A stretch of DNA of 64,000 nt, taken from assembly GCA_034718535.1 (NCBI GenBank), contig JAYEMX010000064.1, forward strand, positions 4,328 through 68,327, given 5' to 3'. The translations under genes and the position numbers were made by a program. Origin of the DNA: Patescibacteria group bacterium (lineage in GTDB: Bacteria > Patescibacteriota > Microgenomatia > UBA1400 > CG1-02-47-37). How positions within the stretch are numbered: the stretch's first letter is position 1; every line of letters begins with the position of its first letter. Positions 1 through 64,000 of this stretch are shown one piece after another. Under the pieces are notes generated by a model that worked only from the letters and a program-made list of their open reading frames with translations, made no database searches and was not told where the DNA came from.

Positions 1-17
1 AAAGTGAATCTTTACAA

Positions 18-350
18 TTGCCAATTTACTATTTACTGGTTACCAATACTCAGAAAAGACCGGTAAAAAAAGCCAGTTATTGGTATGTTAACTTAGATAA
101 AAAACCGGTTGAGCAAAAATTGCCAAATATAAAAAAGGCTAAAGAAAAAATTTTAAAAATTGCCAAAGAGATTAAATTGGCCAGACAATTAGAGAGATTT
201 AAGTGTCCGACCAACGGATGTAGGGCGTGTAAGCAAATGAAGAGGATTATTAACGGAGAGGGTAAATTGGTAGGAGTGGATAACATTCGAAGAGATGTTT
301 ATATATTGCCGAGAGCTAGTAATACTATACCGGATGGAAAAATACTGTAA
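18..350 (+). CDS. Hypothetical protein, C-terminal fragment; the reading frame is open to the window start, so the gene probably begins upstream. Contains a Cys cluster (CPTNGCRACK).
   Basis: ORF with no stop between position 1 and 350 in this frame; no family recognised. Confidence 0.3.
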   Translation: MPIYYLLVTNTQKRPVKKASYWYVNLDKKPVEQKLPNIKKAKEKILKIAKEIKLARQLERFKCPTNGCRACKQMKRIINGEGKLVGVDNIRRDVYILPRASNTIPDGKIL

Positions 351-388
351 ATAGAGGGGTCTGTAAAAATAAACCTTTTAGGTTAAAT

Positions 389-446
389 TTAGCACTCCTG
401 GAGTGTGAATTTCTTTCACTCCGGGAGTGGAGTCTTTCTTTTGTAG
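389..446 (+). terminator. Two short hairpins (cactc-ctg-gagtg and cactc-cgg-gagtg) followed by a T-rich tract; likely terminator between the convergent + ORF and rpsI
   Basis: Inverted repeats read directly; tctttctttt follows the second hairpin. Confidence 0.3.
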
Positions 447-469
447 CCTACAGGGTCAGTCCTTGAAGG
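447..469. repeat. REP-2-like palindrome, hybrid variant (cctacagggtcagtccttgaagg), 7 nt 3' of the rpsI stop
   Basis: Outer arms match REP-2 (cctaca...tccttgaagg); centre cagggtcag matches the REP-1 core. Confidence 0.5.
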
Positions 470-475
470 TTGAAT

Positions 476-874
476 TTATCTCTTTGGGGATTGGCGCTGG
501 CGACGAGCTTTACCACCCATGCCTGCTTTGCGTCGTTCTCTTTTTCTCGGATCTCTGGTAACCAGACCTTTTTTTCTAAGTAAAGTTTTGAATTTTTTTT
601 GGTTAACTTTAATTAAAGCTCTGGCAATACCATGAATAGAGGCATCTAGTTGACTTGATTTTCCCGAACCTAAAACTTTTACGGTTACATAATATTTTTT
701 TAAAACATCACAAATTTTAAAAGGCTCTAAAAATAAGCCTTGATTGACACTTCCGGGAAAATATTTATTAATCGGGAGACCATTAACTTGATGGTCTCCT
801 TTACCAGTAAATAATCTAATTCGAGCAATAGCTCTTTTTCTTCTACCGACTGCGTAAACATATTTTTTTGCCAT
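476..874 (-). CDS. rpsI: 30S ribosomal protein S9
   Basis: Conserved S9 sequence ending RRQRQSPKR; follows rplM. Confidence 0.92.
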   Translation of the reverse strand: MAKKYVYAVGRRKRAIARIRLFTGKGDHQVNGLPINKYFPGSVNQGLFLEPFKICDVLKKYYVTVKVLGSGKSSQLDASIHGIARALIKVNQKKFKTLLRKKGLVTRDPRKRERRKAGMGGKARRQRQSPKR

Positions 875-875
875 A

Positions 876-1301
876 CTATTTATCCTTTTTCTTTAATTTA
901 TCTTGATAAATATGCTTATCTGTTTTAAATATTCTTAATCTTTTTAAACGTAAGGCTCTTAGTTTGTTTTTTGGCAACATATTTGAAACAGCCCTGGTGA
1001 TAATTTTTCTGGAATCTTTTTTTAATTGACGTTTAAAAGGAATTTTTCTTAAACCACTGGGGTAGTTGGTATGGTGATAATAAATTTTATTTTTTTGTTT
1101 TTTACCGGTTACTTTAACATAATTGCTGTTAATAATTACAACATAATCACCACAATCCAAGTGCGGAGTAAAATAAGGTTTGGTTTTGCCAATTAACTTT
1201 TGGGCGATTTGAGTTGAAATTCTGCCTAAAACTTGATCTTTAACGTCAATAAGGTGCCAAGCTCTTTTAATGTCTGATTGTTTAGTGGTGGTGGTGTTCA
1301 T
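876..1301 (-). CDS. rplM: 50S ribosomal protein L13
   Basis: L13 family similarity (KRAWHLIDVKDQVLGR). Confidence 0.9.
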   Translation of the reverse strand: MNTTTTKQSDIKRAWHLIDVKDQVLGRISTQIAQKLIGKTKPYFTPHLDCGDYVVIINSNYVKVTGKKQKNKIYYHHTNYPSGLRKIPFKRQLKKDSRKIITRAVSNMLPKNKLRALRLKRLRIFKTDKHIYQDKLKKKDK

Positions 1302-1303
1302 AA

Positions 1304-1669
1304 TTATTTTTTACCTTTATCAACGAATTCGATTTTGGCCATCATAGTGTTGTCCCCTTTTCTTTGACCAAGCCTGATTACTCTAGTAAAGCCAGAGGTT
1401 CTTTTTTTGGTTTTTGGAGCAATAACATCAAAGAGATGATTGGCGGCTTTTTGGTTAGATAAAAAAGCTATAACTTGGCGACGACAAGAAAGAGAACCCA
1501 GTTTGGCTTTAGTCATTAATTTGTCGATTAATGGTTTTATCGCCTTAGCTTTGGCTTCTGTGGTTTTAATTTGTTCTTTAAAGATTAAATTGGTTAATAA
1601 GCTTTTAAACAGAGCTTTTCTCTGTTTGATATTTCTACCAAGTTTTTTACCTTTAATTCTATGTTTCAC
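1304..1669 (-). CDS. rplQ: 50S ribosomal protein L17
   Basis: L17 family similarity; follows rpoA. Confidence 0.9.
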   Translation of the reverse strand: MKHRIKGKKLGRNIKQRKALFKSLLTNLIFKEQIKTTEAKAKAIKPLIDKLMTKAKLGSLSCRRQVIAFLSNQKAANHLFDVIAPKTKKRTSGFTRVIRLGQRKGDNTMMAKIEFVDKGKK

Positions 1670-1671
1670 AA

Positions 1672-2589
1672 TTACTCCTTAATAATAACGTCTTTTTCTT
1701 TAAGTTTATTAAGAATTATATCAATTGACTTACTTCCCAGGTTTTTAACCTTGGAAATGTCTGATTGAGTGGCCTTGGATAATTCTTTAACAGTTGAATA
1801 ACCGCCTTTTCGTAGAGCATTAGCAATACGGGTGGGTAAATCTAGTTCTTCAACTGATAATTCTAAAAACTCATTTTCATCTTCCTCTTCAACATCTTCT
1901 TCTAAGCTAACCTCAAAAGTCGGATCAACAATTTGGGTAAATGAAGAAATTAAAATAGAAGCGGCTTGCTCTAAAGCTTTTAATGGCTTAATGGTTCCGT
2001 CTGTATAAATTTCCATAATTAATTTATCCAGATCAATTTTCCTACCGACACGGGTAATTTTTACTTGATAATTAACCCTGATAACCGGGGAAAATGAAGC
2101 GTCTAAAATCATTTGACCAAGTTTATCGGTCTGACGATTTTTAGCCGGTAAATAGCCATGGCCGGCTTCAATTAAAAGTTTGGCGTTTAGTTTTGAGTTT
2201 TTATCTGAAAGGTTGGCTAAGACAAAATTTTTATTGGCAATTTTAACATTAGCCGGAGTTTTAATGTCCCCAGCCTTAACTTCTCCGGGCCCAACAGCAT
2301 TTAAGCTTAATTCTATTGGTTTTTCGCCTTTATAACTTAATCTAACTTGTTTTAGATTTAAAAGTAGCTCAACAATGTCTTCTTTAACTCCCGATAAAGT
2401 AGTAAATTGATGATTAACTCCCTCGATTGAAACTTTGGTAATGGCGGCCCCAGATAGACTGGTTAGTAAAACTCGGCGTAAAGCATTACCAATGGTTTGA
2501 CCATAACCTTTTTCTAACGGAGTTAATTCAAATTTACCAAAATCGTCAGTTTCGGCAATGGCAGTGGTTTTAAAGTTTGGTTTGATCAT
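1672..2589 (-). CDS. rpoA: DNA-directed RNA polymerase subunit alpha; start chosen at the internal Met MIKPNF to avoid overlap with rpsD
   Basis: Alpha NTD and CTD motifs (ELTPLEKGYGQTIGNALRR; ELSVEELDLPTRIANAL). Confidence 0.9.
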   Translation of the reverse strand: MIKPNFKTTAIAETDDFGKFELTPLEKGYGQTIGNALRRVLLTSLSGAAITKVSIEGVNHQFTTLSGVKEDIVELLLNLKQVRLSYKGEKPIELSLNAVGPGEVKAGDIKTPANVKIANKNFVLANLSDKNSKLNAKLLIEAGHGYLPAKNRQTDKLGQMILDASFSPVIRVNYQVKITRVGRKIDLDKLIMEIYTDGTIKPLKALEQAASILISSFTQIVDPTFEVSLEEDVEEEDENEFLELSVEELDLPTRIANALRKGGYSTVKELSKATQSDISKVKNLGSKSIDIILNKLKEKDVIIKE

Positions 2590-2602
2590 AAACCTCCTAT
2601 AT

Positions 2603-3229
2603 TTATCTTGAGTAAAACTCAACAATTAATTGTTCTTGAATATTAATATCGATCTCATCACGTTCAGGCAACCTCTCAAGCTTAGCGGCGATAGCTTTTC
2701 TGGTTAACCATTTTGGAATAATTAAATCTTTTTTGGCTTTGGCAAGAAGGATGGCTACATCCGGAATTTTTTGGCCTTTTTTATTTAAACTAATAACCTG
2801 GCCGGGTTTAACCAAATATGAAGGAATGCTAGCTTTTTTACCATCAATTTGAATGTGACCATGAGAAACAAGTTGCCGAGCAGCCGGTCTAGTAGAAGCA
2901 AAACTGGCTCTATAAACCAAATTATCCAACCGTGATTCTAAAATCTGTAATAGTTTTTCTCCAGTGGCGGCTTGAGTTTTTCTGGCCATTTGAAAATATT
3001 TTCTAAATTGTCTTTCTAAAACACCATAGGTGATTTTTAATTTTTGTTTTTCTTTTAACTGAGTGCCATAATCTGAAAGTCTTCTTCTTTTTCTTCTTCT
3101 TGGTTTTTTACCGCGAGAGCCCGACGGATGGGTTTTTTTGGCAAGAAGTTTATCAAATTTTGGATTATTAAATATATTTTCCTCAAATTTTCTAACTAAC
3201 TTACCTCTTTTGGTTGATATTTTTGCCAT
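2603..3229 (-). CDS. rpsD: 30S ribosomal protein S4
   Basis: S4 family similarity (MAKISTKRGKL..., S4 RNA-binding domain). Confidence 0.92.
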   Translation of the reverse strand: MAKISTKRGKLVRKFEENIFNNPKFDKLLAKKTHPSGSRGKKPRRRKRRRLSDYGTQLKEKQKLKITYGVLERQFRKYFQMARKTQAATGEKLLQILESRLDNLVYRASFASTRPAARQLVSHGHIQIDGKKASIPSYLVKPGQVISLNKKGQKIPDVAILLAKAKKDLIIPKWLTRKAIAAKLERLPERDEIDINIQEQLIVEFYSR

Positions 3230-3234
3230 ATTAT

Positions 3235-3615
3235 TTAACCTCTACGTCTTTTTTTAGGACGGCAACCATTGTGTGGAATGGGAGTGATGTCCGATATTTG
3301 GGTAACTTTTAATCTACTTGATCTAATAACCCCGAGAACAGCATCACGGCCAGAACCCGGTCCTTTAATAAAAACCTGAACCGTGGATAGTCCATAATCT
3401 TTAGCTTTATTGATAGCTGCTTCAATAGCGGTAGTAGCGGCAAACGGAGTTGACTTTCTTGAACCTTTAAAACCCGAAGCTCCGGTTGAACTCCAACAAA
3501 TAACATTACCTTTTAAATCTGTAATTGAAATTAAAGTGTTATTAAAAGTAGCGGTAATGAAAATTTTACCTGAAGTAATTTTGGTAGTTGAAGTAATAGG
3601 TTTAGTTTTTTTCAT
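3235..3615 (-). CDS. rpsK: 30S ribosomal protein S11
   Basis: S11 C-terminal signature ...[14 protein letters not shown]. Confidence 0.92.
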
Positions 3616-3623
3616 ATGGAACT

Positions 3624-4031
3624 TTATGATTTATTTTTAGAGTCTTTATTTAATTTAGCGGCGTCATCTTTTTTCAAAGCTCCGACCGTCATTCTTCTAC
3701 CGCGTCTGGTTCTGGCATTATGTCTGGTTCTTTGACCTCGAGCGGGTAATTTAGCGGTATGACGCAAACCCCTATAAGTGCCAATTTGTTTTAATCTTTT
3801 AATATTTTCGGTGATGATTTTTCTAAGAGAACCTTCCGTGGGGACAATTTCTAAAGATTTTTGGATTCTAACCACTTCATCTGAAGTTAAATCTTTGGCT
3901 CTTTTATCAGGATCAACGTTAGCTAGTTTTAAAATACCTTTTATGTTATTTCTGCCAACACCATAGATATAAGTCAGAGCTATCCCTGTTTTTTTATTTT
4001 GAGGTAAATCAATACCGGAAATTCTTGGCAT
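3624..4031 (-). CDS. rpsM: 30S ribosomal protein S13
   Basis: [10 protein letters not shown]... S13 N-terminus. Confidence 0.92.
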
Positions 4032-4033
4032 AT

Positions 4034-4147
4034 TTATCCTTGACGCTGTTTATGGCGAGGGTTTTTACATATAACATAGACCGTTCCTTTACGACGGACT
4101 ATTTTGCAATTAATGCATCTTTTTTTAACTGAAGATTGTACTTTCAT
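4034..4147 (-). CDS. rpmJ: 50S ribosomal protein L36 (37 aa); not in the ORF track
   Basis: Reverse strand translates to [37 protein letters not shown], the canonical L36 zinc-ribbon. Confidence 0.9.
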
Positions 4148-4155
4148 AAAAAAAT

Positions 4156-4187
4156 CTCAAAACCAAGTAGTTTTAGCAGGTTTTGAG
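4156..4187 (-). terminator. 9-bp stem hairpin (ctcaaaacc/ggttttgag) followed on the minus strand by AUUUUUUU, ending 1 nt before the rpmJ AUG
   Basis: Read from sequence; intrinsic-terminator-like structure after infA. Confidence 0.45.
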
Positions 4188-4198
4188 GTTGTTAATTA

Positions 4199-4420
4199 TT
4201 ATTTTAATCTGTAAACGATTCGACCTTTGTCTTGATCGTAAGGAGATTGTTCGACTTTGACTTTATCTCCCGGAAGAACGCGAATTCTATACATTCGCAT
4301 TTTACCGCCCAAGTGACAAAAAATTGTTTTGTCTGAGTTGTTAATTTTTACTTTAAAAGTAGCGTTGGGAAGATTCTCAAGGACTACACCCTCTACTTCT
4401 ATAATGTCTTTCTGGCTCAT
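4199..4420 (-). CDS. infA: Translation initiation factor IF-1
   Basis: S1-like IF-1 sequence ([33 protein letters not shown]). Confidence 0.92.
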
Positions 4421-4463
4421 TATTGTTTTTATTATATCAGATAATTAATAATTTTTCTAACCC

Positions 4464-5201
4464 TCATGTCAATATGACAGGGTCAGACCCTGTCACTGCA
4501 ATGGTGTGTTCAAACATGCCGGCCATTTGACCGTCTTTAGTAACTATAGTCCAATTATCTTTTGGGTCGGTTTTGGTGTCGCTTGAACCTTTCATGTAGA
4601 TAACCTCAATGGCAATAGTCAGGCCCTTTTTTATAATAGGGGTGTTTTCGATTTTTCCCTCAAGAAAACAGGGAATCATGGGTGGTTCGTGAAGAGTCTT
4701 TCCAATACCGTGGCCGGTTAAATTTCTGGATACATTGTAGCCGTTAGATTCAATAGTGCCTTGAATCGCTTTTGAAATATGTCCAATATGATTATTTACT
4801 TTGGCTTGTTTAATAGCCAAATCCAGGGTTTTTTGGCCGATTTCCAGAAATTTTAATTTTTGAGGATAATCAGTCGGATTACCAACAATAAAACTAATAC
4901 ATGAATCTGTATTAAAACCCTTGTAAAGCATACCAATATCAATAGAAACAATATCGCCCAGTTTTAATTTTTTATCATCGGGAATACCGTGAACCAAGCC
5001 TTCATTTAAATTAATACAGGTGGCCCAAGAATAGCCGGGTACCATGGCGAAATTAGGTTTACCACCGGCTTTTTTAATTAAAGTTTGAGCCTTAGCTTCA
5101 ATTTGACTTAATTTAATTCCGGGTTTGGATATTTTTTTTAAGTCTTGTTTTATTTGGTGTAATTTAGCACCACCTTCGGCCATTAAATTGATTTTATTCA
5201 T
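4464..5201 (-). CDS. map: Methionine aminopeptidase type I
   Basis: MAP metal-binding motifs; the last 8 codons (VTGSDPVILT) are encoded by a REP-1 palindrome. Confidence 0.9.
   Translation of the reverse strand: MNKINLMAEGGAKLHQIKQDLKKISKPGIKLSQIEAKAQTLIKKAGGKPNFAMVPGYSWATCINLNEGLVHGIPDDKKLKLGDIVSIDIGMLYKGFNTDSCISFIVGNPTDYPQKLKFLEIGQKTLDLAIKQAKVNNHIGHISKAIQGTIESNGYNVSRNLTGHGIGKTLHEPPMIPCFLEGKIENTPIIKKGLTIAIEVIYMKGSSDTKTDPKDNWTIVTKDGQMAGMFEHTIAVTGSDPVILT
4475..4495. repeat. REP-1 palindrome tgacagggtcagaccctgtca, embedded in the map 3' coding end
   Basis: Perfect 10+1+10 palindrome identical to the copies flanking RAYT-1. Confidence 0.7.
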
Positions 5202-5764
5202 TGTGTTTGTTTTTTGATAAGATTGAGGGTGTGGTTAAGTTTTTTAAATAGTTTTTTGGTTTGTTTGTTATTTTTAATTAAAAAGTCAGCCATGGCAATT
5301 GGTCCGCCTTTGTGAAGGTTAACTAGTTCGGCGGTGTCACGTTGACTAGCTTGGGTTTTATTTAAAGAACGAACTGATCTTTTGGCTAAGCGCTGATAAC
5401 GAATTGATGGACGAGCATAAATACAAATAAGAGATAAGTGGTTAAATTTGCTTTTTAAATAAGTGTATTCTTCCCAAGAGTAAAGACCGTCTAAAAAAAC
5501 TATATTTGATTTTTTTAAAACTTTATCAATGCGAGGCTTAATTTTTATAGCCATGGCGGCCATACCAAGTTTTTTTCGAATATCTTCCCGATATTTTTTT
5601 TCATTAATTTCAGTTAAGGGAAGTCCCAGTTCTTTTAGGCCAATATCTGTTTGGTCGCCAAAACGTAAAACCGGATAGCCTTGTTTTTTAAAATGATCAC
5701 AACTGGTAGATTTACCGCTACCAGCCATGCCGACTATGGCAATGATAGTTTTTTTATCAGTCAT
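5198..5764 (-). CDS. P-loop NTPase, putative nucleotide or nucleoside kinase (extra kinase between adk and map)
   Basis: Walker A AIVGMAGSGKST; size and context resemble a small kinase; exact family not resolved. Confidence 0.4.
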   Translation of the reverse strand: MTDKKTIIAIVGMAGSGKSTSCDHFKKQGYPVLRFGDQTDIGLKELGLPLTEINEKKYREDIRKKLGMAAMAIKIKPRIDKVLKKSNIVFLDGLYSWEEYTYLKSKFNHLSLICIYARPSIRYQRLAKRSVRSLNKTQASQRDTAELVNLHKGGPIAMADFLIKNNKQTKKLFKKLNHTLNLIKKQTQ

Positions 5765-6332
5765 GATTAACTGTTTTTAATACATCTTGGTGAATGGCAG
5801 GTATAGATTGTTCACCGTTGATGGTTTTTAATAAATTGTTCTCTTTATAAAATTTTAGAACGTCAGCTTCTTGCTCGTGATAGATTTTTAAGCGAGAGGT
5901 AATTTTTTCTTTTGAGTCATGAAGAGAGCCATCCGGACTTTTTCGACCTCTTTTAAGTAAGCGTTTAATTGATTCCTCTTGTGAAATATCAAGATAAAAA
6001 ACAAAATTTACGGTTTTATTATATTTATTTAGTTTGTCAGCTAAAAATAAAGCTTGGGTGTGGTTTCTGGGAAAACCATCAATAATAAAACCAGACTGAA
6101 CATCCGGTTGTTTAAGTCTATGTTTCCATAAAACAAATATTTCCGAATCGGCCAAATAGTGGCCTGTTTTAAAAACTTCTCGACAAGAGTCACCCATTAT
6201 GCCTTGATCTTCGGCGGCATATTTTCTGACCAGGTCGCCTGAGCCCAAATAAGGAATATTAAGTTTTTTAGACAACATTTTGGCTTGAGTTGATTTGCCC
6301 GAGCCTTCCGGGCCGTAAAATATTATAAACAT
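5757..6332 (-). CDS. adk: Adenylate kinase
   Basis: FIIFYGPEGSGKSTQ P-loop, GFIIDGFPRN NMP-binding motif; position after secY. Confidence 0.88.
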   Translation of the reverse strand: MFIIFYGPEGSGKSTQAKMLSKKLNIPYLGSGDLVRKYAAEDQGIMGDSCREVFKTGHYLADSEIFVLWKHRLKQPDVQSGFIIDGFPRNHTQALFLADKLNKYNKTVNFVFYLDISQEESIKRLLKRGRKSPDGSLHDSKEKITSRLKIYHEQEADVLKFYKENNLLKTINGEQSIPAIHQDVLKTVNHD

Positions 6333-6338
6333 AGATAA

Positions 6339-6402
6339 TTAAGGTTCGGAATAAAAGGTTACGAACTCGAACTTTTTAAAGTTCGTAACCCTACAGAACC
6401 TT
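6339..6402. repeat. PAL element, composite: outer arms aaggttc/gaacctt enclose a perfect inner palindrome ggttacgaact...agttcgtaacc
   Basis: Fills the secY-adk spacer; ends 6 nt before the adk ATG. Confidence 0.6.
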
Positions 6403-6405
6403 TAT

Positions 6406-7680
6406 TTAGAGGAAACTGTCATAGTTTCGCATAATTAATTGAGATTCAAAGTTTTTACTAGTTTCAAGAATAACAGAAACAACGATTAAAATACCAGTAC
6501 CGCCAATAGTCATGGTGGTAATATTGGTTATATATCTGGCAATAGAAGGCAAAATAGCTATAAATCCTAAAAATAAAGCCCCGGCTAAAGTAATTCTGCT
6601 TAAAACATAAGAGAGATAGTCGGCAGTAGACTTGCCCGGTCTGATCCCGGGAATAAAGCCACCGTTTTTTTTGATGTCTTCGGAAATTTTATCCGGATTA
6701 AAAGTAACAGCAGTATAAAAATAAGTAAAAGCAATTACCAAGGTTAAATAAATAAGGTGGTAAGGAACTTTATTCGGATCAAAAAGGTTAACCAAACCAG
6801 TGGCAAAAGCAACTATTTTAGGGTTATTAACTTCGGTTAAAAATCTACCTAAAACAGATGGCATTAAAACCAAAGAAACGGCAAAAATAATCGGAATAAC
6901 TCCGGCTTGATTAACTCTTAAAGGTAGATGAGTTGATTGACCCGGTTGAGTACGACCACTAACTCTTCTGGCATAACGAACTTTAATTTGACGAGTAGCT
7001 TCATTAACATAAATAACTCCAGAGATAACCGCTAAGCTTAAAACAGTAAAAGTAATAATACTGGTAAAATTTAAGGTTTGACTAATTGAAGAGGTTTGAA
7101 GTAAAGAAACTGGAAGACGACCAACAATACCGGCAAAAATCAATAAGGAAATTCCATTACCAATGCCATATTCTGTAAGGAGTTCACCCAGCCACATTAA
7201 TAAAACCGTACCGGCCACCATAGTAATAACCGTACTAATGGCAAATATGGGGCTTGATAAAGATATTATTTGTTGGTTTTTTAGTAAGGCAACCATACCA
7301 ATACTTTGAATAGCGGCTAAAGGAATAGATAATATTCTAGTCCATTGATTAATTTTTTCTCGACCATACTCACCTTCTTTGCTGATTTCTTCAAGCTTGG
7401 GAAAGATCATGGTAAGAAGGTTAAAAACAATTGAGGCATTAATGTAAGGGCCTAATCCCAAAGCCATAACTGAAAAATTAGCTAAGGTGCCACCGGAAAA
7501 AATATCTAAAAGACCTAAAAGTTCACTGGAGCCAAAAAGTTGTTTTAAAGCGCTAAGATTAACACCGGGAACCGGAATGTGGGCAATAAAACGAAAAATA
7601 ATAAAAATAAAAAGAGTGATTAATATTTTTTTTCTTAAATCTTTAATTTTAAATATATTTAAAATCGGTTGAATATTCAT
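6406..7680 (-). CDS. secY: Preprotein translocase subunit SecY
   Basis: 10-TM SecY family similarity; spc-operon position. Confidence 0.92.
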
Positions 7681-7694
7681 TTAGATAATGAACC

Positions 7695-8369
7695 TTAGGT
7701 TATTTTTTGTGATGATTTTTTCTTTTTCTTTGATGCTCCCGAAGTGCCTTTTAAGGTGACACCTTCCGGCTTCGCCGTCCCGACTCGAGATTCTCTCGTG
7801 TCTCCTGTTAAGGTCTCACCTTTTCTTCGAGGGTGAACTTTTTTCTTTTTCTTTTTGGGAGCATGTTTTTCTTTTAAGGTCTCACCTTTTCTTCGAGGGT
7901 GAACTTTTTTCTTTTTGGGAGTGATAGATGTTATTTTGCCACCAGCTTTTTTAATTTTTTTAGCGGCTGATTTTGAAACAGGCAGAGCAACATTTAAAGC
8001 AACTTTAAGATCACCATCTCCCAAGATTTTTACTGGCAAACCTTTAACTTTGACCGGTAAAATTTTGTTTTTGATTAAAGTTTTAACAGAAACAGTTTGG
8101 TTTTTCTTAAAACCGGCTAAGTGTTTTAGGTTTATAATGATTGGCTTTACCTTAACCGATTTATTTTTAAGCTTTCCGCGTAACATGGGAATTCTTCTGA
8201 TTAAGCTTTTTCTCATTGGTGTGCCTTCAAAGTAAAGAGGGACTTTACCTCTGGCTTTTTGACCTTTGGCTCCACGACCGGAAGTATGACCACCTTTACC
8301 AGAACCATAACCACGACCGACTCTTTTTTTAGATTTGGTTTTTGTTTTTGTGAGGGTGTTTAATGACAT
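7695..8369 (-). CDS. rplO: 50S ribosomal protein L15 with a Lys-rich C-terminal extension of about 75 aa
   Basis: L15 core (GRGYGSGKGGHTSGRGAKGQKAR), then a tail containing duplicated KKKKVHPRRKGETL. Confidence 0.85.
   Translation of the reverse strand: MSLNTLTKTKTKSKKRVGRGYGSGKGGHTSGRGAKGQKARGKVPLYFEGTPMRKSLIRRIPMLRGKLKNKSVKVKPIIINLKHLAGFKKNQTVSVKTLIKNKILPVKVKGLPVKILGDGDLKVALNVALPVSKSAAKKIKKAGGKITSITPKKKKVHPRRKGETLKEKHAPKKKKKKVHPRRKGETLTGDTRESRVGTAKPEGVTLKGTSGASKKKKKSSQKIT
7819..7920. repeat. Direct tandem repeat of about 50 bp (2 copies) inside the rplO 3' extension
   Basis: aaggtctcaccttttcttcgagggtgaactttttt... appears twice in tandem. Confidence 0.7.
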
Positions 8370-8385
8370 ATTGTCTCCTTAATTA

Positions 8386-8874
8386 TCAGTTTTTTCTTGG
8401 CTGAAGTTGTTTTAATGCTTTAATGGTGCAGTAAACGTTTGAGGCTTTGTTTCTGGTTCCAAGGACTTTACTGGAAATATTTTTGACTCCGGCGGCTTCC
8501 ATAACCGATCGAACAGCTCCACCCGCAATAAGACCACTACCTTTTGGAGCCGGTTTGAGCATGACTTTAGCGGCACCAAATTTAACTAAAATATCGTGAG
8601 GAATGGTACCTTTTCTTATGGGTACTTTAATAAGATTTTTTTTAGCTCTTCTAATGCCTTTTTTGATTGAGGAGAGAACATCCGGAGCTTTACCCAAACC
8701 AACTCCAACTCTACCTTTTTTATCTCCAACAACCATTAGAACGGAAAAACCGATTTGATTACCACCTTTGGTTTTTTTGGAAACACGATTAACTTGAATA
8801 ACTTTTTCATCAAATTCTTTGTCTTTTCGATATCTGTTTTGATTTCTGGTATTTCTTGGCATTGGTTTGTTCAT
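8386..8874 (-). CDS. rpsE: 30S ribosomal protein S5
   Basis: S5 family similarity; directly abuts rplO with no L30 gene between. Confidence 0.92.
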
Positions 8875-8875
8875 A

Positions 8876-9226
8876 TTAAAATTTTAAACCGGCTTTTCTG
8901 GCGGCCTCCGCTAAAGCTTTAACACGACCATGATATTTATATGAGCCACGATCAAAAGCTACTTTATTAATTTTTTTGAGTTTGGCTTTTTTAGCAATAG
9001 TTTCACCAATATTTTTAGCTAACTCTACTTTAGTTTTTTTCTTTGGATCAAGATTTTTACTATTAGCATTAACTAAAGTTACTCCTTTGATATCGTCGAT
9101 AATTTGAGCAGAGGTGTATTTATTGGATCTAAAAACAGTTAACCTCGGTCTTTTTTGATTGGTAGTTAAACTAGCTCTGGTTCTGATTTTTCTTTTGGTT
9201 TTTAAATTTTTGTATCTATTAATCAT
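8876..9226 (-). CDS. rplR: 50S ribosomal protein L18
   Basis: L18 family similarity. Confidence 0.9.
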
Positions 9227-9228
9227 AT

Positions 9229-9777
9229 TTAAACTTCAGCGGCCTTAGCGGCTTTACCTGGTTTTAATTTAACAACCTCGTCTTGATATCTGATACCTTT
9301 GCCTTTATAGGGATCGGGTTTTTTAAATTCTCTGATTTTGGCTGCAACTTGACCAACCAACTGCTTATCCGGACCCGAAATTATAATGGTTTTATTGTCT
9401 TTAAGTTCTACTTTAATCGAATCCGGAGCTTGGTAAATAATCGGATGAGAAAAACCAAGGGATAATTTGATAGCCTGGTCTTTGGTTTCAACTCTAAAAC
9501 CAGTACCTTCGAGTTTAAGAGTTTTAGAATAACCTTTAATAACTCCTTCAACCATATTAAAAAGCAGGCTTCTGACTAAACCATGAAAGGCCTTAGTTTG
9601 ATTTGTTGGTTTTTTTACGGAAACTGAGGCAATATTGTCTTTAAGAGTTACTTTGATTCCCGTCGGAATATTTTGAGTTAAAGTAACACCTTTTGAAGAA
9701 ACCGTCAAAAGCTTGTCTTTAATATCTAAAGTAACTTCTTTTGGGATAATAACTGGTTGATTGCCGATTCTAGACAT
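9229..9777 (-). CDS. rplF: 50S ribosomal protein L6
   Basis: L6 family similarity (two alpha/beta repeats). Confidence 0.9.
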
Positions 9778-9778
9778 A

Positions 9779-10183
9779 TTAATTTACTTTTAAAAGAACC
9801 TCTCCTCCCAGATTATTTTTTATGGCTTGTTTAGCTTCCATAACACCCTTTGAAGTTGATAATATAACCATACCCCTACCTCTTATATAAACCGGAAGTT
9901 CTTTGATGTTAGCATAAATTCTGACTCCAGGTTTGGAAATTCTTTTTATTTGATTAATGGCTGATTTTTTGTGAATGTATTTTAGAGTAACTTTTAAGGT
10001 TTTTTGAGGAGCTTTATTTTCCAGTTTATAGTCTTTAATGTAACCTTTGTTTTTTAAAATTTTAAGAATACTTTCTTTTAGAATTGAATTGGGAATAGAA
10101 ACAGTTTTATGTTTAACTAATTTGGCATTTCTAATTCTGGTTAATAAGTCTGCAATTGGATCTGATAACATAATTTTTACCAA
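9779..10183 (-). CDS. rpsH: 30S ribosomal protein S8
   Basis: S8 family similarity ([13 protein letters not shown]). Confidence 0.92.
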
Positions 10184-10362
10184 CTGGCTTTGGTAACTCC
10201 TGGTAATTCGCCTTTTTGGGCTAATTTTCTAAAACATAATCTACAAAGTCCAAAGTGTCTGATATAAGCTCTTGGTCGACCACAGAGCTGACAACGATTT
10301 TTTTTCCTTGAAGAAAACTTGGGTTTTCTTTTTTGTTTAGCAAAGTATTTAACTTTTGACAT
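10177..10362 (-). CDS. rpsN: 30S ribosomal protein S14, type Z (zinc-binding)
   Basis: 61 aa with CxxC...CxxC. Confidence 0.9.
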
Positions 10363-10376
10363 ATGGTTGTTTTATA

Positions 10377-10922
10377 TTATTTTATTTTTTGAAAAGGCAT
10401 ACCGAAAAGCTCCAGTAGCCTTAAGGCAATCTTGTTATTATCGGTATTAGTAACAAAATTTATTTGCAGGCCTCGAATAGTGTCGATTGTATCATAATCG
10501 ACCTCTTGAAAGACAGTTTGATCATTTAATCCTATCGAATAGTTGCCTCGACCATCAAAAGAACTTTTGGAAACACCTTGAAAGTCTCTAACCCTTGGAA
10601 GAACAATTGATACAAATTTGTCAAAAAATTCATACATTTTTTTTCTTCTTAAAGTAACCTTAACTCCAATTGGGTCGTTTTTTCTAATTTTAAAGGCGGC
10701 TTCAGCCATTCTAGCTCTGGTAATGATGGCTTTTTGACCAGCGATAAGGCTAATATAGTCAGAGACTTTTTTGACTATACCTTTATCTCCGGCTCCTTCC
10801 TTTAAGCCAACATTAATAATAATTTTGGTAAGCCTTGGAACAGCCAAATCATTAGTTAAATTAAATTCTTTTTTTATGGTTTTGACTATTTGTTTTTGGT
10901 ATTTTTCTTTTAATCTATTCAT
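10377..10922 (-). CDS. rplE: 50S ribosomal protein L5
   Basis: L5 family similarity. Confidence 0.92.
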   Translation of the reverse strand: MNRLKEKYQKQIVKTIKKEFNLTNDLAVPRLTKIIINVGLKEGAGDKGIVKKVSDYISLIAGQKAIITRARMAEAAFKIRKNDPIGVKVTLRRKKMYEFFDKFVSIVLPRVRDFQGVSKSSFDGRGNYSIGLNDQTVFQEVDYDTIDTIRGLQINFVTNTDNNKIALRLLELFGMPFQKIK

Positions 10923-10928
10923 AATATT

Positions 10929-10976
10929 GTTAAGGTTCGGAACTAGAACTTCGGAAAGTTCACGAACCTTAGGTTA
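10929..10976. repeat. PAL element, canonical 48-mer gttaaggttcggaactagaacttcggaaagttcacgaaccttaggtta
   Basis: Identical to the copies at 12539 and 13606 (the 13606 copy lacks the 3' ggtta); ends 6 nt from the rplE ATG. Confidence 0.75.
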
Positions 10977-10982
10977 TATTTT

Positions 10983-11291
10983 TTATGATATATTTTGATG
11001 GCATTTTTTACAAATTCTAATTTTCTTTTTACCTTGGCCTTGATAACCCACTCTGGTAATTTTCTTACACTTTGGACAAATTAAAGCAACTTTTGAAACA
11101 TAAATCGGTTTAACCAGATCAATAATGCCACCTGGTTTTGATTCGCCTTGTGCCTTAAGGTGTTTTTTGTAGACATTGATCCCTGGAACTAAAACCATGT
11201 TTTTTTTGGGAAAGATTTTTTCAATTTTACCGGTTTTACCTTTATCTTTACCAAGAGTAACTTTGATGGTGTCGTTTACTTTTAATTTCAT
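10983..11291 (-). CDS. rplX: 50S ribosomal protein L24
   Basis: KOW-domain L24 family. Confidence 0.9.
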
Positions 11292-11662
11292 AATACCTCC
11301 GGTGCCTGAGAAGCAATTTTATTATAGCCAAGTTCTTTAATTTCTCTGGCTATCGGTCCAAAAATTCTAGTACCTTTTGGTTTTTTGTTTTCAATGTTTT
11401 CTAAAATAATAGCGGCATTATCGTCAAAACGAATATAGGAACCATCTTTTCTCGCAGTTTCTTTTTTAGTTCTAACAATGACTGCTTTAACTACTTCTCC
11501 GGACTTTATTTGAGCATGGGGTTGGGATTGAATAACAGAAGCAGTAACAATATCTCCCAAATGACCAAAACGTTTTTTTGAACCACCATGGACTAAGATA
11601 ACCCGTAGTTTTTTACCTCCGGAATTATCAGCAACTTTTAAGGTTGATCTTAATTGAATCAT
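11288..11662 (-). CDS. rplN: 50S ribosomal protein L14; start set at the internal Met MIQL
   Basis: L14 family similarity. Confidence 0.92.
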
Positions 11663-11880
11663 ATAATTTCCCAACGTTTTTTCTTACTAATCGGCTTGGA
11701 TTCTTGAATAATAACTTTATCTCCCGGTTTTAGATTAGATTTTTGATTGTGAACCAAGTAGTTTTTTCTCTTGGTGATGATTTTTTTGTAAACGGGATGA
11801 GCCCATCTTCGGATAACTTGAACTTTAGCTGTTTTTTGCATTTTGACACTGATAACAGTGGCGGTTAGTTTTTTTTTCAT
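11659..11880 (-). CDS. rpsQ: 30S ribosomal protein S17
   Basis: S17 family similarity. Confidence 0.9.
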
Positions 11881-11890
11881 AAAATAATGT

Positions 11891-11929
11891 GAAGGTTACG
11901 AACTCGAACTTCTCAAAGTTCGTAACCTT
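11891..11929. repeat. PAL element variant B (aaggttacgaact...agttcgtaacctt, 13-bp stem); overlaps the last 11 codons and stop of rpmC
   Basis: Palindrome read directly; the rpmC stop TAA lies inside the gtaacc arm. Confidence 0.65.
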
Positions 11930-12120
11930 GATTTCTCACCCATCAAAGTTTTGATGAGAGCAATTTGATAACGGGTTTTTTTAAGAATTGAGGTGTTTTT
12001 TAAAGTATTGGTTTTTATTTTTAGTTTTTGGTCGATTAAATCTTTTTTAAACTTAAGAAGATCGGTAGTTAATTCTTTGGTAGTTTTAGCTTGAAAAGCT
12101 TTTTTATCTTTTAAATTCAT
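11896..12120 (-). CDS. rpmC: 50S ribosomal protein L29 with a 3' extension ([12 protein letters not shown]) encoded by a PAL repeat
   Basis: L29 family similarity; the tail is colinear with the repeat. Confidence 0.85.
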
Positions 12121-12530
12121 CTTATGATTTTTTTTATAAATTTGGTTTTCATGGGTAATTTTTGAGTAGCAAGTCTAAATGATTCGCGGGCAATACTTTC
12201 CTCTACTCCGGCCAGTTCAAAAATAACCCGACCCGGTTTGATAACACAAACATAGCCTTCAATTTCTCCTTTACCTCCACCCATACGGACACCTGCGCCT
12301 TTTTTAGTATAGGTTTTATCGGGGAAAACCCTAATCCAAAGTTTTCCAGTTCTTTTAGTATAATGGGTGATGGCTTTTCTGGCGGCTTCAATTTGTCTAT
12401 TAGTCATCCAACCCCTACCTATAGCCTTTAAGCCATACTCTCCAAAAGAGATTTTTGAACCAAGACTGGCATTGCCCTTCATAGAGCCTCTAAAATGCTT
12501 GCGGTATTTCATTCTTTTTGGTTGTAACAT
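12117..12530 (-). CDS. rplP: 50S ribosomal protein L16
   Basis: L16 family similarity. Confidence 0.92.
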
Positions 12531-12538
12531 AGTATAAT

Positions 12539-12586
12539 GTTAAGGTTCGGAACTAGAACTTCGGAAAGTTCACGAACCTTAGGTTA
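12539..12586. repeat. PAL element, canonical 48-mer; its 3' end supplies the last codons and TAA stop of rpsC and its 5' end lies 8 nt from the rplP ATG
   Basis: Identical 48-mer to the copy at 10929. Confidence 0.75.
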
Positions 12587-13235
12587 TTTCAAGTTCTCCT
12601 TTATAAACCCATACTTTGATGCCAACATAACCAAATTTGGTAAAAGCCGGTTTTTCAAAATAATCGATGTCTGCTCTGATAGTACTAAGAGGAACACTAC
12701 CTTTTGAGTATTTTTCGGTTCGACTGATTTCAGCTCCATTAATACGACCGGCCAAAGCAATTTTTATACCCTTGGCTCCACCAGTCATAGCTCTTTCCAA
12801 AGCTTGAGATACAGCTCTTCTGTGAGGATAACGTTTAGACATTTGATCGGCAATTCTCAAAGCAATTAACCTGGATGACAAATCCGGTTTCTTAACTTCA
12901 ACCACTTCCAGTTCAAATTTAGGAGCTTTTCCTTTCTTTTTATTTAATTCCAGTTTCTTAAGTAAAATCTTCTTTAACTCTTCGATTCCCGAACCGCCAC
13001 GGCCGATGACTACACCTGGTCTTGAAACATGAAGAGTAAATTTAATAGTGTTAATGGAGCGTTCGATTTTTACTTCGGTAATACCGGCAAGTTCAAGTTT
13101 TTTAAATAAAAATTTTCTTAATTGAATGTCTTCCAGTAAGAATTTTTTGTAATCTTCTTTAGTGGCAAACCAGTTACTTGACCAAGTATAAAGAGGTCCT
13201 ATTCTAAATGATTTTGGATGTACTTTTTGTCCCAT
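12579..13235 (-). CDS. rpsC: 30S ribosomal protein S3
   Basis: KH and S3-C domains. Confidence 0.92.
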   Translation of the reverse strand: MGQKVHPKSFRIGPLYTWSSNWFATKEDYKKFLLEDIQLRKFLFKKLELAGITEVKIERSINTIKFTLHVSRPGVVIGRGGSGIEELKKILLKKLELNKKKGKAPKFELEVVEVKKPDLSSRLIALRIADQMSKRYPHRRAVSQALERAMTGGAKGIKIALAGRINGAEISRTEKYSKGSVPLSTIRADIDYFEKPAFTKFGYVGIKVWVYKGELEIT

Positions 13236-13236
13236 A

Positions 13237-13602
13237 TTATTTTTTCTCTTTAGGCTTGATAGTTTTTTTTGGTTTATTTGACTTTAAAATTACTTTTATA
13301 TGACTGGTTCTTTTAAAAATTGAGTGAGCTCGACCGCGAGAAACCGGATTCCAGCGTTTGTAAGTAGCTCCTTCGTTTACTTCAATTGATTGAATTTCAA
13401 GAGAATCTTTGTTTAAATTTAAATTATTAACAGCATTGGCAATAGCCTGTTTGATGGTTTTCAAAAGTGGCTTGGCCGCTCTTTTTCTTAAGTAAGTTAA
13501 AGTATTAACGGCTTCGGTCAGACTCATGTTTCTGACTAAATCAGCCACTAGTCTAATTTTTCTTGGGCTGGTTCTGATAAATTTTGATTCTGCTTTGATC
13601 AT
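13237..13602 (-). CDS. rplV: 50S ribosomal protein L22
   Basis: L22 family similarity. Confidence 0.9.
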   Translation of the reverse strand: MIKAESKFIRTSPRKIRLVADLVRNMSLTEAVNTLTYLRKRAAKPLLKTIKQAIANAVNNLNLNKDSLEIQSIEVNEGATYKRWNPVSRGRAHSIFKRTSHIKVILKSNKPKKTIKPKEKK

Positions 13603-13605
13603 AAA

Positions 13606-13648
13606 GTTAAGGTTCGGAACTAGAACTTCGGAAAGTTCACGAACCTTA
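13606..13648. repeat. PAL element, canonical copy, 3 nt from the rplV ATG
   Basis: Identical to the 10929 and 12539 copies over the first 43 nt; lacks the 3' ggtta. Confidence 0.75.
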
Positions 13649-13656
13649 TGTTGTTT

Positions 13657-13941
13657 TTAAGTTTTAGTAATAGTTCTTTTAACCATTTTTCCGTGACCCC
13701 TAAAGGTACGGGTTGGAGCAAATTCTCCTAAACGATGACCAACCATGGCTTCATTAATAAAAACTTCTAAAAATTTATTGCCATTGTGAACCAGAAAAGT
13801 TTGACCGACAAAGTCTGGAGAGATTTGACTGGCTCTTGACCAGGTTTTAATAGGCTCTTTTTTGCCATCAGCTTTCATTTTAGCGATCTTTTTTAATAAT
13901 CGTTGATCTACGTATGGGCCTTTTTTATTTGATCTTGACAT
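13657..13941 (-). CDS. rpsS: 30S ribosomal protein S19
   Basis: S19 family similarity ([16 protein letters not shown]). Confidence 0.92.
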
Positions 13942-13976
13942 ATATTTTGTTAATCACTCCGGAGTGATTAAAGTTT

Positions 13977-14807
13977 TTATTTTTTATTTCGTTTTTTAAT
14001 AATAAATTTATTTGAATATTTTTTCGGTTTTCTAGTTTTTTTACCAAGGGTCTTTTTACCCCAAGGGCTTAATGGTGATGGCATACCAATACCACTTCGA
14101 CCCTCTCCTCCTCCGTGGGGGTGAGAACCGGGATGTTGAGCCGTACCCCGAACAGCAGGTCTAAATCCTAAGTGGCGCTTTCTTCCAGCTTTGCCTAGTT
14201 TTATATTTTTAACATCTTGATTGCCAACCTCGCCGATTGTAGCATAACATTCCAAGGAAATTAAACGGACTTCTCCGGAAGGAAGTTTGACTATGGCTTT
14301 TTTATCTTTACCCTGAAGAATGGCGGCAGTTCCGGCCGATCTAACCATTTGACCTCCCTTACCTGGGGTAATTTCTAAATTGTGAATTAAACTTCCAACT
14401 GGAATTTTACTTAAAGGACAAGCATTTCCGGGCTTGATCGGAGCTTTTTCTCCAGAAATGATAGGTTGATTAATTTTTAGACCTTTTGGAGCCAGAATAT
14501 ATCTTTTTGCTCCGTCAATATAATGGAGTAAAGCAATGTTGGCACTTCTATTTGGATCGTATTCTATGGTAGCCACCTTAGCTTGGATATCTCTTTTATC
14601 TCTCTTAAAATCAATGACACGATATAGTCTTTTATGGCGACCACCTCGATGACGAACAGAAATTTTACCACTACTGTTTCTGCCAGCCTTGTAGTTAATT
14701 ATTTTGGTGAGGCTTTTTTGTGGTTTAGTGGTGGTGATTTCACTGCGAATAATATCTCGTCGATGACGTCTGCCCGGAGTAGTTGCTTTATAGGTTTTTA
14801 TTGCCAT
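13977..14807 (-). CDS. rplB: 50S ribosomal protein L2
   Basis: L2 family similarity (GGGEGR motif region). Confidence 0.92.
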
Positions 14808-14809
14808 AT

Positions 14810-15211
14810 TTATTTACCTTGAGTCCTTTGTTCTTTTCTTTTACCCAAACCCAATGACTTTTTTTTCTTGGATTTAGATTTTGGGGTTAATTTTACAGTA
14901 GGTTTTTTAATAGTGGTTTTTTCTTCCGGCAATTTAAAATACTCAATTACTTGGCCTGGTTTTAAAGTAATAATGGCTTTTTTCTGATCTGAAGTTTTTT
15001 TAGCAATTTTACTTTTACCCGATCTTTTAACTTTACCTGCCTTTTTTACAGTCCTAACTTTGATAACATTGACCTTGAAAAGTTCTTCGACAGCATGAGC
15101 AATGGCATTTTTACCGGCTGATTTTTTAACAAAAAAAGTAAATTGGCTTTTTTTGGCAAGTTTAAAAGATTTTTCAGTGATGGATGGTTTTAAAATAATA
15201 TCAAGAGACAT
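14810..15211 (-). CDS. rplW: 50S ribosomal protein L23 with a Lys-rich C-terminal tail of about 35 aa; start set at the internal Met MSLDI
   Basis: L23 core ...[14 protein letters not shown] followed by K-rich tail. Confidence 0.8.
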
Positions 15212-15827
15212 GGTGTTCCTCAAAAGTTTTAAGTGATTTTTTGGTAAAGATAATTTGATTGGCATTTAAAAGATGATAGGTGTTTAGATTTTTGGCGGCG
15301 GTTAAACTAATATAAGTTAAGTTGTTAGTGGCTCTTTTTATAGATGTAAGGTTGGTAACAAGAATAATTTTTTGGGGAGATTTAAAAAGTTTGGTAAAAA
15401 TTTTATGGAATTTTTTAGTTTTGGGTTTTAGTTTTTCTAAACCGGTTATAGCCATAATTTTTTTGTCTTTTAATTGCTTAGTTAGGGCACTAAATAAGCT
15501 GGCACGTTTCATTTTCTTTGACAAAGTCAGTTTGTAATTTTGTTCACCGGTTGGCCCATGAGCTTTAGCTCCACCAACAAAAATGGGGGCATTTTTACTA
15601 CCGTGACGAGCTCGACCAGTGCCTTTTTGACGCCAAACTTTCTTTTTGGTAACTTTAATTTCTCCTCTCGACTTAGTTTTGGCAGAAGCCTGACGTTGAT
15701 TGGATAGATAAACCTTAATAGCTTGAGCCATTAAAGGTTGATTAATTTTAGCCCCAAAAATTTCTTTTTTAAGAGTAGTTTTTGTGGTTTTTTTGGTAGT
15801 GATGTTGTAGGTATTTATTGATGGCAT
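15201..15827 (-). CDS. rplD: 50S ribosomal protein L4
   Basis: L4 family similarity. Confidence 0.9.
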   Translation of the reverse strand: MPSINTYNITTKKTTKTTLKKEIFGAKINQPLMAQAIKVYLSNQRQASAKTKSRGEIKVTKKKVWRQKGTGRARHGSKNAPIFVGGAKAHGPTGEQNYKLTLSKKMKRASLFSALTKQLKDKKIMAITGLEKLKPKTKKFHKIFTKLFKSPQKIILVTNLTSIKRATNNLTYISLTAAKNLNTYHLLNANQIIFTKKSLKTFEEHHVS

Positions 15828-15830
15828 AGA

Positions 15831-16547
15831 TTACTGGGTATTTTTCTTTGGTTTAGGTTTATCATTTTTGGTTTTAGCCTTAGGTTTTTGATAAAGCTTG
15901 ATAGGGTTTTTTGAGTTTCCATATTTAGTGATTTTAAGTAAGGATTTAGTGTGGCCCGGAACCGTACCTTTGATGGTAAGAATATTAGTTTGATGATTAA
16001 CTTCTAAAACTTGAAGATTTTTAACTGTAACCGTATCTGTGCCAAATCTACCCGGCATTTTTTTACCCTTCCAAACACGACCCGGATCTGTTCCTGGACC
16101 AATAGAACCAATAGACCTTGGTCTGTCTGATTGTCCATGGGTTCTTGGTCCACCGGCAAAACCCCAACGCTTCATAACTCCGGCAAAACCTCTGCCTTTT
16201 GAGGTTCCGGAAATTTTGACTTTATCGTCCGGTTTTAAAGTATCCGAAACTTTAATTTGATCACCTACTTTTAAAGTTGGTTTTTCCAATACTTTAATTT
16301 CTCTGATAAATTTTGGAGGAGTTTTTAATTTAGCTTTTTTTAAGTGTTTTAAAAGCGCTTTTGATAAAGATTTTTTTGATTTTTTACCAAAAGCACATTG
16401 AACTGACCAATAACCGTCTTTTTTAAAAGATTTTATTTGAGTGACAGTTAGGGGGTTGGCCATGATTTTAGTTATTACCAAACGATTACCTTTATCATCA
16501 AAGGTTTGGGCAGTCTTTAATTTAGTGGCAAAAAATGTGTTAATCAT
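15831..16547 (-). CDS. rplC: 50S ribosomal protein L3
   Basis: L3 family similarity. Confidence 0.9.
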   Translation of the reverse strand: MINTFFATKLKTAQTFDDKGNRLVITKIMANPLTVTQIKSFKKDGYWSVQCAFGKKSKKSLSKALLKHLKKAKLKTPPKFIREIKVLEKPTLKVGDQIKVSDTLKPDDKVKISGTSKGRGFAGVMKRWGFAGGPRTHGQSDRPRSIGSIGPGTDPGRVWKGKKMPGRFGTDTVTVKNLQVLEVNHQTNILTIKGTVPGHTKSLLKITKYGNSKNPIKLYQKPKAKTKNDKPKPKKNTQ

Positions 16548-16553
16548 GGGGTT

Positions 16554-16862
16554 TTACATTCTAATTTCAATACCAACTCCGGCGGGCAGTTCCAGGTGCA
16601 TTAAACTATCTATAGTTTTGTCTGTAGAATCGATTATATCTACCAATCTTTTATGGGTAAGTAGTTGAAAGTGTTCTCTAGCATCTTTGTCCGCATGTGG
16701 GCTAGTGGTAACACAAACCAGTTTTCTTTTGGTTGGCAGAGGAATGGGTCCAATAACTTTAGCTCCGGTCGAAAGAGCGGTATCAAGTATTTTTTGGCAA
16801 CACTCATCTATGATCCTATGATCATAAGATTTTAATCTGATTCTGATTCTACCTTTTGGCAT
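16554..16862 (-). CDS. rpsJ: 30S ribosomal protein S10; start at the internal MPKGRIRIRL, not the extended ORF-track start
   Basis: S10 family similarity; upstream extension has no homology and covers leader repeats. Confidence 0.88.
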   Translation of the reverse strand: MPKGRIRIRLKSYDHRIIDECCQKILDTALSTGAKVIGPIPLPTKRKLVCVTTSPHADKDAREHFQLLTHKRLVDIIDSTDKTIDSLMHLELPAGVGIEIRM

Positions 16863-16940
16863 AATATAATAGTGACACGGTGACACATAGTGACACGGTT
16901 TTATCAAGATAAGAAGAGCCCGAAGGCTCGTCTTATTCAA
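16863..16940 (-). promoter_or_regulatory. Candidate S10-operon leader: 10-bp stem hairpin with UUCG tetraloop (aagacgagcc-uucg-ggcucuucuu), then three direct GUGUCAC repeats running up to the rpsJ AUG
   Basis: Read on the minus strand; in other bacteria this position holds the L4-responsive S10 leader. Confidence 0.35.
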
Positions 16941-16952
16941 ATTTTTAATTAT

Positions 16953-16996
16953 GTTAAGGTTCGGAACTTTTGAACACCTAAGAGTTCACGAACCTT
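16953..16996. repeat. PAL element variant, just 3' of the tuf stop
   Basis: gttaaggttcggaac...gttcacgaacctt arms. Confidence 0.65.
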
Positions 16997-17005
16997 GGTT
17001 TATAT

Positions 17006-18184
17006 TTATTTTAAGATCTTGGTAATAACACCGGCTCCGACAGTAAGTCCACCTTCACGAATAGCAAAGCGAAGACCTTCTTCTAAAGCAACTGGTTGAA
17101 TGAGTTTAGCGGTCATTTTAGCGCTGTCACCAGGCATAACCATTTCAACTCCCTTTGGTAAAATAACATCTCCGGTTACATCAGTAGTTCTGATATAAAA
17201 CTGAGGTTTGTATCCAGTAAAAAACGGAGTGTGGCGCCCACCTTCTTCTTTTGAAAGAATATAAATTTCCGCTTCAAACTCAGTAAAGGCTTTAACTGAA
17301 CCCGGTTTAGACAAAACCTGGCCCCTTTCAACGTCATCTTTTTCGACTCCGCGAAGAAGAATACCAACATTGTCACCAGCTTGACCATCTTCGAGTTGTT
17401 TTCTAAACATCTCGACTCCAGTAACAGTGGTTTTTTTAACCTTTTTTAAACCAATAATTTCGATTTCTTCACCGACTTTAATTTTACCCCTATCGATTCT
17501 ACCGGTAACGACTGTGCCTCTGCCTTTAATAGAAAAGACATCTTCAATCGCCATTAAAAAGGGTTTATCCAAATCTCTTTTTGGATCAGGAATATATTCA
17601 TCTAAAGCTTTCATGAGCTCTTCAATGGGTTTCTCAGCCTCGGCATCACCTTTCAAGGCTTTTAAGGCGCTACCTTTGATTATAGGAACATCTTTGCCTG
17701 GAAATTCGTATTTGGTTAAAAGTTCTCTGATTTCTTCTTCAACCAAATCAATCATTTCTTTGTCGTCTACCATGTCAACTTTGTTAAGGAAAACTACTAA
17801 AGCTGGAACATTAACTTGTTTGGCTAAAAGTAAATGTTCTCTGGTTTGAGGCATGGGGCCATCAGTAGCAGCGACGACTAAAATAGCACCGTCCATTTGA
17901 GCGGCACCGGTAATCATATTTTTAATGTAGTCTTTATGTCCCGGGCAATCGATATGAGCATAATGACGCTTATCTGTTTCATACTCTAAGTGAGAAATAG
18001 AAATGGTAATACCACGCTCTTTTTCTTCCGGAGAGTTATCAATCTCGTCAAATTTCATAGCATCTGCCATGTTCTTCTTTGCCAAATATTGAGTAATTGC
18101 GGCAGACAAAGTTGTCTTACCGTGATCGACATGACCAATGGTCCCGACGTTAAGATGGGGTTTGGTCCTTTTAAATGTTGCCAT
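17006..18184 (-). CDS. tuf: Elongation factor Tu
   Basis: [18 protein letters not shown] motifs; SD aaggagg upstream. Confidence 0.95.
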
Positions 18185-18247
18185 ACGGCCTCCTTTTTGT
18201 TTAATAGCTAGTTATTTATTCCTAGCAGTTTATATTTTAGCATAAAG

Positions 18248-18284
18248 TTAAGATTCCGAACACTGTTAGGTTGCGGAACCTTAT
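18248..18284. repeat. PAL element variant (gattccgaac...gttgcggaacc) in the fusA-tuf spacer
   Basis: Shares the ggttc(c)gaac core inverted arms. Confidence 0.55.
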
Positions 18285-18291
18285 GTTATTT

Positions 18292-20448
18292 TTATGCCTC
18301 TTTTTCAGATGTTAATGGATTTTGCTTTTTTATAATAGCTTGAGTAATATTTGCTGGAACTTCTTCATAATGAGATGGTTCCATGTAAAAACTGGCTCTA
18401 CCTTGAGTCATTGACCTTAAAATAGTGACATATTGAGTTAGTTCGGCCAAAGGAACAAGGGCGGTAATAATAGTGATTTTGCCTCTGACAGCCGTACCTT
18501 GAACTTGAGCTCTTTTAGCAGATAAATCCCCAATAATCTCTCCCATAAATTCTTCCGGTGTAGAAACCTCGACTTTCATGACCGGCTCTAACAAGATTGG
18601 GTCTGCTAATTTAACAGCTGCTTGAACCGCCATTGAACCGGCGATTTTAAAAGCAATTTCAGAGGAGTCGACATCGTGATAAGAACCGTCATAAACAATA
18701 ACTTTAACATCAACTAAAGGATAATTGGCTATGCAGCCGTTTTCTAAAGCTTCTTTGACGCCTTTGCCAACGGCTGGAATAAATTCTTTAGGAATACGAC
18801 CACCAACTACTTCTGAAACAAATTCAAAACCTTCACCGGGTTTTTTGGGTTCTATTTTCAATAGACAATGTCCATATTGACCACGACCGCCAGATTGCTT
18901 GATATATTTACCTTCGGCTTGGGCTTGCTTTTTGATAGTTTCTTTATAGGCAACTTGAGGTTGACCGGTATTGGCTTCGACACTAAACTCTCTTTTCATA
19001 CGATCGACTAGAATTTCCAAATGAAGTTCACCCATGCCGGAAATAATAGTTTGACCGGTTTCCGAATTACTTTTGATAGTAAAGGTTGGATCTTCTTCTG
19101 AAAGCCTTTTTAAGGCATAACCCATTTTTTCCTGATCGGCTTTGGTTTTTGGTTCAATAGATAGTGAAATGACGGGATCGGTAAAAGTAATTCCTTCAAG
19201 AATAATCGGATTATCAGCATCACAAAGAGTATCTCCGGTAGTGGTTTTTTTAAGCCCAACTACAGCAACGATTTCACCGGCAGAAGCTTGATCTATTTCT
19301 TCTCTGGTATTGGCGTGCATTAAAAGAAGTCGACCAACACGTTCTTTTTCTTGTTTAGTAGAGTTGGTAACATAACTACCTGACTTGAGAATTCCCGAAT
19401 AAACACGAATATAGGTAAGGCGGCCAACGTGAGGATCGGTTTGAACTTTGAAAGCTAAGGCGGAAAATGGAGCATCTTTTGTGTTAGACCTAATTTCTTC
19501 TTTATCTGTTTTTGGATTAGTACCCTTAATATCTTTAACATCAACTGGGCTTGGAAGGTAATTAACAACAGCATCTAGTAAAGGTTGAACTCCTTTATTT
19601 CTTAGTGAAGAACCGGCAAAAACCGGAACCACTTTATAGGCTAAAGTGGCTTTTCTTAAGACTTTTTTAAGTTCATTTACGGTTGGTTCTTTTCCTTCAA
19701 GAAATTTTTCCAATAGTTTATCATCGTGTTCACTAATTTGTTCGATAAGAAGGTTTCGATACTTTTTTACTTCATCTTTCATATCTTCCGGAATATTAGT
19801 TTCTTGATATTTAGCGCCGGTTTCGTCAGATTTCCAAATTAAAGTTTTTTGGTCAAGAAGAAGAACAACTCCTTTAAAAGAAGATTCAGCACCAATTGGG
19901 AGAGTCATAATAAGGGGATTAGCCCCAAGCCGTTCTTTAATGTCATTAACTGTGGCTAAAAAATTGGCTCCCAGTTTGTCCATTTTATTGACAAAACAAA
20001 GTCTGGGAACATTATATTTATTGGCTTGATGCCAAACAGTTTCAGATTGAGATTGAACTCCTTCTTCAGCATCTAAAACAGTAATTCCTCCATCTAAAAC
20101 TCGGAGGGATCTTTCGACTTCAGCGGTAAAATCAACGTGTCCGGGGGTATCAATGATATTAATTCTGTGCTCAACTTGATCAACGGCACCTTTTCTGGTT
20201 GGGGTCCAAAAAGTGGTGGTGGCGGCTGACATGATAGTGATACCTCTTTCTTTTTCCTGTTCCATCCAGTCCATTTGAGTGTCGCCATCATCAATATTCC
20301 CAATTTTATATGATTTACCGGTATAAAATAAAATACGTTCTGTGGTGGTGGTTTTTCCAGCATCAATATGGGCAATAATGCCAATATTCCTGATTTTATC
20401 AAGAGATATGTTTTTTTTATTGGTATTATTTGGTTGTTTATCTGCCAT
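18292..20448 (-). CDS. fusA: Elongation factor G; start at MADKQ
   Basis: [10 protein letters not shown]-domain and EF-G domains II-V. Confidence 0.93.
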
Positions 20449-20456
20449 AGGGCAAT

Positions 20457-20483
20457 AAAAAAATCGCTTCACAGAGAGCGATT
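20457..20483 (-). terminator. Hairpin (aatcgct/agcgatt, 7-bp stem) followed by a U7 tract, ending 8 nt before the fusA AUG; terminator or attenuator-like
   Basis: Read from sequence on the minus strand. Confidence 0.4.
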
Positions 20484-20512
20484 GCTTCGTGAAAATACTT
20501 TAGTATAAATTA

Positions 20513-20546
20513 ATAGAGGTATTATATGAAAAAAAAGATTATTTGT
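20513..20546 (-). promoter_or_regulatory. Candidate sigma-70-like promoter TAGACA-N17-TATAAT reading toward fusA
   Basis: Hexamers and spacing read on the minus strand; lies between REP-2 and the fusA leader hairpin. Confidence 0.3.
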
Positions 20547-20574
20547 CTAGAGGAAACCTGTAAAATCCAGGTGG

Positions 20575-20597
20575 CCTACAAGGAGAGTCCTTGTAGG
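20575..20597. repeat. REP-2 palindrome cctacaaggagagtccttgtagg, 10 nt 3' of the rpsG stop, with a partial duplicated arm (ttttgtaggttt)
   Basis: Same 23-mer as the REP-2 copy after the RAYT-2 stop (55548..55574) and related to the other RAYT-2 copies. Confidence 0.7.
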
Positions 20598-20607
20598 TTT
20601 TGTAGGT

Positions 20608-21087
20608 TTACCAGCGGAAGTGGGCAAAGGCTTTGTTGGATTCGGCAACTTTATGAGCTTGGGTTTTTCTGTCAACGGCACCACCTTGATTTTTTATGGC
20701 ATCTGTTAGTTCGGCGGCTAGTTTTTGATAAAAGTGATGATGTTTTGAGTTTGGTCTTTTTCTGGCGGCATCGATAATCCAACGAATGGCTAGTGACTCT
20801 CTTCTGTTTCCCCTAACAGGCACAGGAACTTGATAGGCAGCTCCACCAACTCTTCTGGATCTAACTTCCATAGTTGGTTTAGCATTGTTAATAGCTTGAC
20901 GTAAAGCAATAATTGGGTCTTCTTTTGTTTGTTTTTTGATAAGTTCCAAAGCTTGATAAACGTGTTTTTGAGCAATTGATTTTTTACCACTATACATAAT
21001 TTTATTAATTATTTTAGCTACCAACTTATTATTATAAAGCGGGTCGGGTTTAGTGATACGTTTGTTTACTTTTCCTGTTCTTGGCAT
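20608..21087 (-). CDS. rpsG: 30S ribosomal protein S7
   Basis: S7 family similarity. Confidence 0.92.
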   Translation of the reverse strand: MPRTGKVNKRITKPDPLYNNKLVAKIINKIMYSGKKSIAQKHVYQALELIKKQTKEDPIIALRQAINNAKPTMEVRSRRVGGAAYQVPVPVRGNRRESLAIRWIIDAARKRPNSKHHHFYQKLAAELTDAIKNQGGAVDRKTQAHKVAESNKAFAHFRW

Positions 21088-21092
21088 AATAA

Positions 21093-21599
21093 TTATTCTG
21101 CTTTCTTACTATCTGTAGGTTTATCATCTGTAGGTTTGTCATCTGCGGGTTTATTCTTTGTTCCCGTAGCTGCTCCGGCAGAAGTAGTAGCACCACTGGC
21201 TTTAGTGCCGTATTTTGATCTTGAAGTTTTTCGGCCTTCGACTCCAGAAGAATCATATTTTCCTCTAATAATATGATATTTTACCCCAGGTAAATCTTTA
21301 ACTCTCCCGCCTCTAATTAAAACAATAGAGTGTTCGGCTAAATCATGGCCTTCACCTGGAATATAAGCAGTAACTTCTTGCTTGTTACTTAACCTAACTC
21401 TGGCAACCTTACGAAGAGCAGAGTTTGGTTTTTTTGGAGTCATGGTTTTAACAACAGTGCAAACACCTCTTTTTTGAGGATTGGTGGTAGAAATTACCCT
21501 TCTGGTTATTAAATTTAAGGATTTTCTTAATGCGGTGGCTTTGATTCTTTTAGGTTTAGATCTTCTTTTTTTTCTGACAAGTTGATTAATAGTCGGCAT
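21093..21599 (-). CDS. rpsL: 30S ribosomal protein S12 with an acidic/Lys-rich C-terminal tail containing a DDKPT repeat
   Basis: S12 core ([12 protein letters not shown]..., [10 protein letters not shown]) then a tail encoded by 3 x 15-bp tandem repeats at 21098..21145. Confidence 0.9.
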
Positions 21600-21600
21600 A

Positions 21601-24600
21601 TTATTTTTTGATGATAGCTCTTTTTTTACTGGTTGGTATTAAACGACCAATGATAACATTTTCTTTTAATCCCAGTAAGTGGTCTATTTTACCATGAGCA
21701 GCCGAACTGGTTAAAATACTTGAAGTGTGTTGAAAGGAGGCGGCAGATAACCAAGATTCTGTATGTAAAGATGACCTAGTAATTCCAAGGACTGTTTTTA
21801 CAGCGGTGGCTTTTTTACCTTTGTTTTTGGTAGCTAATTTATTGGCAGATTCAAAAATATTTTTTTCAACAAGTTCACCAGAAAGCAAATCCGTATCTCC
21901 AACTGTTTCTACTTGATATTTGTCACACATTTTTCTGACAATAATTTCCAAGTGTTTATCGTGAATTGGAATTCCTTGTGATTCATAAACAGCTTGAACT
22001 TCTTCAATCAGATAATTTTGAGTCTTAGCCATACCACGAGTTTTTAGTAATTCTTTAATATTTAAAGAGCCCGAGGCAAGTCTTTCACCAACTCCAATTA
22101 ATTGATCATTTTTAACTTTTAAAATTGAAGTTAAGGAAATATTATAGGTTTTGGCATCATTTTTATCGGGCGGAGTAATAGTAACTTGATGACCTTGAAC
22201 TGTTTCTTCAATACTAACTTTTCCGGCAATAGTGGCTAAAGGAGAAGACATTTTAGGATTTCTGGCTTCAAAAAGCTCTTCAACTCGAGGTAGTCCTTGA
22301 GTAACATCGGCAGTAATAATACCACCGGTATGTTTAACTCTCATGGTTAGCTGAGTACCAGGTTCGCCGATTGATTGAGCAGCAATAACACCAACCGGAG
22401 ATCCAATGGTAATTTTCTTTTTGGTAGAAAAATCCCAACCATAACAAGAAGCACAAAGTCCGTGTTTAGCTTCACAGGTTAATGGAGACCTAACTTTAAC
22501 TAGATTAATTTTTGACTTAAATATTTTTTGAGCAATTTCTTCTGTAATTATTTTATTCTTTTTAACAATTACTTTATCGGCAATTTTTATGGTTTTGGCG
22601 GCCAACCTACCAACAATTCTAATTCCAAAAGATTTATCACGATTCCCTTTTCTGACAATATCCAATCCTTGCTTGGTTTTACAATCGTCTAGTCGAATAA
22701 TCATATCGTGAGCAACATCCACTAAACGACGAGTTAAGTAGCCGGCATCTGCTGTTTTAATGGCCGAGTCGGTTAAGCCTTTTCTTGAACCTCTTGAAGA
22801 AGTAACATACTCAAAAACAGATAGGCCTTCTCTAAAATTTGATTTGGTTGGAAGTTCGACAATTTTTCCCAAAGGATCAACTACCAACCCACGCATGGCG
22901 GCCAACTGTTTAACTTGATCTTTAGAAGCACGAGTTCCACCTGATTGAATAATTATTTTGACTGAATTTGATTCGTCAAAACTATTCCAAGTTTTATCGG
23001 CAATTATACTAGTAACCTCCATCCAAAGCTCGATACTTAGTCTTCTTTTTTCTTCTCTGGTAATTAAACCATTTTTATAGTTTTCTTCGATGAGAAGAGC
23101 TTTTGCATTTGATTTTTTAATGATGGTTGATTTTTCTTTGATTATTTTACAGTCGGAAACAGCCACTGATAATCCAGACAAAGTAACTCCTTCAAACCCA
23201 AGATCTTTAAGATCGTCTATTAGCTGAGCAGTTTCTTTTTTAGAACAAATAGTAATAGCTTTTTTAACTAAGTTTTTAATGTCTGAAGATTTAATGGTTT
23301 TATTAATAAACCTTAATGGTTCCGGTAAATTTTCATTTAGCATTAATCTGCCGACAGAAGTTTCGATAATTTTTTTGTTTAACCTAACCTTAATTAATTG
23401 TCTAGTTTTTATATCTTTTGATTGATGGGCAAAAATGGCTTCTTTTGACGAAGAAAAAATAGTTTCATCTGGTTTTATTCGAGAATCTATTGAGGTAATA
23501 TAGTAAATACCAAGAGCCATTTCTTTGTTTGGAAGAGTAATCGGTGAACCATCAGCCGGTTTAAGCAAATTATTGTCTGGCATCATTAATTCAATAGCTT
23601 CTTTTTGAGATTTTTTTGAAAGTGGAACATGAACAGCCATTTGATCTCCATCAAAGTCGGCATTATAACCAGCACAAACACAAGGATGAAGTTGGATAGC
23701 ACTACCTTCTACTAAAACAGGATAAAAAGCTTGAATACCGAGTTTGTGCAAAGTGGGGGCACGATTTAGTAAGATCGGATGATCTTTAATAATATCTTCT
23801 AAAATATCAAAAACTTCACGAGGTTTTCTTTCCAAAAAGTTCTTAGCGGATTTAACATTTGGGGCAAAATTACGATTAATAATTTCTCTTAAAACATAAG
23901 GTTTAAATATTTCTAGGGCCATTAATTTAGGTATACCGGCTTGATTTAGTTTTAGATGAGGACCAACTACGATAACACTTCTGCCAGAATAGTCGACTCT
24001 TTTACCAAGTAAATTTTGGCGGAAACGACCCTGCTTTCCTTTAAGCATGTCTGCTAAAGAACGAAGTTCTTTGGTTCCACGACGCCTAATGGCTTTGGCT
24101 TGGGAAGTATCTATTAAGGTGTCAACGGATTCTTGAAGCATTCTTTTTTCATTCCTTAAAATTATTTCCGGAGCACCAAGATTTATTAAGTGTTTTAAGC
24201 GATTGTTTCGATTGATAACTCTTCGATATAGATCATTGATATCACTTGAGGCAAAATGGCCGCTCGATAATTGGACCATTGGTCTTAAATCCGGAGGTAA
24301 GACCGGCAAAAGTGAGATGATCATCCAATGTGGCTCAATACTAACTTTTTTGAAACCTTCAATAATTCTTAGTATTTTACTAGCTTTAATTTGGCGTTGG
24401 CCGGTATATTTTTTGACTTCGTCACGATATTTAGTGGTTAATTCTTTAAGGTCAAGTTTTTTAATAACTTCTAAAACAGCCTCTGCACCCATACCAACCT
24501 TAAGAAAACCAGTAGCGTTATATTCGGTTAATTTTAAGTATTCATCTTCTGATAAAACCGAAAGTTTATAAGTTTTTTTAACCAAATCTTTAATAGCATC

Positions 24601-25281
24601 ATAAATATCTTTCAAAATATCTTTTTCCAAGGCAAAGCTTTCTTTTAAGGCAACAATTTGCCTTTTAGTTTTTAACAAGGCTTCGTTAACAGCCATTTCT
24701 ATTTGTTCTTTAGCTTTGATTTTCTTTTTAATGACTTTAATTGATTTGGTTCCTTTTATTTTAGTGTCTTCAATCTCTTTTTTTAGATTTTCTTTGAGAA
24801 TATTTACTTTATCGGTAAATTGTTTATCTTGGTCTTTATAAATACCTTTTTTGGCACTTTCATCAGACTCGATAACTAAATACTTGGCAAAATAAATAAC
24901 CCCAGATAGATTTCTTGGAGAAACTCCCAAGATTAAAGATAAGTGGGAGGGGGCGCCTTTGAAAAACCAAATGTGGGCAACCGGACTAGCAAGTTTGATA
25001 TGACCCATTCGTTCTCGACGAACTTTACTTCGAGTAACTTCCACGCCACATTTATCACAAATAATTCCCCGATAACGAATGCGTTTGTATTTTCCACAAT
25101 AACATTCCCAATCTTTGGTCGGACCAAAAATTTTCTCACAAAATAGACCATCTTTTTCCGGTTTTAAAGTTCTATAATTAATGGTTTCCGGTTTTAAAAC
25201 TTCTCCGTGAGACCAAGATTTAATTACTTCCGGAGAAGCAAGTTTTATTTGTAGGCTGGCAAAATTAGTTAATTTATTCAT
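21601..25281 (-). CDS. rpoC: DNA-directed RNA polymerase subunit beta-prime
   Basis: Zn-binding CxxC N-terminus, NADFDGD catalytic motif. Confidence 0.95.
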
Positions 25282-25287
25282 TGGTTT

Positions 25288-28200
25288 TTATTTTTTCTTT
25301 TTTGTTTTTTTAGTTTTCTTTTTAGGCTGTTCATTTTTATCTAATTTTTTCTTTGGTGGATTATCTTCTTTTGACTGATCAACAGTTCCACCGGGAATAA
25401 TGTTTAAACATAAACTGTTTAATTCTTTAATTAAAACTTTAAAGGATTCCGGAACTGTAGCTTCAGAAATATCCAAGCTTTTAACAATAGCTTCAAATGC
25501 TTTAGCTCTACCAACCACGTCGTCTGATTTTATGGTTAGCATTTCTTGAAGAGTGTAAGCAGCTCGATGTGCTTCTAGGGCCCAAACTTCCATTTCCCCT
25601 AAACGTTGACCTCCCATTTGGGCTTTACCGCCTAATGGTTGTTGAGTAACTAAAGAATATGGCCCAGTTGAACGAGCATGAATTTTATCTTCAACCATAT
25701 GAATCAGTTTTAAAATATAGGCAACCCCAACAGTAATTTTTTCGTCAAAAGGATGGCCAGTTCGACCATCAAAAAGTTTAATTTTTCCGTTTGTAGGAAG
25801 ATTTGCTTTTTTAAGCTCCTTTTGAGTAACTTCTTCTTTGATATGTTCAAAAACCGGGAGAGCTACTTTATAGCCTAATTTTTTGGCAGCCCAACCCAGT
25901 TGAGCTTCCAAAAGTTGGCCTAAATTCATACGAGCTAAAACCGACAATGGAGAAATAATAATATCAACCGGGGTCCCATCTTCAAAATAAGGCATATCTG
26001 CCACAGGAAGTATTTTTGAGATAACTCCTTTGTTTCCATGACGACCGGCTAATTTATCTCCAGATAAAATTTTTCTCATTTGAGCAACTTGAACTTTTAC
26101 TTTTTTTAAGACTCCCGGATTGAGTTCGTCGCCTTTTTCGCGATCAAAAATTTCAATATTAATGACAACCCCCGCTTCTCCGTGAGGAACTCTAAGGGAA
26201 GTGTCTCGAACTTCTCTGGCTTTTTCTCCAAAAATGGCTCTAAGTAATCTTTCTTCGGCAGTAAGTTCTGTTTCGCCTTTGGGGGCAATTTTCCCAACTA
26301 AAATTTCGTTTGGCTCTACTTGTGAACCAACAACAACAATTCCATCTTCTCCAAGATTAGCTAGTTCGAGCTCGCCGACATTGGGAATATCTCTAGTTAA
26401 TTCTTCTGCCCCCAGTTTAGTGTCCATTATTTTAGCTTCATATTGGTTTATTATTATTGAAGTTAAAATATCTTGTCTAACTAAACGTTCCGAAATAATA
26501 ATAGCATCTTCATAACCCAAACCTTCGTAGCTCATATAGGCAATAGTTAAATTTTGACCTAAAGCAAGTTCTCCATTATCACTAGCCGGACCATCAATAA
26601 TCAAATCTCCTGCTTTTATTTTATCTCCAGTGGAAACCATGGGTGTTTGAGAGTAGCAGGTAGATTGAGTAGTTCTTGAGAATTTAGAAATTTTATAATG
26701 AAGTTCGTTTTTAGAAATAGATATAAAATTTGGTAAAGATTCTTTTATTTTTTTAATATCTTTGATGGATGATTTGATAACAACTTCATTAGAATCAACA
26801 TAAGTTACTATTCCTGAGGTAAGTGACTTGACTACTCGATTCATGGCTTGAGCTACTATTTTTTCCATTCCAGTACCAATAATCGGAGAGTCTGGCTTAA
26901 TTAAGGGTACGGCTTGACATTGCATGTGAGTGCCCATTAGAGCTCGATTGGCTTCGTCATGAGCAATAAAAGGAATTAAAGAGGCTGAAGTACCAACCAC
27001 CTGGTGAGGAACAACATCAGCAAATTCAATTTGTTTGCTGTTAATTTCTATATACTCTGTTTGATAACGAGCCGGAATCCATTGATCTAAAATATAGCCT
27101 TTTTCATCTAAATTAATTTCTGCGTGAGTAATATAGTGATTTTCTTCTTCGTCTGAAGATAAGTAAACAATTTCATCGGTAACTTTAGCCACTGTTTTTG
27201 TACCTTTAGTTTCATGAATTACTTTTCTATAGGGTGCTTCTAAAAAGCCAAAAGGATTAACACGAGCATAAAGGGTAAGATAAGTGACTAAACCTATATT
27301 TGGTCCTTCCGGAGATCTAACCGGACATATACGACTATATTGACTGGCATTAATATCACGCATAGAAAAACTGGCTCTTTCTCGAGTAACTCCGCCAGGA
27401 CCCATAACCGAAAGCCTTCTAAGGTTATCGATTTCAGCCAAAGGGTTGGTTTGATCTAAAATAGTAGATAAACGATTTCTTCTAAAAAAGTCTGAAACAG
27501 CAGCAATAACCGGTCGAGGATTAACTAATAAACTTGGAGTAATTTCAATGTCTGCTTTTGAAAGACTCATTTTTTCTCTAATTGATCTTTCCAGTCGAAG
27601 TAAACCAAGCCTAAAAGAAGTGGTGGCAACTAATTCACCTACTCGTCTAACCCGACGGTTAGAAAGAGAATCAATATCGTCAACTTTACCTTGGCCATTT
27701 TGAAGTGCAATTAAGTATTTTATGGAGGCAATAATATCCTCTCTGGTAAGAACGTTAACATCGGCAGAAATATTTAACTCTAATCGACGATTTAGTTTAT
27801 AACGACCGACATCTCCCAGATCATAGCGACGAGGATCAAAAAACATTTTATGAAATAATTCTCTGGCATTTTCAATAACAGCCGGATCTCCGGGTCTCAT
27901 TTTTTGATAAATTTCGATTAAAGCCTCTTCATGTGTTTTAGTGGGGTCTTTTTCCAGGGTTGAGAAAATAAAAGGATGTTTTTGGTCAGTATCTACATCT
28001 TTAAAAAGATTGATAATTTCTTCATCTGTAGTTGGTTGAATGGCTCTAAGAAGAGTAGTAGCTGATATTTTGCGATGCTTATCTATTTTAACTGTAATAG
28101 TATTATATCTAGAAATATTTATTTCCAGCCATGATCCTCTTAAGGGTCTTAATTCTGCCTGATAGAGATTACGACCTGTAGAGGGATCTGTACTCCCGGA

Positions 28201-28620
28201 AAAAAATACGCCCGGTGAACGGACGAGTTGATTGACAACCGATCTTTCAATTCCATTGATAATAAAGGTGCCAATGTCGGTCATTTGAGGAATATCCCCT
28301 AAAAAAACCTCTTGTTTTGTGGTTTCTCCAGTTTGAAGATTGGTTAATTTAGCTTTAACTCTTATGGGTACATCGTAGGTTAAACCTTTTTCTTTAGCAA
28401 TATCCGAAGATTTTTTAGGATTTCCAACTGAATGTTTACCAAATTCTAGTTGCCAATTTTTACCGGTAAAGTCTTTAATCGGAGAAATATTTTTAATAGC
28501 ATTGGTAATGCCTTCAGACATGAACCATTGATAAGATTCTTTTTGAACCTTGAGAAAATTAAGCTCCGGAAGGTTTTTTGGATAAGGTTTCCAGTTGATT
28601 CTTTTAGATTTTTTTGACAT
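25288..28620 (-). CDS. rpoB: DNA-directed RNA polymerase subunit beta
   Basis: Beta-subunit conserved regions throughout; Lys-rich C-terminal tail. Confidence 0.95.
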   Translation of the reverse strand: MSKKSKRINWKPYPKNLPELNFLKVQKESYQWFMSEGITNAIKNISPIKDFTGKNWQLEFGKHSVGNPKKSSDIAKEKGLTYDVPIRVKAKLTNLQTGETTKQEVFLGDIPQMTDIGTFIINGIERSVVNQLVRSPGVFFSGSTDPSTGRNLYQAELRPLRGSWLEINISRYNTITVKIDKHRKISATTLLRAIQPTTDEEIINLFKDVDTDQKHPFIFSTLEKDPTKTHEEALIEIYQKMRPGDPAVIENARELFHKMFFDPRRYDLGDVGRYKLNRRLELNISADVNVLTREDIIASIKYLIALQNGQGKVDDIDSLSNRRVRRVGELVATTSFRLGLLRLERSIREKMSLSKADIEITPSLLVNPRPVIAAVSDFFRRNRLSTILDQTNPLAEIDNLRRLSVMGPGGVTRERASFSMRDINASQYSRICPVRSPEGPNIGLVTYLTLYARVNPFGFLEAPYRKVIHETKGTKTVAKVTDEIVYLSSDEEENHYITHAEINLDEKGYILDQWIPARYQTEYIEINSKQIEFADVVPHQVVGTSASLIPFIAHDEANRALMGTHMQCQAVPLIKPDSPIIGTGMEKIVAQAMNRVVKSLTSGIVTYVDSNEVVIKSSIKDIKKIKESLPNFISISKNELHYKISKFSRTTQSTCYSQTPMVSTGDKIKAGDLIIDGPASDNGELALGQNLTIAYMSYEGLGYEDAIIISERLVRQDILTSIIINQYEAKIMDTKLGAEELTRDIPNVGELELANLGEDGIVVVGSQVEPNEILVGKIAPKGETELTAEERLLRAIFGEKAREVRDTSLRVPHGEAGVVINIEIFDREKGDELNPGVLKKVKVQVAQMRKILSGDKLAGRHGNKGVISKILPVADMPYFEDGTPVDIIISPLSVLARMNLGQLLEAQLGWAAKKLGYKVALPVFEHIKEEVTQKELKKANLPTNGKIKLFDGRTGHPFDEKITVGVAYILKLIHMVEDKIHARSTGPYSLVTQQPLGGKAQMGGQRLGEMEVWALEAHRAAYTLQEMLTIKSDDVVGRAKAFEAIVKSLDISEATVPESFKVLIKELNSLCLNIIPGGTVDQSKEDNPPKKKLDKNEQPKKKTKKTKKKK

Positions 28621-28625
28621 GACTT

Positions 28626-28659
28626 TAAAAAACAGAAAAAACGGGTGACTAACCCGTTT
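28626..28659 (-). terminator. Intrinsic-terminator-like hairpin (aaacgggt-uaguc-acccguuu) plus UUUUUCUGUUUUUU, ending 5 nt before the rpoB AUG
   Basis: Read on the minus strand; no SD before rpoB. Confidence 0.45.
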
Positions 28660-28817
28660 GTTTGGATTTAAAACTAAATTAAGATGTTAAGGTTGTGAAT
28701 ATAAATCACTTTTTTCCTTTATTGACTTTTTAAAAAGTATTTTTAAGAAAGGGACGAACAAGACCTAGCCTGATAACAGGCTATGATTAAAGTATATTAA
28801 CAGATAACCAGAGAAAG

Positions 28818-29771
28818 TCAAGGAGAAAGATATTTTTTTATATTAGCATTGTGACCGGCAAGATCCTTGGCATAGTGATTATAACCACCGGAATCTGAGA
28901 CATAATATAGATAATTGGTGTTGGCGGGAGCAGTAGCGGCTTTTAGGGTTTCCAGGCCGGGATTTGATATTGGAGCTGGAGGAAGGCTTGAATTTTGATA
29001 GGTATTGTAAGGCGAAGGGGTTTTTAAATCTTTTAAAGTTAAATTGTTTGGCCACCAACCTCCTTCTTTACCTAAGATGTATTGAACAGTGGCGTCTATT
29101 TGTAGAGCCATATTAATATCTAAACGATTGTGAATAACACTAGAAACTAGAGATTTATCTTTTTGATGTTTGGCTTCTCTTTCGATTAAACTAGCCAAAA
29201 TAATGGTGTTTTTGTCTTGAGTAGGGCTTTTTTGATTAAAAGTTTTTAGTAAAAGATCTATAACGTCTTGGATTGAAGCAGTTTGAGGAATAAGATAAGT
29301 ATCCGGAAAAAGATGACCTTCATAGGGTTTGGCTTGAATAATAAAATCATTTTTAGTGAAGTTGGTGGTTTTTTCTTGTAATCGTTCGGCAATTTGCTCA
29401 ACTCTAAGGCCTTCGGGGAAAGTAATCCAAAAATCTAAACTACCATGAGTTAATGATTCAATAATAGTTTCTAAATCCATAGAAGGAGAAAGTTGAAAAT
29501 CCCCGGCCTGAAGTTTATTTGAATAGTTTTTTTGGTCGACAAATAGTTTAAAAGCTAAGTCTGATTTAATTAATTTAGCTTGTTTTAAGCGCTTGGCAAT
29601 ATTAGAAGTAGCTTGACCTTTTGGAATAACAAAAACTTGAGTTGAGGTAATTTTTGGATTAATCGGTTTAATTACCCATTGATACCAACCAATAGTGGTA
29701 AGAAAAAGAATAATCAACAAGATTAACCCTAGAAAGATAAGCTTTTTTAACATTAGTCTAAACTTCTTCAA
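28818..29771 (-). CDS. mltG: Endolytic murein transglycosylase MltG (YceG family)
   Basis: N-terminal TM then YceG-like domain. Confidence 0.75.
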   Translation of the reverse strand: MKKFRLMLKKLIFLGLILLIILFLTTIGWYQWVIKPINPKITSTQVFVIPKGQATSNIAKRLKQAKLIKSDLAFKLFVDQKNYSNKLQAGDFQLSPSMDLETIIESLTHGSLDFWITFPEGLRVEQIAERLQEKTTNFTKNDFIIQAKPYEGHLFPDTYLIPQTASIQDVIDLLLKTFNQKSPTQDKNTIILASLIEREAKHQKDKSLVSSVIHNRLDINMALQIDATVQYILGKEGGWWPNNLTLKDLKTPSPYNTYQNSSLPPAPISNPGLETLKAATAPANTNYLYYVSDSGGYNHYAKDLAGHNANIKKYLSP

Positions 29772-29958
29772 ATAAAGCGCGACGATACTTTTTGGTTTTT
29801 AAATCATGAATAAAAATACGACCACACTTGCAGGTAATTTTTTCTCTTTGATTGCTTAATTTTTTTGATTTGCCATCTTTTAACGGCATGCCACAACCAA
29901 CACATTGACCGCGAGAAAGCAACCAAGCCTGAACAGGTGCAATAACATTTTTAAACAT
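29758..29958 (-). CDS. Small zinc-ribbon protein (CxxC...CxC), hypothetical
   Basis: Four Cys in two pairs; overlaps the mltG start. Confidence 0.4.
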   Translation of the reverse strand: MFKNVIAPVQAWLLSRGQCVGCGMPLKDGKSKKLSNQREKITCKCGRIFIHDLKTKKYRRALFEEV

Positions 29959-29999
29959 AGATAGTCTCCTTTATAAAGATTATTAATAGATTTATTTTA

Positions 30000-30389
30000 T
30001 CAGTGTTTAGATAAGTCATCAAGATAAGATTGAAGGATTATGGTGGCGGCAATTTTATGGTCTTGGCGGCGTTTTTTTTGCGGAGCTTGAGCCTGGATCA
30101 TTTTAATCTTAGCTTCGTAGCTTGATAGGGTTTCGTCTTGGTAGTAAATAGGGAGATTGGCCAACTGACTAAGTTTAGTGGCAAATGTTTTTATTTTTGG
30201 AGCTAATTTTCCTTGAGTAATACCAATAACCATAGCTTCAATTTCATACTCTTTAATTATTTGAAGTAAAAACCGAAATATTTTTTTTCCCGAAAAATAA
30301 GTTTTTTGAGTTAAGGGAAAAGCTAAGGGTCCTTGAGCTAAGCTTAAGCCAAGATGTTTTAGGCCAAAATCTATACCGAGATAGTTCAT
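30000..30389 (-). CDS. ruvX: Putative pre-16S rRNA nuclease / Holliday-junction-resolvase-like YqgF (RuvX); start at MNYLGIDFG
   Basis: N-terminal GIDFGLKHLGLSLA matches the YqgF/RNase H-like fold start. Confidence 0.7.
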   Translation of the reverse strand: MNYLGIDFGLKHLGLSLAQGPLAFPLTQKTYFSGKKIFRFLLQIIKEYEIEAMVIGITQGKLAPKIKTFATKLSQLANLPIYYQDETLSSYEAKIKMIQAQAPQKKRRQDHKIAATIILQSYLDDLSKH

Positions 30390-31171
30390 ATCTCCGATAA
30401 TCTGGCTTTGACTATACCTCGGCGCCAATAAGTTCCGGGAGGAGTACAAGTAACTAAAGTCAGTTCTTTTTGATTATAGTGTTGTTCAAGAATGTTAATT
30501 TCGTCCGGAGCTACTTCGTAATAATCGTAAACCGTGTATTTATAAGAAATGCCATCATAATTAATAAAGACTTCATTTCCATTATCTAGGGTGGGAAGTA
30601 GAGAAAAAATAGCACGATAAGATTGGGGGTTGTAAAACTGAGGTAAAATAGAATGACCAAAGATAACTGAGTTACCGGCCTCCCCCGGATATGCGGTACC
30701 ACCATAATGGATTAAGCTGGTATTAAGGTCATCACCTCCAATAGCCACAACAGCGTTTTTAATTCTTAATCTGGGAATACTTAAAGTATAATGAGTAATT
30801 CTTGATGGAGAAAGAAGAGTTTGGGGTTTAGTAAAATTAAACCAGTTATTAACTTTTGAGTAATTAACAATTGAGTTTTCATTGGTGGTTTGGTTAGCCA
30901 GAACTTGGGGATTATTTGGGGAAATCGGATCTTGGATTGGGCTGATAAATTTGGGTTTTTTAGTACTTGTCATGGTTAGTTCATGAGAAATAATTGGGTA
31001 GCCAACAGAAATTAAAAGAGAGGCACCAACCGTAATCATGATAGTGGGAATTAATTTTTTTAAGTTAAAGAAGAATTGATGTTTTTGATTTTGAATAATA
31101 GTGGTTGGATTTGAGATCGGAGCTTTAGTATAGATAATACTCATATTTATATTATTCTGTTTTGAGCTCAA
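30386..31171 (-). CDS. Sortase-family transpeptidase, membrane-anchored
   Basis: VIFGHS (His) and LTLVTCTP (TLxTC Cys) motifs; N-terminal TM. Confidence 0.75.
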   Translation of the reverse strand: MSSKQNNINMSIIYTKAPISNPTTIIQNQKHQFFFNLKKLIPTIMITVGASLLISVGYPIISHELTMTSTKKPKFISPIQDPISPNNPQVLANQTTNENSIVNYSKVNNWFNFTKPQTLLSPSRITHYTLSIPRLRIKNAVVAIGGDDLNTSLIHYGGTAYPGEAGNSVIFGHSILPQFYNPQSYRAIFSLLPTLDNGNEVFINYDGISYKYTVYDYYEVAPDEINILEQHYNQKELTLVTCTPPGTYWRRGIVKARLSEI

Positions 31172-33347
31172 TTAAAATATTTTTGGTGACACGAGGTAGG
31201 GTTTTTATTTTTTTAGGTAGATTTGGAGTAATGGAAATGTCGGCTTTAATAAAGCTTGGTAGGGTGGCTAAATAATCTTGGATAATGTTAGGATACTTCC
31301 CTTTTAAATTATTTTTAATATCAGTGAAGTCAAGTTTGGGAATTAGTTTTGCCTTAAAATCAACATCAATGGTAGCAGTATTGTTTTGGTTTAAAATGGC
31401 CGGAGCTATTTTAACTTCACTATTTTGACTAATCTCGTAGTTAGAAGGAACTTTTTCTTTTATCGCCTGCTGAAGAAGCAAATTAAGGTCATTTTGATTA
31501 TATGAAAGGGCAGAATATTCTAAATTAGCTTGTAAGGTTAAATTTTTTGTTTCTTCATCAATGTCATGACTAAAGGATTTACTAATTAAGTCATCTTGAT
31601 CTTTAACATCTACTAAAGAAAGTCCTGCTCCTAATTTCTGTTGTAAATTAGAGGCGGCCTGCTCTTTTAAATTAGATGTTAGGGCTAGAAGTAAAGTGGC
31701 TTGATCCTCTTTACTTACGGCTTTAACCTCTCTGGCGATACCACCCGACAAACCATCAATAACTTTGGCTGAGTAGTTATCTTCTGAAAATTGTTTAAAG
31801 CTCATGCTGACACCTGAGGATAAATTGCCATCGGGACCAATTGAGCTGGCGGTGACCTTACCAATGGCTTTACCAAAAGTGATAGTAACACCATCACCTG
31901 TGTCGGTTGATGATGAAGAAGTGGCAGTAATCTCTTCGTCAAGAGTGTACTTTAAGTTATCGGGGCCAATTAAAACAGAGCCGGCTGAAAAAGTTTTAGT
32001 ATTATCGGTTTTGTTATAAATAGTAATATCTCCTTTGGCTGGATCACCGATTAAACTGATTCCGGTAGTAGGAATAGATTTTGAGCCTTTAACTGAAATA
32101 TCAACAGATTCTCCCGGTAAAATACCTTTTTCCGGATCTAAAATAGTAGCTTTAGGGTCAATAGTGAGGGTAAGATTTTCATCAATAGTTTTTGGTTCAA
32201 TATAAAGAATTATATTGGCTTTCGGAATATACCAATAAGCAGAAAAAAGGCCAATAAATAAAGTTATAAAAGCCATACTAATTATGGTGAAGGTTTTGGA
32301 AGTTTTTTTGAATTTAAAAATTGATTTAAGTTTAGAAAATAAATTAGAAAAGGTTTTGAGAAGTTTTGAGAAAAAGCCGATTATTTTTAATTTTAAACCG
32401 AATTTAGGTTTGACAGAATTTGAAACCTCAGTTTGTAGGTCTGGTTCTTTTTTAATTGATGGTGGTAAGGGTTTAGTTAATGGTTTAATATTTTTAGCTA
32501 TATCGGTAGGAGAAAAACCAAAAGATTCAGCAGTGGCTTCTGTTTTTTGGGGGACAGGTTCATGCTTTTTTTTTGGTGAAGGCTTAATATCAAAACCTAA
32601 TGATTTGGCAACTTCACTACCACCAGCAAGGGCAACCGCTTTTATGGAAGCATTTTCAGGCAAACTTTCGACTTTTGGAAAGTGAATAAATGGAAGCTTT
32701 TCCTCCCAGTCATAGGACATTAATTGTTGTTTGTCTTCTTCAAAATCTTTTTTACCATTATAAAGAATCATTCTTGAAGGCAAGGTGTCAATTTTATTAA
32801 ATCTTGACAAGCCTTCTTCAACATCAGGACCCAAATCCCCACTTCTACCAATTAACTTAACGCCAATAATTTTACCAAGTTTAACTAAGGATAGATTAAG
32901 TTCTGAGTCTGATAATCTTAAAAAGATGGCATTTGGAGGGGTACCTTCTTCTATTTTTAAATACTTAATAACGGCGGTATCAGTAACCACAAAGCCAAGG
33001 GGTTTTAATTCAAGTTCTTGACAAATTTTTTTAAGAAGGGCTTTTTTTTCACTCAAAATATCTTCTGATTCTATCCAAGTTTCAGGTAAGCCAAAGATTA
33101 CTCCCGAAGGCTCTTTTTCTAAATTTTTAGAGGCTTTAGAAATAGATTTATCAACGGCATTGAGTAAATTTTCCGAAGTTTTTCCATCCCATTGATTGAT
33201 TGGGCCAATTTTAACTATTTTGGTGTGGCCGTCGAGAACAGTCCAGACTGCGCTTTTGACTATATCGTCACTAATCTCCAAGGCAAAAAATTGCTCTGGA
33301 GCTTCTTCTTTGTTTTTTAATTTAGTGAGCAGATTTTTTAATTCCAT
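31152..33347 (-). CDS. Large membrane protein: N-terminal cytoplasmic FtsA/PilM-like (actin-fold-like) segment, one TM, then a large Ser/Thr/Asn-rich extracytoplasmic domain
   Basis: Residues 20-200 loosely resemble FtsA/PilM N-terminal subdomains; TM FITLFIGLFSAYWYIP. Confidence 0.35.
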   Translation of the reverse strand: MELKNLLTKLKNKEEAPEQFFALEISDDIVKSAVWTVLDGHTKIVKIGPINQWDGKTSENLLNAVDKSISKASKNLEKEPSGVIFGLPETWIESEDILSEKKALLKKICQELELKPLGFVVTDTAVIKYLKIEEGTPPNAIFLRLSDSELNLSLVKLGKIIGVKLIGRSGDLGPDVEEGLSRFNKIDTLPSRMILYNGKKDFEEDKQQLMSYDWEEKLPFIHFPKVESLPENASIKAVALAGGSEVAKSLGFDIKPSPKKKHEPVPQKTEATAESFGFSPTDIAKNIKPLTKPLPPSIKKEPDLQTEVSNSVKPKFGLKLKIIGFFSKLLKTFSNLFSKLKSIFKFKKTSKTFTIISMAFITLFIGLFSAYWYIPKANIILYIEPKTIDENLTLTIDPKATILDPEKGILPGESVDISVKGSKSIPTTGISLIGDPAKGDITIYNKTDNTKTFSAGSVLIGPDNLKYTLDEEITATSSSSTDTGDGVTITFGKAIGKVTASSIGPDGNLSSGVSMSFKQFSEDNYSAKVIDGLSGGIAREVKAVSKEDQATLLLALTSNLKEQAASNLQQKLGAGLSLVDVKDQDDLISKSFSHDIDEETKNLTLQANLEYSALSYNQNDLNLLLQQAIKEKVPSNYEISQNSEVKIAPAILNQNNTATIDVDFKAKLIPKLDFTDIKNNLKGKYPNIIQDYLATLPSFIKADISITPNLPKKIKTLPRVTKNILIELKTE

Positions 33348-35097
33348 TTTTTAAAGCAACATAAATACGACGCTTGCCGGCGCCGATTGAATCTTGTTTT
33401 ATAATCTTAACACCACCAATTTCCCCTGTCGAGTTAACATGGGGGCCACCACATAGTTCTTTACTGAAATCTCCAATTGAATAAACAGTCACCTTGTCTG
33501 GATAGTTTTCTTTAAAAAAGGCTAAGGCGCCGGAGTTTATAGCTGTTTTTAATTTTTCTATTTTTTTGGTGACAGATAAATCTTTTTTGATTTGTTTGTT
33601 AATTAGGTTTTCGACTTTTTTAAGTTGATCGTCTGTTAACGCTTGGTCGTGAGTGAAGTCAAAGCGCAATCTTTTGGCGGTGATATTACTACCCTCTTGT
33701 TTAATGTGATCTCCTAAAATTTGACGAAGAGTTTGATGAAGTAAATGAGTGGCGGTGTGTAGTTTGGTGGTGGCTTCTGATTGATCTTCTAAACCCCCCT
33801 TAAACATTCCAGCTGAAGCCGATTTAGATTTTTTGGAGTGAGATTTTTTTAGTTTATTAAAATCGGATTTTTTTATTTTAATGTTTTTAGATTTTAAAAT
33901 TTCCTGAGTAATTTCAAAGGGAAAGCCATGGGTTTGGAAAAGGTTAAAGGCAAATTGAGCATCGACTTTTTGACAAGAACCATCCTTGTTAGTAGCCCTA
34001 TCAATTAAGTTTAAACCTTTGTTTAGAGATTTTTGGAATTTATTGATCTCTTTTATTAAGGCTGGTTCATCAATGATTTTGGAAAAATTTTGAGAATTTA
34101 GTTCACCAGTTAGCTGTCTAAACTTAACAGCAGAGCGACGGATTAAACGACGAAGAACATAACCTTGTTGTTTATTTGAAGGTTCTAAGCCTTGATCAAT
34201 CATGGCTTTGGCTGATCGAAGGTGGTCGGCAATAATTCTCATTGGAGTTTTATTTTTGCCTTGATATTTTTTATTGGTAGCTTTTTCGATTGATTTAATA
34301 ATAGGTTTAAAAATATTTATTTGAAATATATCGGGAGTTTTTTGGACAGCTTGAGCTAATCTTTCAAGGCCTCCACCAAAATCAACGTTTTGTTTGGGAA
34401 GTGGCTTTAAAGAATTATTTTTTGTTTTTATGTATTGCATAAAAACCGAATTTCCTATTTCCAAATATCGACCACAATCACAGTTAAGGTGACACTTTTT
34501 ATCTTTATATTCTGATTTTTCATGAAAATTATATTCTTTTCCAAAGTCATAAAAAATTTCCGAATCAGGCCCACCGATTTCTCCAGTTGGCATTTTGTCA
34601 GGCGTGCCGGCCCTTGACCACCAGTTTTTTTCGGCAGGATATTGAAAAATGTGATTATCCTTAATACCCAGAGATTTCCAGATTTTAATAGATTCTTCAT
34701 CTTTTCTAATATTTTTATCTCCTTTAAAAACAGAAATAAAAAGTTTTTCTTTGGGAAGTTTTAAAATATTGGTTAAAAACTCCCAGATCCAAGCAAGTTG
34801 TTCTTTTTTAAAGTAATCTCCCAATGACCAATTACCTAACATTTCAAAATAGGTGGTATGGCGGTTATCTCCAACCTCATCAATATCTTCGGCTCTAAAA
34901 CATGGTTGAGAGTCAACCAGTCTTTTTCCCATTGGATGAGGTTCTCCCTTTAAGTATGGAACTAGTTGTTGCATGCCAGAATTATTAAAAAGAGTGGTGG
35001 GGTCATCTTGTGGAATTAGAGGAGCCGGAGGAATAACTGCGTGTTTTTTGTTGGTAAAAAAATCTAAATAAGCTTTTTTGATCTGATCAGTAGTCAT
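33322..35097 (-). CDS. alaS: Alanine--tRNA ligase, short form (591 aa: catalytic and editing domains, no C-Ala domain)
   Basis: AlaRS class II catalytic core; editing-site HxxxH...CGGPHV near the C-terminus. Confidence 0.8.
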   Translation of the reverse strand: MTTDQIKKAYLDFFTNKKHAVIPPAPLIPQDDPTTLFNNSGMQQLVPYLKGEPHPMGKRLVDSQPCFRAEDIDEVGDNRHTTYFEMLGNWSLGDYFKKEQLAWIWEFLTNILKLPKEKLFISVFKGDKNIRKDEESIKIWKSLGIKDNHIFQYPAEKNWWSRAGTPDKMPTGEIGGPDSEIFYDFGKEYNFHEKSEYKDKKCHLNCDCGRYLEIGNSVFMQYIKTKNNSLKPLPKQNVDFGGGLERLAQAVQKTPDIFQINIFKPIIKSIEKATNKKYQGKNKTPMRIIADHLRSAKAMIDQGLEPSNKQQGYVLRRLIRRSAVKFRQLTGELNSQNFSKIIDEPALIKEINKFQKSLNKGLNLIDRATNKDGSCQKVDAQFAFNLFQTHGFPFEITQEILKSKNIKIKKSDFNKLKKSHSKKSKSASAGMFKGGLEDQSEATTKLHTATHLLHQTLRQILGDHIKQEGSNITAKRLRFDFTHDQALTDDQLKKVENLINKQIKKDLSVTKKIEKLKTAINSGALAFFKENYPDKVTVYSIGDFSKELCGGPHVNSTGEIGGVKIIKQDSIGAGKRRIYVALKNGIKKSAH

Positions 35098-35110
35098 GAA
35101 GTTAAAGATT

Positions 35111-35452
35111 TTACTTAGCTAATGGTTTACCGGATTTAACAAAGATGTTTTTTTTGATTTTTGAAACAGTTTTGGTAACTTTTTTTTTGGTTTGGTTTGA
35201 TTTTTTTAGTAAATCTTGATTGGTGTTTTCCAAAGAGTTTTCCAATTTTTTGGCTTTAAGTTTGATGTTTTTTATTAATTCCGGTAGATAAGATTTAGTA
35301 TCATCCAAGTGCTTTGAAAATTCTTTTCGAATTTTTTTGCCTTTTTTTGTTTTATAAAGAAAAGTGGCACCAACCGCAACTGCAGCTCCAAGAGCCAAAC
35401 CAGCTGTGAGGTGTACTGACTTTTTATTTTTTGACATTCTTCTTTTTGTCAA
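35111..35452 (-). CDS. Hypothetical small membrane-anchored protein
   Basis: TM plus K-rich coiled-coil-like tail. Confidence 0.3.
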   Translation of the reverse strand: MTKRRMSKNKKSVHLTAGLALGAAVAVGATFLYKTKKGKKIRKEFSKHLDDTKSYLPELIKNIKLKAKKLENSLENTNQDLLKKSNQTKKKVTKTVSKIKKNIFVKSGKPLAK

Positions 35453-35699
35453 TCAAATTACTAGCTAGTTCAACTAGTTTAGCTCCTTTTTTTAGACCGG
35501 TGACAAATTCAGAGGCTTGCTCAATGGGGTCGGCTACACTTTTAGTAATTCTTTTCATGTCATCCATCATGTCATTGCTTTTTTGAAGAGTTTTTCTAAC
35601 CTCTTCTAAAATTCTAAAAATATAGATAGAAAAGATTACCAGTAGAATAACTAAGATGGTGACTACAACTACTAAAATTATTTGAGATAAAGTTAACAT
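35424..35699 (-). CDS. Hypothetical small membrane protein (DUF948-like organisation)
   Basis: N-terminal TM then helical domain. Confidence 0.3.
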   Translation of the reverse strand: MLTLSQIILVVVVTILVILLVIFSIYIFRILEEVRKTLQKSNDMMDDMKRITKSVADPIEQASEFVTGLKKGAKLVELASNLIDKKKNVKK

Positions 35700-35702
35700 A
35701 AT

Positions 35703-36845
35703 TTATTGTTTTTGCAATTTTCCTACTGTGATAATAACATCATATTCATTATCATCAGTCAAGGGTGTTTGGTTTTTAATGAGATCATAATCTGAATTTA
35801 GAGATCTTTCTATAATTGTCCAAACAGTTTCCGGAGTATTTGTTTTTAACTGAACAGAGGTTTTTTGGTGATCAAGTTCATCGGCGTTGTCAGCTATGAT
35901 TTCCACAAAGTCTTTGGCCTCTAAAATATCCTTGACTGTGCCAGCTACACCCCTACCTCCAGTACCATTTAGGACTAAAATTTTGTAGTCTGATAGAGTT
36001 ACTTCTATCTCCGGTTCTGGCGAGGGTGAAGGCGAGGGTGAAGGAGTTGGGTTTGGAGAAGCTACTATGAGGGGTGAAGGCGAGGGTTTTAGGTTGTTTT
36101 GCAGAGCATTTCTTTGAACTAAAATACCACCAGTGATGAGGGCGCCTAGGGTTAAGGTGACAATAAAAGCAATGATGAGAGTTTTGTTCGGTTTTGGTTT
36201 TAATTTCTTAGGTTCCGAACTATCCTTCACTTCGTTGCGGACCGCTGGAAGTTCGGAACTTTGAGACTTTGATGGTTTAAGTTTGGTGGGTGATAGTTTT
36301 TTAAGAGAAAGGTTAAGAACTTTTTCGTCTCTACCTTTTAAGTCTTTTTTTAAAGCAAGGCCGATGACTGGATTTGGATTGCGAATTTTTGAGATGGTTT
36401 TTGGTTCGATGGCTTGAAGTTTTAAGTTGGCATCAACAAGAGCTTGAGAGATAAGGGTAAAGATTGATTTGACTGGAGCAAAGGCAATAATTTGTTTGTC
36501 TGATTGAGTTTTTCGACCAGTTTCCTTAAAATCCCAGTTTTCATTTTCTAGAATTTCTGGAATTTCGGGTTTGATTTTTTCTTCGATTAACTTTCGCTCA
36601 TCTTTAACTTTAGTGTTAAAGGGGATGTTTAAACTTAAGACATATGATAATTCATCTGAAAGTAAAATTCTGATTGATTTAGTTTTAAGTTGTTTTTTTA
36701 CCTGAACAAAGGCTTTATCCAAAGAGTCTTTACTCCAAGTAATTTCATCTGACTTAATGATGGCAGGGGCCTTACCTGTCTTAACTAGAACAGCTTTAAG
36801 TTTGTCTTTGGTTAGATAGATGATGGGAATTTTTTTGTTAAACAT
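35703..36845 (-). CDS. Hypothetical membrane protein with a PSPSP linker and a C-terminal LytR_C-like domain; carries an in-frame PAL repeat
   Basis: TM LIIAFIVTLTLGALITGGILV; (SP)n linker; C-terminal segment resembles the LytR/CpsA/Psr C-terminal domain. Confidence 0.35.
   Translation of the reverse strand: MFNKKIPIIYLTKDKLKAVLVKTGKAPAIIKSDEITWSKDSLDKAFVQVKKQLKTKSIRILLSDELSYVLSLNIPFNTKVKDERKLIEEKIKPEIPEILENENWDFKETGRKTQSDKQIIAFAPVKSIFTLISQALVDANLKLQAIEPKTISKIRNPNPVIGLALKKDLKGRDEKVLNLSLKKLSPTKLKPSKSQSSELPAVRNEVKDSSEPKKLKPKPNKTLIIAFIVTLTLGALITGGILVQRNALQNNLKPSPSPLIVASPNPTPSPSPSPSPEPEIEVTLSDYKILVLNGTGGRGVAGTVKDILEAKDFVEIIADNADELDHQKTSVQLKTNTPETVWTIIERSLNSDYDLIKNQTPLTDDNEYDVIITVGKLQKQ
36209..36261. 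repeat. PAL element variant (ggttccgaac...gttcggaac) inside the CDS at 35703..36845
   Basis: Inverted arms with a 30-nt spacer, in-frame. Confidence 0.5.
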
Positions 36846-36853
36846 TTAATAAT

Positions 36854-37243
36854 TTATGGGTATTTTAAATTTCCACATTCGGATTCAAGTTTTTCGAATA
36901 GAGCTTTACAAACTTGATCTTGGGCGGAATTTTTAACTGAGTCGACAGCGTCAGAGGCTGCTTCTGATACTTTTTCGGTTATCTTTTCGGTGACAGTGTT
37001 GGTAATATTACCAGTGATAGTTTTTTCGTCATCGGGATTGGGAAAATATTCTGGAATTTTGATTTGGTTTGACTCTGGTAAGGCTTGGTTGGCGTAGTCG
37101 ATGGCTCCCTTAATCATGGGAGTGTTAACAACGGCAGGATTATTGAGGATGTTTTTTAGGCCGGGAAAGGTTAGGGTAGTTAACTGAACTAAGCCAAATA
37201 GAGCAAGCAGGATAACTATAATTCGACCGGATTGTTTTAACAT
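36854..37243 (-). CDS. Hypothetical secreted or membrane-anchored protein
   Basis: N-terminal signal/TM; no family recognised. Confidence 0.3.
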   Translation of the reverse strand: MLKQSGRIIVILLALFGLVQLTTLTFPGLKNILNNPAVVNTPMIKGAIDYANQALPESNQIKIPEYFPNPDDEKTITGNITNTVTEKITEKVSEAASDAVDSVKNSAQDQVCKALFEKLESECGNLKYP

Positions 37244-37287
37244 AGGGTAAGTCTAAAATATCAGGTTTTAAGAGTTTAAGCAATTAA

Positions 37288-37322
37288 ATGACAGTGACAG
37301 GGTCAGACCCTGTCACTGTCAT
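37288..37322. repeat. REP-1 extended perfect palindrome (35 nt: atgacagtgacagggtc a gaccctgtcactgtcat) upstream of RAYT-1
   Basis: Perfect 17+1+17 inverted repeat. Confidence 0.75.
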
Positions 37323-37334
37323 GTTCCCTGTGAT

Positions 37335-38030
37335 ATGATTATTAGGATGCCATCAAAGAATAGGAATAAAGTTTATAAAGAAAACGGATATTATCATGTT
37401 TATAATCGTGGGGTTGATAAACGAAAAATTTTTATGGATGAACAAGATTATGCTGTTTTTTTGCATTTACTAAAGTATTATCTTTCTCCACCCAGCAAAG
37501 AAGACAAACATCCTTTGTCGGATACTTCTACAGCTGTGATTAGGCCTAGGCCAATTGAAAATTTACATCAAGAGGTTAATTTACTTGCTTATTGTTTGAT
37601 GCCAAACCATTTTCATTTATTGATAAAACAAAAAAGTATTGATGGTATGACAAAACTAATTCATAAACTACTAACTATTTATTCAATGTATTTTAATAGG
37701 CGTCATAAACGTATTGGCCATTTGTTTCAAGGTTGTTATAAGGCAGTTTTAGCTGATAATGACGAGCAGGTTTTGCATCTATCTCGATATATACACCTTA
37801 ATCCAGTTAAGCTGACAGGGTCTGACCCTGTCAGGTGGCCATACTCAAGTTTGGCTTATTATTTAGGGGAGAAAACTGCTAAGTGGGTGAAACCTAAAGA
37901 AATACTTGAGTGTTTTGAAAAGATAGAAAAGAATAAACTAACAAATAAAAACTACAATTCTTATAAAGAATTTGTTTTTGACGATAAAAAAGATTCTAAA
38001 GAAACTGTTGGCAGGTTTTCTATTGATTGA
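37335..38030 (+). mobile_element. RAYT-type HUH tyrosine transposase (IS200/IS605 TnpA-like, Y1). The likely true start is MPSKN at 37347, matching the N-terminus of RAYT-2.
   Basis: YHVYNRG...LMPNHFHLL (HUH)...SRYIHLNPVK (catalytic Tyr); flanked by REP-1 copies and carrying one internally. Confidence 0.8.
37812..37834. repeat. REP-1 palindrome ctgacagggtctgaccctgtcag inside the RAYT-1 CDS, encoding LTGSDPVR
   Basis: Perfect palindrome, in-frame. Confidence 0.7.
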
Positions 38031-38048
38031 CAGGGTCAGACCCTGTCA
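38028..38048. repeat. REP-1 palindrome; its first 3 nt are the RAYT-1 TGA stop
   Basis: tgacagggtcagaccctgtca. Confidence 0.75.
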
Positions 38049-38063
38049 GTGGTGTATTTCTTT

Positions 38064-38690
38064 TTATTTGATGATGAGGTGAAGGGTGGTTTGGGTGGAT
38101 TTTTGGCGACGAGAAGTGGATTTTAGTTTGAGTTCCTGAGCGCCTGAGAGTCCATTAAAAACAGTGGTAAAATTACCATCTGATTCAAGATTAATAATTT
38201 TTCCATTTAAAGTAAGAGTGGCATCGTGATTAGTTTTACCTTTAATCAAAACCGGGGTAGCAAGAGTTTGACCATTTTTAGGTTTAAAGACAATTAATTT
38301 GGGTGGGCGATTAAGCTTGTAAAAGGATAAAGCCAGATATGAGGTAAATAAAAGGCCAATAATGATGGCAGTGATAATATTTCGAATGGAAGAAGATGGT
38401 TGCCAGGGAGAATTTAAGGGTTTGGTTAAACCCTTGGGGATAATCTTTTTTTTGCTTTTTTGATAGTCTCTTTTAAAAACAGCAGTGGTTTTATTGGGAT
38501 CTAATCCTAAAAGTTTGGCGTAGTTTTTAATAAAGCCAAGAATATAAGTGTAGGCGGGGAGTTTTTTATATTGATTTCTTTCCAGGGCTTTAATGGTGTT
38601 AACCGGAAGTTTTAGTTTAGATGAAACCGAAGTATAAGTGAGTTTCTTTTTTAGTCTGGCTGTTTTTAGTAAATCCCCTGCTTTTAGCAT
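38064..38690 (-). CDS. rodZ: RodZ-like cytoskeleton protein (N-terminal HTH, TM, C-terminal domain)
   Basis: HTH-XRE-like N-terminus (LLKTARLKKKLTYTSVSSKLKLPVNTIKALE), TM AIIIGLLFTSYLAL. Confidence 0.5.
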   Translation of the reverse strand: MLKAGDLLKTARLKKKLTYTSVSSKLKLPVNTIKALERNQYKKLPAYTYILGFIKNYAKLLGLDPNKTTAVFKRDYQKSKKKIIPKGLTKPLNSPWQPSSSIRNIITAIIIGLLFTSYLALSFYKLNRPPKLIVFKPKNGQTLATPVLIKGKTNHDATLTLNGKIINLESDGNFTTVFNGLSGAQELKLKSTSRRQKSTQTTLHLIIK

Positions 38691-38692
38691 AG

Positions 38693-40837
38693 TTATTCTT
38701 GATCATGAGATTGAGATAAAAAATTGTTGGCATTTGATATTAAAATATCTCTCGCTTTAGCCCCTTTACCAGGACCAACAATATTGGCTTTTTCAAGTTG
38801 ATCCAAGATTCTAGCGGCTCGAGCATAACCAATTTTTAATCTTCTTTGCATTAAAGAAGCAGAGGCTTTATTATACTGAATTATCATTTTGACAGCGTCC
38901 TTAAAAAGACTATCTCTTTCTTCTTTATTTGAATTAAGAACGGCGTTGGGCTTACCTTTATATTTACTGGTAACTTCTTCAGTATATTCAACTTTGAATT
39001 CGGATTTTTTTAAGAACTCTATTAAGCTTTTAGTGTCTCTGTCTGATAAAAAAGTACCTTGTATACGAGTGGGTTTAGATTGGGTTGGAGGAATATAAAG
39101 CATGTCTCCTCGGCCAAGTAATTTTTCCGCTCCAGGAGAATCAATAATAACCCTTGAATCAACCATGGAATTAACATTAAAAGAAATGCGGCAATTAATA
39201 TTGGCTTTAATTAAACCGGTTAAAACATCGACCGAAGGTCTTTGAGTGGCAAGAACCAAATGAATACCGGTGGCCCTAGCCATTTGGGCTAGTCTGGTAA
39301 TTGAGTCTTCGACTTCAGAGGGAGCATAAAGAATAATGTCTGCCAATTCGTCGATAACTATAACCAAATATGGTAAAGCCTGAAAACCTGAAAGTTCATT
39401 ATAACTAGCGATATTTCTAGCTCCAACTTCAGAGAATATTTTATAACGTCTTTCCATTTCCGATGTGGCCCATTTTAAAGCTGAAACGACTTTTTCGGGT
39501 TCGACAATAACCGGAGTCAGTAGGTGAGGAATATCATTATATAAAGTTAACTCGACTCTTTTGGGATCAACTAAGATAAACTTAACTTCTTCAGGGCTGG
39601 AGCGAAATAAAATACTACTAATAATAGAGTTAATACAGACAGATTTACCGGAACCGGTAGCTCCGGCAATAAGAACGTGAGGCATTTTGTCAATATCGGC
39701 AATAACCGGTTTTCCGGAAACGTTTAAACCTAAACTAAAAGCCAGTTTAGATTTTTCATTTTTTAGACTTTTCGAGGAAAGCATCTGACTTAGAGGGACT
39801 ATTTCGAGAGAACGGTTTGGTAATTCCAATCCAACCAGTGATCTACCTGGAATAGGAGCTTCAATACGAATTTGGCCTTGAGGTGCAGCAAGAGCTAAGG
39901 CTAGATCATTTTGAAGACTGGTAATTTTACTTAGTTTGGTGCCTTCGGCTATTTTGATAGCATATTGAGTAACAGCCGGTCCACGATTAACTTCTTCTAC
40001 TTTAGCTTTAATCCCAAAACTTTCCAAAGTTCTTTCAATAGTAGCGGCATTTTGTTTAACATCACCACGATCTGCCTTGGCTGTTTGAATATCTTTTAAA
40101 AGAGATAAAGGTGGATAGTGCCACATTTTTTGTTGAGCTCCGGGTAAATTACTAATAATTGAGGAGGTTTGTTTAGCTGAGGTTATTGATGGTTTTGACT
40201 TAGTTTTGGGTTTAACTGAAGGTTTGGTGGTTATAGTGGATTGAGTAGGATTGTCATCCTCGTCCATACCTTTAATAGTAAAACCCGAATCATTGGGTTT
40301 AAAGAGTGGTTTTTTTTTACTTTGAATGGATTCAAAAGCCTTTTTAAAGTTGGCAATAATTTTCTGAAGACTTAAAATAATGTCTTCCAGGCTAGTTTCA
40401 AAAATAATAACAAAGCTGATAAAAATGCCAGCTAATAAAACCAGAAAGGTTCCGGATTTGTTGATTAGATTAACCAGACTGATCCAAATCTCCCGACCAA
40501 TAGTTCCGGCCCTGGTAAGACTAATAGTGCTGATAAGTAAACATAAAGAACCAATAAATACGTTGGGTTTGGTTATTCTCCATTTTAATCTCGTTAGCAT
40601 TAATCCAGAAGCAAGAAAAATAAAAGGAAGTAAAAAAATACCCCAACCAAATAAAGAATTAAAAAAAGTATATATGGTTTCTAAAAACGGACTTTGGCGA
40701 GAAAGAGAAACCATGATTAGCGCACCAATTAAAATTAATCCTGTTGAAGAAAGAGTATATATGGTTTCTTTGGGAAGTTTTAATTTATATGGTTGTTTTC
40801 TTTTTCCCTTTGTGGATCTTTTCTTTTTCTTAGCCAT
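38693..40837 (-). CDS. ftsK: DNA translocase FtsK/SpoIIIE
   Basis: N-terminal TMs, Walker A GATGSGKS motor domain, C-terminal gamma domain. Confidence 0.88.
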   Translation of the reverse strand: MAKKKKRSTKGKRKQPYKLKLPKETIYTLSSTGLILIGALIMVSLSRQSPFLETIYTFFNSLFGWGIFLLPFIFLASGLMLTRLKWRITKPNVFIGSLCLLISTISLTRAGTIGREIWISLVNLINKSGTFLVLLAGIFISFVIIFETSLEDIILSLQKIIANFKKAFESIQSKKKPLFKPNDSGFTIKGMDEDDNPTQSTITTKPSVKPKTKSKPSITSAKQTSSIISNLPGAQQKMWHYPPLSLLKDIQTAKADRGDVKQNAATIERTLESFGIKAKVEEVNRGPAVTQYAIKIAEGTKLSKITSLQNDLALALAAPQGQIRIEAPIPGRSLVGLELPNRSLEIVPLSQMLSSKSLKNEKSKLAFSLGLNVSGKPVIADIDKMPHVLIAGATGSGKSVCINSIISSILFRSSPEEVKFILVDPKRVELTLYNDIPHLLTPVIVEPEKVVSALKWATSEMERRYKIFSEVGARNIASYNELSGFQALPYLVIVIDELADIILYAPSEVEDSITRLAQMARATGIHLVLATQRPSVDVLTGLIKANINCRISFNVNSMVDSRVIIDSPGAEKLLGRGDMLYIPPTQSKPTRIQGTFLSDRDTKSLIEFLKKSEFKVEYTEEVTSKYKGKPNAVLNSNKEERDSLFKDAVKMIIQYNKASASLMQRRLKIGYARAARILDQLEKANIVGPGKGAKARDILISNANNFLSQSHDQE

Positions 40838-40859
40838 AAAGTAATTATATAATAATTTC

Positions 40860-40937
40860 AGGTTCCGAACTAAAATATCGGAAACCTGCCTGCCATGCCT
40901 ATCGGCAGGTAAACCGGCAAGGCAGGGTTCGGAACCT
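40860..40937. repeat. Long PAL variant: perfect outer arms aggttccgaac/gttcggaacct enclose a 55-nt GC-rich insert with nested inverted repeats (cctgcc...ggcagg)
   Basis: Read directly; lies in the rnj-ftsK spacer. Confidence 0.55.
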
Positions 40938-40942
40938 AAAAG

Positions 40943-42283
40943 TTAACGGTTTTGATTGATTCGTATCTCTTTAGTTTTTATGGTTTCTGTCAAGAAATAA
41001 TTATTTGAGTGATCGAACTCAAGAACTTGAGCTGTTTTAGGAATGATGACTTGTTTAGAGTGATAGCCCATTTCTTTAGCTAATTTTTCATATTGGCGCA
41101 TATGTCTAAAACTGCCACCGATGGGATAAACATAACGAGCATTAACTAACTCCATTAAAAGCTGAATCTCTCCAGCAGAAGCATGACCCGAGACGTGAAG
41201 GTCTTCAATCATTTGGCTATGATTAACCGTGACTCCGAGTTTGGCTATTTGATCAAGAACTTTGTAAACCAAAGTTTCATTGCCCGGAATAATATCTGAC
41301 GAAAAAATAATTTTGTCGGTTAATTTTAATTTTAAAGTTCTATGAGTACCGGCGGCAAATCTGGTTAAAGAAGAACCTTCTTGGCCCTGACTGCCGGCAA
41401 TAATAACACAAACTTGATTATCTCGATATTTTTTTAGTTGATTTGGTTTAATAATGGCTTTAGATGAAACTTTTAAAAATCCAAGTTTGATAGCGATGGT
41501 AGTATTTCTTTCCATGGATCTACCGATAAAACAAATTTTTCTTCCCAAACTAATGGCTACATCAACTGCTTGTTGAATCCGATGAATTTGAGAAGACATG
41601 GTGGTAAAAATCAGACGACCATTCCAATAGCTAAATTCACGATGAATGGCTGGAGTTAAGGTAGCTTCTGAAGGAGTAAAACCCTGTCTTTCTCCTCTTA
41701 AGCAGTCAGAAATTAAACAAAGAATTTTCTTTTGACTTAAATTAACAATTTTTTGAAAGTTGGGAGGACGGTGGTCGATTGGAGTTAAATCAAATTTGTA
41801 GTCGGTACCATGATAAATATTACCAACCGGCGTTTCGATGACAAAATGAAAAGTATCTGGAACCGAGTGAGTAACATGGATAGGGTGAATAGTAAATAGT
41901 CCGAGTTTAATTTGATCTGATTCTTTAAAAACAGTAATTTTTTGATTTAATTTAAAGTCTTTGAGACGATCTTGAGCAAAACCAGCGGTTAAGCGAGAAG
42001 CATAAATGGGATGGTTGCCAATTTTAGGTAAAATGTGAGGCAGGGCAGCATGATGGTCATCGTGCCCGTGAGTCAAAATAATTCCTTTAATATTAATCTC
42101 CGGGTGATTTAGTAGATAACTAATATCGGGAATTAAGATATCATTAGTTTCTTTATCGTCCGGAAAGCCAATCCCGCAATCAATGATAATGGCTTCTTTC
42201 CCATATTGATATAGGTACATGTTATTAGTAACCATGCCCGGCCCACCGCCGAGAGGAATGATGCGTAAATTGTTATTGTTCAT
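40943..42283 (-). CDS. rnj: Ribonuclease J (metallo-beta-lactamase / beta-CASP)
   Basis: LTHGHDDH motif; beta-CASP region. Confidence 0.8.
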   Translation of the reverse strand: MNNNNLRIIPLGGGPGMVTNNMYLYQYGKEAIIIDCGIGFPDDKETNDILIPDISYLLNHPEINIKGIILTHGHDDHHAALPHILPKIGNHPIYASRLTAGFAQDRLKDFKLNQKITVFKESDQIKLGLFTIHPIHVTHSVPDTFHFVIETPVGNIYHGTDYKFDLTPIDHRPPNFQKIVNLSQKKILCLISDCLRGERQGFTPSEATLTPAIHREFSYWNGRLIFTTMSSQIHRIQQAVDVAISLGRKICFIGRSMERNTTIAIKLGFLKVSSKAIIKPNQLKKYRDNQVCVIIAGSQGQEGSSLTRFAAGTHRTLKLKLTDKIIFSSDIIPGNETLVYKVLDQIAKLGVTVNHSQMIEDLHVSGHASAGEIQLLMELVNARYVYPIGGSFRHMRQYEKLAKEMGYHSKQVIIPKTAQVLEFDHSNNYFLTETIKTKEIRINQNR

Positions 42284-43347
42284 ATTGGTAAATAGTTTTT
42301 AATATTTTTTAAGGTTAAGTGAATGTGCTTAGTTTGACCTTCAACTATTAGTTTAGCAATTTTATGACAAATTCCTTTAATAGTCCGCTCCAAAGTTCTG
42401 ATACCGGCATCAAAGCCCAGAGGTCTAACTATTTTTGGCCAAATATCATCATCTAAACTTAAATTGTCTTTGGTTAAACCAGACTGTTTTAAAGTATGAG
42501 GTAAAATATAATTTTTAGCGATAGTAATTTTTTCATTATCAGTATATGAAGGCATTTGGATAATTTCCAAACGGTCAAGAACAGCAGTGGCAATATTCCT
42601 AGTATTGTTGGCCGTAGCTATAAATAAAACGTTTGATAAATCGACTGGATAATCCAAATAATGATCGGTAAATTGAGAGTTTTGTTCCGGGTCAAGTAGT
42701 TCAACTAAAACACCCATAATATCGGCTTGAGCATTAGCGCCGACTCTATCAATTTCATCCAGCAAAAAAATTGGATTTTTGGTTTGAGCTTTTTTTAGAG
42801 CTTTAATAATTAAACCCGGTTCGGCATCGGGATGAAGTCTAGATTGACCCCTTAAATCTCTGGCTGATCCTAAACCGCCAAAAGGAATACGGACATATTT
42901 TCTTTGCATGGCTTCAGCCAATGAAGGACCAAAGGTGGTTTTACCAGTACCAACTAAACCAACTAAACATAAAATTGGGGCCCGTGAAATTTTATTATTA
43001 TAATTAAGATTATTTGACTGCGAACGAGTTAATGACAAAACAGAAATATATTCCAATATTTTTTCTTTAACTTGATCCATACCATAATGATGTTTATCTA
43101 AAATTTCTTTGGCGATTTTTAAATTTAGTCTATCTTGACTAAATTTTGTCCAAGGAAGACTTATAATCCAATCCAAATATTTTGAAGTACGTTCAAATTC
43201 GATTGAATAACCTCGGTGCTCCACCATTAAAGAAAGTCTTTTAATCATTTCTAAAGTTTTGATTTTTAACTCAGGGGGAAGAGTAATTTTAGATAGTCTA
43301 TTTTCCAATTTTTGGGTTTCTTTAACTAGGGCAGATGTCTGGTTCAT
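42280..43347 (-). CDS. Lon-family AAA+ ATPase module without LON N-terminal or S16 protease domains
   Basis: Lon signatures (KILEYISV, ILCLVGLVGTGKTT, LLDEIDRVG, LDPEQN, LFIATANN, LDRLEII) in a 355-aa protein ending before any protease Ser-Lys dyad; ATGA-coupled to rnj. Confidence 0.6.
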   Translation of the reverse strand: MNQTSALVKETQKLENRLSKITLPPELKIKTLEMIKRLSLMVEHRGYSIEFERTSKYLDWIISLPWTKFSQDRLNLKIAKEILDKHHYGMDQVKEKILEYISVLSLTRSQSNNLNYNNKISRAPILCLVGLVGTGKTTFGPSLAEAMQRKYVRIPFGGLGSARDLRGQSRLHPDAEPGLIIKALKKAQTKNPIFLLDEIDRVGANAQADIMGVLVELLDPEQNSQFTDHYLDYPVDLSNVLFIATANNTRNIATAVLDRLEIIQMPSYTDNEKITIAKNYILPHTLKQSGLTKDNLSLDDDIWPKIVRPLGFDAGIRTLERTIKGICHKIAKLIVEGQTKHIHLTLKNIKNYLPI

Positions 43348-43362
43348 AGGGCAAATGTGTTT

Positions 43363-45525
43363 CTAATGTTGTCGAGACCGACGACTATTAAAGTTACCAC
43401 TTGATCTTTGAGGGCTTGATTGCTGGCGTTGTCTAGCTTGATCTTCTTGTTCGGGAGTTAAAGTAGTTAAATCAATTCTATTCATTTCGTCTATTTTGGT
43501 AACTCTAACATGGAGAGAGTCACCGATTTTAACTACGTCGTTAATATTTTTAACAAATTGATCTGATAGTTTACTAATATGGACCATGCCATCTCTTCCG
43601 GGAAGTAATTCAACAAAGGCACCATAGTTTTCAACTCTAACAACCGTGCCATCAAATTCTTCACCAACTTGAATTTCTCTGGTTAGGCCTTTAACCCAAG
43701 TAACGGCTCTGTTTAAATTTTCATCAGTTTCTCCGGTAATGGTGACACAACCATCATCTTCGACATTAACTTCACACTCAGTAGATTTAATAATTTCTTT
43801 GATTTGTCTGCCACCCGGACCAATCAGTTCACCGATTTTTTCTACTGAAATATTAAGGGTGGCGATTTTGGGAGCATAAAGAGAAAGTTTTTTTCTCGGT
43901 GTAGCTAAGGTTTTGGCCATTGATTCCAAGACGGTTAGTCTGGCTATTTTAGCTTGGTTTAAAGCGGTTTCTAAAACTTTAAATGGTATACCGGAAATTT
44001 TAATATCCATTTGTAAGGCGGTAATGCCGTCTTTAGTGCCGGCTACTTTAAAATCCATATCACCAATATGATCTTCTAAACCTTGAATGTCGGTTAAAAT
44101 AGTATAGTCGTCTTCTTGTTTCATTAAACCCATAGCAATACCGGCGACTGGTTTTTTTAGAGGCACGCCAGCATCCATTAATGAAAGAGATGAGCCACAA
44201 ACAGAGGCCATAGACGAAGAACCATTGCTTGACATAATTTCGGAAACAACCCTGATAGTGTAGGGAAAGTTTTCTTTGGTTGGAAGCATTGGTTCAATAG
44301 CTCTTTCAGCTAAGGCTCCATGGCCAATTTCTCTTCTTTTTGGCCAACCAATTCGGCCGGTTTCACCAACACAAAATGGAGGAAAATTATAATGATGGAT
44401 ATATCTTTTCTTGGTTTCACCATTTAAATCTTCAATTAATTGTTCCAGCCTGGGTGAACCTAAAGTAACAACAGAAAGAGCTTGAGTAGCTCCTCTTTTA
44501 AACATGGCAGATCCGTGAGTTCTTGGAAGAAGACTAACTTTTGAAGAAAGATCTCTAACTTGATCAGTGGTGCGACCATCCGGTCTGATTTTTTTATCAA
44601 AAAGTTGAGTTCTTAATACTTGGTTAAAATAATTATTAATAACTTCTTTGATTGTATTGGGTTCTATATCTTCGAGTTGATTGATAACAGCTTGTTCGAT
44701 TTCATAAATTTCATTTTTAGGTGAACCTGCTTTTAATCTTTTAATAAAGTCGTCAAGTGAAGATTTGGATTTGGCTAAGATTTCTTTTTTATCTGTTTCA
44801 GAAATTTTACTTTCCAATACTTCTACTTTTTCAGTTCCAATTTCTTTTACTAATTGATTGATAACTTCTGTTATTTTTTTAATTTCTTCTCCGGCTGTTT
44901 CCAAGGCTTTGATGGTTAATTTTTCGGAAATTTCATTGGCTCCAGCTTCAACCATAACAATAGCCTGCTTAGATCCGGAAACAACTAAATCAAGTTTTGA
45001 AGTCTCCAGTTCTTTTTTAGTCGGATTAATAATTAAATTACTTTTTGGGTCAGTGCCGATTCTAACAGCTGCAATTGGACCTTTAAAAGGAATGTTTGAA
45101 ATACTTAAGGCGGCTGAAGTGCCGATTAATCCCAAAATGTCAGGATTGGTTTGTTTGTCGTAGGATAAAATCGAGACAATAACTTGAACTTCCGACATAT
45201 AGTTTTTTGGGAATAACGGCCTAATTGATCGATCAATTAGTCTGGCTTTTAAAATAGATTCGTCTGTTGGCTTACCTTCTCTTTTAACCCAACGAGAGCC
45301 TTTAATAATACCGGCGGCATAAAGCTTTTCTCGATATTCAACCGATAAAGGAAAATATCCCAAACTGGGGTTTTCTCTGCCGGCTACCACGGTAACTTGA
45401 ACAACAGTTTCTCCGGAAGTAACGATAACAGCACCGGAAGCTTGCTGAGCATAACTACCGACTTCAATAGTTATCTCTTTATTATTAATAGTTACAGATT
45501 TTGAGGTTATTTTAGTGTTTGACAT
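43363..45525 (-). CDS. pnp: Polyribonucleotide nucleotidyltransferase (PNPase) with an R/Q/S-rich C-terminal tail
   Basis: Two RNase PH domains plus KH and S1. Confidence 0.92.
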   Translation of the reverse strand: MSNTKITSKSVTINNKEITIEVGSYAQQASGAVIVTSGETVVQVTVVAGRENPSLGYFPLSVEYREKLYAAGIIKGSRWVKREGKPTDESILKARLIDRSIRPLFPKNYMSEVQVIVSILSYDKQTNPDILGLIGTSAALSISNIPFKGPIAAVRIGTDPKSNLIINPTKKELETSKLDLVVSGSKQAIVMVEAGANEISEKLTIKALETAGEEIKKITEVINQLVKEIGTEKVEVLESKISETDKKEILAKSKSSLDDFIKRLKAGSPKNEIYEIEQAVINQLEDIEPNTIKEVINNYFNQVLRTQLFDKKIRPDGRTTDQVRDLSSKVSLLPRTHGSAMFKRGATQALSVVTLGSPRLEQLIEDLNGETKKRYIHHYNFPPFCVGETGRIGWPKRREIGHGALAERAIEPMLPTKENFPYTIRVVSEIMSSNGSSSMASVCGSSLSLMDAGVPLKKPVAGIAMGLMKQEDDYTILTDIQGLEDHIGDMDFKVAGTKDGITALQMDIKISGIPFKVLETALNQAKIARLTVLESMAKTLATPRKKLSLYAPKIATLNISVEKIGELIGPGGRQIKEIIKSTECEVNVEDDGCVTITGETDENLNRAVTWVKGLTREIQVGEEFDGTVVRVENYGAFVELLPGRDGMVHISKLSDQFVKNINDVVKIGDSLHVRVTKIDEMNRIDLTTLTPEQEDQARQRQQSSPQRSSGNFNSRRSRQH

Positions 45526-45531
45526 GTGTTT

Positions 45532-45807
45532 TTAATTTTTTAATTTTAATTTTAATTTTTTAATAGTATTTTCGTGTCTTTTTTTATCTTTGCTTTTTAA
45601 GTAATTTAGTAAACGACGACGTTTACTGACCATGGCTAATAAGCCTTTTCTTGAATGATTGTCTTTTTTATGTTTTTTAAGATGTTCTGTAAGTTCTTTA
45701 ATCCGTTCTGTAAGAAGAGCAATTTGAATTTCTGGTGAACCGGTATCGCCTTTTTGTGTGGCAAATTTTTTAATTATTTTTTCTTTTTTTGAAGTAACTA
45801 ATGTCAT
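45532..45807 (-). CDS. rpsO: 30S ribosomal protein S15
   Basis: [17 protein letters not shown]...HSRKGLL signature. Confidence 0.9.
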
Positions 45808-45847
45808 AACTCTGGTATTTTATCAGATAAAGGTAAATATATAAAGG

Positions 45848-46846
45848 TTAGATCTTAGATGAAGAGCTAGTTAAAACTTTTGGCTTTAGCCAATCGGGTT
45901 GAGGAGCTCGAGATTTCTCTGGTAATCTCTGTAAAGGTTTAGTAGAGGGTTGTTGAGGGATAGATTGAGATAATTGAGGGGGTTTGTTTGGAGTAGAAAC
46001 GGGGTGGAGCTGGTTAGTTGGTTGAAGTGACGGGGTGGTTGGCCAGCTTGGAATTTGTCTTGGAGTTTTTGAAGTAAAAGGAGTAGTAGGGCGAGGAGTT
46101 GATAAAATATAACCTTTTTTAGCCCCTAAACGAATTAACTCTGCTACGGTTTCATAGGTTTCCGGAGATGAAGCTTGAGCTAAGTTGTTGGTGGCAGATT
46201 CAATGCCTGTAAGTAAGTTGGTGGCAATATCTTGATTGATGGAAAGATTAAGTGATTTTAAAACCGTAAAAGTAATTTCACTGCAACCAGTTGAGGTGGG
46301 ATCATATATATTAACAGTGCCAAATTGAGTATTTTTATCTAAGTTTGATAAATTAACTATGGGTGTTTTTGGATCATCAAGTAAAGTTTTTTCTTGCTGA
46401 TACAAAGACCCCAGGTCTTCTTTACTTTTGGTGCCGATAATAAAAATAAGGTCGGCATTTGAACCGGTGTAGGAATATTTAACTGATTGAGAGTCAAGGG
46501 GTGGAAAGCCGGCTTTTGGTTCAATGGTCAGGTGAATTTTTTTGTTTTGAGGGTCTTTGTCATAGGAAACTTTTTCTAGAGAATCTTCATCATATTGAAA
46601 AGAGATAACTAAGTTCTGGTTGCCAATGTTTGATTTGATTTTATCAACGGCAAAAAGACGATTAAAATTAACTGTCATAGGGGTTGAACAACCAATGGTA
46701 GGATTTTTTTGCTGATTAAGTAAAGATAAATAAAGAGATAGTCCGGCAGATACAATGTCTAGGTTGGGATTTTGGGGAAGTAAAATTAAGACTGTTTTTG
46801 CAGTTTTTAGGGCAGTTAAGATAGGTTGGGTGTTATATTGTTTCAT
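45848..46846 (-). CDS. DHH-family phosphoesterase-like protein (NrnA-like position after infB) with an apparently degenerate catalytic motif and a P/T/Q/S-rich C-terminal tail
   Basis: N-terminal VLILLPQNPNLDIVSAGLS resembles NrnA motif I/II without the Asp/His; tentative. Confidence 0.3.
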   Translation of the reverse strand: MKQYNTQPILTALKTAKTVLILLPQNPNLDIVSAGLSLYLSLLNQQKNPTIGCSTPMTVNFNRLFAVDKIKSNIGNQNLVISFQYDEDSLEKVSYDKDPQNKKIHLTIEPKAGFPPLDSQSVKYSYTGSNADLIFIIGTKSKEDLGSLYQQEKTLLDDPKTPIVNLSNLDKNTQFGTVNIYDPTSTGCSEITFTVLKSLNLSINQDIATNLLTGIESATNNLAQASSPETYETVAELIRLGAKKGYILSTPRPTTPFTSKTPRQIPSWPTTPSLQPTNQLHPVSTPNKPPQLSQSIPQQPSTKPLQRLPEKSRAPQPDWLKPKVLTSSSSKI

Positions 46847-46857
46847 AATTTTTCTTT

Positions 46858-46934
46858 AAGGTTGAACCCTGTCTCACTTTGTTCGACTAAACATCTCGAC
46901 TTTTAGTCGGGATTTCCGGAGAGGGTTCAACCTT
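46858..46934. other. Nested inverted-repeat structured element of about 80 nt in the infB to DHH-like spacer (outer aaggttgaaccct / agggttcaacctt; inner gactaaa / tttagtc)
   Basis: Read directly. Confidence 0.4.
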
Positions 46935-46986
46935 ATTATTTCTACTTAATTTCTGATTATCTCAAAGATATCCTTTAAAGTCAATG

Positions 46987-48462
46987 TTATAGGATATTTT
47001 TGTAGGCAATAAGTTTATCTTTTGGTTGAAAGTCCAACTTAGAAGTAAAACTAACTCCACATTGTTCCCCTTTTATGACTCTATCAACAATTTTCTTTTC
47101 TTGATTAATGGATTTAATTTTACTATCAGCAATGGTTTGTTTTTTTCTAATTAAATGAACTTTACTTCCAGGGGTAAGTTTACCGCTAATAACCTCACAA
47201 CCGGCTATTTTTGCACCTTTAACAGTAAACTCAGCAATGATTTTGGCTGTAGCCAATTCCTGTTCATCTATGGTGGGTTCTAATATTTTTAAAATTTCTT
47301 TTTGAAGATCGTCTAAAAGTTTGTGAATTAAAGAATAAGTTTTGATTAAAATTGATTCGCGATCAGCTAAATTGATGACAGAAGTAGCTGATTTAACCCT
47401 AAAGGCAATAATTTTGGCTTTAGTGGGTTGAGCTAGTAATACATCTGATTCGGAAATGTTTCCAACCCCTGAAGAAATTAAAGTGATGTCGTCGCCCAAA
47501 TTTTGAATAATGGCCTCTAAAGTTCCTTTTGTGTCTGCTTTTAGAATTATTTTGAGGGTTTGTTTGTCAGTTTCAGACTCAGAGGGTTCGGAGTTTTCTA
47601 GGGCAACATCTTCTGATTTTTCCGCCTTGACTTGGCCTTTGGCTCTTGATTTAATCGGGATTGAGACATCGGCTTTTTCGGGTTCTTTGGTAGTAACAAT
47701 AGAGCCAACCGGCGGTACTTGTTTAAAGCCCAAAATAAGAACTGGTTGACCGGGAGTAACTTGAGTTAAATTTTTGTTGTTTTCATCAAATAAAGCTTTG
47801 ACTTTACCAGAAGTATTTTGAGTAAAAATAGGGTCAGATATTTTTAAAGTTCCTGTTTTAACAATAATAGTGACAACAGCCCCTCTTTTTTGATCAAGAG
47901 ATGACTCGATAACTATGCCGGAAAAATCAGCCTGATCTTTATTTTTTAGTTCTAAGATATCAGTTGAAAGTAAAATCATTTCAAGAAGTTGATCTAAATT
48001 TTTCCCTGTTTTAGCAGAAACAGGAACACAGACTATATCTCCACCAAAACCCTCAACTGCAACTCCGGCATCAGCCAAATCTTTTTTTACAATGGCGGGT
48101 GAGGCATTAGGTAAATCCATTTTATTGATAGCTACTAAAAAAGGGACTTTTGCCAGCTTAATATGATCTAAACATTCTTTAGTTTGAGGTTTTATTGATT
48201 CAATGGCATCAATGACTAAGATAACCAAATCGGTTGCTTGAACCCCCCTAGCTCTCATGGCTGCAAAAGCAGCATGACCAGGAGTGTCGATAAAAGTTAA
48301 AGGTCTAGTTTTGTGTTTTATTTGATAGGCTCCAATATGTTGAGTAATCCCGCCGGACTCATTATTGGCAACTTTTGTTTTTCTTAAAGCATCAAGAAGG
48401 GTGGTTTTGCCATGATCGATGTGACCCATGACGGTAATAACTGGCGGCCTATTTTTTTTCAT
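46987..48462 (-). CDS. infB: Translation initiation factor IF-2, short form (491 aa) beginning at the G domain
   Basis: VITVMGHIDHGKTTLLD, DTPGH, NKMD motifs. Confidence 0.88.
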   Translation of the reverse strand: MKKNRPPVITVMGHIDHGKTTLLDALRKTKVANNESGGITQHIGAYQIKHKTRPLTFIDTPGHAAFAAMRARGVQATDLVILVIDAIESIKPQTKECLDHIKLAKVPFLVAINKMDLPNASPAIVKKDLADAGVAVEGFGGDIVCVPVSAKTGKNLDQLLEMILLSTDILELKNKDQADFSGIVIESSLDQKRGAVVTIIVKTGTLKISDPIFTQNTSGKVKALFDENNKNLTQVTPGQPVLILGFKQVPPVGSIVTTKEPEKADVSIPIKSRAKGQVKAEKSEDVALENSEPSESETDKQTLKIILKADTKGTLEAIIQNLGDDITLISSGVGNISESDVLLAQPTKAKIIAFRVKSATSVINLADRESILIKTYSLIHKLLDDLQKEILKILEPTIDEQELATAKIIAEFTVKGAKIAGCEVISGKLTPGSKVHLIRKKQTIADSKIKSINQEKKIVDRVIKGEQCGVSFTSKLDFQPKDKLIAYKNIL

Positions 48463-49630
48463 CTAGTTTTTCCTGAATTTCTTGAACTGTTTTTGGGCCC
48501 AAACCTTTGATGTTTTTGAGATCTAAACTAGATGCTCCTTTAAGGTCTTTTATGGTGGTTTTTTTAGCCTGAATTAAAGCGTTTCTGGCCCGACTGGAAA
48601 GTTCCAACTTATCTATTTCATACTCAAGATCGTCTTTGGTGGCACTGACTTTTTTGCCTTTGGGGCCCATTAAATTAATTTTGTATCCGGTTAATTTAGC
48701 TGCCAGCCTGACATTTTGACCTTCTCTGCCTATAGCTAAAGATAGTTGATCTTCCGGAACAATGATGTCGGCAATTTTATCTTTTTCATTAATTTTTACT
48801 TTTAAGTTTTCAGCTGGTTGAAGAGAAGAGGCAATGAATTTAGAATTATCTTCAGAGAACTCAATGATGTCTATTTTTTCTCCACCGAGTTCATTAATAA
48901 TAGCCTGAACCCTAACTCCTTTTTGGCCAACACATGAACCAACAGGGTCAACTCCGGCTTGAGTTGAAGCAACAGCGACCTTAGAACGATTGCCAGCTTC
49001 TCTGGCAATAGCTTTGATTTCCACAGCTTCTGAATTTACTTCTGGAACTTCTCTTTTAAATAAGCCTAAGACTAGTTCTTGATCGGCTCTGGAAACAATA
49101 ATTTGTTGACCTCTAGCGGTTTCTCTAATATCTTTAATATAAAGGGTTAAGCGTTGATTTAGTCGATAGTGTTCGTCACGAGCCTGTTCTTCCGGAGGCA
49201 TTAAACCTTGACCTCGACCGATATCACAAATAATAAACTTACCTTCAAATCTTAAAACCATACCATTAACCATAGAACCAACTCTATCACTATACTCATC
49301 AATAATAGCGTCTTTTTCTTCTTCTCTGATTTTTTGTAAAATCACTTGCTTGGCTGTTTGAGCAGCAATACGACCAAAATTTGGAGGAGTAACGTCTTTT
49401 TTGGGTTTATCTTCAATAATCTGAAAAATTTTGACTGATCCAGTAATTTCGTTTAGTTCAGCCTCAAATTCTAGTTCTTCGTCAACCTCATGATCTTTTT
49501 TATAGGCGGCAACTAAAGCTGATTTTATGGTTTTGATAACCGCTTCAATCGGAATACCTCTTTCCGAACAAATCTGATTTAAGGCCGAGGTAAATTCAGT
49601 TCTGGCAGATTTTGGAGTGATTGTTTTCAT
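48449..49630 (-). CDS. nusA: Transcription termination/antitermination factor NusA
   Basis: NusA N-terminal, S1, KH1/KH2 and C-terminal HhH region. Confidence 0.88.
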   Translation of the reverse strand: MKTITPKSARTEFTSALNQICSERGIPIEAVIKTIKSALVAAYKKDHEVDEELEFEAELNEITGSVKIFQIIEDKPKKDVTPPNFGRIAAQTAKQVILQKIREEEKDAIIDEYSDRVGSMVNGMVLRFEGKFIICDIGRGQGLMPPEEQARDEHYRLNQRLTLYIKDIRETARGQQIIVSRADQELVLGLFKREVPEVNSEAVEIKAIAREAGNRSKVAVASTQAGVDPVGSCVGQKGVRVQAIINELGGEKIDIIEFSEDNSKFIASSLQPAENLKVKINEKDKIADIIVPEDQLSLAIGREGQNVRLAAKLTGYKINLMGPKGKKVSATKDDLEYEIDKLELSSRARNALIQAKKTTIKDLKGASSLDLKNIKGLGPKTVQEIQEKLDEKK

Positions 49631-49671
49631 ATTAATCAGCAGGCTATGAATAACTGCAAGTTATATTTAAT

Positions 49672-49696
49672 AAAAAAGATGGGTTTCAATCCATCT
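49672..49696 (-). terminator. Hairpin agatgg-guuucaau-ccaucu followed by a U6 tract on the minus strand, downstream of the membrane-protein gene and upstream of nusA
   Basis: Read from sequence. Confidence 0.4.
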
Positions 49697-49798
49697 CTAA
49701 GTTTGTAATTTATTTAACTAGGCATAGTTTATCATGAGAAATGGTCTAGGGCAAGAGACCTACAAGAGACCTGCGGGGGATTGGGTAAAGAGAGTGGG

Positions 49799-50899
49799 TT
49801 ATTTTTTTAGTTTTTGGTTGAAGCGAGGGAGAATAAGGCGGTCAATGGTAAAGGGAGAGATTAGTGAGATGACTTCCAAAGTGAAAATGGAGAGTTCAAA
49901 AGCACTGGGGATTAGTCTAGTAATATAGTAAGCGCCGATGCCCAAGAGAGCCGCGCTTCTAAGATTATCTTTAAATAATTGTTTTTGAGTGGAAAAAATA
50001 ATGTTTTCGGGAATATTTTGAGATCTGGCGATCCTGGCCTTTTTAAAAATTTTCGGGATATTAAGCCAAAGCACAACTATAAAAGCGCCAATAGCGGTAA
50101 TGGCATTTAGAGTATAGTTGGGAACACTAACATCGCCTGAAAAAATTCTTAATTCCCAACCCTGAGGATAGTAACGAACCAAAATATAAGCTATTACAAA
50201 AAATAAAGTGAGAAACCCAGTAGAGTTTTTTAAGAAAGATTTTAAATAGTAGCTTAAAGTGGCAGTTTTAGGGTTAATTTTTTTTATGTCCGGAAGTCGA
50301 TGATAGTATTTAATTAATTTACCGTGAAGTAATTTATAAATTAAGATTAAGCCCCAAATAATAAAAACCCAACCCCAACCATAATCCTTGGTAGTAATTG
50401 GAATAGGGTATGGCAATCTGAAGATTGGGTCTTTAATGGGATAAGCGGGGTATTTTGAAAAAGCAAAAAGTAAATTTGGATTAAGTTTTATTGTGTAAAA
50501 ATCAGTTAAAAAAAGTTTACCAATGGAAATATAAGAAATAGTTTGGGTGAAGAAGTTAATAATGTACCAAAGAATGGTCGGGTCTCCTTTTTTTACAGAT
50601 TGTTTGATTAAAAACTGTTGATGTTTTTGATTTTTAACACTTTCTACTTTAGATTCAAATTCTTTAATGTGAGTTGAAAGAACTAGGTTTATAATTCTGA
50701 AGGGAACCATAAAAAAAGTTTGGAAAATACCAAGGCCAATGACGGCAATCCACATGTGTTGGATGTAGTGATAGATAAAGAAAAGAATCGAGGCGTAAAA
50801 TTTTACAGTAAGCCCAGAAAAAAATGCATAAATTAATAAGATTAAAAAAATTAAAGAAAAAAAAGTAGATGTTTTGGGGAGATTGGATGATTTATCCAT
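49799..50899 (-). CDS. Hypothetical polytopic integral membrane protein (possibly YidC/Oxa1-like insertase; uncertain)
   Basis: Multiple predicted TMs; follows dnaJ. Confidence 0.3.
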   Translation of the reverse strand: MDKSSNLPKTSTFFSLIFLILLIYAFFSGLTVKFYASILFFIYHYIQHMWIAVIGLGIFQTFFMVPFRIINLVLSTHIKEFESKVESVKNQKHQQFLIKQSVKKGDPTILWYIINFFTQTISYISIGKLFLTDFYTIKLNPNLLFAFSKYPAYPIKDPIFRLPYPIPITTKDYGWGWVFIIWGLILIYKLLHGKLIKYYHRLPDIKKINPKTATLSYYLKSFLKNSTGFLTLFFVIAYILVRYYPQGWELRIFSGDVSVPNYTLNAITAIGAFIVVLWLNIPKIFKKARIARSQNIPENIIFSTQKQLFKDNLRSAALLGIGAYYITRLIPSAFELSIFTLEVISLISPFTIDRLILPRFNQKLKK

Positions 50900-50902
50900 A
50901 CT

Positions 50903-51742
50903 TTAGGTAAGTGTATCAAACTTTTTTAAAGCCTGCTTTTGAGCTCGGGTAAGTTTTTGCGGAATTTTTATAATAAGACGAATATATTGATCTCCTCGAC
51001 CAACTCCTCTTAAGTGAGGCATACCCTTGCCCTTAAGACGAATTAAAGTATTTGGTTGAGTACCTGAACGAACTTTAAGCTTAATATTTTTTCCGTCAAC
51101 AGTTGGAACGCTGATAGTTCCACCAAGTGTAGCTTGGGCAAAAGTGATCTGATGATTAATAAAGATATCATGTCCTTCCCTCTTAAAGGTTTTATGTGGT
51201 TTGACTTCGATGCTGACAAAAAAATCATTAAACCTAATTCTGGTGCCGTCATCGGCTCCCGGAGGAATTTTTATTTTATATTCTTTACCTTGATGAATAA
51301 GATTTTTTTCAACTCCTTTAACAGCCTGGATAAAATCGATGGTAATACCATAACGAGGAATTTGTCTGGCTTGTCTAAAGGGTGAAGCTCCTCCACTAAA
51401 AAAAGATTCAAAAATTTCAAAAGGATCGGTAAATCCACCAAAATTAAAACCTCCGGTTCCTTGTCCACCAGTGGTGGAGTATGAGTAAGTAAATGGACTT
51501 TTAAATCCCCTTGATGGGTCAAAAGCAGCATGACCAAATTGATCATATTGTTTTTTCTTTTTAGGGTTTGAAAGAACCTCATAGCTTTCAGAGATTTCTT
51601 TAAACTTTTCGATGGCTTGTTTGCTTTTGTTTTTGTCTGGATGATATTTTAGGGCCAGCTTGCGATAAGCTTTTTTAATCTCAGCTGTTGAGGCATCCTT
51701 TTTAACCCCAAGGACTTCGTAAAAATCTCGCTTGGTAGTCAT
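50903..51742 (-). CDS. dnaJ: J-domain chaperone, DnaJ-like type II (J domain, G/F region, C-terminal domains, no CxxCxGxG zinc finger)
   Basis: J domain with HPD (ALKYHPDKN); Cys-free. Confidence 0.8.
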
Positions 51743-53655
51743 TAGTCTTCAATGACTTCGCCTTCTTGGGCTTGAGTTTTATCTTCAGATTTTTTATTTT
51801 TGTCTTTATTTTTGGTTGATTTTTTGCCTTTGGATTTTTTGGCAGCTTCTTGTTTTTGCTGGGCTTTATACATGGCAGCACCAACTTTTTGTAAAGATTC
51901 GGATAAATCTTTAGATTTAGCCTCCAGTTCATCTTTGTCAGCTTTTTCCAAGACACCTTTTAGGGATTTGATTTTTTCCTCAATGTCTTTTTTATCTTTT
52001 TTGTCGACTTTATCACCGGCATCTTTTAAAGTTTTTTCGGCGGTAAAGATTAAAGTGTCGGCTTGATTTTTAATTTCCACTTTTTCTTTTTTAAGTTTAT
52101 CTACTGCTGCATGCTTTTCCGCCTCTTTAGTAATGTTTTCCACTTCTTCGTCGGACAATCCAGTAGAGCCTTTAATGGTTATTTTTTGCTCTTTGCCAGT
52201 GGCTTTGTCTTTAGCAGAAACATTTAAAATACCGTTAGCATCAATATCAAATTTAACTTCGATTTGAGGAACGCCACGAGGAGCCGGTGGGATTCCGTCC
52301 AAGATAAATCTTCCAAGAGATTTATTATCAGCAGCCATGGCTCTTTCTCCCTGAAGAACATTAATTTCCACGGAGGTTTGATTGGCGGCGGCTGTGGAAA
52401 AAGTTTGAGATTTTGAAGATGGAATAGTGGTATTTCTTTCGATTAACGGAGTAGAGACACTGCCTAGAGTTTCTAGTCCTAAAGTAAGAGGAGTTACATC
52501 TAAAAGCAAAACATCAGTAACATCACCCATTAAAACACCAGCTTGAATAGCGGCACCGATAGCAACTACTTCATCTGGATTAACGGATTTATTTGGCTCT
52601 TTACCAAAGAATTCTTTAACCACTTGCTGAATTTTAGGCATTCTGGTTTGACCACCAACTAAAATTATTTCATCAATGTCTTTTTTATCAAGTTTGGCGT
52701 CTTTAAGACAAGATTTAACCGGCTTCATGGTTTTTTCAATAAGATCATCTACTAATTTTTCCAAATCAGCTCGAGTTAATTTCATGGTTAAATGAAGGGG
52801 TTGCCCGTCTTTGCTTTGAGTAATAAATGGTTGATTAATTTCTGTTTCTCCTGAAGAGGAAAGTTCTATTTTGGCTTTTTCGGCCGCATCTTTGATTCTT
52901 TGTAAAGCTTGTTTGTCTGCTTTTAAGTCAATACCATGTTCTTTTTTAAACTTTTTAGCGATGTGGTCAATTATTTTTTGATCAAAATCATCTCCTCCAA
53001 GGTGAGTATTACCATTGGTGGCTTTAACTTCGTAGACGTTATCTCCCAGTTCTAAAATAGAAATGTCAAAAGTGCCACCGCCCAAATCATAAACAGCTAT
53101 GGTTTCCACTTTTTTCTTTTCAAGGCCATAGGCTAAAGCGGCGGCAGTAGGTTCATTAATAATTCTTTCTACTTTAAGACCGGCAATTTCACCAGCTTGC
53201 TTGGTAGCTTGACGTTGAGCGTCGTTAAAATAAGCAGGAACAGTGATAACGGCTTTTTCAACTTTTTCTCCCAAGTAATCTTCGGCATCGGTTTTAGCTT
53301 TGGCAAGAATTTTGGCGGCAATTTCTTGTGGAGAATATTTTTTATTGTTAACTTCGACATTAGCAATATCATCTTTGCCCCTAACTACTTTATATGGAAC
53401 CATATTAATAGTTTTTTGAGTATTTTTGTCTGAAATTTTTCTACCCATTAAACGCTTGACAGAGTAAACTGTGTTTTCCGGATTTAAAACCATTTGGCGT
53501 TTAGCAATATCGCCGACTAAATTTTTGACTGGTTCTACTATTGAAGGAATTAAATTATTACCTTCAGATGAGGGGATGATTTTAGGAGAGCCTCCCTCCA
53601 TAACAGCAATGGCTGAATTAGTGGTTCCTAGATCGATTCCAATTATTTTTGACAT
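51742..53655 (-). CDS. dnaK: Chaperone DnaK (Hsp70)
   Basis: [18 protein letters not shown] Hsp70 signatures. Confidence 0.95.
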
Positions 53656-53657
53656 AT

Positions 53658-54059
53658 TTATTTGCCTCCTTGGCCAACTTTTACTTGAGCAGGGCGTAAA
53701 ACTTTTTCATGGATAGTATAGCCCTTTTTGATAATTTCTATTATTTTGTTTTTTGGTCCTTTGATTAGTTCAACACAATCTGATGTTTTAGGATCAAACT
53801 CTTGATTTAAAACTTTTATTTCCTTAACTCCTTCTAAATCTAAAATTGATTTAAACTGATTGATGGCCAGTTTTAAGCCTTTATCTTTTAAATGTTGATC
53901 AGCTCTTTCAAGGTCATCTAAGACTGAAAGAAGTTTGTCAATTATAGATGAGATAGCAAATTTGACATAATCAGATTTATCTTTTTCTATTCTTTTTTTT
54001 AAGTTTTGATAGTCGGCTAAAGCTCTCTTTAATTGATTTTTAATAGGTGATTTTTTCAT
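53658..54059 (-). CDS. grpE: Nucleotide exchange factor GrpE; start at the internal Met MKKSP
   Basis: GrpE family; position between hrcA and dnaK. Confidence 0.8.
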
Positions 54060-54063
54060 AATA

Positions 54064-54789
54064 TTACCAATTTTTGGATATTTCTGTAACAAGTTCCCCA
54101 AAATATCTGATAGTAGGAATGACAGATGGATAATTTAATCGAGATGGTCCGATAATGCCAAGCGAGCCATTGATGTCTCCGGTTTTAAAGTCGGTAAAAA
54201 CTAATCCCAAAGTTTGGAAAAAATCATTATTAAAATCTTCGCCGATTATTAAATGAATGGTTTCATCTCCGGTAACATGCGAAAATAAGTTACTTAATTT
54301 ACTATATTCGTCGATCATAGAGAGAACTTCGCGAGTAACATCAATATCATAAAATTCAGGATTGTTTAAAATATTGGCATGACCAGCATGAAAAACATCC
54401 CCTTTATTAGTGTATGAAAGAGCCAAGCAATCGGTTTTATCAGCTAAAACTCGAGTAATTTCTTTTAAAAATTTATTAACTTCAAAGCGGTGGTCCCAAA
54501 CTTTTTCTTTAACAGCTACTTCGTCGGCTACAGATAAGTCGTCTTCTTTGAGAAGTTCTCTGACATAATACTTTAAACCCATAGGTGTAGGAGTTCGTCC
54601 GGCTGAGGTATAGGGTTGGTTTAAAAATCCAGATTTGGTTAAAGTTACCATTTCATTTCTAATAGTAGCCGGAGAGATACCAAGATCATATTTTTTTTCA
54701 AGAGTAACACTACCAACCGGTTCGGCGGTTTCAGTATATTCAGTAATAATTGCTTTTAAAATTTGAGCTTGTCTATTTGAAAGTTGCAT
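54064..54789 (-). CDS. hrcA: Heat-inducible transcription repressor HrcA; start at MQLSNRQAQIL. The ORF-track N-terminal extension covers the CIRCE element and a REP.
   Basis: Winged-helix N-terminus; hrcA-grpE-dnaK-dnaJ order. Confidence 0.8.
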   Translation of the reverse strand: MQLSNRQAQILKAIITEYTETAEPVGSVTLEKKYDLGISPATIRNEMVTLTKSGFLNQPYTSAGRTPTPMGLKYYVRELLKEDDLSVADEVAVKEKVWDHRFEVNKFLKEITRVLADKTDCLALSYTNKGDVFHAGHANILNNPEFYDIDVTREVLSMIDEYSKLSNLFSHVTGDETIHLIIGEDFNNDFFQTLGLVFTDFKTGDINGSLGIIGPSRLNYPSVIPTIRYFGELVTEISKNW

Positions 54790-54791
54790 AA

Positions 54792-54818
54792 TTAGCAGAA
54801 GGATAACACGACTGCTAA
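54792..54818. promoter_or_regulatory. CIRCE-like operator TTAGCAG-N13-CTGCTAA, immediately 5' of the hrcA start
   Basis: 27-nt element with perfect 7-nt inverted arms; outer TTAGCA/TGCTAA match the CIRCE consensus. Confidence 0.55.
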
Positions 54819-54847
54819 TTAGTGTCAAGGATTGTTTTGGCAATAAA

Positions 54848-54870
54848 CCTACAAGGAGAGTCCTTGAAGG
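54848..54870. repeat. REP-2 palindrome (cctacaaggagagtccttgaagg) upstream of RAYT-2
   Basis: Imperfect inverted arms around the agag centre. Confidence 0.65.
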
Positions 54871-55048
54871 CTTATACTTGAGGGTGTATACTGAATTTAA
54901 TGCCTTCAAAAAATGCTTTAAAAATCTATAAAGAAGATTCTTATTATCATATTTATAATCGAGGAGTGGCTAAGGCAAATATTTTTAAAGACAAAAAGGA
55001 TTATAAAGTTTTTCTTGATTATTTGAAAATATATTTATCTCCTGTCGA

Positions 55049-55071
55049 CCTACAAGGAGAGTCCTTGAAGG
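55049..55071. repeat. REP-2 copy inside the RAYT-2 CDS (encodes DLQGESLKV)
   Basis: cctacaaggagagtccttgaagg in-frame. Confidence 0.65.
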
Positions 55072-55352
55072 TTTCACCATCAAGAGAATTGAAAAATTAT
55101 TCAGATGAAATTATCTTGGTTGCTTATTGCTTAATGCCAAACCATTTTCACTTATTAATTCATCAAAAAAATAAGGATTCTATTAATTACTTTATGAGAT
55201 CTTTGGCTACAAAATATTCAAGATATTTTAATACTAGATATGATAGGGTTGGCCCATTATTTCAAGGTGTTTATAAAGCTGTTAAGGTTGACAATGAAGA
55301 TCAGTTGGTTTATTTGACTAAATATATTCATCGAAATCCTATTAATATCCTA

Positions 55353-55375
55353 CCTACGAGGAGAGTCCTTGTAGG
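55353..55375. repeat. REP-2 copy inside the RAYT-2 CDS (encodes LPTRRVLVGY), directly after the NPI(N) motif
   Basis: cctacgaggagagtccttgtagg in-frame. Confidence 0.65.
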
Positions 55376-55547
55376 TTATAAATACTCTAGTTATGGAAAT
55401 TACTTGGGATTATTTAAACAGGTCTGGGTAAAGCCAAATATGATTCTTGGATTGTTTTCTGCCTCTAATAAGTTATTTAGTTATAAAAGTTTTGTGGAAG
55501 AATTAGAAGAAGATTATAGTTCTATAAATAAAATTGTTCTTGATTAG

Positions 55548-55574
55548 CACCTACAAGGAGAGTCCTTGTAGGTG
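55548..55574. repeat. REP-2 perfect palindrome cacctacaaggagagtccttgtaggtg, 1 nt after the RAYT-2 TAG stop, followed by a partial arm duplication
   Basis: Read directly. Confidence 0.75.
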
Positions 55575-55587
55575 CTTGTAGGTTGAG

Positions 55588-57381
55588 TTATTTTTGGAGG
55601 ATGGAGAGGAAGGCTTCTTGGGGTAAGTTGACTTTACCGATTTGCTTCATGCGTTTTTTACCTTTTTTCTGTTTAGATAAAAGTTTTTGTCTTCTGGTGG
55701 GGTCACCACCGTAAAGCTTGGCGGTAACATCTTTTCTAAAGGCTTTAATTGTTTCTCTGGCAAGAATTTTACCACCTAAGGCTATTTGGATAGGGGTTTC
55801 AAATTGCTGACGAGGAATTATTTCTTTTAATTTTGAGGCTAGTTTTTTAGCAGTAGATAAAGCTTTTTCTTTGACGATTAAAATTGATAGGGGTTCAATT
55901 GGTTGATGATTAAGAAGAACTTGAAGTTTAACAATTTTTGCCGGTTTAAATTCTAAAAATTCCCAGTCTAGGCTGGCAAAACCAGAAGAAACCGATTTTA
56001 GGGCTCCAAAGAAATTGCTGATTAATTCTTGAAGGGGTAAATTATAGATTAGTTTGACTTGATTGCCAAAAAATTCTTGGTTTTGAAGCTTGGCTCTTTT
56101 ATTTTGACATAAATTCATTACTCCACCTAAGTATTTAGCGGGAACAAATATAACTAATTTGATAAAAGGTTCTTTAGTTTGATTAATTAAAGTGGGGTCT
56201 GGAAAGTTGGTTGGGCTTAAAATAGATATTTCTTGATTATTTTTCCTTAAAATAATTTTATATTTAACCGAAGGACTGGTGATAATTAATTCGAGTAAAA
56301 ATTCTCTTTCTAAACGTTCCTGAATAATATCTGAGTGAAGCAACCCTTGAAAGCCTATTTTGTAACCACTGCCTAAAACAGAAGAGCTGACCGGAATATA
56401 AGAAAGACTTGAATCAGATAAACTTAGTTTTTCTAAAGCCTTGGTTAATTTAATAAAATCTTGAGAATTGATCGGATATAAATCCATAAAAACCATAGGT
56501 TGGGGTTCTATAAATCCGGAAAAGGGTTTTACTTTATTATCGGGTGGATTAATGGTAACAGTGTCACCTACCCTACAAAGGGAAATATCTTTTAATCCGG
56601 TTGCAAGATAACCGACTTCGCCTGAAAAAAGTTCTGTTCCCGGTTTCATTTGAGGTAAAAAATAACCAACTTCTTCCGGGCTAAAGGTGGCTTGGTTGGA
56701 CATTAGCATAAGTTTATCTTGTTTTGAAATTTGGCCGGCAATCAAACGAACATAAGCAATAACACCTTTGTGAGAATGATAAAAAGAGTTAAAAACTAAA
56801 GCTTTAAGGGGTGCTTTGGTGTTAATTTTGGGAGAAGGAAGATGCTCTATTACCACTTTAATTAATTGAAGTACGCCTTGTCCTGTTTTAGCGGAGATCT
56901 GTAATATTTTGTTTTGGGAAAATCCAAAAGTTTTTTTGATTTCTTTTAAAGTTTTTTTGATCTCGGCATTAGGATGGTCAATTTTGTTGATAACCGGAAT
57001 TATTTTTAGGTTGGCTTCAATAGCTTTATTCATATTTGCCATGGTTTGGGCTTGAATGCCTTGGGTGGCATCGACTAAAAGAATGGCTCCCTCACAAGCA
57101 GCCAGGGAGCGAGAAACTTCGTAAGAAAAGTCAACATGGCCGGGGGTATCAATTAAATTTAAAATGTAAGCCTGGTTGTTTAATTGGTACTTCATTCGAA
57201 CCGGAGCCAATTTAATAGTAATTCCCCGCTCTCTTTCAATAGGATTTGAATCTAATAATCGATCTTTTCTATCTTTTGGTTTAACTGTGTTGGTAATTTC
57301 AAGGAATCGATCTGTTAAAGTGGTTTTACCATGATCAATATGACTAATGACACAGAAGTTTCTAATGTTGGGCTTATTCAT
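55588..57381 (-). CDS. lepA: Elongation factor 4 (LepA)
   Basis: IRNFCVISHIDHGKTTL G domain; LepA-specific C-terminal domain. Confidence 0.9.
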   Translation of the reverse strand: MNKPNIRNFCVISHIDHGKTTLTDRFLEITNTVKPKDRKDRLLDSNPIERERGITIKLAPVRMKYQLNNQAYILNLIDTPGHVDFSYEVSRSLAACEGAILLVDATQGIQAQTMANMNKAIEANLKIIPVINKIDHPNAEIKKTLKEIKKTFGFSQNKILQISAKTGQGVLQLIKVVIEHLPSPKINTKAPLKALVFNSFYHSHKGVIAYVRLIAGQISKQDKLMLMSNQATFSPEEVGYFLPQMKPGTELFSGEVGYLATGLKDISLCRVGDTVTINPPDNKVKPFSGFIEPQPMVFMDLYPINSQDFIKLTKALEKLSLSDSSLSYIPVSSSVLGSGYKIGFQGLLHSDIIQERLEREFLLELIITSPSVKYKIILRKNNQEISILSPTNFPDPTLINQTKEPFIKLVIFVPAKYLGGVMNLCQNKRAKLQNQEFFGNQVKLIYNLPLQELISNFFGALKSVSSGFASLDWEFLEFKPAKIVKLQVLLNHQPIEPLSILIVKEKALSTAKKLASKLKEIIPRQQFETPIQIALGGKILARETIKAFRKDVTAKLYGGDPTRRQKLLSKQKKGKKRMKQIGKVNLPQEAFLSILQK

Positions 57382-59084
57382 AGAGAAGGTTTGGAATTAT
57401 TTATTTGTGGAGGGGCGGGTTTTAGAGTTTTTTTGGTTTGAGATAAAACTTTGCTTAAATTTTTAGCTCTTTTTATTAAATCGATAAAATTATCAAGCTC
57501 TTTTATTTTAAAAAGTTTTGAGAAAAAAATATAAACAAATAGTCCAATGGTAGAAGTAATAATTACTAATATAATCAGGTTAAATGTTTTGGCGGTATTT
57601 AAAATATAGCGATCAAGAACCCTTAGGGGTATCCATAAAGAAACGCCAGTGATAATAGTAGCTGTGGACATTTTTATAAAAGGAAAAAGTAGGTCTTTTT
57701 TATTAACTCCCCCCAATCGTTTTGAAAGCAGTATTATCAAAAAACCACCATGGAAAAATGACGACAAAGAAATGGCTAAAGCCAATCCAAGAACATTTAA
57801 TTTTAATGGATAGACAAAGAAAAAGCTTAAAAGCACATTAAAAATAACAGCTGAAGCTCCAATAAAAAGGGGAACTTTGGTATTACCAATAGCATAAAAG
57901 CCTCGAACTAAAATTTGAATGGCAGATTGAGCAAAAACAGATAAAGCAAAAAGAGCCACTACTTCACCGGTTAAAAGGGTGGCTTCCCAAGGAAAATTGC
58001 GAGCCCCAAAGGCAAGACGAACTATAGGTATTCTTAAAACTAAAAGCATCATGCCAGCAGGTAGACTTAAATATAGGGTTTGTTTAAGTGATGATAAGAA
58101 CAGTTTTTTAAACTTTTCAAGTGATTTTGAATTATATTCTCTTGATAAAGTTGGGAGGGCAGCTTGACCAATAGTGGCTCCAAACAAACCAACCGGCAAA
58201 GCATTTAAGTGTTGGGCAAAGTAAAAGATTGATAAAGACCCTCTTGAAAGTGAGGTGGCAATAAAAACAGCTACGGTTAATTCTATTTGAGAAACAGCTA
58301 AAGCTAAAGTTCTGGGTAACATTAACCTGCCAATGCGACGGACTCCTGTATTTTTTATATTAATTGAAGGTTTAAAAACAAAACCGATTTTTTTAATTAA
58401 AGGCAGTTGAATGATTAAATGAAGAAAGGCTCCAATTAAAACTCCAAAGACCGGACCATATATACCAAAGCGCGAACTTAAAACTAAAATTCCAAAGATA
58501 ATACCTAAATTGTAGGCAATTGGTGAAAGGGCCGGAATAATAAAATGTCGATGAGATTGAAGAATCCCGGTTAAAAAATTTGAAATTACAAAAGCTCCTT
58601 GAGCAAAAACCAATAACCTGGTGAGATTTGTCATTAAAGTAATCTCTGCCGGTGAAAATGAAGGGGCAATTAATTTACTTAAAGGTTTGGCAAAAGTAAT
58701 TAAAACAACGGCAAAGACAAAAAATAAGATTATCCCTAAAGTAATGATGGTTGAAGCTAGGCTCCAAGCTTGATTTTTGTCTTTTACCAAATAATTGGTA
58801 AAAACGGGAATAAAGGCAGCAGAGAGGGCTCCAACGACTAAAAGTTGAAAAATCATATCCGGAAGCCTAAAGGCGGCAAAGTAGACATCAAGTTGCCAAG
58901 AGGTGTTAATTCCAAAAAATGTGCCAGCTAAGAATCTATCTCGAAGAAGCCCAAGTATCCTGGAGAAAAAAACCGCTACCATTAAAACAGAGGCAGCAGA
59001 CAAAATATTATTTTGTCTCCTTAGTAATAAGCCTTTGCTATTTTTAAGAAAATTATTAACCATAACTTCAGGCGAGTATAACAT
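57378..59084 (-). CDS. murJ: Lipid II flippase MurJ (MviN)
   Basis: MurJ family; 14 predicted TMs. Confidence 0.8.
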   Translation of the reverse strand: MLYSPEVMVNNFLKNSKGLLLRRQNNILSAASVLMVAVFFSRILGLLRDRFLAGTFFGINTSWQLDVYFAAFRLPDMIFQLLVVGALSAAFIPVFTNYLVKDKNQAWSLASTIITLGIILFFVFAVVLITFAKPLSKLIAPSFSPAEITLMTNLTRLLVFAQGAFVISNFLTGILQSHRHFIIPALSPIAYNLGIIFGILVLSSRFGIYGPVFGVLIGAFLHLIIQLPLIKKIGFVFKPSINIKNTGVRRIGRLMLPRTLALAVSQIELTVAVFIATSLSRGSLSIFYFAQHLNALPVGLFGATIGQAALPTLSREYNSKSLEKFKKLFLSSLKQTLYLSLPAGMMLLVLRIPIVRLAFGARNFPWEATLLTGEVVALFALSVFAQSAIQILVRGFYAIGNTKVPLFIGASAVIFNVLLSFFFVYPLKLNVLGLALAISLSSFFHGGFLIILLSKRLGGVNKKDLLFPFIKMSTATIITGVSLWIPLRVLDRYILNTAKTFNLIILVIITSTIGLFVYIFFSKLFKIKELDNFIDLIKRAKNLSKVLSQTKKTLKPAPPQINNSKPSL

Positions 59085-59089
59085 GGGCC

Positions 59090-59119
59090 TTGATAGAGCT
59101 ACAAGTAAAATGTTATGAT
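59090..59119 (+). promoter_or_regulatory. Candidate promoter TTGATA-N18-TATGAT in the divergent murJ/rpsT spacer; -10 ends 8 nt before the rpsT ATG, so a leaderless or short-leader mRNA is possible
   Basis: Hexamers read directly. Confidence 0.3.
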
Positions 59120-59126
59120 ACGGGCT

Positions 59127-59369
59127 ATGCCAATAATTAAATCAGCAAAAAAAAAGTTAAAACAAGATAAATTTCGAACGATAGTTAATCTTGTTTATCG
59201 AAACAAAATTAAGAAGACTTTAAAAGAGGCTCGAGAGAAAAAAACAAAAAAATCTTTAAAATCTGTTTATAGTGCTTTAGACCGCGGAGTTAAAAAAAAA
59301 GTGATTCATAAAAATAAAGCGGCTCGATTAAAATCTAGGTTGTCAAAACTGGTAAAGAATAAGGTATAA
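59127..59369 (+). CDS. rpsT: 30S ribosomal protein S20; start at MPIIKSAKKKL
   Basis: S20 N-terminal signature. Confidence 0.85.
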   Translation: MPIIKSAKKKLKQDKFRTIVNLVYRNKIKKTLKEAREKKTKKSLKSVYSALDRGVKKKVIHKNKAARLKSRLSKLVKNKV

Positions 59370-59378
59370 TGTCAGTTA

Positions 59379-59918
59379 ATGGCTGCCCAAAAAAAACAAA
59401 TTAATTTGCTCCCTAAGGATAAGTGGGAAGTTGGAATAGTCGGTAAACTGCTGAAGTGGGCTTTAAATATTGGACGCTATGTAGTGGTTTTTACAGAGTT
59501 GATTGTGATTTCCGCTTTTTTGTTTCGTTTTTCATTGGACAGAAAATTGACGGACCTTCGAAAAGAAATGAAACAGAAACAAGAAGTGGTAGTATTTTAT
59601 GAAGATTTTGAAAGTAGTTTTAGAAAAATTCAGAAACAGTTAGAAAATATAAAAGAAACTAATGCTTCCAGCGTTGATGTTGAGTCGATATTGTTAAATA
59701 TCAGTCAAATTACACCGATTGATACTGTTTATAGCAGGATTAATATTGTTGCGGAAGAAGTTTCTTTGGAGGGAGAAACTTTATCTGAAATTGGTTTGGC
59801 TACTTTGTTGGCAAAAGCTCAAGAAAATAAAAAATTCAGTGAAGTTGTTCTTGAAAGTGTAGCTTCGGCAACAGAAAAAAATCAAGTAATAAAATTTAGA
59901 ATGACTTTAGGTTTATGA
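59379..59918 (+). CDS. pilN: Type IV pilus assembly protein PilN-like
   Basis: N-terminal INLLP motif, single TM, coiled-coil periplasmic part. Confidence 0.65.
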   Translation: MAAQKKQINLLPKDKWEVGIVGKLLKWALNIGRYVVVFTELIVISAFLFRFSLDRKLTDLRKEMKQKQEVVVFYEDFESSFRKIQKQLENIKETNASSVDVESILLNISQITPIDTVYSRINIVAEEVSLEGETLSEIGLATLLAKAQENKKFSEVVLESVASATEKNQVIKFRMTLGL

Positions 59919-60556
59919 AATTTGGGAGCAGATTAAATACCAGCAGAGATTACAATAAATATATAAAAAGATTGCAACAATTGTCTTTAAATCCGGTGGC
60001 AAAAGTATCTGGAATTATCAGTTTAACAATTTTTACAGTGGCATTTTTTGGTATTTTTGCCATTTTACCGACTTTTAAAACAGTTGGTTCTTTGTCTAAA
60101 GAGATTAAAGATATTAAGGAAATTAATCAAAAACTTTCTTTAAAAATTAAGGCTCTGGGGAGTGCCGAAGATATTTATAGTCAAGTGGTAAATGATCTTG
60201 AGTTGGTTAATAAAATGCTACCTGAAACAGCAAGTTTTGATCGTTTGGTTTGGCAGATTGAATGGTTAGCGATGAATACCGAGATTGAATTATCATCAGC
60301 TAATTTTGGAGAATTCCAAATAGTAGGTCCGGAAATAATTGAAAATGATTTGGGTAAAATTGAAGTTGAGCTAACTTTAGTTGGTGGTTATTCACAAATA
60401 AAATATTTTGTTAAAAAATTAAATAGAATTGATAGATTGATTTCAATTAATGATGTTAGAATTGCCAATAAATCTTTTTTAAAAAAAGACAATGATGTTT
60501 CTGCCAACATTAAGTTTAATGCTTACTATTTAACTAGTGATATTAATAATTTATGA
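59915..60556 (+). CDS. pilO: Type IV pilus assembly protein PilO-like
   Basis: Short cytoplasmic N-terminus, TM, coiled coil; follows pilN with a 4-nt overlap. Confidence 0.5.
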   Translation: MKFGSRLNTSRDYNKYIKRLQQLSLNPVAKVSGIISLTIFTVAFFGIFAILPTFKTVGSLSKEIKDIKEINQKLSLKIKALGSAEDIYSQVVNDLELVNKMLPETASFDRLVWQIEWLAMNTEIELSSANFGEFQIVGPEIIENDLGKIEVELTLVGGYSQIKYFVKKLNRIDRLISINDVRIANKSFLKKDNDVSANIKFNAYYLTSDINNL

Positions 60557-60897
60557 TCAGTAAAATTTACGAAAATCAGTTAAAAAATCAATTATTTAAA
60601 TTGTCTCTTATGACAATAATAACGGTAATTATCTGGATCGGATTTGCCACTTATGAAAGTTTATCTAAAAGTAAAATTGGTAAAACAACTCATTTACAAA
60701 TTAAACCCTTGACGGCAAGTCTTGATTTTGACACAATAAAAGATATTAAAAGTCGGGAAAAAATTACCAAAGCAGACTGGGATTCTTTGGTTCCGCAACT
60801 GCCAATGAATTTGGTATTGCCTGATATACCGGGAACCGAATCCGGTCAAATTAATAATAATTTGACAGCCAGTAATAGCGGAGAATTGGAAAAGTAG
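60553..60897 (+). CDS. Hypothetical small membrane protein, coupled to pilO
   Basis: TM LSLMTIITVIIWIGFAT. Confidence 0.3.
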   Translation: MISKIYENQLKNQLFKLSLMTIITVIIWIGFATYESLSKSKIGKTTHLQIKPLTASLDFDTIKDIKSREKITKADWDSLVPQLPMNLVLPDIPGTESGQINNNLTASNSGELEK

Positions 60898-60904
60898 CTA
60901 ATTT

Positions 60905-62239
60905 ATGAAAATGCCAGGATCAAAATTTCATTTTCCAACTGCATTGGGCTTGTTTATATTACTGGTGGCAGTCGGGGTGGGTTTATTTTTAGTTAAAACA
61001 AAAACCGGAGTTAAAATTGGAACAGATGAAAGCTTTATTCCCAAACAAGTAAGAATTACTAATGTAAATGAAACAGGGTTTACTGTTTCTTGGTTAACCA
61101 ATGGCTCAATAAATGGATTGGTAAAATATGGTTCTGAATCTAATTCAATTAAACAAAGTGCTTTAGATGATCGAGATCAGATGACAGGAGAGTCAGGCAA
61201 GTTTGAAGTTCATTATGTAACGGTTAAAAATTTAAGTCCAAGTACTAATTACTTTTTTAAATTAGAATCCGGTAAAAAGCAATTTGATAATAATGGCAAA
61301 CCTTTTGAGATAGTTACCGGAGCAGTTCTTGGAACTCCACCGGCGGCCGATCCGGTTTATGGAACAATTTTATCTAGTTCGGGTTCGGGAGCTGAAGGAG
61401 TAATTGTTTATCTTAATATGCCTAATGCAGCTCCAATGTCTGCTTTGGCTAAAACTAATGGTAATTGGGCTTTATCTTTATCTATGGCAAGAACTTCGGA
61501 TTTAGGTAGTTATTTGGTTTACGATACCCAAGCCACAATGATTAATATTTTGGTTCAAGGTGGAAGTGTGGGTAATTCACCAGTAATTACCACTACCAGC
61601 AATGATAGTCCGGTGCCAGACATTACTTTAGGAAAATCTCATGATTTTAGAGATGTGGTAGATGAAAGTATAAATAATTTAGATGCTTCGACAGATGTTG
61701 ATAGTGAGCCCAGCAATAGTGGTTTTGATTTAGCTCCGGTAGCTAGTGGTAGTGCAATGATTACAGAGTCTGGTGAAATAACTTTGGATAATCCAAGCTT
61801 TGAGGGTGAAATAATTAATGCCACTCAACCGGCTTTTATTGGAACCGGATTGCCGGGAACTGTTTTGTCGATAACTGTAAATTCTCAAAATGCTTATACC
61901 GGCTCTACTACTATTGATGAAGATGGTTCGTGGGAGTTTATTCCTTCCGAAGGACTAGAACCCGGAGAGCATGAGGTAACTGTAAATTATATTGATAGTG
62001 AAGGAGATGAAAAAACTTTGACTAGATCATTTTTGATTGCGGCGGCGGGAGAATCTGAAGTACCGGCAATTACGGCAACTGAGTCCGGAAGTGTGGGGTC
62101 GACTTTATCGGGAAGAACAGAACTACCATCAACTGAATCCGGAGTGCCTGATCCGGGGACGTGGGAGGTAACTTTAATGATGTTATTAACTGGCGTTGGT
62201 TTGGTTTTTGGTGGCGTAATTATTAAAAATAGGATATAA
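60905..62239 (+). CDS. Surface protein with an N-terminal signal-anchor, an FN3 (purple-acid-phosphatase N-type) domain and a C-terminal LPSTE + TM + KNRI sorting-signal-like tail
   Basis: ITNVNETGFTVSWLTNG...HYVTVKNLSPSTNYFFKL FN3 pattern; C-terminal ELPSTESG...hydrophobic...KNRI. Confidence 0.45.
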   Translation: MKMPGSKFHFPTALGLFILLVAVGVGLFLVKTKTGVKIGTDESFIPKQVRITNVNETGFTVSWLTNGSINGLVKYGSESNSIKQSALDDRDQMTGESGKFEVHYVTVKNLSPSTNYFFKLESGKKQFDNNGKPFEIVTGAVLGTPPAADPVYGTILSSSGSGAEGVIVYLNMPNAAPMSALAKTNGNWALSLSMARTSDLGSYLVYDTQATMINILVQGGSVGNSPVITTTSNDSPVPDITLGKSHDFRDVVDESINNLDASTDVDSEPSNSGFDLAPVASGSAMITESGEITLDNPSFEGEIINATQPAFIGTGLPGTVLSITVNSQNAYTGSTTIDEDGSWEFIPSEGLEPGEHEVTVNYIDSEGDEKTLTRSFLIAAAGESEVPAITATESGSVGSTLSGRTELPSTESGVPDPGTWEVTLMMLLTGVGLVFGGVIIKNRI

Positions 62240-62247
62240 CTATTTAT

Positions 62248-63702
62248 ATGGATAATGCCCTGCCGACCGGAACCAATAATAATAAGCAAACCGATGATAC
62301 CCAAAATAAAGTTGATATTGCACCGGCTTCTCCTCCACCTGCACCACCACCTTTAGTTGAGCCGGAAAAACCAGAAGAAATTAAGGGTCCAAATCAAGTA
62401 AAAAAAATTGGGAAAAAGATTAAAAAAAATGGGTTAAAAATAGCCGGCGGTTTAATGATGTTTTTATTAGTGGCTGGAGGATTATTTGTTGGTAGAAATA
62501 TAGTTCAAGAAAGACAGGTGATAGAAAAAGAGGCATATGATCCAGGAGCAAGACGTAGATGTTCTGATATATCTGACATTGATGATTGTGGTAATTTTTG
62601 TCATATAGTTGACGGATATGGGTGTAAAAAAATTAATGGAGAATGTAAGGCCTTTTTAGAACCAGCTTGTAAGAAAACACGAGATAATAGTTGTACAGAT
62701 GAGGATTATACAAATAATACTTGTTGTAACAGCTTTTCGAGTGGTAAATGTGATGGTATTTCTGAAGGAAAACGAGGAGATTGCCCGTCAGGACAAGTTT
62801 GTAAGGCTTATGACCATAAATATGGTAATCCTACTTGTTCTTGTGCAAGCGGTATTCCGCCAGGTATGGATTGTGGATCTAAACCAGATCCATTGCCTGA
62901 GTTTGAAGAAACAGGAAGTATAGGCCCTTTTCCAAGAACTGGGAAATTGGTTGTATATCTTTATGGTGAAAACGGTTTAGGAGATGGTAAGTCTGGTTAT
63001 GCTAGTGGTGTAGAAAAACTTAGATTTGATTATAATGGTGAAGTTACAGATGTTGAATTAAATGGTAGTTCAAAAGAAAAAGTGGTAACAGATATTGTAG
63101 TGCAACAAGGTGATTCTATAATTATTACAGATACTTTTGAGCATGATCAAAAAGCCGGGTGTGCCCCTGATCATAGTTTACCTCATCAAGGAATAGGTTG
63201 GATGCCTATTAATTCAGACAATACTTGTGGGACGGGATTACCAGGACCTCCACAAGGTGGAGTTCAAACTCCTTTTGATACCCCAAGTATACTAGCTGGA
63301 ATAGAATGGGCCGAGAGTCTTGGCAATGAATTATTGGCTAAACAATGTTGGGCAGACTGGAGAGAGTGGCCGGGAGATTATGATTTTGAGGACTATTTTT
63401 TAATGTTTTCTTATGAACCGGCTGATGGTCCAGATAATCCATATTGCGAGGATTTAACTTATTCGGGAAATGAAGATTTTGGTGAAGAGCTTAGCTTTAC
63501 TTGCGTTGGTAGTGGAGATTATTATCGTTTTAGGTATATGATTAATGGTGGCTCCCCCATTCTTATTAATCAAGACAATGTTAATGGCAACACCACTAGT
63601 ATAAATTTAAATGAATATGGTGATTGGTTAGTTCAATGTAAGGTTTGTAATTCTAGTAATGTTTGTACTGTTTGGGGTGAGGCAAATGAAATAGCAAATT
63701 AA
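62248..63702 (+). CDS. Cysteine-rich (>30 Cys) type-II membrane-anchored extracytoplasmic protein with a Pro-rich cytoplasmic N-terminus; unknown function
   Basis: TM IAGGLMMFLLVAGGLFVG; dense Cys spacing (CGNFCH, CCNS, CSCASG). Confidence 0.4.
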   Translation: MDNALPTGTNNNKQTDDTQNKVDIAPASPPPAPPPLVEPEKPEEIKGPNQVKKIGKKIKKNGLKIAGGLMMFLLVAGGLFVGRNIVQERQVIEKEAYDPGARRRCSDISDIDDCGNFCHIVDGYGCKKINGECKAFLEPACKKTRDNSCTDEDYTNNTCCNSFSSGKCDGISEGKRGDCPSGQVCKAYDHKYGNPTCSCASGIPPGMDCGSKPDPLPEFEETGSIGPFPRTGKLVVYLYGENGLGDGKSGYASGVEKLRFDYNGEVTDVELNGSSKEKVVTDIVVQQGDSIIITDTFEHDQKAGCAPDHSLPHQGIGWMPINSDNTCGTGLPGPPQGGVQTPFDTPSILAGIEWAESLGNELLAKQCWADWREWPGDYDFEDYFLMFSYEPADGPDNPYCEDLTYSGNEDFGEELSFTCVGSGDYYRFRYMINGGSPILINQDNVNGNTTSINLNEYGDWLVQCKVCNSSNVCTVWGEANEIAN

Positions 63703-63705
63703 TTA

Positions 63706-64000
63706 TGATAAATAATACACAAAATAATTCTAAAGTTAGTTCAACCCCAATTACTCCCATTTCCCCTATTAATCCCAAAGTTGATAAAGGTGAGAAAAAA
63801 TGGCTATTGTGGGGATTAGTTGGATTTACCGGAATCTTATTGATTACTGCTATTATCTTATTTATTCAACTTAAAAAACCAGTTAAACCAGAAACTCCAA
63901 CAATAAAAGAAACAAGAACAGGGGAGAGTTGTGAAACGGGTGGATTTACTGATGATTTTTCAAATATTGATCTTTCTAAGTGGAGACCTGGAGGTGAGGG
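63706..64000 (+). CDS. Membrane-anchored protein, 5' partial (runs off the window); downstream domain start resembles ConA-like lectin/GH16 N-termini
   Basis: TM LLWGLVGFTGILLITAIILFI; motif FTDDFSNIDLSKW. Confidence 0.3.

Follow-up and report, generated by a model that had tools for sequence, protein, structure and literature searches.

Probable intrinsic-terminator-type attenuators upstream of rpmJ, fusA, rpoB and nusA in a Beckwithbacteria-like member of the Patescibacteria

We analysed a 64-kb stretch of DNA (the window) from an uncultivated, Beckwithbacteria-like member of the Patescibacteria. rpmJ, fusA, rpoB and their upstream neighbours, all identified via NCBIfam, lie on its minus strand; by gene order, rpmJ heads the block rpmJ-rpsM-rpsK-rpsD-rpoA-rplQ. 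A sequence-only reading had placed a hairpin and T-run directly before the ATGs of these three genes. We confirmed this arrangement on the minus strand, with gaps between U-tract and ATG of 0, 8 and 6 nt at the rpmJ (J1), fusA (J2) and rpoB (J3) junctions, respectively, and hairpin-to-gene distances of 0-18 nt. A fourth element was found in front of nusA. The relevant features are as follows.

4034..4147, minus strand: rpmJ (L36), TIGR01022
4148..4154, minus strand: J1 U-tract, T7, preceded by A4155 and abutting the rpmJ ATG at 4147 (direct reading)
4156..4187, minus strand: J1 hairpin, CTCAAAACC, 14-nt loop, GGTTTTGAG
4199..4420, minus strand: infA (IF-1), the cistron upstream of J1, TIGR00008, 94.8 bits
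4431..4459, minus strand: predicted infA promoter, TAGAAA, N17, TG-extended TATAAT; 10/12 with TG in the consensus scan
18292..20448, minus strand: fusA (EF-G), TIGR00484, 1081 bits
20462..20483, minus strand: J2 hairpin, AATCGCT, 8-nt loop, AGCGATT
20468..20493, minus strand: candidate antiterminator helix, UUCACGA...UCUGUGAA, enclosing the 5' arm of the J2 terminator
20521..20549, minus strand: predicted fusA promoter, TAGACA (20549-20544), N17, TATAAT (20526-20521)
20575..20597, minus strand: REP-like palindrome, CCTACAAGG-N5-CCTTGTAGG, directly after the rpsG stop
25288..28620, minus strand: rpoB (NCBIfam), with rpoC, rpsL and rpsG coming next, separated by 1-6 nt
28627..28659, minus strand: J3 terminator and U-tract, hairpin 28659-28639, tail to 28627
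28766..28783, minus strand: 5'-proximal hairpin of the rpoB leader, TAGCCTG, ttat, CAGGCTA
28794..28821, minus strand: predicted rpoB promoter, TTGACT, N16, TG-extended TAATAT
49672..49697, minus strand: nusA leader hairpin and T-run, GAGATGG...CCATCTT, 45 nt before the nusA ATG at 49630
49726..49754, minus strand: predicted nusA promoter, TTGCCC, N17, TG-a-TAAACT (direct reading)

Such elements are rare in the window. A strict census (single hairpin, at most one mismatch, dG <= -6.5, at least five consecutive T) of the whole window gave 8 sense-strand matches, where Markov simulations yielded 4.05 +/- 2.5. Half of them (4/8) were intergenic, though intergenic DNA makes up only a few percent of the sequence, and these four lie upstream of rpmJ, fusA, rpoB and nusA (49697-49676 for nusA), all of them preceding operons for the transcription and translation machinery. 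The terminator geometry (A-rich 5' flank, hairpin, U-tract) was found on the sense strand only. No strict match was detected at the two convergent gene ends of the window, and generic gene ends in the window were likewise devoid of such terminators. Among 64 genes, only rpmJ, fusA and rpoB have a run of at least five T within 25 nt upstream of the start codon.

All four elements carry a U-tract of about 6-8 nt located 0-2 nt from the stem: A+T7 at J1, T7 overlapping the stem at J2, T6-C-T-G-T6 at J3 and T6 at nusA. Hairpin free energies were -10 to -11.5 kcal/mol for J1, -8.2 for J3, -7.8 for nusA and a marginal -6.8 for J2. The 51-nt J1 spacer folded at -11.5 kcal/mol (z = -4.84), with 0/200 shuffles as good. 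Chance products of AT-rich spacers might look similar: around four strict matches per strand are expected in 64 kb, and the individual z-scores of J2, J3 and nusA are modest (-1.9 to -2.7). However, four of the eight matches fall within the small intergenic fraction, and their position is kept across dozens of diverged genomes while the stem sequences change. The comparative data effectively refute a chance origin, which we consider extremely improbable.

Conservation of the elements goes with the downstream gene. Across Microgenomates loci, a hairpin with a T-run was found upstream of rpoB (13/14), rpmJ (8/16), rplC (7/10), rpsJ (6/13), fusA (3/14) and tuf (3/13), as well as upstream of infA in two loci where infA and rpmJ overlap. 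In the same survey none was found at about 30 other genes of the cluster. Outgroups had the combination at rpoB in 4/17 and at fusA in 1/53 cases. In relatives, the elements track the downstream and not the upstream gene. Structure is conserved rather than sequence, as stems vary between lineages yet remain complementary, and the U-tract is kept wherever these hairpins are kept. At fusA, rpoB and nusA the order is promoter, hairpin, gene, the promoters being consensus predictions.

J1 is the only truly intercistronic element of the three originally flagged. The -10 element of the predicted infA promoter stops 10 nt short of the infA ATG at 4420, and TGnTATAAT ends 10-11 nt before this codon in the window and in 11/13 relatives with an alignment reaching the infA start. 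Judging by this predicted promoter position, the infA mRNA would be near-leaderless. Stems with a different sequence occupy the J1 position in L081, L082, L084-L088, L096 and L098, giving at least three unrelated stem sequences across relatives. A 14-nt loop, such as that of J1, lowers terminator efficiency in model bacteria.

The fusA leader begins with a sigma-70-like promoter candidate, which had been proposed earlier and holds up as a consensus match: with 11/12 positions it is the best in an 8.7-kb scan, and its hexamers are kept in two relatives, L001 and L002, with a variable spacer. The J2 T-run (20463-20457) overlaps the stem and is followed by ATTGCCCT (8 nt) and the fusA ATG at 20448. 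An alternative fusA start at GTG 20472 was rejected in favour of this ATG; in L002 an extension to the GTG falls out of frame. The hairpin is kept in L001 (AGTCGCTT/AAGCGAT) and L002 (AATCGC/GCGATT). By itself J2 is weak, and in the window it is less stable than a competing fold. This candidate antiterminator is both the MFE structure and the RNAalifold consensus fold of the fusA leader. The competing fold is available in 3/3 sequences, which differ by a single one-sided change in it but by no double compensatory one; the terminator is preferred only in L001. These predictions weakly suggest an antiterminator helix in the fusA leader.

Inserted genes often lie between rpsG and fusA in the Beckwithbacteria lineage. 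L001 and L002 retain an intact fusA leader despite different upstream DNA, including a RAYT gene on the opposite strand. The REP-like palindrome after rpsG is not part of the fusA attenuator. The window contains six copies, of which four lie at or within an IS200/RAYT-like gene (PF01797, 54900-55547) flanked by the palindrome. In L001 and L002 it likewise flanks RAYT-like genes that have been inserted between rpsG and fusA. The copy at 20575-20597 is thus of the REP/RAYT type, in which a Y1 transposase gene of the IS200 kind is flanked by a repeated palindrome.

In the window rpoB follows mltG. Its own predicted promoter has a -35 element overlapping the TGA stop of mltG, and its leader is about 165 nt long. 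The TTGACT and TAnnAT motifs are kept in L001 and L002. A perfect TTGACA or TTGACT was found upstream of rpoB in L003-L008, L010-L012 and L026, most of them with a readable -10-like hexamer. Hexamers are kept while spacers drift in the window and twelve relatives. The J3 hairpin (AAACGGGT, 5-nt loop, ACCCGTTT) is followed by the tail TTTTCTGTTTTTT, AAAGTC (6 nt) and the rpoB ATG at 28620. Comparison with Shapirobacteria-type leaders revealed compensatory changes (ACGGGT/ACCCGT vs ACGGGC/GTCCGT vs ACGGAC/GTCCGT).

A further hairpin lies near the 5' end of the rpoB leader, and Woesebacteria-type rpoB leaders have an analogous one (GGCGTAC...GTACGC) adjoining the predicted transcription start; the second hairpin of the Woese-type leaders shows AU:3/GC:3 at one pair. 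The hairpins at rpmJ, fusA, rpoB and nusA might instead be RNA stability or processing elements, acting as barriers to 3' exonucleases for the upstream cistron, or as 5' stabilisers or RNase sites segmenting the long ribosomal-protein transcript, with no effect on RNAP. In favour of this reading, 5'-proximal hairpins do occur in rpoB leaders, and the cluster has many other intergenic hairpins, lacking U-tracts, that could serve in this way. However, a U-tract is kept together with the hairpins studied here although a stabiliser would have no need of one, and their placement is specific to the heads of operons, behind promoters. We therefore find it unlikely that they act on RNA stability or processing only.

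The nusA element was present in 6/6 relatives, as GGTGGG...CCCACC and T5-6 at the same place. Upstream of it TGnTAAACT is kept in L161-L166, and TTGACC is found 17 nt further upstream in L162, L165 and L166; in these six relatives, too, promoter hexamers are kept while the intervening sequence drifts. No promoter consensus match was noted in the 45-nt gap between the hairpin and the nusA ATG. Among attenuators, the terminator of the rimP-nusA-infB leader has been reported to be the most widespread, and NusA autoregulation has been proposed for it (Naville & Gautheret 2010, PMC2965389); it consists of a short leader with a GGG...CCC terminator stem upstream of the nusA-infB operon (PMC2965389). 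This comparison concerns the nusA element alone and not the three flagged hairpins. The relatives may be compared with the rimP-leader through their GGTGGG...CCCACC stem and U-tract downstream of a conserved predicted promoter. They differ from it in that there is no rimP gene and the hairpin directly precedes nusA; moreover, the stem in the window is degenerate (GATGG/CCATC). The nusA leader gave no match to Rfam covariance models.

No promoter fits between hairpin and gene, so the essential rpoBC, fusA-tuf and rpmJ...rpoA genes can be expressed only by read-through, and for the same reason termination must be partial. We infer partial termination on this logic. The earlier proposal of partial termination or attenuation thus gains support from the lack of room for a promoter, from the essential nature of the downstream genes and from the conservation of the elements with them. 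Its second part, a role in setting operon stoichiometry, could apply only to the truly intercistronic infA-rpmJ spacer and not to fusA and rpoB, where the elements are 5' leaders. Because these leaders lie downstream of their own conserved promoters, the elements would gate a transcription unit rather than the ratio of neighbouring cistrons.

The elements do follow infA, rpsG and mltG and could be ordinary end-of-operon terminators of these genes, leaky through genome compaction and with no regulatory role downstream. A precedent exists at the same operon borders: in the Salmonella rpoBC, S10, spc and alpha supercluster, terminators and promoters overlap between operons ('operon concatenation') and regulate the downstream operon (PMC6735719). 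Both systems have terminators and promoters packed closely where the same ancient operons meet. In Salmonella, however, the terminator of the upstream operon overlaps the next promoter, whereas in the window the promoter precedes the terminator, which is the order of a leader attenuator. At fusA, rpoB and nusA the promoter is upstream and not downstream of the terminator, the element remains with fusA when the upstream neighbour changes, and generic gene ends in the window lack such signals. Ordinary terminators are accordingly an improbable explanation.

We also considered translation initiation. The lack of a Shine-Dalgarno sequence at rpmJ, fusA and rpoB, pointed out previously, is real but nothing special: only 7/64 genes carry GGAG or GAGG at -18 to -4, equal to the 7% coding control. 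U-rich standby sites for SD-independent initiation had been suggested as an alternative. In such a reading, S1 or a standby ribosome would land on the unpaired U-tract beside each hairpin, with termination incidental or absent. At rpmJ this has some appeal, as U7 abuts the ATG, relatives keep T7-ATG or T8ATT-ATG, and the hairpin-to-ATG distance is invariant (8-9 nt) in 7/8 lineages despite differing stems. However, SD-less starts are the norm (57/64 genes), and the leaders of the other SD-less genes are A-rich (42% A), not U-rich. Runs of at least five T occur only where a hairpin precedes them, and the other 61 genes lack them. Hairpins lie 15 to 86 nt from the start codon in rpoB orthologues, 14 to 42 nt in fusA orthologues and 45 nt at nusA, so a constrained distance between U-tract and AUG is found only at rpmJ. 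Predicted start accessibility is not raised but below average (0.43 for rpmJ and 0.42 for fusA vs a mean of 0.59). U-rich standby sites are thus unsupported as a general explanation, and we give this reading little credence. Termination alone does not account for the very constant spacing of U7 and ATG that rpmJ shows across lineages, and there is a small possibility of a secondary translational role at this gene. Contact between U-tract and start codon mainly reflects how compact genomes of this lineage have become and is not something that the mechanism requires.

Taken together, the elements at rpmJ, fusA, rpoB and nusA are probably transcription attenuators of the intrinsic-terminator type, either leader or intercistronic, located in the leaders of rpoB(-rpoC-rpsL-rpsG), fusA(-tuf) and nusA(-infB) and in the infA-rpmJ spacer. 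Most likely they are leaky attenuators, a known form of regulation that is so far undescribed in this lineage. In E. coli the rplL-rpoB attenuator is linked to autogenous control of RNAP synthesis. It is situated just upstream of rpoB and stops about 70% of transcripts (bioRxiv 10.1101/2021.11.05.467461). As in the E. coli rplKAJL-rpoBC operon, a partial intrinsic terminator, here predicted, would directly precede rpoB and limit rpoBC transcription. Unlike in E. coli, rpoB in the window follows mltG rather than rplL and has a promoter and leader of its own. The two share no sequence similarity; the window element is an analogue of the E. coli attenuator and not a homologue.

[quoted passage not shown] The fusA leader resembles this rpsL-leader/streptococcal rpsG-fusA attenuator in both position and predicted parts, but the element of the Beckwithbacteria lineage has its own predicted promoter and no sequence relationship to it. 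Internal operon terminators (ioTTS) in ribosomal-protein and RNAP operons of an archaeon lower the expression of downstream RNAP subunit genes and matter for growth (PMC10450193). These are closest to J1, upstream of the rpoA-containing block, as cases of partial termination inside a gene cluster. The archaeal ioTTS, from another domain of life, consist of U-tracts without an obligatory hairpin, whereas the window elements have hairpins. The window elements are new instances of a known attenuator kind.

We propose that RNAP would start at the conserved sigma-70-type promoter directly upstream of the hairpin (rpoB, fusA, nusA) or, for rpmJ, at the promoter upstream of infA. It would transcribe a short leader and meet a weak-to-moderate hairpin (about -7 to -11.5 kcal/mol) followed by 6-7 U, where a fraction of complexes would terminate and the remainder read through into the essential genes. 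By analogy with known systems, the read-through fraction may be tuned by the level of NusA, NusG or RNAP, which would provide homeostatic feedback on the synthesis of RNAP, NusA and EF-G through the transcription machinery. Antiterminators or alternative folds were not found for J1, J3 or nusA. Rfam models gave no match in the window at gathering score, including the S4/alpha, S7/str, L4/S10 and L20 leaders; the best permissive match was L20_leader, at 19.4 bits vs a gathering score of 58.7. Regulated, as opposed to fixed, attenuation is a conjecture, because no antiterminator or ligand- or protein-binding structure could be demonstrated and no Rfam leader matched.

A broader and rather doubtful extension would be a single 'termination-sensing' circuit, in which rpoBC, the rpmJ...rpoA block, NusA-IF2 and EF-G/EF-Tu are all gated by weak, factor-dependent intrinsic terminators. 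NusA, NusG or RNAP activity would then set its own production, coupled to the output of translation factors, and the rpmJ U-tract-AUG would be a dual-use terminator and ribosome entry site for SD-independent initiation. If true, such a circuit would provide coordinated control in a minimal genome with few transcription factors.

The minus strand of the window (G+C 33-38%) carries the gene cluster rpoB-rpoC-rpsL-rpsG / fusA-tuf / S10-spc-alpha. Its S7 protein was 91% and 86% identical to those of L001 and L002 (three-digit L numbers denote homologous loci in relatives), both from Candidatus Beckwithbacteria-type MAGs, and 56-62% identical to those of Shapirobacteria-/Woesebacteria-type genomes, which places the organism in the Patescibacteria/Microgenomates. 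NusA showed 100% identity with an annotated protein of a 'Patescibacteria group bacterium' MAG; the C-terminal domain of this NusA (48449-49630) matches the RNAP alpha-CTD family (PF03118). S12 (21093-21599; 168 aa) extends beyond the 124-aa model, ribosomal protein L15 (7695-8369; 224 aa) is encoded with an exact 21-nt internal direct repeat (7816-7836 and 7882-7902), and rpmD (L30) is absent between rpsE and rplO.

The sequence-only reading had described terminator-like hairpins with a U-tract before the start codons of rpmJ, fusA and rpoB. Direct reading of the sequence, folding and NCBIfam identities of the genes at all three junctions showed its coordinates and description to be correct:

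J1, minus strand: infA stop 4201-4199, 11 nt, CTCAAAACC, 14-nt loop, GGTTTTGAG (4187-4156), A, T7 (4154-4148), rpmJ ATG 4147
J2, minus strand: AATCGCT, 8-nt loop, AGCGATT (20483-20462), T-run 20463-20457, ATTGCCCT, fusA ATG 20448
J3, minus strand: AAACGGGT, 5-nt loop, ACCCGTTT (28659-28639), TTTTCTGTTTTTT, AAAGTC, rpoB ATG 28620

A loose terminator scan was useless, giving hundreds of matches (395 on the T-rich antisense strand), so we used a strict census with Markov controls instead (single hairpin, at most one mismatch, dG <= -6.5 kcal/mol, at least five consecutive T within 2 nt). A loop limit of 8 nt misses J1, whose loop is longer. On the sense strand of the whole window, 8 matches were found against 4.05 +/- 2.5 in the simulations. 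Four of them fall in the small intergenic fraction: J1, J2, J3 and a site at 49697-49676 that precedes nusA (Pfam NusA_N/KH; infB follows in relatives). There was no strict match at the window's two convergent gene ends. From these counts, intrinsic-terminator-like signals are rare in the window, and they stand before rpoBC, the rpmJ...rpoA block, nusA and fusA-tuf. With folding energies of -7 to -11.5 kcal/mol, these hairpins rank as weak to moderate. The J1 spacer folded far better than its shuffles (z = -4.84); the z-scores of J2, J3 and the nusA leader were more modest (-1.9 to -2.7). A longer fusA ORF from GTG 20472, which would make the J2 hairpin coding, was rejected as the extension is frame-broken in L002, and a plus-strand ORF across the spacer (20526-20777) was treated as spurious.

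We then compared these sites with relatives. At J1, a hairpin and T-run directly before rpmJ were present in L081, L082, L084-L088, L096 and L098, with stems unrelated in sequence (CTCAAAACC/GGTTTTGAG, AATCAGGGGC/GCTCCTTGATT, CAAGGAGAA/TTCTCCTTG). More distant lineages have overlapping infA and rpmJ (ATGA) or a short SD spacer; in L092 and L095, where the genes overlap, the hairpin and T-run sit upstream of infA instead. In L087, L090 and L098, the stretch from infA to the hairpin also contains a conserved TGTATAAT. MAFFT mis-registers the stems across lineages, and we therefore took covariation from anchored hairpins and, inside subgroups, from RNAalifold. Compensatory changes distinguish the lineages at the rpoB hairpin, whose arms are ACGGGT/ACCCGT in Beckwith-type loci, ACGGGC/GTCCGT in L003 and ACGGAC/GTCCGT in both L004 and L005. 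In the second rpoB hairpin of the Woese type, one pair is AU in three sequences and GC in three.

In an unbiased tally over 33 Microgenomates loci, the positions with matches stand at the start of the classical rpoBC, str/tuf, S10 and alpha units.

Loci with a strict hairpin and T-run in the 150 nt before the gene (tally over 33 Microgenomates loci)
rpoB, 13/14
rpmJ, 8/16
rplC, 7/10
rpsJ, 6/13
fusA, 3/14
tuf, 3/13
infA, 2/15
rpsI, 1/10
about 30 other genes, 0

In outgroup phyla, a hairpin and T-run were found for rpoB in 4/17 and for fusA in 1/53. The comparative data exclude the reading of the hairpins as chance structures, and the hairpin and U-tract before rpmJ, fusA and rpoB are confirmed. 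The matches upstream of rpsJ and between rpsJ and rplC come from L004-L012, L017 and L026; the latter location lies inside the classical S10 operon, and the window, with a spacer of only 6 nt there, is without that hairpin. Shapirobacteria-type rpoB leaders (L003-L005) contain two tandem hairpin/U-tract units. Those of the Woesebacteria type (L006-L012, L026) have a near-invariant GGCGTAC-loop-GTACGCY hairpin right after the -10, followed by the covarying second hairpin and U-tract; the invariance of the first suggests sequence-specific recognition by a protein or RNAP.

Consensus promoters were predicted upstream of the hairpins. The fusA candidate proposed by the sequence-only reading held up as a consensus match: TAGACA-N17-TATAAT (20549-20521) agrees at 11/12 positions, the top sigma-70 score of an 8.7-kb scan. 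L001 and L002 keep both hexamers, the hairpin and the T7 but differ in the promoter spacer. For rpoB, the predicted promoter TTGACT-N16-TG-TAATAT (28821-28794) overlaps the mltG stop. TTGACA or TTGACT was found upstream of rpoB in every Microgenomates relative examined, with a -10-like hexamer readable in most; there the promoter is followed by a hairpin at the predicted transcription start and then by one or two hairpins with U-tracts. The nusA hairpin is preceded by TTGCCC-N17-TG-a-TAAACT. TGnTAAACT is present in 6/6 nusA relatives, with TTGACC 17 nt upstream in three (L162, L165, L166), and all six have a GGTGGG...CCCACC hairpin with T5-6. J1 lies ~270 nt downstream of the predicted infA promoter, whose extended -10 (TGnTATAAT) leaves 10-11 nt to the ATG, both in the window (4420-4459) and in 11/13 relatives (within L081-L095); the other two were read from aligned residue 8, their start codon not being located. 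This position implies a near-leaderless infA mRNA in Microgenomates, with a predicted 5' UTR of only ~3-4 nt.

The hairpins at the three junctions stand 0-18 nt from an essential gene, so that no promoter can fit between, and where the upstream neighbour differs the element is still found with the downstream gene. Together with the promoters upstream of the hairpins, this argues for leader or intercistronic attenuators. The same evidence upholds the attenuation half of the earlier interpretation. The promoter-then-terminator order speaks against a plain terminator of the upstream gene, and for a role in RNA stability or processing the conserved U-tract would not be needed. Transcription into rpoBC-rpsL-rpsG, fusA-tuf, rpmJ...rpoA and nusA-infB would pass a terminator-type signal, so termination at these four putative attenuators must be partial or conditional.

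The other half, in which the U-tracts are U-rich standby sites for SD-independent initiation, is disfavoured. Although the three genes do lack an SD, as had been noted, this is no special feature: GGAG/GAGG at -18..-4 occurred in 7/64 genes, equal to the coding control (7%), and 14% of upstream regions, compared with 6% of controls, can form an anti-SD duplex of <= -6 kcal/mol. SD usage is thus very low (about 11-14% of genes), with a core indistinguishable from coding background; strong GGAGG sites are kept by a few highly expressed genes (tuf, dnaK, rplO, rplQ, rplX). The 20 nt before the 64 starts are 42% A, and T-runs of at least 5 within 25 nt of a start were found only for rpmJ, fusA and rpoB. 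From these counts, SD-lessness is the rule in this genome and the U-tracts are exceptional. Against the standby reading, the other SD-less genes are A-rich upstream. The hairpin-to-start distance is free for rpoB, fusA and nusA, and predicted start-region accessibility (rpmJ 0.43, fusA 0.42, rpoB 0.70; genome mean 0.59) gave no support either. In favour of a translational contribution, the invariant U7-ATG spacing at rpmJ is the one feature that a pure terminator model leaves unexplained: the hairpin-to-ATG distance was 8-9 nt in 7/8 lineages measured and 14 nt in L098. There is a small probability of a secondary translational role at rpmJ. The U7 (4148-4154) also has a complement in an A7 run that lies ~30 nt inside the rpmJ CDS (4118-4112; gttAAAAAAAga); this complementarity, which could be a translational pairing, probably explains the below-average predicted accessibility of that start.

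How read-through at the proposed attenuators might be set was explored by folding. In the fusA leader, the MFE structure and the RNAalifold consensus were both a competing fold in which the 5' arm of the terminator is sequestered; among these three close sequences, with no double compensatory change, L001 alone prefers the terminator, and a riboswitch-like antiterminator is only suggested. Folding revealed no antiterminator for J1, J3 or the nusA leader, and no leader matched an Rfam family at gathering or permissive thresholds, 6S-like and rimP-leader models included. Ribosome-coupled antitermination at the infA stop is not favoured, as the stop-to-hairpin distance is 11 nt in the window but 10-36 nt in relatives. 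By analogy, read-through may be fed back through NusA, NusG or RNAP, or may be fixed.

Repeated hairpins also occur in the window. A near-identical intergenic family (consensus AAGGTTCGTGAACTTTCCGAAGTTCTAGTTCCGAACCTTAAC, dG -14 to -25 kcal/mol, no U-tract) is found in the ribosomal-protein cluster:

6405-6333, minus strand, family copy
10982-10923, minus strand, family copy
11939-11889, minus strand, family copy
12578-12531, minus strand, family copy
13656-13603, minus strand, family copy
17005-16941, minus strand, family copy
18291-18250, minus strand, family copy

The 3' arm ends 4-15 nt before the SD-less starts of adk, rplE, rpsQ, rplP, rplV and rpsJ. GAACCTTAA, considered as an alternative ribosome-binding site or -10 before many SD-less genes, was rejected, being this 3' arm. 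The family is also present in L001, L002, L081, L083 and L161, and in close relatives it occupies other junctions (before rpsS, rplP, rpsJ, rpsK, rplM, secY, nusA), and so it behaves like a mobile element of the REP/MITE kind. It strikingly favours the site immediately before start codons, and may serve in translation coupling, RNA processing or stability.

An IS200-like Y1 transposase (RAYT-like, PF01797; 54900-55547, plus strand) is flanked by the palindrome CCTACAAGG-N5-CCTTGTAGG, of which the window has six copies:

447-469, REP-like palindrome
20575-20597, REP-like palindrome
54848-54870, REP-like palindrome
55049-55071, REP-like palindrome
55353-55375, REP-like palindrome
55550-55572, REP-like palindrome

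Two of them fall within the transposase ORF, and their translation gives a conserved peptide, LQG[DES]SLKV, which the homologues in L001 and L002 share. The first hairpin after rpsG (20597-20575) is such a palindrome and lies outside the proposed attenuator; this solo copy sits exactly where L001 and L002, with rpsG-fusA gaps of 0.8-1.9 kb, have an insert including an opposite-strand IS200/RAYT-like gene. The arrangement resembles a REP/RAYT system, here in a CPR genome. A second palindrome, GACAGGGTCTGACCCTGTC, is repeated exactly, with four copies where none is expected:

4476-4494, copy of the second repeat
37296-37314, copy of the second repeat
37814-37832, copy of the second repeat
38029-38047, copy of the second repeat

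One lies at the 3' end of the map gene just upstream of the infA promoter, as also in L081, and three lie around and inside a plus-strand ORF (37335-38030).

Counterparts of the putative attenuators are known elsewhere. In function, J3 is closest to an E. coli attenuator located immediately before rpoB, at which ~70% of transcripts stop (bioRxiv 10.1101/2021.11.05.467461); J3 does not belong to that system, however, as rpoB here follows mltG and has its own predicted promoter. The nusA element is similar to the rimP/nusA leader terminator, which is widespread, has a GGG...CCC stem and has been proposed to serve NusA autoregulation (PMC2965389); here, however, rimP is missing and no model matched. 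An rpsG-fusA attenuator has been predicted in streptococci, and the regulatory premature terminators of the same survey are likewise weak to moderate, unlike end-of-gene terminators (PMC2965389). In Salmonella, terminators and promoters are packed at the borders of the same operons (PMC6735719), and in an archaeon internal terminators limiting RNAP subunit genes are physiologically important (PMC10450193). Our literature search found no paper linking CPR or Microgenomates with terminators or attenuators.

A large share of bacterial diversity belongs to the Patescibacteria (CPR); they are almost entirely uncultivated, and their genomes are tiny, with few recognisable regulators. Next to nothing is known about how RNA polymerase, ribosomal proteins and translation factors are kept in balance in these bacteria. 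Leader attenuation of transcription-machinery genes is a classical mechanism, and the advance is in scope and lineage, not in kind: the elements appear to be attenuators of transcription/translation machinery operons in a lineage where, to our knowledge, these were not described earlier. Sigma-70-type consensus promoters, near-leaderless infA and very low SD usage are also documented here for Microgenomates. Intrinsic-terminator-like signals concentrate in the conserved leaders of rpoBC, nusA, fusA and the block with rpoA. They offer well-defined sites for metatranscriptome 3'-end analysis and a concrete view, open to testing, of how core gene expression may be kept in homeostasis in this lineage.

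Follow-up and report, generated by a model that had tools for sequence, protein, structure and literature searches.

How a short palindrome that also flanks a transposase gene came to lie within the last codons of a methionine aminopeptidase (MAP) gene, and whether it added residues to the protein or took the place of codons already there, is the question raised by this locus. The window analyzed here is a stretch of 64,000 nucleotides from a member of the Patescibacteria (CPR), and it contains a ribosomal-protein/spc-alpha gene cluster located on the minus strand. The original prediction, made from this DNA alone, held that the palindrome forms the 3′ coding end of map and suggested that it could be a readily tolerated in-frame insertion.

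A repeated palindrome in the last codons of map

The map gene (4464-5201, minus strand) encodes a protein of 245 residues that is assigned to the type I MAPs by the TIGR00500 equivalog profile (212.5 bits against a cut-off of 171, with profile positions 9-245 of 247 matched), by PF00557 (E = 3e-33), by 120 homologues and by alignment with PDB entries. The match is full length and includes the C-terminal EHT...ILT strand. The last eleven codons (GTG ACA GGG TCT GAC CCT GTC ATA TTG ACA TGA) specify VTGSDPVILT and the stop. The ORF is flanked by two kinase genes (5198-6332) and, downstream, by infA, encoding IF-1 (4199-4420, minus strand), an assignment based on PF01176 matches to the orthologous genes. 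In one relative (P0040), map and infA form a single ORF that encodes a 302-residue protein with Peptidase_M24 (MAP) and IF-1 domains, which might represent a read-through fusion or, at this same short spacer, an artefact of sequencing or annotation.

Within the map tail resides REP-1, a 21-nt palindrome of the form TGACAGGGTC[A/T]GACCCTGTCA. The map copy reads TGACAGGGTC-A-GACCCTGTCA (core palindrome TGACAGGGTCAGACCCTGTCA, 4475-4495) and on the minus (coding) strand occupies codons 236-242 of 245, which read (V)TGSDPV(I). A search of the window that allowed up to three mismatches recovered four copies of REP-1, all of them exact, and 100 dinucleotide-preserving shuffles gave none. The map copy is identical over 24 nt (4475-4498) to the copy at 37295-37318, with 27 of 29 nt matching in a longer alignment (family D7), and a repeat origin can be claimed for no more than this 24-nt block. 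Under the window's own codon usage, a peptide VTGSDPV would be spelled by these seven codons with a probability of 4.5e-6; among the codons of the tail, GTG (5% of Val codons), GGG (7.5% of Gly) and ACA (13% of Thr) are rare, and the REP-1 core is 57% G+C, compared with 35% for the window. The map stretch 4475-4495 is repeat-derived. Judged by its sequence, the ORF that carries it in frame appears functional, being intact and matched by the MAP model to its last residue.

It had also been proposed that the palindrome yields the same peptide on either strand, which holds for one of its three frames and fails for the other two. TGSDPV is open in both orientations because the centre base, A or T, gives TCA or TCT, both of which encode Ser. 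Frame 1 has TGA at its start on both strands, and frame 2 can be read through in one orientation only, as DRVRPC, being closed by a TGA stop in the opposite one. Both the TGSDPV and the DRVRPC readings are present in real ORFs.

The RAYT-1 locus and other palindrome families

The three remaining copies of REP-1 in the window surround or reside within the gene for a RAYT-like Y1 (HUH) transposase of 231 residues, RAYT-1 (37335-38030, plus strand). This ORF matches PF01797 (Y1_Tnp) at 38.8 bits, against a cut-off of 23, and the more specific NF047646 REP_Tyr_transpos model at 47 bits, below that model's cut-off of 80; it contains the HFH motif and the catalytic tyrosine motif YIHLNP, and a PDB sequence search with RAYT-1 returned no match. 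Upstream of the gene, REP-1 (core at 37295-37315) is extended to a 31-nt palindrome, GACAGTGACAGGGTCAGACCCTGTCACTGTC (37290-37320). A second copy, at 37813-37833, lies within the ORF and encodes LTGSDPVR (residues 160-167), in agreement with the earlier observation that the hexapeptide TGSDPV recurs inside RAYT-1. The third is situated at the 3′ end (38028-38048), where its first three bases, TGA, serve as the RAYT stop codon.

By definition, classical REPs lie outside genes, and they often form inverted doublets (REPINs). REP-1 resembles them in that it is a short (20-40 nt) stem-loop palindrome, perfect except for its unpaired centre base, and in that it is repeated and flanks a RAYT/Y1 transposase gene (copies at 37295 and 38028). 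It departs from them in several respects: the map copy is genic, half of the exact copies identified across genomes lie in ORFs, the RAYT gene itself also holds a copy, and all REP-1 copies are singletons rather than REPINs, the nearest pairs being 215-518 nt apart at the RAYT locus. The GTAG/CGTC tag of the REP super-families (Di Nocera et al., 2013) is absent from both the REP-1 core and the extended copy.

The window carries a second transposase ORF, RAYT-2 (54900-55547), which is 50% identical to RAYT-1. Each of the two ORFs contains its own cognate palindrome, and the codon position is the same in both, lying between the YIH.NP tyrosine motif and the YSS motif; the internal reading of RAYT-1, LTGSDPVR, derives from REP-1, and that of RAYT-2, ILPTRRVLVG, from a different repeat, of which RAYT-2 holds two internal copies (55344-55378 and 55040-55074). 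The repeat inside the transposase gene thus appears to co-vary with the repeat family; RAYT ORFs at L023:330-1049 and L042:3647-4381 were noted alongside for their internal copy. The family linked to RAYT-2, CCTACAAGGAGAGTCCTTGTAGG, is found at 438-472, 20566-20600, 54839-54873, 55040-55074, 55344-55378 and 55541-55575. Its two dispersed copies lie between genes, at 438 and 20566; the one at 55541 overlaps the region of the RAYT-2 stop. A third family, consisting of palindromes of about 36-40 nt (AAGGTT.CGAACT...AGTTCG.AACCTT), is scattered through the ribosomal-protein cluster (6355-6390, in the adk-secY spacer, and 10932-10967, 11892-11927, 12542-12577, 13609-13644 and 16972-17020), and no transposase partner for it was seen in the window.

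The repeat leaves the length of MAP unchanged

The C-termini of the 120 best MAP homologues conform to the pattern VT-x-x-G-P-x-[IV]LT at equal length and without gaps, with endings such as VTKSGPIILT, VTKNGPVILT, VTGSGPVILT and VTDSGPVILT. Two MAPs in the PDB, 3tb5 (tail ...EHSLAITKEGPRILT, ITKEGPRILT) and 1o0x (...EHTILITENGAEILT, ITENGAEILT), likewise align with the window MAP to its last residue with no gap. At the DNA level, the sister-clade genes of L004 (GTT ACA AAA TCC GGC CCC ATT ATT TTA ACT TAA) and L006 (GTC ACC AAA AAC GGC CCA GTT ATT CTA ACC TAG) align with the window codon for codon and match the repeat core at 12 of 21 positions at most; among sister and outgroup MAPs, 9-12 of 21 positions match. 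Relative to the sister clade, the repeat is accompanied by two substitutions (K to G, G to D) with no gain of residues, and neither the 120 homologues nor the PDB MAPs reveal any added residues. The Asp at the conserved Gly position is the derived state, as judged from the homologue C-termini. The overlaid codons form the turn of the last beta-hairpin, starting five residues past the conserved EHT motif, the Glu of which corresponds to the catalytic metal ligand E235 of E. coli MetAP.

The original prediction was correct in placing the palindrome within the last ten codons of map, but the ending itself is canonical and has the same length without the repeat. Three repeat-free relatives share the ten-residue pattern and its length, which essentially refutes the proposed insertion: P0004 (VTKSGPIILT, from GTT ACA AAA TCC GGC CCC ATT ATT), P0005 (VTKNGPVILT) and P0094 (VTDSGPVILT, from GTT ACG GAT AGC GGG CCA GTA ATT, with no similarity to the repeat). 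Since repeat-free MAPs possess the same ending at the same length, the repeat is a length-neutral overlay rather than an insertion.

It is thus likely that a copy of the lineage's RAYT-associated REP-1 overwrote seven map codons, codon for codon, at bases 4475-4495 (4475-4498 at most), leaving a normal MAP in which the repeat is a tolerated passenger, provided that the enzyme with the G-to-D change is active, as we assume. The one fully open frame of REP-1, T-G-S-D-P-V, is close to the native turn T-[K/G]-[S/N]-G-P-[V/I], and it is because of this resemblance that the protein would have kept its length and differ at two residues only. The repeat is probably tolerated rather than needed. In the mRNA, the 10-bp hairpin that it would form may protect the end of the spc-operon transcript, in the manner of REPs in E. 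coli.

Distribution of REP-1 and the direction of transfer

Repeat-derived, in frame and length-neutral, the map copy is common to an 81%-identical orthologue and absent from the sister clade. The orthologue (P0002, Candidatus Beckwithbacteria; L001, L002, L003, L008 and L044) carries the perfect 21-mer in the same codons and orientation as the window, within a 29-nt identical run, and the event would therefore date to the common ancestor of the window genome and this Beckwithbacteria relative, or earlier. Between the window and L001, 61% of third codon positions are identical over the whole gene. A metagenome scan for close MAP relatives yielded only L044, of the P0002 clade, the others being at most 43% identical, and gave no further states of the 3′ end.

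Beyond the window, a scan of one genome per species located the exact 21-mer at 42 places in 10 other genomes, all of the genomes compared being metagenome-assembled (MAGs): 16 in Beckwithbacteria JBDRQW01, 8 in CAZVYS01, 5 in Woesebacteria MGHG01 and the rest in other MAGs. CAZVYS01 has REP-1 and a RAYT with the same internal copy (YIHLNSAKLTGSDPVRWPYSS), but its map tail, AITKNGPVALTE, is without the repeat. The repeat family is thus much broader than the map copy, which indicates that the direction was probably from the repeat into map and not the reverse.

Four of the MAGs that carry the 21-mer are titled Gammaproteobacteria or Pseudomonadales (CAZVYS01, CAYIWI01, CAZVGS01 and CAYSID01; loci L069, which is CAZVYS010000001.1, L010, L012, L017, L018, L022, L023, L028, L030, L031 and L041). 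By gene content CAZVYS01 belongs to the Patescibacteria, since it has a CPR-type spc/alpha operon and a MAP that is 61% identical to that of the window, and its record title looks wrong.

A near-copy exists in the map gene of a different clade. At the same codons, P0010 (L043/L071) has TTACAGGGTCCGGCCCTGTCA, an agreement with REP-1 at 18 of 21 positions for which the peptide (VTGSGPVI) and codon usage of P0010 give a probability of 0.007. In L069 and L070, the relatives closest to it, no more than 9-10 of the 21 positions agree. No further copies of REP-1 were seen near the P0010 gene in 20.7 kb, most of which is the ribosomal-protein operon. This near-copy fits poorly with a single recent event; it could be an ancient copy that has since decayed, the product of a second capture or the result of recombination at the gene end. 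In near-copies generally, the changes gather at the centre and the stems are kept. The P0010 lineage is also distinguished by a PhzF-family gene on the opposite strand between map and infA (L043:6763-7593, which is L071:10763-11593), and directly past the map stop, on the map side of that gene, there are palindromes of the AACCTTCAAGG / CCTTGAAGGT type.

Length-neutral and added copies in other genes

Half of the exact copies beyond the window (21 of 42) are located within long ORFs, where 17 read TGSDPV and 4 read DRVRPC, and 13 of the 21 repeat-bearing ORFs are confirmed as real genes by PDB or Pfam matches. Matches in the PDB support recJ, the transketolase C subunit and rarA; those in Pfam support a ZIP transporter, a Mur ligase, pheT, an M29 peptidase, a polysaccharide flippase, a radical-SAM protein, a PMT glycosyltransferase, an O-antigen ligase and two LTD-domain proteins. 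The earlier suggestion that REP-1 is readily tolerated in frame is borne out by these genes, though in map itself it is not an insertion.

In recJ, protein alignment with relatives P0242-P0246 places the repeat-bearing sequence ..QILTDRVRPCQLIITVDNG (TDRVRPCQ) opposite TDKDGPCQ in the closest orthologues and IIKLKKPKPS in repeat-free ones. The spacing between conserved anchors is 37 residues in the repeat-bearing, closest and repeat-free orthologues alike, in a loop whose length varies between 32 and 52 residues over the family. The RecJ loop thus tolerates many lengths and is nonetheless unchanged, which argues that length neutrality is partly mechanistic rather than only the product of a selection filter. 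Each of the three residues that differ in the closest orthologues is one base change away from the repeat codon.

The transketolase C subunit has the repeat or a near-copy at the same loop in four lineages. L021 has a perfect match (21/21, LMTGSDPVTT) and belongs, with L075 and L076 (18/21 each), to a class that is two residues longer than the native loop; in L079 (19/21, L-TGSDLV-S) the loop is of native length. The closest relatives of the L021 protein are without the repeat. Measured against distant PDB homologues, the net difference in length is +3 for recJ, +2 for transketolase and -3 for rarA, and never +7, the gain in codons that an insertion of 21 nt would be expected to bring; for map, the net change is exactly zero.

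Genuine additions also occur. The ZIP transporter of L009 ends in ...HGHEVEKHDHGVTGSDPVSGV, past the point at which its L041 orthologue stops (...PHEH), and so its repeat resides in a C-terminal extension beyond the ancestral stop; another copy lies inside a 17-residue indel of a low-complexity linker. A LytR-like gene offers a comparison of a filled site (L023) with an empty one (the window), but the region is of low complexity and has an indel of about 60 nt, so that the inserted unit is ambiguous. Some ORFs display partial extra repeat halves beside a full copy, among them the O-antigen-ligase-like ORF at L028:2399-3559 (..YLGSDPVIRNVVCKKQLTGSDPVISAL..) and L041:2177-2866 (..VTGSDPVSDPVSELGG, from CACTGACAGGATCACTGACAGGGTCTGACCCTGTCAC), which suggests local duplication or slippage at repeat copies.

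Alternative explanations for the map copy

It is conceivable, though we consider it unlikely, that the palindrome at the 3′ end of map is under selection as a nucleic-acid element, either as a DNA site bound by RAYT or as an RNA hairpin, situated just ahead of the infA promoter, with a role in stabilizing or processing the secY-adk-map transcript at its 3′ end. Such an element would lie in the coding region because the 43-nt spacer is occupied by a promoter. Between the map stop and the infA start there is a promoter-like box (4431-4459, minus strand) consisting of TAGAAA, a 17-nt spacer and TATAAT with an upstream TG; it is conserved in the window, L001, L004 and L006, and it fills the map-infA spacer, leaving no room for an extragenic hairpin. 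The spacer corresponds to 4421-4463 in the window, L001:10739-10782, L004:10739-10796 and L006:10739-10784, and the box within it, TTATTAATTATCTGATATAAT, is identical in these four genomes, where coding DNA is only about 70-79% identical, and resembles an extended -10 promoter for infA.

The RNA of the palindrome is predicted to fold into a 10-bp stem with a 3-nt loop in both the window and L001, eight codons before the stop, and L004 has no hairpin at this position. REP hairpins at the 3′ ends of E. coli transcripts stabilize mRNA. Also consistent with selection are the 29-nt run that is identical between genomes whose third codon positions are 61% identical, and the retention of the stems ACAGGG/CC[C/T]TGT in near-copies elsewhere with a changed centre. 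Against it, sister lineages with the same operon layout lack a hairpin there. The hairpin is followed by ATATTGACATGA, with no T-run, and a scan for intrinsic terminators gave 0 terminator-like sites in 4100-4700; Rfam covariance models produced two chance-level matches only (E = 0.38 and 0.96), both of them away from the palindrome. Statistically, the conservation carries little weight: nine identical codons over the palindrome in the window and L001 have P ~0.016, and the same gene contains another identical run, of 34 nt. Conservation between these two genes is thus only mildly unusual, and by itself it does not separate a passenger from a selected element. The scattering of the same repeat through unrelated genes is a better fit for a passenger.

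We consider it very improbable that an in-frame insertion of REP-1 close to the 3′ end of map gave the protein a new C-terminal peptide. The repeat does cover codons 236-242 of 245, the ZIP transporter of L009 really has one in a C-terminal extension, and the RAYT stop codon comes from a repeat copy. For map, however, the gap-free alignments refute such an insertion: there is no change in length relative to more than 100 homologues or to the PDB structures, and VT....ILT is the family's own conserved ending, present in repeat-free relatives as VTKSGPIILT and VTDSGPVILT.

A reversal of direction, in which the map 3′ end was the source of the REP-1 family, is also very improbable. The native T-x-S-G-P-V does resemble the reading of the repeat, and the 18/21 near-palindrome of P0010 can be read as a "proto-repeat." Its rejection is based on distribution: the exact repeat occurs across Woesebacteria, Beckwithbacteria and other CPR MAGs but in map only in the window clade, CAZVYS01 has eight copies and a RAYT together with a repeat-free map, and sister and outgroup MAPs match the core at only 9-12 of 21 positions. 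Finally, coincidence, whereby ordinary MAP codons happen to spell a palindrome, is effectively excluded by the codon probability (4.5e-6 given peptide and local usage), by the lack of shuffle matches even at three mismatches and by the same event in a second genome, even though conservation of the residues V, T, G, P, V and I dictates nine of the palindrome's 21 positions.

Possible routes of replacement

Returning to the favored reading, in which REP-1 overwrote native codons of map, two routes can be envisaged. In the first, the repeat would have been inserted beside the similar native codons, creating a 21-nt tandem quasi-repeat (..CCT GTC AT / ..CCN ATC AT) from which replication slippage then deleted the native unit. 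In the second, a short templated conversion from another repeat copy would have achieved the exchange directly. Neither a +7-codon intermediate allele (such as ...VTGSDPVITKSGPIILT) nor a donor-recipient pair was seen, and for this reason the route of replacement is a matter of conjecture.

More speculatively, REP-1 could enter coding DNA not by addition but by length-preserving templated replacement of about 21 nt, its copies staying perfect through ongoing homogenization wherever a genome still has the RAYT and decaying from the centre outwards in other genomes. The exchange would then proceed by short-patch conversion or strand swap, possibly in a RAYT-dependent manner. We regard this proposal as doubtful; if true, the patches in map, transketolase and recJ would be natural footprints of the spread of a RAYT-linked repeat, a process that is not known to have been observed directly.

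Relation to known systems and implications

The arrangement of REP-1 has parallels in several known repeat systems. As in the REP/REPIN-RAYT systems of Escherichia and Pseudomonas (PMC5581495, PMC8049555), a Y1/HUH gene is flanked by a palindrome that is dispersed through the genome. Intragenic REPs of the GTAG/CGTC families are likewise short palindromes with a link to RAYT genes ("REPtrons"), and the ORFs concerned have been described as "interrupted," REP-encoded residues having been added to them, often as dimers of 20-30 aa (Di Nocera et al., 2013; PMC3733652). The map case differs from these in that one unit of 21 nt takes the place of native codons and leaves the length as it was, and REP-1 differs from those families in that it has neither a GTAG nor a CGTC tag and its hosts are CPR bacteria.

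Rickettsia palindromic elements (RPEs; Ogata et al., 2000, as summarized in PMC10969869 and PMC3733652) are also selfish palindromic repeats found in frame in many functional housekeeping genes at fold-compatible positions; they are about 100-150 bp long, add 30-50 residues and have no known transposase partner. REP-1 differs from them in size (21-31 nt), in its place on either side of a RAYT gene and in leaving the residue count of MAP unchanged. HIP1 of cyanobacteria (GCGATCGC) provides a further comparison, being a palindrome that is abundant in coding regions and leaves gene length unchanged, but it is only 8 nt long, arises by substitution and is tied to methyltransferases (PMC5861425, PMC4390886). 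For an exact palindrome of 21 nt, point mutation with no template is not a plausible origin.

That REPs can lie inside genes is not new (Di Nocera et al., 2013), and the same holds for Rickettsia RPEs; it is the codon-for-codon replacement that is unusual here. The segment of this essential enzyme that now holds the repeat is strongly conserved and lies five residues from the EHT motif, and the length-neutral pattern recurs in recJ and transketolase, with decayed copies at the same codons in other lineages. As a class, footprints of the replacement type would constrain the mechanism by which RAYT-linked repeats disseminate. In these genomes, moreover, a REP is as often genic as not, so that real genes would be treated wrongly by repeat masking or by annotation rules based on REPs.

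Follow-up and report, generated by a model that had tools for sequence, protein, structure and literature searches.

The hairpin repeats that lie between the ribosomal protein genes of this Microgenomates (CPR) bacterium are real. They are members of a family of small palindromic elements of mobile DNA, which probably spread through the action of a REP-associated tyrosine transposase (RAYT). On present evidence, we consider it likely that they are non-autonomous mobile palindromes of the REP/REPIN type associated with RAYT genes. The window (the whole 64-kb stretch of DNA analysed) contains nine copies and one remnant with palindromes of 34-80 nt, eight of the copies being extragenic. Seven copies, three of them near-identical, and the remnant fall in the str/S10/spc cluster. 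They are given below with reference to a near relative, a Ca. Beckwithbacteria MAG of the same genus-level lineage whose SecY is 92% identical (L001), and to two further relatives (L002 and L003).

6341..6402, minus strand: compound copy in the secY>adk spacer, outer arms AAGGTTCGGAA...CAGAACCTT
6357-6390, minus strand: B-type element nested complete in the secY>adk copy, GGTTACGAAC..GTTCGTAACC
7684..7697, minus strand: remnant at the rplO>secY junction, ...AAATAACC-UAAGGUUC-AUUAUCUAA-AUG
10929..10976, minus strand: A-type copy in the rplX>rplE spacer, stem end 9 nt upstream of the rplE ATG
11892..11929, minus strand: B-type copy, rpmC>rpsQ, entered by the rpmC frame
12539..12586, minus strand: A-type copy, rpsC>rplP; orthologous copy in L001 with inverted core; junction empty in L002 and L003
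13606..13648, minus strand: A-type copy, rpsS>rplV, stem end 6 nt upstream of the rplV ATG
16956..16996, minus strand: A-type arms around a diverged interior, tuf>rpsJ spacer; the true rpsJ start is about 80-90 nt downstream
18250..18282, minus strand: diverged copy in the fusA>tuf spacer, AAGGUUCCG...CGGAAUCUU
36209..36262, minus strand: long variant in frame inside a 380-aa ORF (35703-36845, LytR_C domain), encoding ...SSELPAVRNEVKDSSEP...
40859..40938, minus strand: long variant in the RNase J>ftsK spacer, with a second palindrome (CCTGCC...GGCAGG) nested in its interior

An earlier, sequence-only reading had listed seven repeats with inverted arms in the operons and two outside them (36209 and 40860); all are real, and its assignments of adk, secY, rplE, rplX, rpsQ, rpmC, rplP, rpsC, rplV, rpsS, rpsJ, tuf and fusA were correct. 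Several of its descriptions required amendment. The copy it placed at 6339 is compound, one element being nested in another; the rpmC reading frame enters the copy listed at 11891 and terminates at a UAA in its 3' arm; and the copy at 36209, while outside the operon as stated, is in frame within a coding sequence. As reported, the copies at 10929 and 12539 share one identical 48-mer, with which the first 43 nt of the 13606 copy agree. Overlooked was the rplO>secY remnant, of which the 5' flank and the first part of the 5' arm survive, both matching those of the 10929 and 12539 copies, the remainder being gone. Two genes end on the UAA of a UAAGG: rplO on the one in this remnant, and rpsC on the one at the 5' boundary of the 12539 copy, immediately outside its stem. 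After the fusA>tuf copy comes AACUUUAUG, at which an ORF of only 11 codons begins, and then the Shine-Dalgarno (SD) sequence of tuf itself, the AAGGAGG already pointed out in that reading.

A copy is built of two arms in inverted orientation, (T)AAGGTT-NNN-GAAC and GTTC-NNN-AACCTT(A), giving the general form AAGGTT(C/A)(G/C)GAAC...GTTC..AACCTT. Most of a 15-19 nt mini-palindrome, AAGGTT-NNN-AACCTT, is contained in each arm, and an arm alone is nearly palindromic (GTTCSGAAC). The interior varies: most often it is a GAACTT-N4-AAGTTC hairpin bearing a 6-nt duplicated bulge, and in some copies one or two different hairpins. Short forms of 34-35 nt yield stems of 13-14 bp, and RNA minimum free energies across the nine copies, short and long, range from -14 to -23 kcal/mol, with the exception of the long copy at 40860 (-43.8). 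At one stem pair, a compensatory A-T to C-G change separates the subfamilies (six sequences against six, with zero broken pairs). The core GGTTCGGAAC, allowing one mismatch, occurs 12 times in the window against 2.3 expected, a count reached in 0 of 100 shuffles, and searches with the 12-nt arms (up to two mismatches) returned 27 matches against 9.4 expected and 21 against 5.5. Every match with zero or one mismatch lies inside a listed copy as part of an inverted pair, and no single unpaired core was found in the window. Conservation extends beyond the core to the interior and flanks: near-identical copies have their flanks in common, and the flanks of junction copies (3' linker AAC(A/U)UUAU, 5' flank AAAUAAC) track the sense of the mRNA and not the orientation of the core. 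Copies are also enriched in the ribosomal cluster, with seven plus the remnant at about 34 junctions versus one at about 36 junctions elsewhere in the window.

Comparison of orthologous spacers revealed that the copies are not fixed in place. Only two junctions have a copy shared between the window and L001, and at one of these (rpsC>rplP) the asymmetric core is inverted; four copies are restricted to the window, three to L001, and L002 carries copies at still other junctions. Where the element is missing, the same genes in relatives are separated by 0-5 nt. The shared rpmC>rpsQ copy has the same orientation in L001 and is identical at 33 of 34 nt, and is absent from L002 and L003. At secY>adk, L001 has no copy (4-nt spacer) and L002 a decayed one, the rplX>rplE junction is empty in all three relatives, and the tuf>rpsJ junction has a C-type copy in L088 and none in L001, L002 or L003. 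At rpsS>rplV, L001 has a 5-nt spacer, L003 an empty spacer and L002 an unrelated hairpin; unrelated hairpins also occupy equivalent junctions at rplB>rpsS in the window and rplE>rpsN in L003.

The family is not confined to ribosomal operons. A metagenome scan found it in 18 contigs of 34-45% GC, in other operons, nested within other copies and often in frame in genes; identical 34-mers occur in different organisms, and the short core is conserved over genomes that differ in GC. In L082, three junctions in a row of the rpmH-rnpA-yidD-yidC-jag operon, between rnpA and jag, carry an element, and another follows the RNase H gene. In-frame copies were observed in at least 12 ORFs, including window ORF 35703-36845, the rplC tail of L002 and the rplQ tail of L001, whose C-terminus has the same long variant as 36209, and they encode a recurrent peptide of 12 residues. 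The presence or absence of copies at orthologous junctions of the closest relatives, the near-identical copies with shared flanks and the copy nested in another, and the occurrence on other CPR contigs within coding sequences and in operons unrelated to these together support the recent spread proposed earlier, arguing for a repeat family that has moved recently rather than for site-specific regulatory hairpins of ancient origin. In its behavior the family is also like the Rickettsia palindromic elements (RPEs), which are likewise palindromic repeats of a reduced genome, present in non-coding spacers as well, and whose repeated in-frame insertion in unrelated protein genes adds a conserved peptide (PMC10969869). 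Length (about 100-150 bp for RPEs versus 34-80 nt here) and host (Rickettsiales versus CPR) set the two apart, a kinship in sequence would not be expected, and RPEs are without an identified transposase whereas a RAYT link is indicated here.

The case for that link includes syntenic RAYT-like Y1 transposase genes of related genomes, found in the conserved order PMT-X-RAYT-LytR-UvrD. Mini-palindromes (e.g. TTAAGGTTCCGAACCTTAA) that match the termini of the dispersed elements lie on their flanks and also interrupt them internally. The gene is flanked by TTCCAGGTTCGGAACCTGGAA with an internal copy in L093/L105; the palindrome is ATTCCAGGTTACGAACCTGGAAT in L099 (same MAG as L002), AGGTTCGTAACCT with internal TAAGGTTACGAACCTAA in L103 (same MAG as L001), ATTTAAGGTTCCGAACCTTAAAT, present three times, in L108 and, in L109, ATAGGTTCGTAACCTAT, together with a dispersed copy and many C-type elements close by. 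The encoded proteins match Pfam Y1_Tnp above cutoff, their sole NCBIfam match is to the REP-associated tyrosine transposase model NF047646 (40-54 bits, for a cutoff of 80), and some homologues bear the JGI name RayT. Each arm of the dispersed element corresponds to 14 of the 19 nt of the L108 palindrome, the arms being in inverted order, a layout that appears compatible with either a doublet of truncated REPs or one REP with an expanded loop. The RAYT-flanking palindromes are of a collapsed 15-23 nt form, not the dispersed 34-80 nt form, and the link between gene and element is drawn from their shared core of 11-19 nt; RAYT flanks and dispersed arms match in subtype in few cases, and mixtures occur within genomes. 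No cognate RAYT lies within the 64-kb window, the right end of which is collinear with L105 until 3.5 kb before the L105 gene, and synteny suggests that the window's own genome would carry one outside it. The window does encode two further RAYT-like genes, and to each belongs a separate family of palindromes, both flanking and dispersed, which argues that the REP/RAYT lifestyle is active in this genome.

REPs, REPINs and RAYT transposases are known from E. coli and Pseudomonas (PMC3116915, PMC5581495, PMC3479197), a REPIN being two inverted REPs and a spacer that together form a hairpin (PMC3116915). A REP is a short imperfect palindrome, roughly 20-40 nt long, that can fold into a stem-loop, and it is typically dispersed over a genome in many copies, most of them outside genes. 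Shared with those systems are short imperfect palindromes repeated in intercistronic and 3' operon spacers, more than one RAYT/REP pair in a genome, and copies gained or lost between close relatives; probably shared, too, are the two inverted REP-like halves forming a hairpin and the low-copy, syntenic, vertically inherited Y1/HUH genes with a flanking palindrome, here a mini-palindrome. In contrast to them, the dispersed elements are an expanded version of the RAYT-flanking sequence and are often in frame in coding sequence, one such copy being inside a RAYT gene; the RAYT proteins are distant relatives falling below the NCBIfam cutoff; and the host is a CPR genome of the 1-Mb class. Classical REPs have at one of their ends a conserved tetranucleotide, GTAG or CGTC (PMC3733652), which was found at neither end in 29 aligned copies; the window's unrelated CCTACAAGG...CCTTGTAGG family contains GTAG.

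A different reading, which we regard as unlikely, is that the element works as an intercistronic RNA module, favored by selection where operons are SD-poor and co-opted or evolved for the control of ribosomal protein expression, in which stop codon, hairpin and AU-rich leader would serve in termination-reinitiation, insulation of the start region or protection of processed 5' or 3' ends. Consistent with it, junction copies are placed narrowly, 0-15 nt past the upstream stop and with the stem end 6-13 nt before the next ATG; their 13-14 bp hairpin is self-contained in the mRNA and leaves the AUG region weakly structured; their flanks follow mRNA sense whatever the core orientation; unrelated hairpins take the same junctions in relatives; copies concentrate in the ribosomal cluster; and the window has an RNase J gene. 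In E. coli, moreover, REPs within 15 nt of a stop codon lower translation (PMC12306157). Tight spacing is, however, expected of any element landing in a very short spacer, orthologous junctions of close relatives work without a hairpin, and the core is inverted at one orthologous site. Many copies are in frame within ORFs or distant from any start codon, and those listed at 18248 and 16953 adjoin no real start. The gaps between element and ATG reported earlier are accurate with the boundaries used then (adk 6, rplE 6, rplP 8 and rplV 3 nt), but the proposal built on them, that the palindrome stands in for an SD sequence as a dedicated translation-initiation signal, is not supported by these data: an SD-like motif precedes only 12 of the 70 window genes, so that genes without one are the genomic norm, and the element-free orthologues, the inverted core and the copies off starts all speak against it. 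As hairpins in the mRNA, the elements may still modulate expression, and RNA processing or stability may be influenced as a by-product.

Still less probable is a derivation by deletion from a DDE-type insertion sequence, the elements then being MITEs moved via terminal inverted repeats with TA or TTAA target duplication. The conserved arms, variable interior and nested insertions, and termini of the form TTAAGG...CCTTAA, would suit such an origin, and the inverted-repeat termini, nested and truncated copies and insertion within operons with co-transcription as hairpins recall the Correia/NEMIS and ERIC MITEs (PMC10969869, PMC3184786). Yet the present elements are much shorter, at 34-80 nt below the usual MITE size; no consistent target-site duplication was seen in 29 copies (-3 is T in 6/29, +3 is A in 19/29); no parental DDE insertion sequence with matching ends was found at any locus examined; and it is Y1/RAYT genes that the same palindrome flanks. 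That the elements are ancient site-specific hairpins of ribosomal operons (r-protein autoregulation sites, attenuators or terminators) is barely credible: their position in str/S10/spc intercistronic spacers and stable stems would fit, but this idea is already contradicted by the presence/absence data, orthologous positions not being conserved even at 92% SecY identity, and by the same sequence preceding unrelated genes and lying in other operons and inside ORFs; no match to the covariance models of Rfam 15 (r-protein leaders etc.) was obtained in the window at gathering threshold, and the hairpins lack a U-tract, with no terminator-like call among the copies. The only terminator-like site, in mRNA sense, in the intercistronic spacers of the cluster is an unrelated hairpin at 16916-16929. 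Finally, although CPR competence pili, PilN/PilO genes in the window, the near-palindromic arms and a short core conserved across GC contents might evoke a DNA-uptake-type or protein-binding signal over-represented genome-wide and paired by happenstance, the pairs-only pattern of the window refutes this very remote option, against which the conserved interior and flanks and the RAYT association also count.

Under the REP/REPIN-type reading that we favor, a RAYT-type HUH/Y1 transposase, whose gene in related genomes is syntenic, vertically inherited and flanked and interrupted by the same mini-palindrome, would recognise, cut and re-insert single-stranded DNA hairpins in trans. Copies would persist where harm is small, namely in the stop-to-start spacers of operons, where an element could even provide the UAA stop, or in frame in tolerant parts of proteins; probable effects on mRNA stability, termination and re-initiation would be a side effect, by analogy with E. 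coli REPs. We note that a selfish model alone predicts neither the mRNA-sense flanks nor the enrichment in the ribosomal cluster, which counts against the mobile-palindrome reading. The host is an ultra-small, uncultured CPR bacterium with a genome of roughly the 1-Mb class. A speculative and rather improbable extension is that RAYT-spread palindromes have been domesticated as operon-junction cassettes in SD-poor CPR genomes, where a UAA stop, a hairpin and the AU-rich AAC-AUUAU leader would together determine how efficiently termination-reinitiation proceeds and thereby tune ribosomal protein stoichiometry. If true, this would account for the mRNA-sense flanks, for hairpin families swapping at the same junctions and for their concentration in translation operons.

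The palindrome that the sequence-only reading had picked out in the spacers of the ribosomal-protein supercluster (rpoBC-str-S10-spc-alpha, window 476-28620) belongs to a real repeat family. The window has a GC content of ~35% and carries nearly all of its genes on the minus strand; NCBIfam matches confirmed adk, secY, rplE, rplX, rpsQ, rpmC, rplP, rpsC, rplV, rpsS, rpsJ, tuf, fusA, rpsG and rpsL. The core GGTTCGGAAC, with at most one mismatch, occurs 12 times in the window against 2.3 expected, a number never reached by shuffles, and searches with the 12-nt arms recovered nine copies and not one arm standing alone. Repeat-finder grouping joined those at 6355, 10932, 11892, 12542, 13609, 16956 and 18250. 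As had been described, the copies at 10929 and 12539 are the same 48-mer, with which that at 13606 agrees for 43 nt, and the arm searches also found the further copies claimed outside the operon, at 36209 and 40859. Single REP-form copies (AGGTTNNNAACCT) gave only one match in the window, at chance level, and scanning for Rfam families and tRNAs gave no match there.

Copies of the element in the window
6341-6402: secY>adk spacer, one element nested within another
7684-7697: truncated remnant, rplO>secY junction
10929-10976: rplX>rplE spacer
11892-11929: rpmC>rpsQ
12539-12586: rpsC>rplP
13606-13648: rpsS>rplV
16956-16996: tuf>rpsJ spacer
18250-18282: fusA>tuf spacer
36209-36262: within ORF 35703-36845
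40859-40938: RNase J>ftsK spacer

A typical copy reads, in the mRNA sense, UAAGGUUCG-U-GAACUU-UCCG-AAGUUC-UAGUUC-CGAACCUUAAC. Its paired arms form a stem of 13-14 bp with one bulge; the alternative fold, which had been anticipated, has outer and inner stems of 8 bp and 6 bp, with a 6-nt bulge derived from a tandem GAACUY duplication. Minimum free energies of the RNA are -14 to -23 kcal/mol in 8/9 copies and -43.8 kcal/mol in the long copy at 40860. The arms fall into three subtypes, A (GGTTCGGAAC / GTTCACGAACC), B (GGTTACGAAC / GTTCGTAACC) and C (GGTTCCGAAC / GTTCGGAACC), and one A-T/C-G pair, fully compensated, distinguishes B from C (6 vs 6 sequences, 0 broken). Long variants retain the arms and have the interior swapped for one or two other hairpins. 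Nested within the 40860 copy is a CCTGCC...GGCAGG palindrome (40885-40926) whose family (CCCTGCCTGCGCAGGCAGGG) is also nested in elements of three comparison contigs (L081, L097, L098) and occurs in L001. Target duplications (TA or TTAA) were sought at the element flanks and none was found.

SecY-anchored loci place the window genome among the Microgenomates (CPR). Its nearest relative among them is a Ca. Beckwithbacteria MAG (L001, SecY 92% identical), followed by L002 (79%), L003 (75%) and the remaining loci (near 60%). Genes were mapped onto the relatives' loci and each junction was then compared with the window.

Occupancy of orthologous junctions (window; L001; L002 and L003)
rpsC>rplP: copy; copy, asymmetric core inverted; both empty
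rpmC>rpsQ: copy; copy, orientation unchanged; both empty
rpsS>rplV: copy; empty; L002 unrelated hairpin, L003 empty
rplX>rplE: copy; empty; both empty
secY>adk: copy; empty; L002 decayed copy
tuf>rpsJ: copy; none; none in either
rplB>rpsS: unrelated palindrome; copy; none in either
rpsM>rpsK: none; copy; L002 none, L003 locus ends before junction
rplQ>rplM: none; copy, in frame, rplQ tail; L002 none, L003 locus ends before junction
rplE>rpsN: none; none; L002 copy, L003 unrelated hairpin
rplC tail: none; none, unrelated CACTCC palindrome instead; L002 copy

The empty L001 junctions have 0-5 nt spacers or gene overlap, and the ribosomal loci of more distant relatives were without copies. This presence and absence at orthologous junctions, on the test that the sequence-only reading had set for its own refutation, argues for a mobile family, as had been proposed, rather than for ancient regulatory hairpins. 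The rplB>rpsS spacer holds a perfect palindrome of another kind (AATCACTCCGGAGTGATT, window 13952-13969) where L001 has a GGTTACG element; L001 has the CACTCC(C)GGAGTG family too, between tuf and rpsJ and at the tail of rplC.

A metagenome scan with a pattern spanning all short subtypes matched 18 contigs, drawn from several samples and with a GC content of 34-45%, three of them orthologous ribosomal clusters, and 34-mers were identical between different organisms. One contig (L082) carries the element at three successive junctions, rnpA to jag, of an rpmH-rnpA-yidD-yidC-jag operon, and once more behind an RNase H gene. Many copies, including that at 36209 in the window, lie in frame within long ORFs, to which they add recurrent peptides, one of them of 12 residues. 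A scan of viral contigs gave no matches and thus no sign of a phage vector. Separately, the rplO gene of the window has a C-terminal extension (7695-7920) of ~75 additional L15 residues made of repeats, among them a 43-nt direct repeat (7808-7850 / 7874-7916) and a 72-nt unit (7752-7824) with 96-97% identity to L001 sequences behind rplV and rplM; this unit, which carries AAGGT-NNN-ACCTT mini-palindromes, is a further mobile element inserted in frame.

Two plus-strand ORFs of the window match Pfam Y1_Tnp, and the sole NCBIfam match of each, under cutoff, is to the REP-associated tyrosine transposase (RAYT).

RAYT-like genes in the window
37335-38030, +: RAYT-like Y1 transposase gene; ACAGGGTC-N-GACCCTGT hairpins at flanks, one in frame
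54900-55547, +: another RAYT-like gene, sharing 49% identity with that at 37335-38030; CCTACAAGGAGAGTCCTTGTAGG at flanks

Each has its own palindrome family at its flanks and in frame inside, dispersed also in operon spacers. The ACAGGGTC-N-GACCCTGT palindromes lie at 37297, 37815, 38030 and 4477, with a dispersed copy at the map/infA junction; those of CCTACAAGGAGAGTCCTTGTAGG lie at 54848, 55049, 55353, 55550, 20575 and ~447, two being in frame within the second gene and the dispersed ones between rpsG and fusA and close to the start of the window. This genome therefore has REP/RAYT-type systems, and these two genes serve palindromes other than the dispersed ribosomal-cluster element.

A third RAYT-like gene, in L093 (8471-9109), adjoins a C-type element; TTCCAGGTTC(G/C)GAACCTGGAA stands on both of its flanks and interrupts the gene once. 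Its homologues were retrieved within their contigs.

Palindromes of homologous RAYT genes
L099 (same MAG as L002): flank ATTCCAGGTTACGAACCTGGAAT
L103 (same MAG as L001): flank AGGTTCGTAACCT; internal TAAGGTTACGAACCTAA
L101 (same MAG as L001): flank TTCCAGGTACGGAACCTGGAA
L108 (other genome): ATTTAAGGTTCCGAACCTTAAAT, three times
L109 (other genome): flank ATAGGTTCGTAACCTAT; dispersed copy and many C-type elements close by

Joining the two termini of the dispersed element gives exactly the L108 palindrome, of which each dispersed arm keeps 14/19 nt. The match between RAYT-flank and dispersed-arm triplets is no more than suggestive in so small and mixed a sample. The genes of L093, L099, L101, L103 and L108 each have their cognate palindrome on the upstream side, on the downstream side and, in frame, near codon 60-70; in the L109 gene an internal one was not detected. 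The internal REP may be autoregulatory, and we know of no description of a REP within a RAYT gene. Gene order around these RAYTs is conserved (PMT-X-RAYT-LytR-UvrD), resembling the vertically inherited, housekeeping-like pattern of RAYTs elsewhere (PMC5581495). Over its last 4.6 kb (59115-63702), which hold S20, PilN, PilO and four further genes, the window is collinear with L105 (1956-6449), whose RAYT starts 3.55 kb beyond the collinear stretch; by this collinearity the GGTTCG family may have its cognate RAYT just past the window end.

The elements are REP/REPIN-like mobile palindromes, most likely RAYT-dependent. They belong only in part to the classical REP family: they are without the GTAG/CGTC head of classical REPs (PMC3733652), the RAYT-flanking unit is a collapsed form of the dispersed element, the RAYTs are distant from known ones, and the copy count covers the 64-kb window. 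In-frame insertion is shared with the RPEs of Rickettsia (PMC10969869).

A co-opted role at operon junctions seems to us unlikely. Three points favour some RNA-level role: junction copies sit in a narrow frame (0-15 nt past the stop codon, stem end 6-13 nt ahead of the ATG), their flanks (5' AAAUAAC, 3' AAC-AUUAU) keep the mRNA sense under either core orientation, and the same junctions hold unrelated hairpins in relatives. The G-U vs A-C strand bias of hairpin stability is inconsistent from copy to copy and so does not separate RNA-level from DNA-level constraint; the copies had no Rfam match, and folding the regions near start codons was not informative. In E. coli, a REP <16 nt from a stop codon reduces translation of the gene upstream of it (PMC12306157), and a comparable side effect is plausible here by analogy. 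The suggestion that the element is a translation-initiation signal was not supported, as the same genes in relatives lack it, its core is invertible and many copies are intragenic; those at 16953 and 18248 do not adjoin real start codons. The missing Shine-Dalgarno (SD) sequence at adk, rplE, rplP and rplV is unremarkable, since SD-like motifs precede only 12/70 window genes; replacement of the SD was rejected on the same ground. Start codons mostly follow A/U-rich sequence, and tuf, whose AAGGAGG had been correctly described, is one of few window genes with a strong motif. A terminator reading was rejected, none of the copies being terminator-like.

The sole terminator-like site among the intercistronic spacers of the cluster is a conserved GAGCCUUCGGGCUC hairpin with a U-rich tail in the tuf>rpsJ leader (window 16860-16935), present also in L002 and followed by three GTGTCAC repeats directly upstream of the true rpsJ ATG. 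The top sigma-70-like match in the cluster (TAGACA-17-TATAAT, 11/12; window 20521-20549) lies in the rpsG>fusA spacer just downstream of a dispersed CCTACAAGG palindrome and, judged by its sequence, is a possible internal promoter for fusA-tuf.

REP/REPIN-RAYT systems have been described chiefly in Proteobacteria, in roomy genomes, and our searches of the literature turned up none from CPR/Patescibacteria; few known gene clusters are as compact and conserved as the ribosomal-protein one that hosts the elements. Such elements can fragment assemblies and deceive gene callers through false N-terminal extensions and C-terminal tails, and they offer a tractable marker for strain-level dynamics of uncultured CPR populations. 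RAYT/REP pairs with an internal REP provide material for biochemistry, and the junctions a natural test of how operons that do not use SD sequences tolerate hairpin insertion. In genomes of ~1 Mb, this family provides stop codons, makes ribosomal proteins longer and enters genes in frame, its sequence being identical between organisms of unlike base composition.

Follow-up and report, generated by a model that had tools for sequence, protein, structure and literature searches.

A REPIN-Like Palindromic Repeat Probably Absorbed into the 3′ End of the Gene for Ribosomal Protein L29 in a Patescibacteria Bacterium

Introduction

The genes coding for ribosomal proteins L29 and S3 of a Patescibacteria group bacterium both terminate at copies of a palindromic repeat, named PAL in this work. 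How much of the two genes is made of the repeat, and how could such an element come to lie at the end of essential genes? The original prediction, made from the DNA letters, was that both genes had their 3′ ends overwritten. It is addressed here in the window, by which we mean the whole stretch of 64,000 nucleotides of contig JAYEMX010000064.1 that was analysed. It comes from a MAG of the Patescibacteria (CPR), a group of tiny uncultured bacteria. The window is AT-rich (35% GC) and its minus strand carries, between positions 476 and 28620, the gene series rpoBC-S12-S7-fusA-tuf-S10-spc-alpha. The NCBI entry of the L29 protein is [quoted passage not shown], from a 69.8-kb contig.

Organization and Folding of the Repeat

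A profile search (nhmmer) identified six full PAL copies in the window with E values of 1.7e-13 to 5.4e-10 (Table 1). An exact PAL 39-mer is found three times, against none expected from 100 shuffles. The element is built of 12-nt arms around a 14-nt spacer, and its length is ~38 nt, or ~60 nt when the flanks are included. The coding strand of copy c3 (11929-11892) reads AAGGTTACGAACTTTGAGAAGTTCGAGTTCGTAACCTT and is laid out as AAGGTTACGAAC-TTTGAGAAGTTCGA-GTTCGTAACCTT, its 12-nt arms pairing perfectly. Three types of arms were found (CG/CG, AC/GT and CC/GG), with perfect complementarity in all. The B-type unit has three of its six frames open while the other three contain stops, as read directly from the sequence. 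A TAA built into the repeat closes one open frame, and A-type copies have a TAA at their start.

Table 1. Position of the genes, stop codons and PAL-related elements of the window.
Feature	Position	Strand	Remarks
rpmC (L29)	11896..12120	-	74 aa; native to ~residue 64, then repeat-encoded tail
L29 TAA stop	11896..11898	-	within the 3′ arm of the repeat
rpsQ (S17)	11659..11880	-	ATG 11 nt past PAL c3
rpsC (S3)	12579..13235	-	218 aa; length equal to orthologs
rpsC TAA stop	12579..12581	-	paired within the predicted PAL stem
rplP (L16)	12117..12530	-	ATG 11 nt past PAL c4
PAL c1	6341..6402	-	secY-adk; composite: B-type PAL 6355-6392 nested in outer A-type arms
PAL c2 (A-type)	10932..10970	-	between L24 and L5
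PAL c3 (B-type arms AAGGTTACGAAC / GTTCGTAACCTT)	11892..11929	-	L29 residues 65-74 + TAA
PAL c4 (A-type arms AAGGTTCGTGAAC / GTTCCGAACCTT)	12542..12580	-	conserved unit with flanks 12528-12591
PAL c5 (A-type)	13609..13647	-	between S19 and L22
PAL c6 (A-type arms, divergent loop)	16957..16995	-	10 nt past the tuf stop
Long composite hairpin, C-type PAL arms AGGTTCCGAAC ... GTTCGGAACCT	40860..40940		intergenic; different interior
Decayed PAL-arm pair	36210..36266	-	in frame within ORF 35703-36845 (…SSELPAVRNEVKDSSEPK…)

The predicted PAL folds range from −15 to −25 kcal/mol (z −3.7 to −5.9). RNAalifold run on a MAFFT alignment of the PAL variants returned only an inner 4-bp helix, because the extra T of the A-type arms shifts the arms out of register. 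In view of this register problem, covariation of the arms was established by inspecting the sequences themselves. One orthologous purB site shows a compensatory double change between the arms of two loci (L019 and L022) whose flanks are identical. PAL was also considered as an intrinsic terminator and discarded: no T-run follows any copy and the terminator scan flagged none of them.

The composite hairpin with C-type arms is a longer member of the PAL arm family. It spans 80 nt with a folding energy of −44 kcal/mol (z −7), and its GC-rich inner palindrome has the form CCTGCC...GGCAGG. The ORF carrying the decayed arm pair codes on the minus strand for a 380-amino acid membrane-anchored protein, and the pair falls in a low-complexity linker.

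The 3′ End of the L29 Gene

The rpmC gene ends with ...GAG AAA TCA AGG TTA CGA ACT TTG AGA AGT TCG AGT TCG TAA. PAL contributes to it the third base of Ser64, ten full codons and the TAA (11898-11896), which lies inside the GTAACC arm of a B-type copy, the sequence being as first noted. The attribution of the last 11 L29 residues to the repeat was right about a repeat-encoded tail but not about its length: 12 letters had been listed, while the true count is ten full codons.

Five relatives of L29 were found. Two repeat-free orthologs (P0003, from locus L007, and P0004) are 65 amino acids long and end with ...IALIKTIIQSKAK followed by TAA, the ATG of S17 being found 2 nt later. The window gene matches them codon-for-codon up to approximately residue 64, where the repeat begins. 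Relative to these orthologs its native stop and about two codons are replaced and ten residues are gained. Judged from this alignment, the L29-S17 junction of P0003 and P0004 is the empty site. The comparison supports that, at the gene level, the repeat gave L29 a ten-residue tail and its stop codon. It also bears out the claim that this 3′ end was overwritten: orthologs without the repeat stop about nine residues earlier and lack the tail through which the window protein runs on.

A further relative, P0005, carries the fusion at a different place. It is encoded in the Beckwithbacteria MAGs GCA_018817335 and GCA_043809545 and in a JGI contig (L002-L004). The protein has ~70% identity to the window L29 and is 65 amino acids long, ending with RYQINI and the ten-residue PAL peptide. 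The same B-type repeat is read in the same frame and has the same CAC 3′ flank, and the junction is located about nine codons earlier than in the window; the repeat there therefore substitutes for the native L29 C-terminus. The relative P0002 (locus L005) has an unrelated L29 ending, its protein being 79 amino acids long. This tail was examined as a possible decayed PAL and the idea was rejected, since its local alignment is no better than those of shuffles.

The direction of the exchange might also be reversed, the tail being the native L29 C-terminus and PAL copies elsewhere duplicates of the 3′ end of its gene. On inspection of the alignment, RLRTL does loosely resemble the native basic/hydrophobic helix motif (I/V)(K/R)T(L/I). 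However, the window L29 has a native IKTLM motif besides the tail, which is missing in three ortholog lineages. Furthermore, most copies in relatives are found far from rpmC, and the arms match palindromes flanking a RAYT-like gene (see below). We regard such a reversal as very improbable.

Palindromes can misassemble and hairpins behind genes are often terminators. The junctions might be assembly or sequencing artefacts, or the hairpins ordinary intrinsic terminators, an explanation that is scarcely credible here. An independent Logan assembly contig (L001) has an L29-repeat junction identical to the one in the window, and three other assemblies, of a relative, have the L29-PAL fusion as well, which excludes the assembly error contemplated in the original prediction. 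A role in termination is at odds with copies found inside an operon directly before the start codons of essential genes; the PAL hairpin is followed by AACATTATAC...ATG within the operon.

AlphaFold predicts the L29 tail, at low confidence, as a prolongation of helix 2; across the 14 C-terminal residues pLDDT drops to 64 and 54. The model hints weakly at a peripheral, tolerated appendage, with which it would be consistent.

The 3′ End of the S3 Gene

The stop of rpsC (12581-12579) is the TAA of TAAGGTTCG, and PAL c4 starts with the AA of this TAA. The codons ATA ACC that precede the stop are outside the palindrome. The same motif (ATAACCTAAGG) recurs at the flank of PAL c2 and of a PAL remnant in L007, and an S3 ortholog at an empty site likewise has an AT-rich end (ATATAAAATAA). 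The ATA ACC codons are possibly part of the repeat or the mark of an AT-rich target preference.

S3 has 218 amino acids in all four genomes compared (window, L002, L005 and L007), with or without the repeat. In L005 there is no repeat and the gene ends with TAA, 7 nt and the next ATG, while L007 has only a half-arm remnant (TAACCTAAGGTTACGAACTTAATTATG). L002 features a full PAL in opposite orientation at its S3-L16 junction, and a TAA of PAL is again the S3 stop. The last four residues differ across the four genomes (LEIT, LNIV, INIK, KDLK). Given this constant length and the variable last residues, the repeat gives S3 its stop and at most two codons, and causes neither truncation nor extension. 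Overwriting of the S3 gene finds little support, the protein of L005 having the same length without any repeat. The narrower claim that PAL supplies the final codons and the TAA keeps some weak support from the stop located in the stem, both in the window and in L002, but the protein length is unchanged and the contribution of codons uncertain.

Distribution of PAL and Its Presence Within Other Genes

A scan of species-representative genomes yielded 14 exact matches to the PAL core on eight contigs of one Beckwithbacteria MAG, a second MAG with five core matches/contigs, and two contigs labelled Pseudomonadales. Another 18 PAL loci were identified by a metagenome scan. An identical 34-nt core is found at 16 distinct sites, and most copies lie between a stop codon and the next start codon. 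From this distribution of its sequence, PAL is a dispersed palindromic element that is not specific of the ribosomal operon. Its presentation as a local curiosity did not survive these scans, PAL being found genome-wide and also inside other housekeeping genes. The two contigs labelled ‘uncultured Pseudomonadales’ (L019, L022) have 44–45% GC, and in both the same PAL core lies within PurB. An error of binning or labelling is a more probable reason than a true presence of PAL in Pseudomonadales.

The same ribosomal protein junctions are patchily occupied among four genomes whose S3 genes have 78–85% nucleotide identity. When filled and empty sites were compared, neither a clean target-site duplication nor an excision footprint emerged, the flanks having diverged.

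PAL copies located inside genes maintain an open frame every time (host families were confirmed with Pfam). The open anti-sense frame codes for G[Y/S] followed by ten residues and is found in RecF, a GT4 glycosyltransferase, PurB and Maf. The PAL-derived stretch has 13 residues in both RecF and the glycosyltransferase. PurB has its insert close to the N-terminus in L027 and L019, and close to the C-terminus in L019 and L022; a 650-amino acid protein contains the PAL-derived QVPNFKKFEFGTF. In the Beckwithbacteria MAG, the RNase P protein has an 11-residue C-terminal PAL end together with its stop, the tail being the same as in L29. In an RNase H-like gene and in tsaD the stop is a TAA that abuts a PAL copy. 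A search of concatenated PAL peptides against a database of 5.8 billion proteins gave three candidates, none of them scoring, such short peptides being below the reach of the tool. TsaD of the Beckwithbacteria MAG (L016, 4861-6231) also has two copies of an inserted peptide, TPGVKPACAGREVPTPGVK, which from its sequence looks like another palindromic repeat family read in frame.

All six short-form copies of the window are found between genes or on gene ends, in sense orientation and in the ribosomal protein cluster only (tuf to adk, 11 of 64 kb), an arrangement that could mean selection for an RNA role rather than neutral spread. Five of the six are followed by the next ATG at a distance of 6–11 nt. 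Stable hairpins with covarying arms, and the location of four of the 14 exact matches of the Beckwithbacteria MAG in its ribosomal protein cluster, go in the same direction. PAL would then be primarily a selected intercistronic RNA hairpin (for RNase processing or stabilisation, or for translational coupling) whose overlap with L29 and S3 is a by-product of position. This is unlikely, as three of the four copies of the L002 cluster have the opposite orientation, among them the copy of the same S3-L16 junction, and close relatives lack PAL at the same junctions, having spacers of 2–7 nt instead. Copies are found as well within the coding sequences of RecF, PurB, Maf and GT4 and beside unrelated genes. 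An Rfam scan of the whole window yielded no family at gathering score; PAL is therefore not a known RNA family. An RNA role could nevertheless be a secondary, co-opted function of the element.

Association with Y1 Transposase Genes

Two RAYT-like Y1 (PF01797) genes are present in the window. Both have a palindrome family of their own on their flanks and also, in frame, inside the gene. These palindromes are other than PAL, and no RAYT-like gene with PAL arms is present in the window. In the region 54839-55575, which holds the Y1 gene at 54900-55547 (+), the GTAG-containing palindrome CCTACAAGGAGAGTCCTTGTAGG is present four times in the same orientation. One copy precedes the gene by ~30 nt, another directly follows its stop, and the remaining two are read in frame within it (coding for DLQGESLKV and LPTRRVLVGY). 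The same palindrome occurs past S9 (438-472) and between S7 and fusA (20566-20600). The second Y1 gene (37335-38030, +; region 37295-38056) has the palindrome TGACAGGGTCAGACCCTGTCA upstream, in frame (LTGSDPV) and at the stop. Its homologs have the internal palindrome at conserved positions, with a sequence that co-varies with the flanking one. These sequences suggest that CPR RAYT genes carry their own REP in frame. A palindrome TGACAGGGTCTGACCCTGTCA at 4475-4503 encodes VTGSDPV within the C-terminus of methionine aminopeptidase (gene map, 4464-5201, minus strand). The same DNA is found in the relative L002, and may be either a repeat invasion or a conserved motif of the enzyme.

A third Y1 subfamily adjoins PAL copies in relatives (L012) and has 1391 Patescibacteria hits at E<=1e-10. 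Its genes occupy a syntenic position and their palindromes are built on AGGTT(C/A)(G/C)GAACCT. The Y1 gene P0029 (L042), from the PAL-rich Beckwithbacteria MAG JBDRQW, has AGGTTCGTAACCTT (GGTTCGTAACCTT) 38 nt upstream, ATTCGTAACCTT (TTCGTAACCTT) just past its stop and AAGGTTACGAACCT in frame inside (KVTNL). The palindromes match both arms of B-type PAL (right and left) at 12 of 12 nt. Sister RAYT-like genes carry the A and C arm variants, read as VRN and VPN peptides. The identity between PAL arms and the palindromes of the RAYT-like gene points to a REPIN-like element, one whose behaviour in coding sequences resembles that of the Rickettsia palindromic elements. Arm sites form 28 inverted doublets versus 19 unpaired sites in the loci of a relative, and seven versus two in the window.

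The best NCBIfam match of the Y1 proteins is NF047646 (REP_Tyr_transpos), with E values of 1e-10 to 1e-13 and 40–49 bits, below the cutoff of 80; the IS200 model is far weaker, and the proteins match the Pfam Y1_Tnp model. From the identity of the PAL arms with the palindromes around the RAYT-like gene, we infer that the repeat would be mobilised by that Y1 transposase.

Relationship to Known Repeats

The definition of REPINs and of their RAYTs (REP-associated tyrosine transposases) comes from Pseudomonas and E. coli (PMC3116915, PMC2817692). REPINs are inverted REP doublets that form hairpins with compensatory arm changes, and there are several types, each with its own RAYT (PMC3116915). PAL is similarly composed of a short conserved arm, doubled in inverted orientation on either side of a spacer; it forms a hairpin and shows compensatory arm changes. 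Several arm types are found in one genome, each matching a single-copy, syntenic, palindrome-flanked Y1 gene, and doublets outnumber singlets. PAL differs from REPINs by its much shorter length (38 nt) and by arms devoid of the GTAG/CGTC tag that most REPs have (PMC3733652). Note that GTAG is found in the D2 palindrome of the window, which is unrelated to PAL. Unlike REPs, PAL is not restricted to extragenic DNA, being read in frame inside genes and supplying stop codons. Tens of PAL copies were sampled, versus the hundreds typical of REPs. The PAL-type Y1 genes also depart from RAYT genes by having their own palindrome in frame and by scoring under the curated RAYT cutoff.

Rickettsia palindromic elements (RPEs) are in-frame insertions in many genes of their host (PMC10969869). 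PAL shares with them the insertion of in-frame palindromes that add a conserved peptide to unrelated housekeeping proteins, the filled and empty sites among close relatives and hosts with small, reduced genomes. PAL is distinguished by its 38 nt versus ~100–150 bp for RPEs and by its CPR host as opposed to Alphaproteobacteria, and would be unrelated to RPEs in sequence. It also serves as a C-terminal tail plus stop, and has arms matching the flanks of a RAYT-like gene, whereas RPEs are not known to have a linked transposase. Mycobacterial interspersed repetitive units (MIRUs) occupy intercistronic operon spacers, where they run into the stop codon of one cistron and the start codon of the next (PMC3184786), as do PAL ends; they differ by their tandem arrays without hairpin palindromes and by their unrelated hosts and sequences. 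When compared to MITEs, PAL has inverted arms, no clean duplication at filled versus empty sites and no parent IS seen.

Repeat-ORF fusions, including 3′ extensions, have been described with ERIC, BOX/RUP and Neisseria elements (PMC3184786). The ‘unusual tolerance’ first attributed to these genes is correct in that a core ribosomal host is uncommon, but it is overstated as a principle considering the fusions already described (PMC3184786, PMC10969869). PAL adds a further example, from a new lineage, to a known route by which selfish repeats reshape genes. To our knowledge, core ribosomal proteins are not among the reported hosts of repeat-ORF 3′ fusions. No description of such elements in Patescibacteria was found in an incomplete literature search, which is absence of evidence only.

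Proposed Origin of the Gene Ends

PAL copies are probably REPIN-like hairpin repeats of Beckwithbacteria-like CPR genomes that were absorbed into gene 3′ ends. They would colonise the tiny spacers between genes of operons, and coding sequences as well, being moved by the Y1 transposase through single-stranded hairpins. Because of its open frames, built-in TAA and leading TAA, a copy at the 3′ end of a gene can be absorbed into the ORF. In L29 the repeat has probably taken the place of the native stop and of about the two last codons, read-through to the TAA of the 3′ arm adding the tail. In S3 the leading TAA would act as stop, leaving the protein length unaltered. The tails are presumably translated, and tolerated because the L29 C-terminus is peripheral, while the folded hairpin might hold stop and start near enough for translational coupling.

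More tentatively, and with some doubt on our part, PAL could be a REPIN lineage whose coding-compatible sequence suits ultra-compact CPR genomes, moved by RAYT-like Y1 transposases whose genes bear their own REP in frame, some copies having been co-opted. Three open frames (one coding for a helix-like peptide), the built-in TAA and the leading TAA would allow persistence in operons and ORFs, core ribosomal proteins included, of CPR genomes, where extragenic DNA is nearly absent. The copies enriched in the ribosomal operon may then be intercistronic mRNA hairpins.

Residues derived from a selfish repeat appear even in universally conserved ribosomal proteins of minimal CPR genomes, and in one lineage the native L29 C-terminus is wholly replaced by the repeat. 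We know of no case in which the spread of RPE-like elements was tied to an enzyme. The match of PAL arms with a specific RAYT-like gene in the same genome makes the spread of in-frame palindromes testable. If PAL is indeed such a coding-compatible REPIN lineage moved by RAYT-like enzymes, in-frame palindromes of the RPE kind would for the first time be connected with one particular family of transposases. For annotation and phylogenomics, PAL-type tails and 12–13-residue inserts (G[Y/S] plus ten residues) of CPR proteins are to be considered repeat-derived and not lineage-specific features.

Other Repeats near the Ribosomal Genes

A hairpin rich in GC (GAGCCTTCGGGCTC) lies between PAL c6 and the S10 gene, in the region 16861-16945; it resembles a terminator and has a T-rich sequence behind it. 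Past it, just upstream of the S10 start, are three direct repeats of the type GTGTCAC(C/T)(G/A)TGTCAC. In the relative L002 this place is occupied by another pair of hairpins (CACTCCCGGAGTG). The L15 gene (7695-8369, minus strand) contains at 7805-7916 a 46-nt direct repeat with 98% identity between copies that are 66 nt apart. It is located in the C-terminal extension of the protein, where it duplicates the peptide KKKKVHPRRKGETL.
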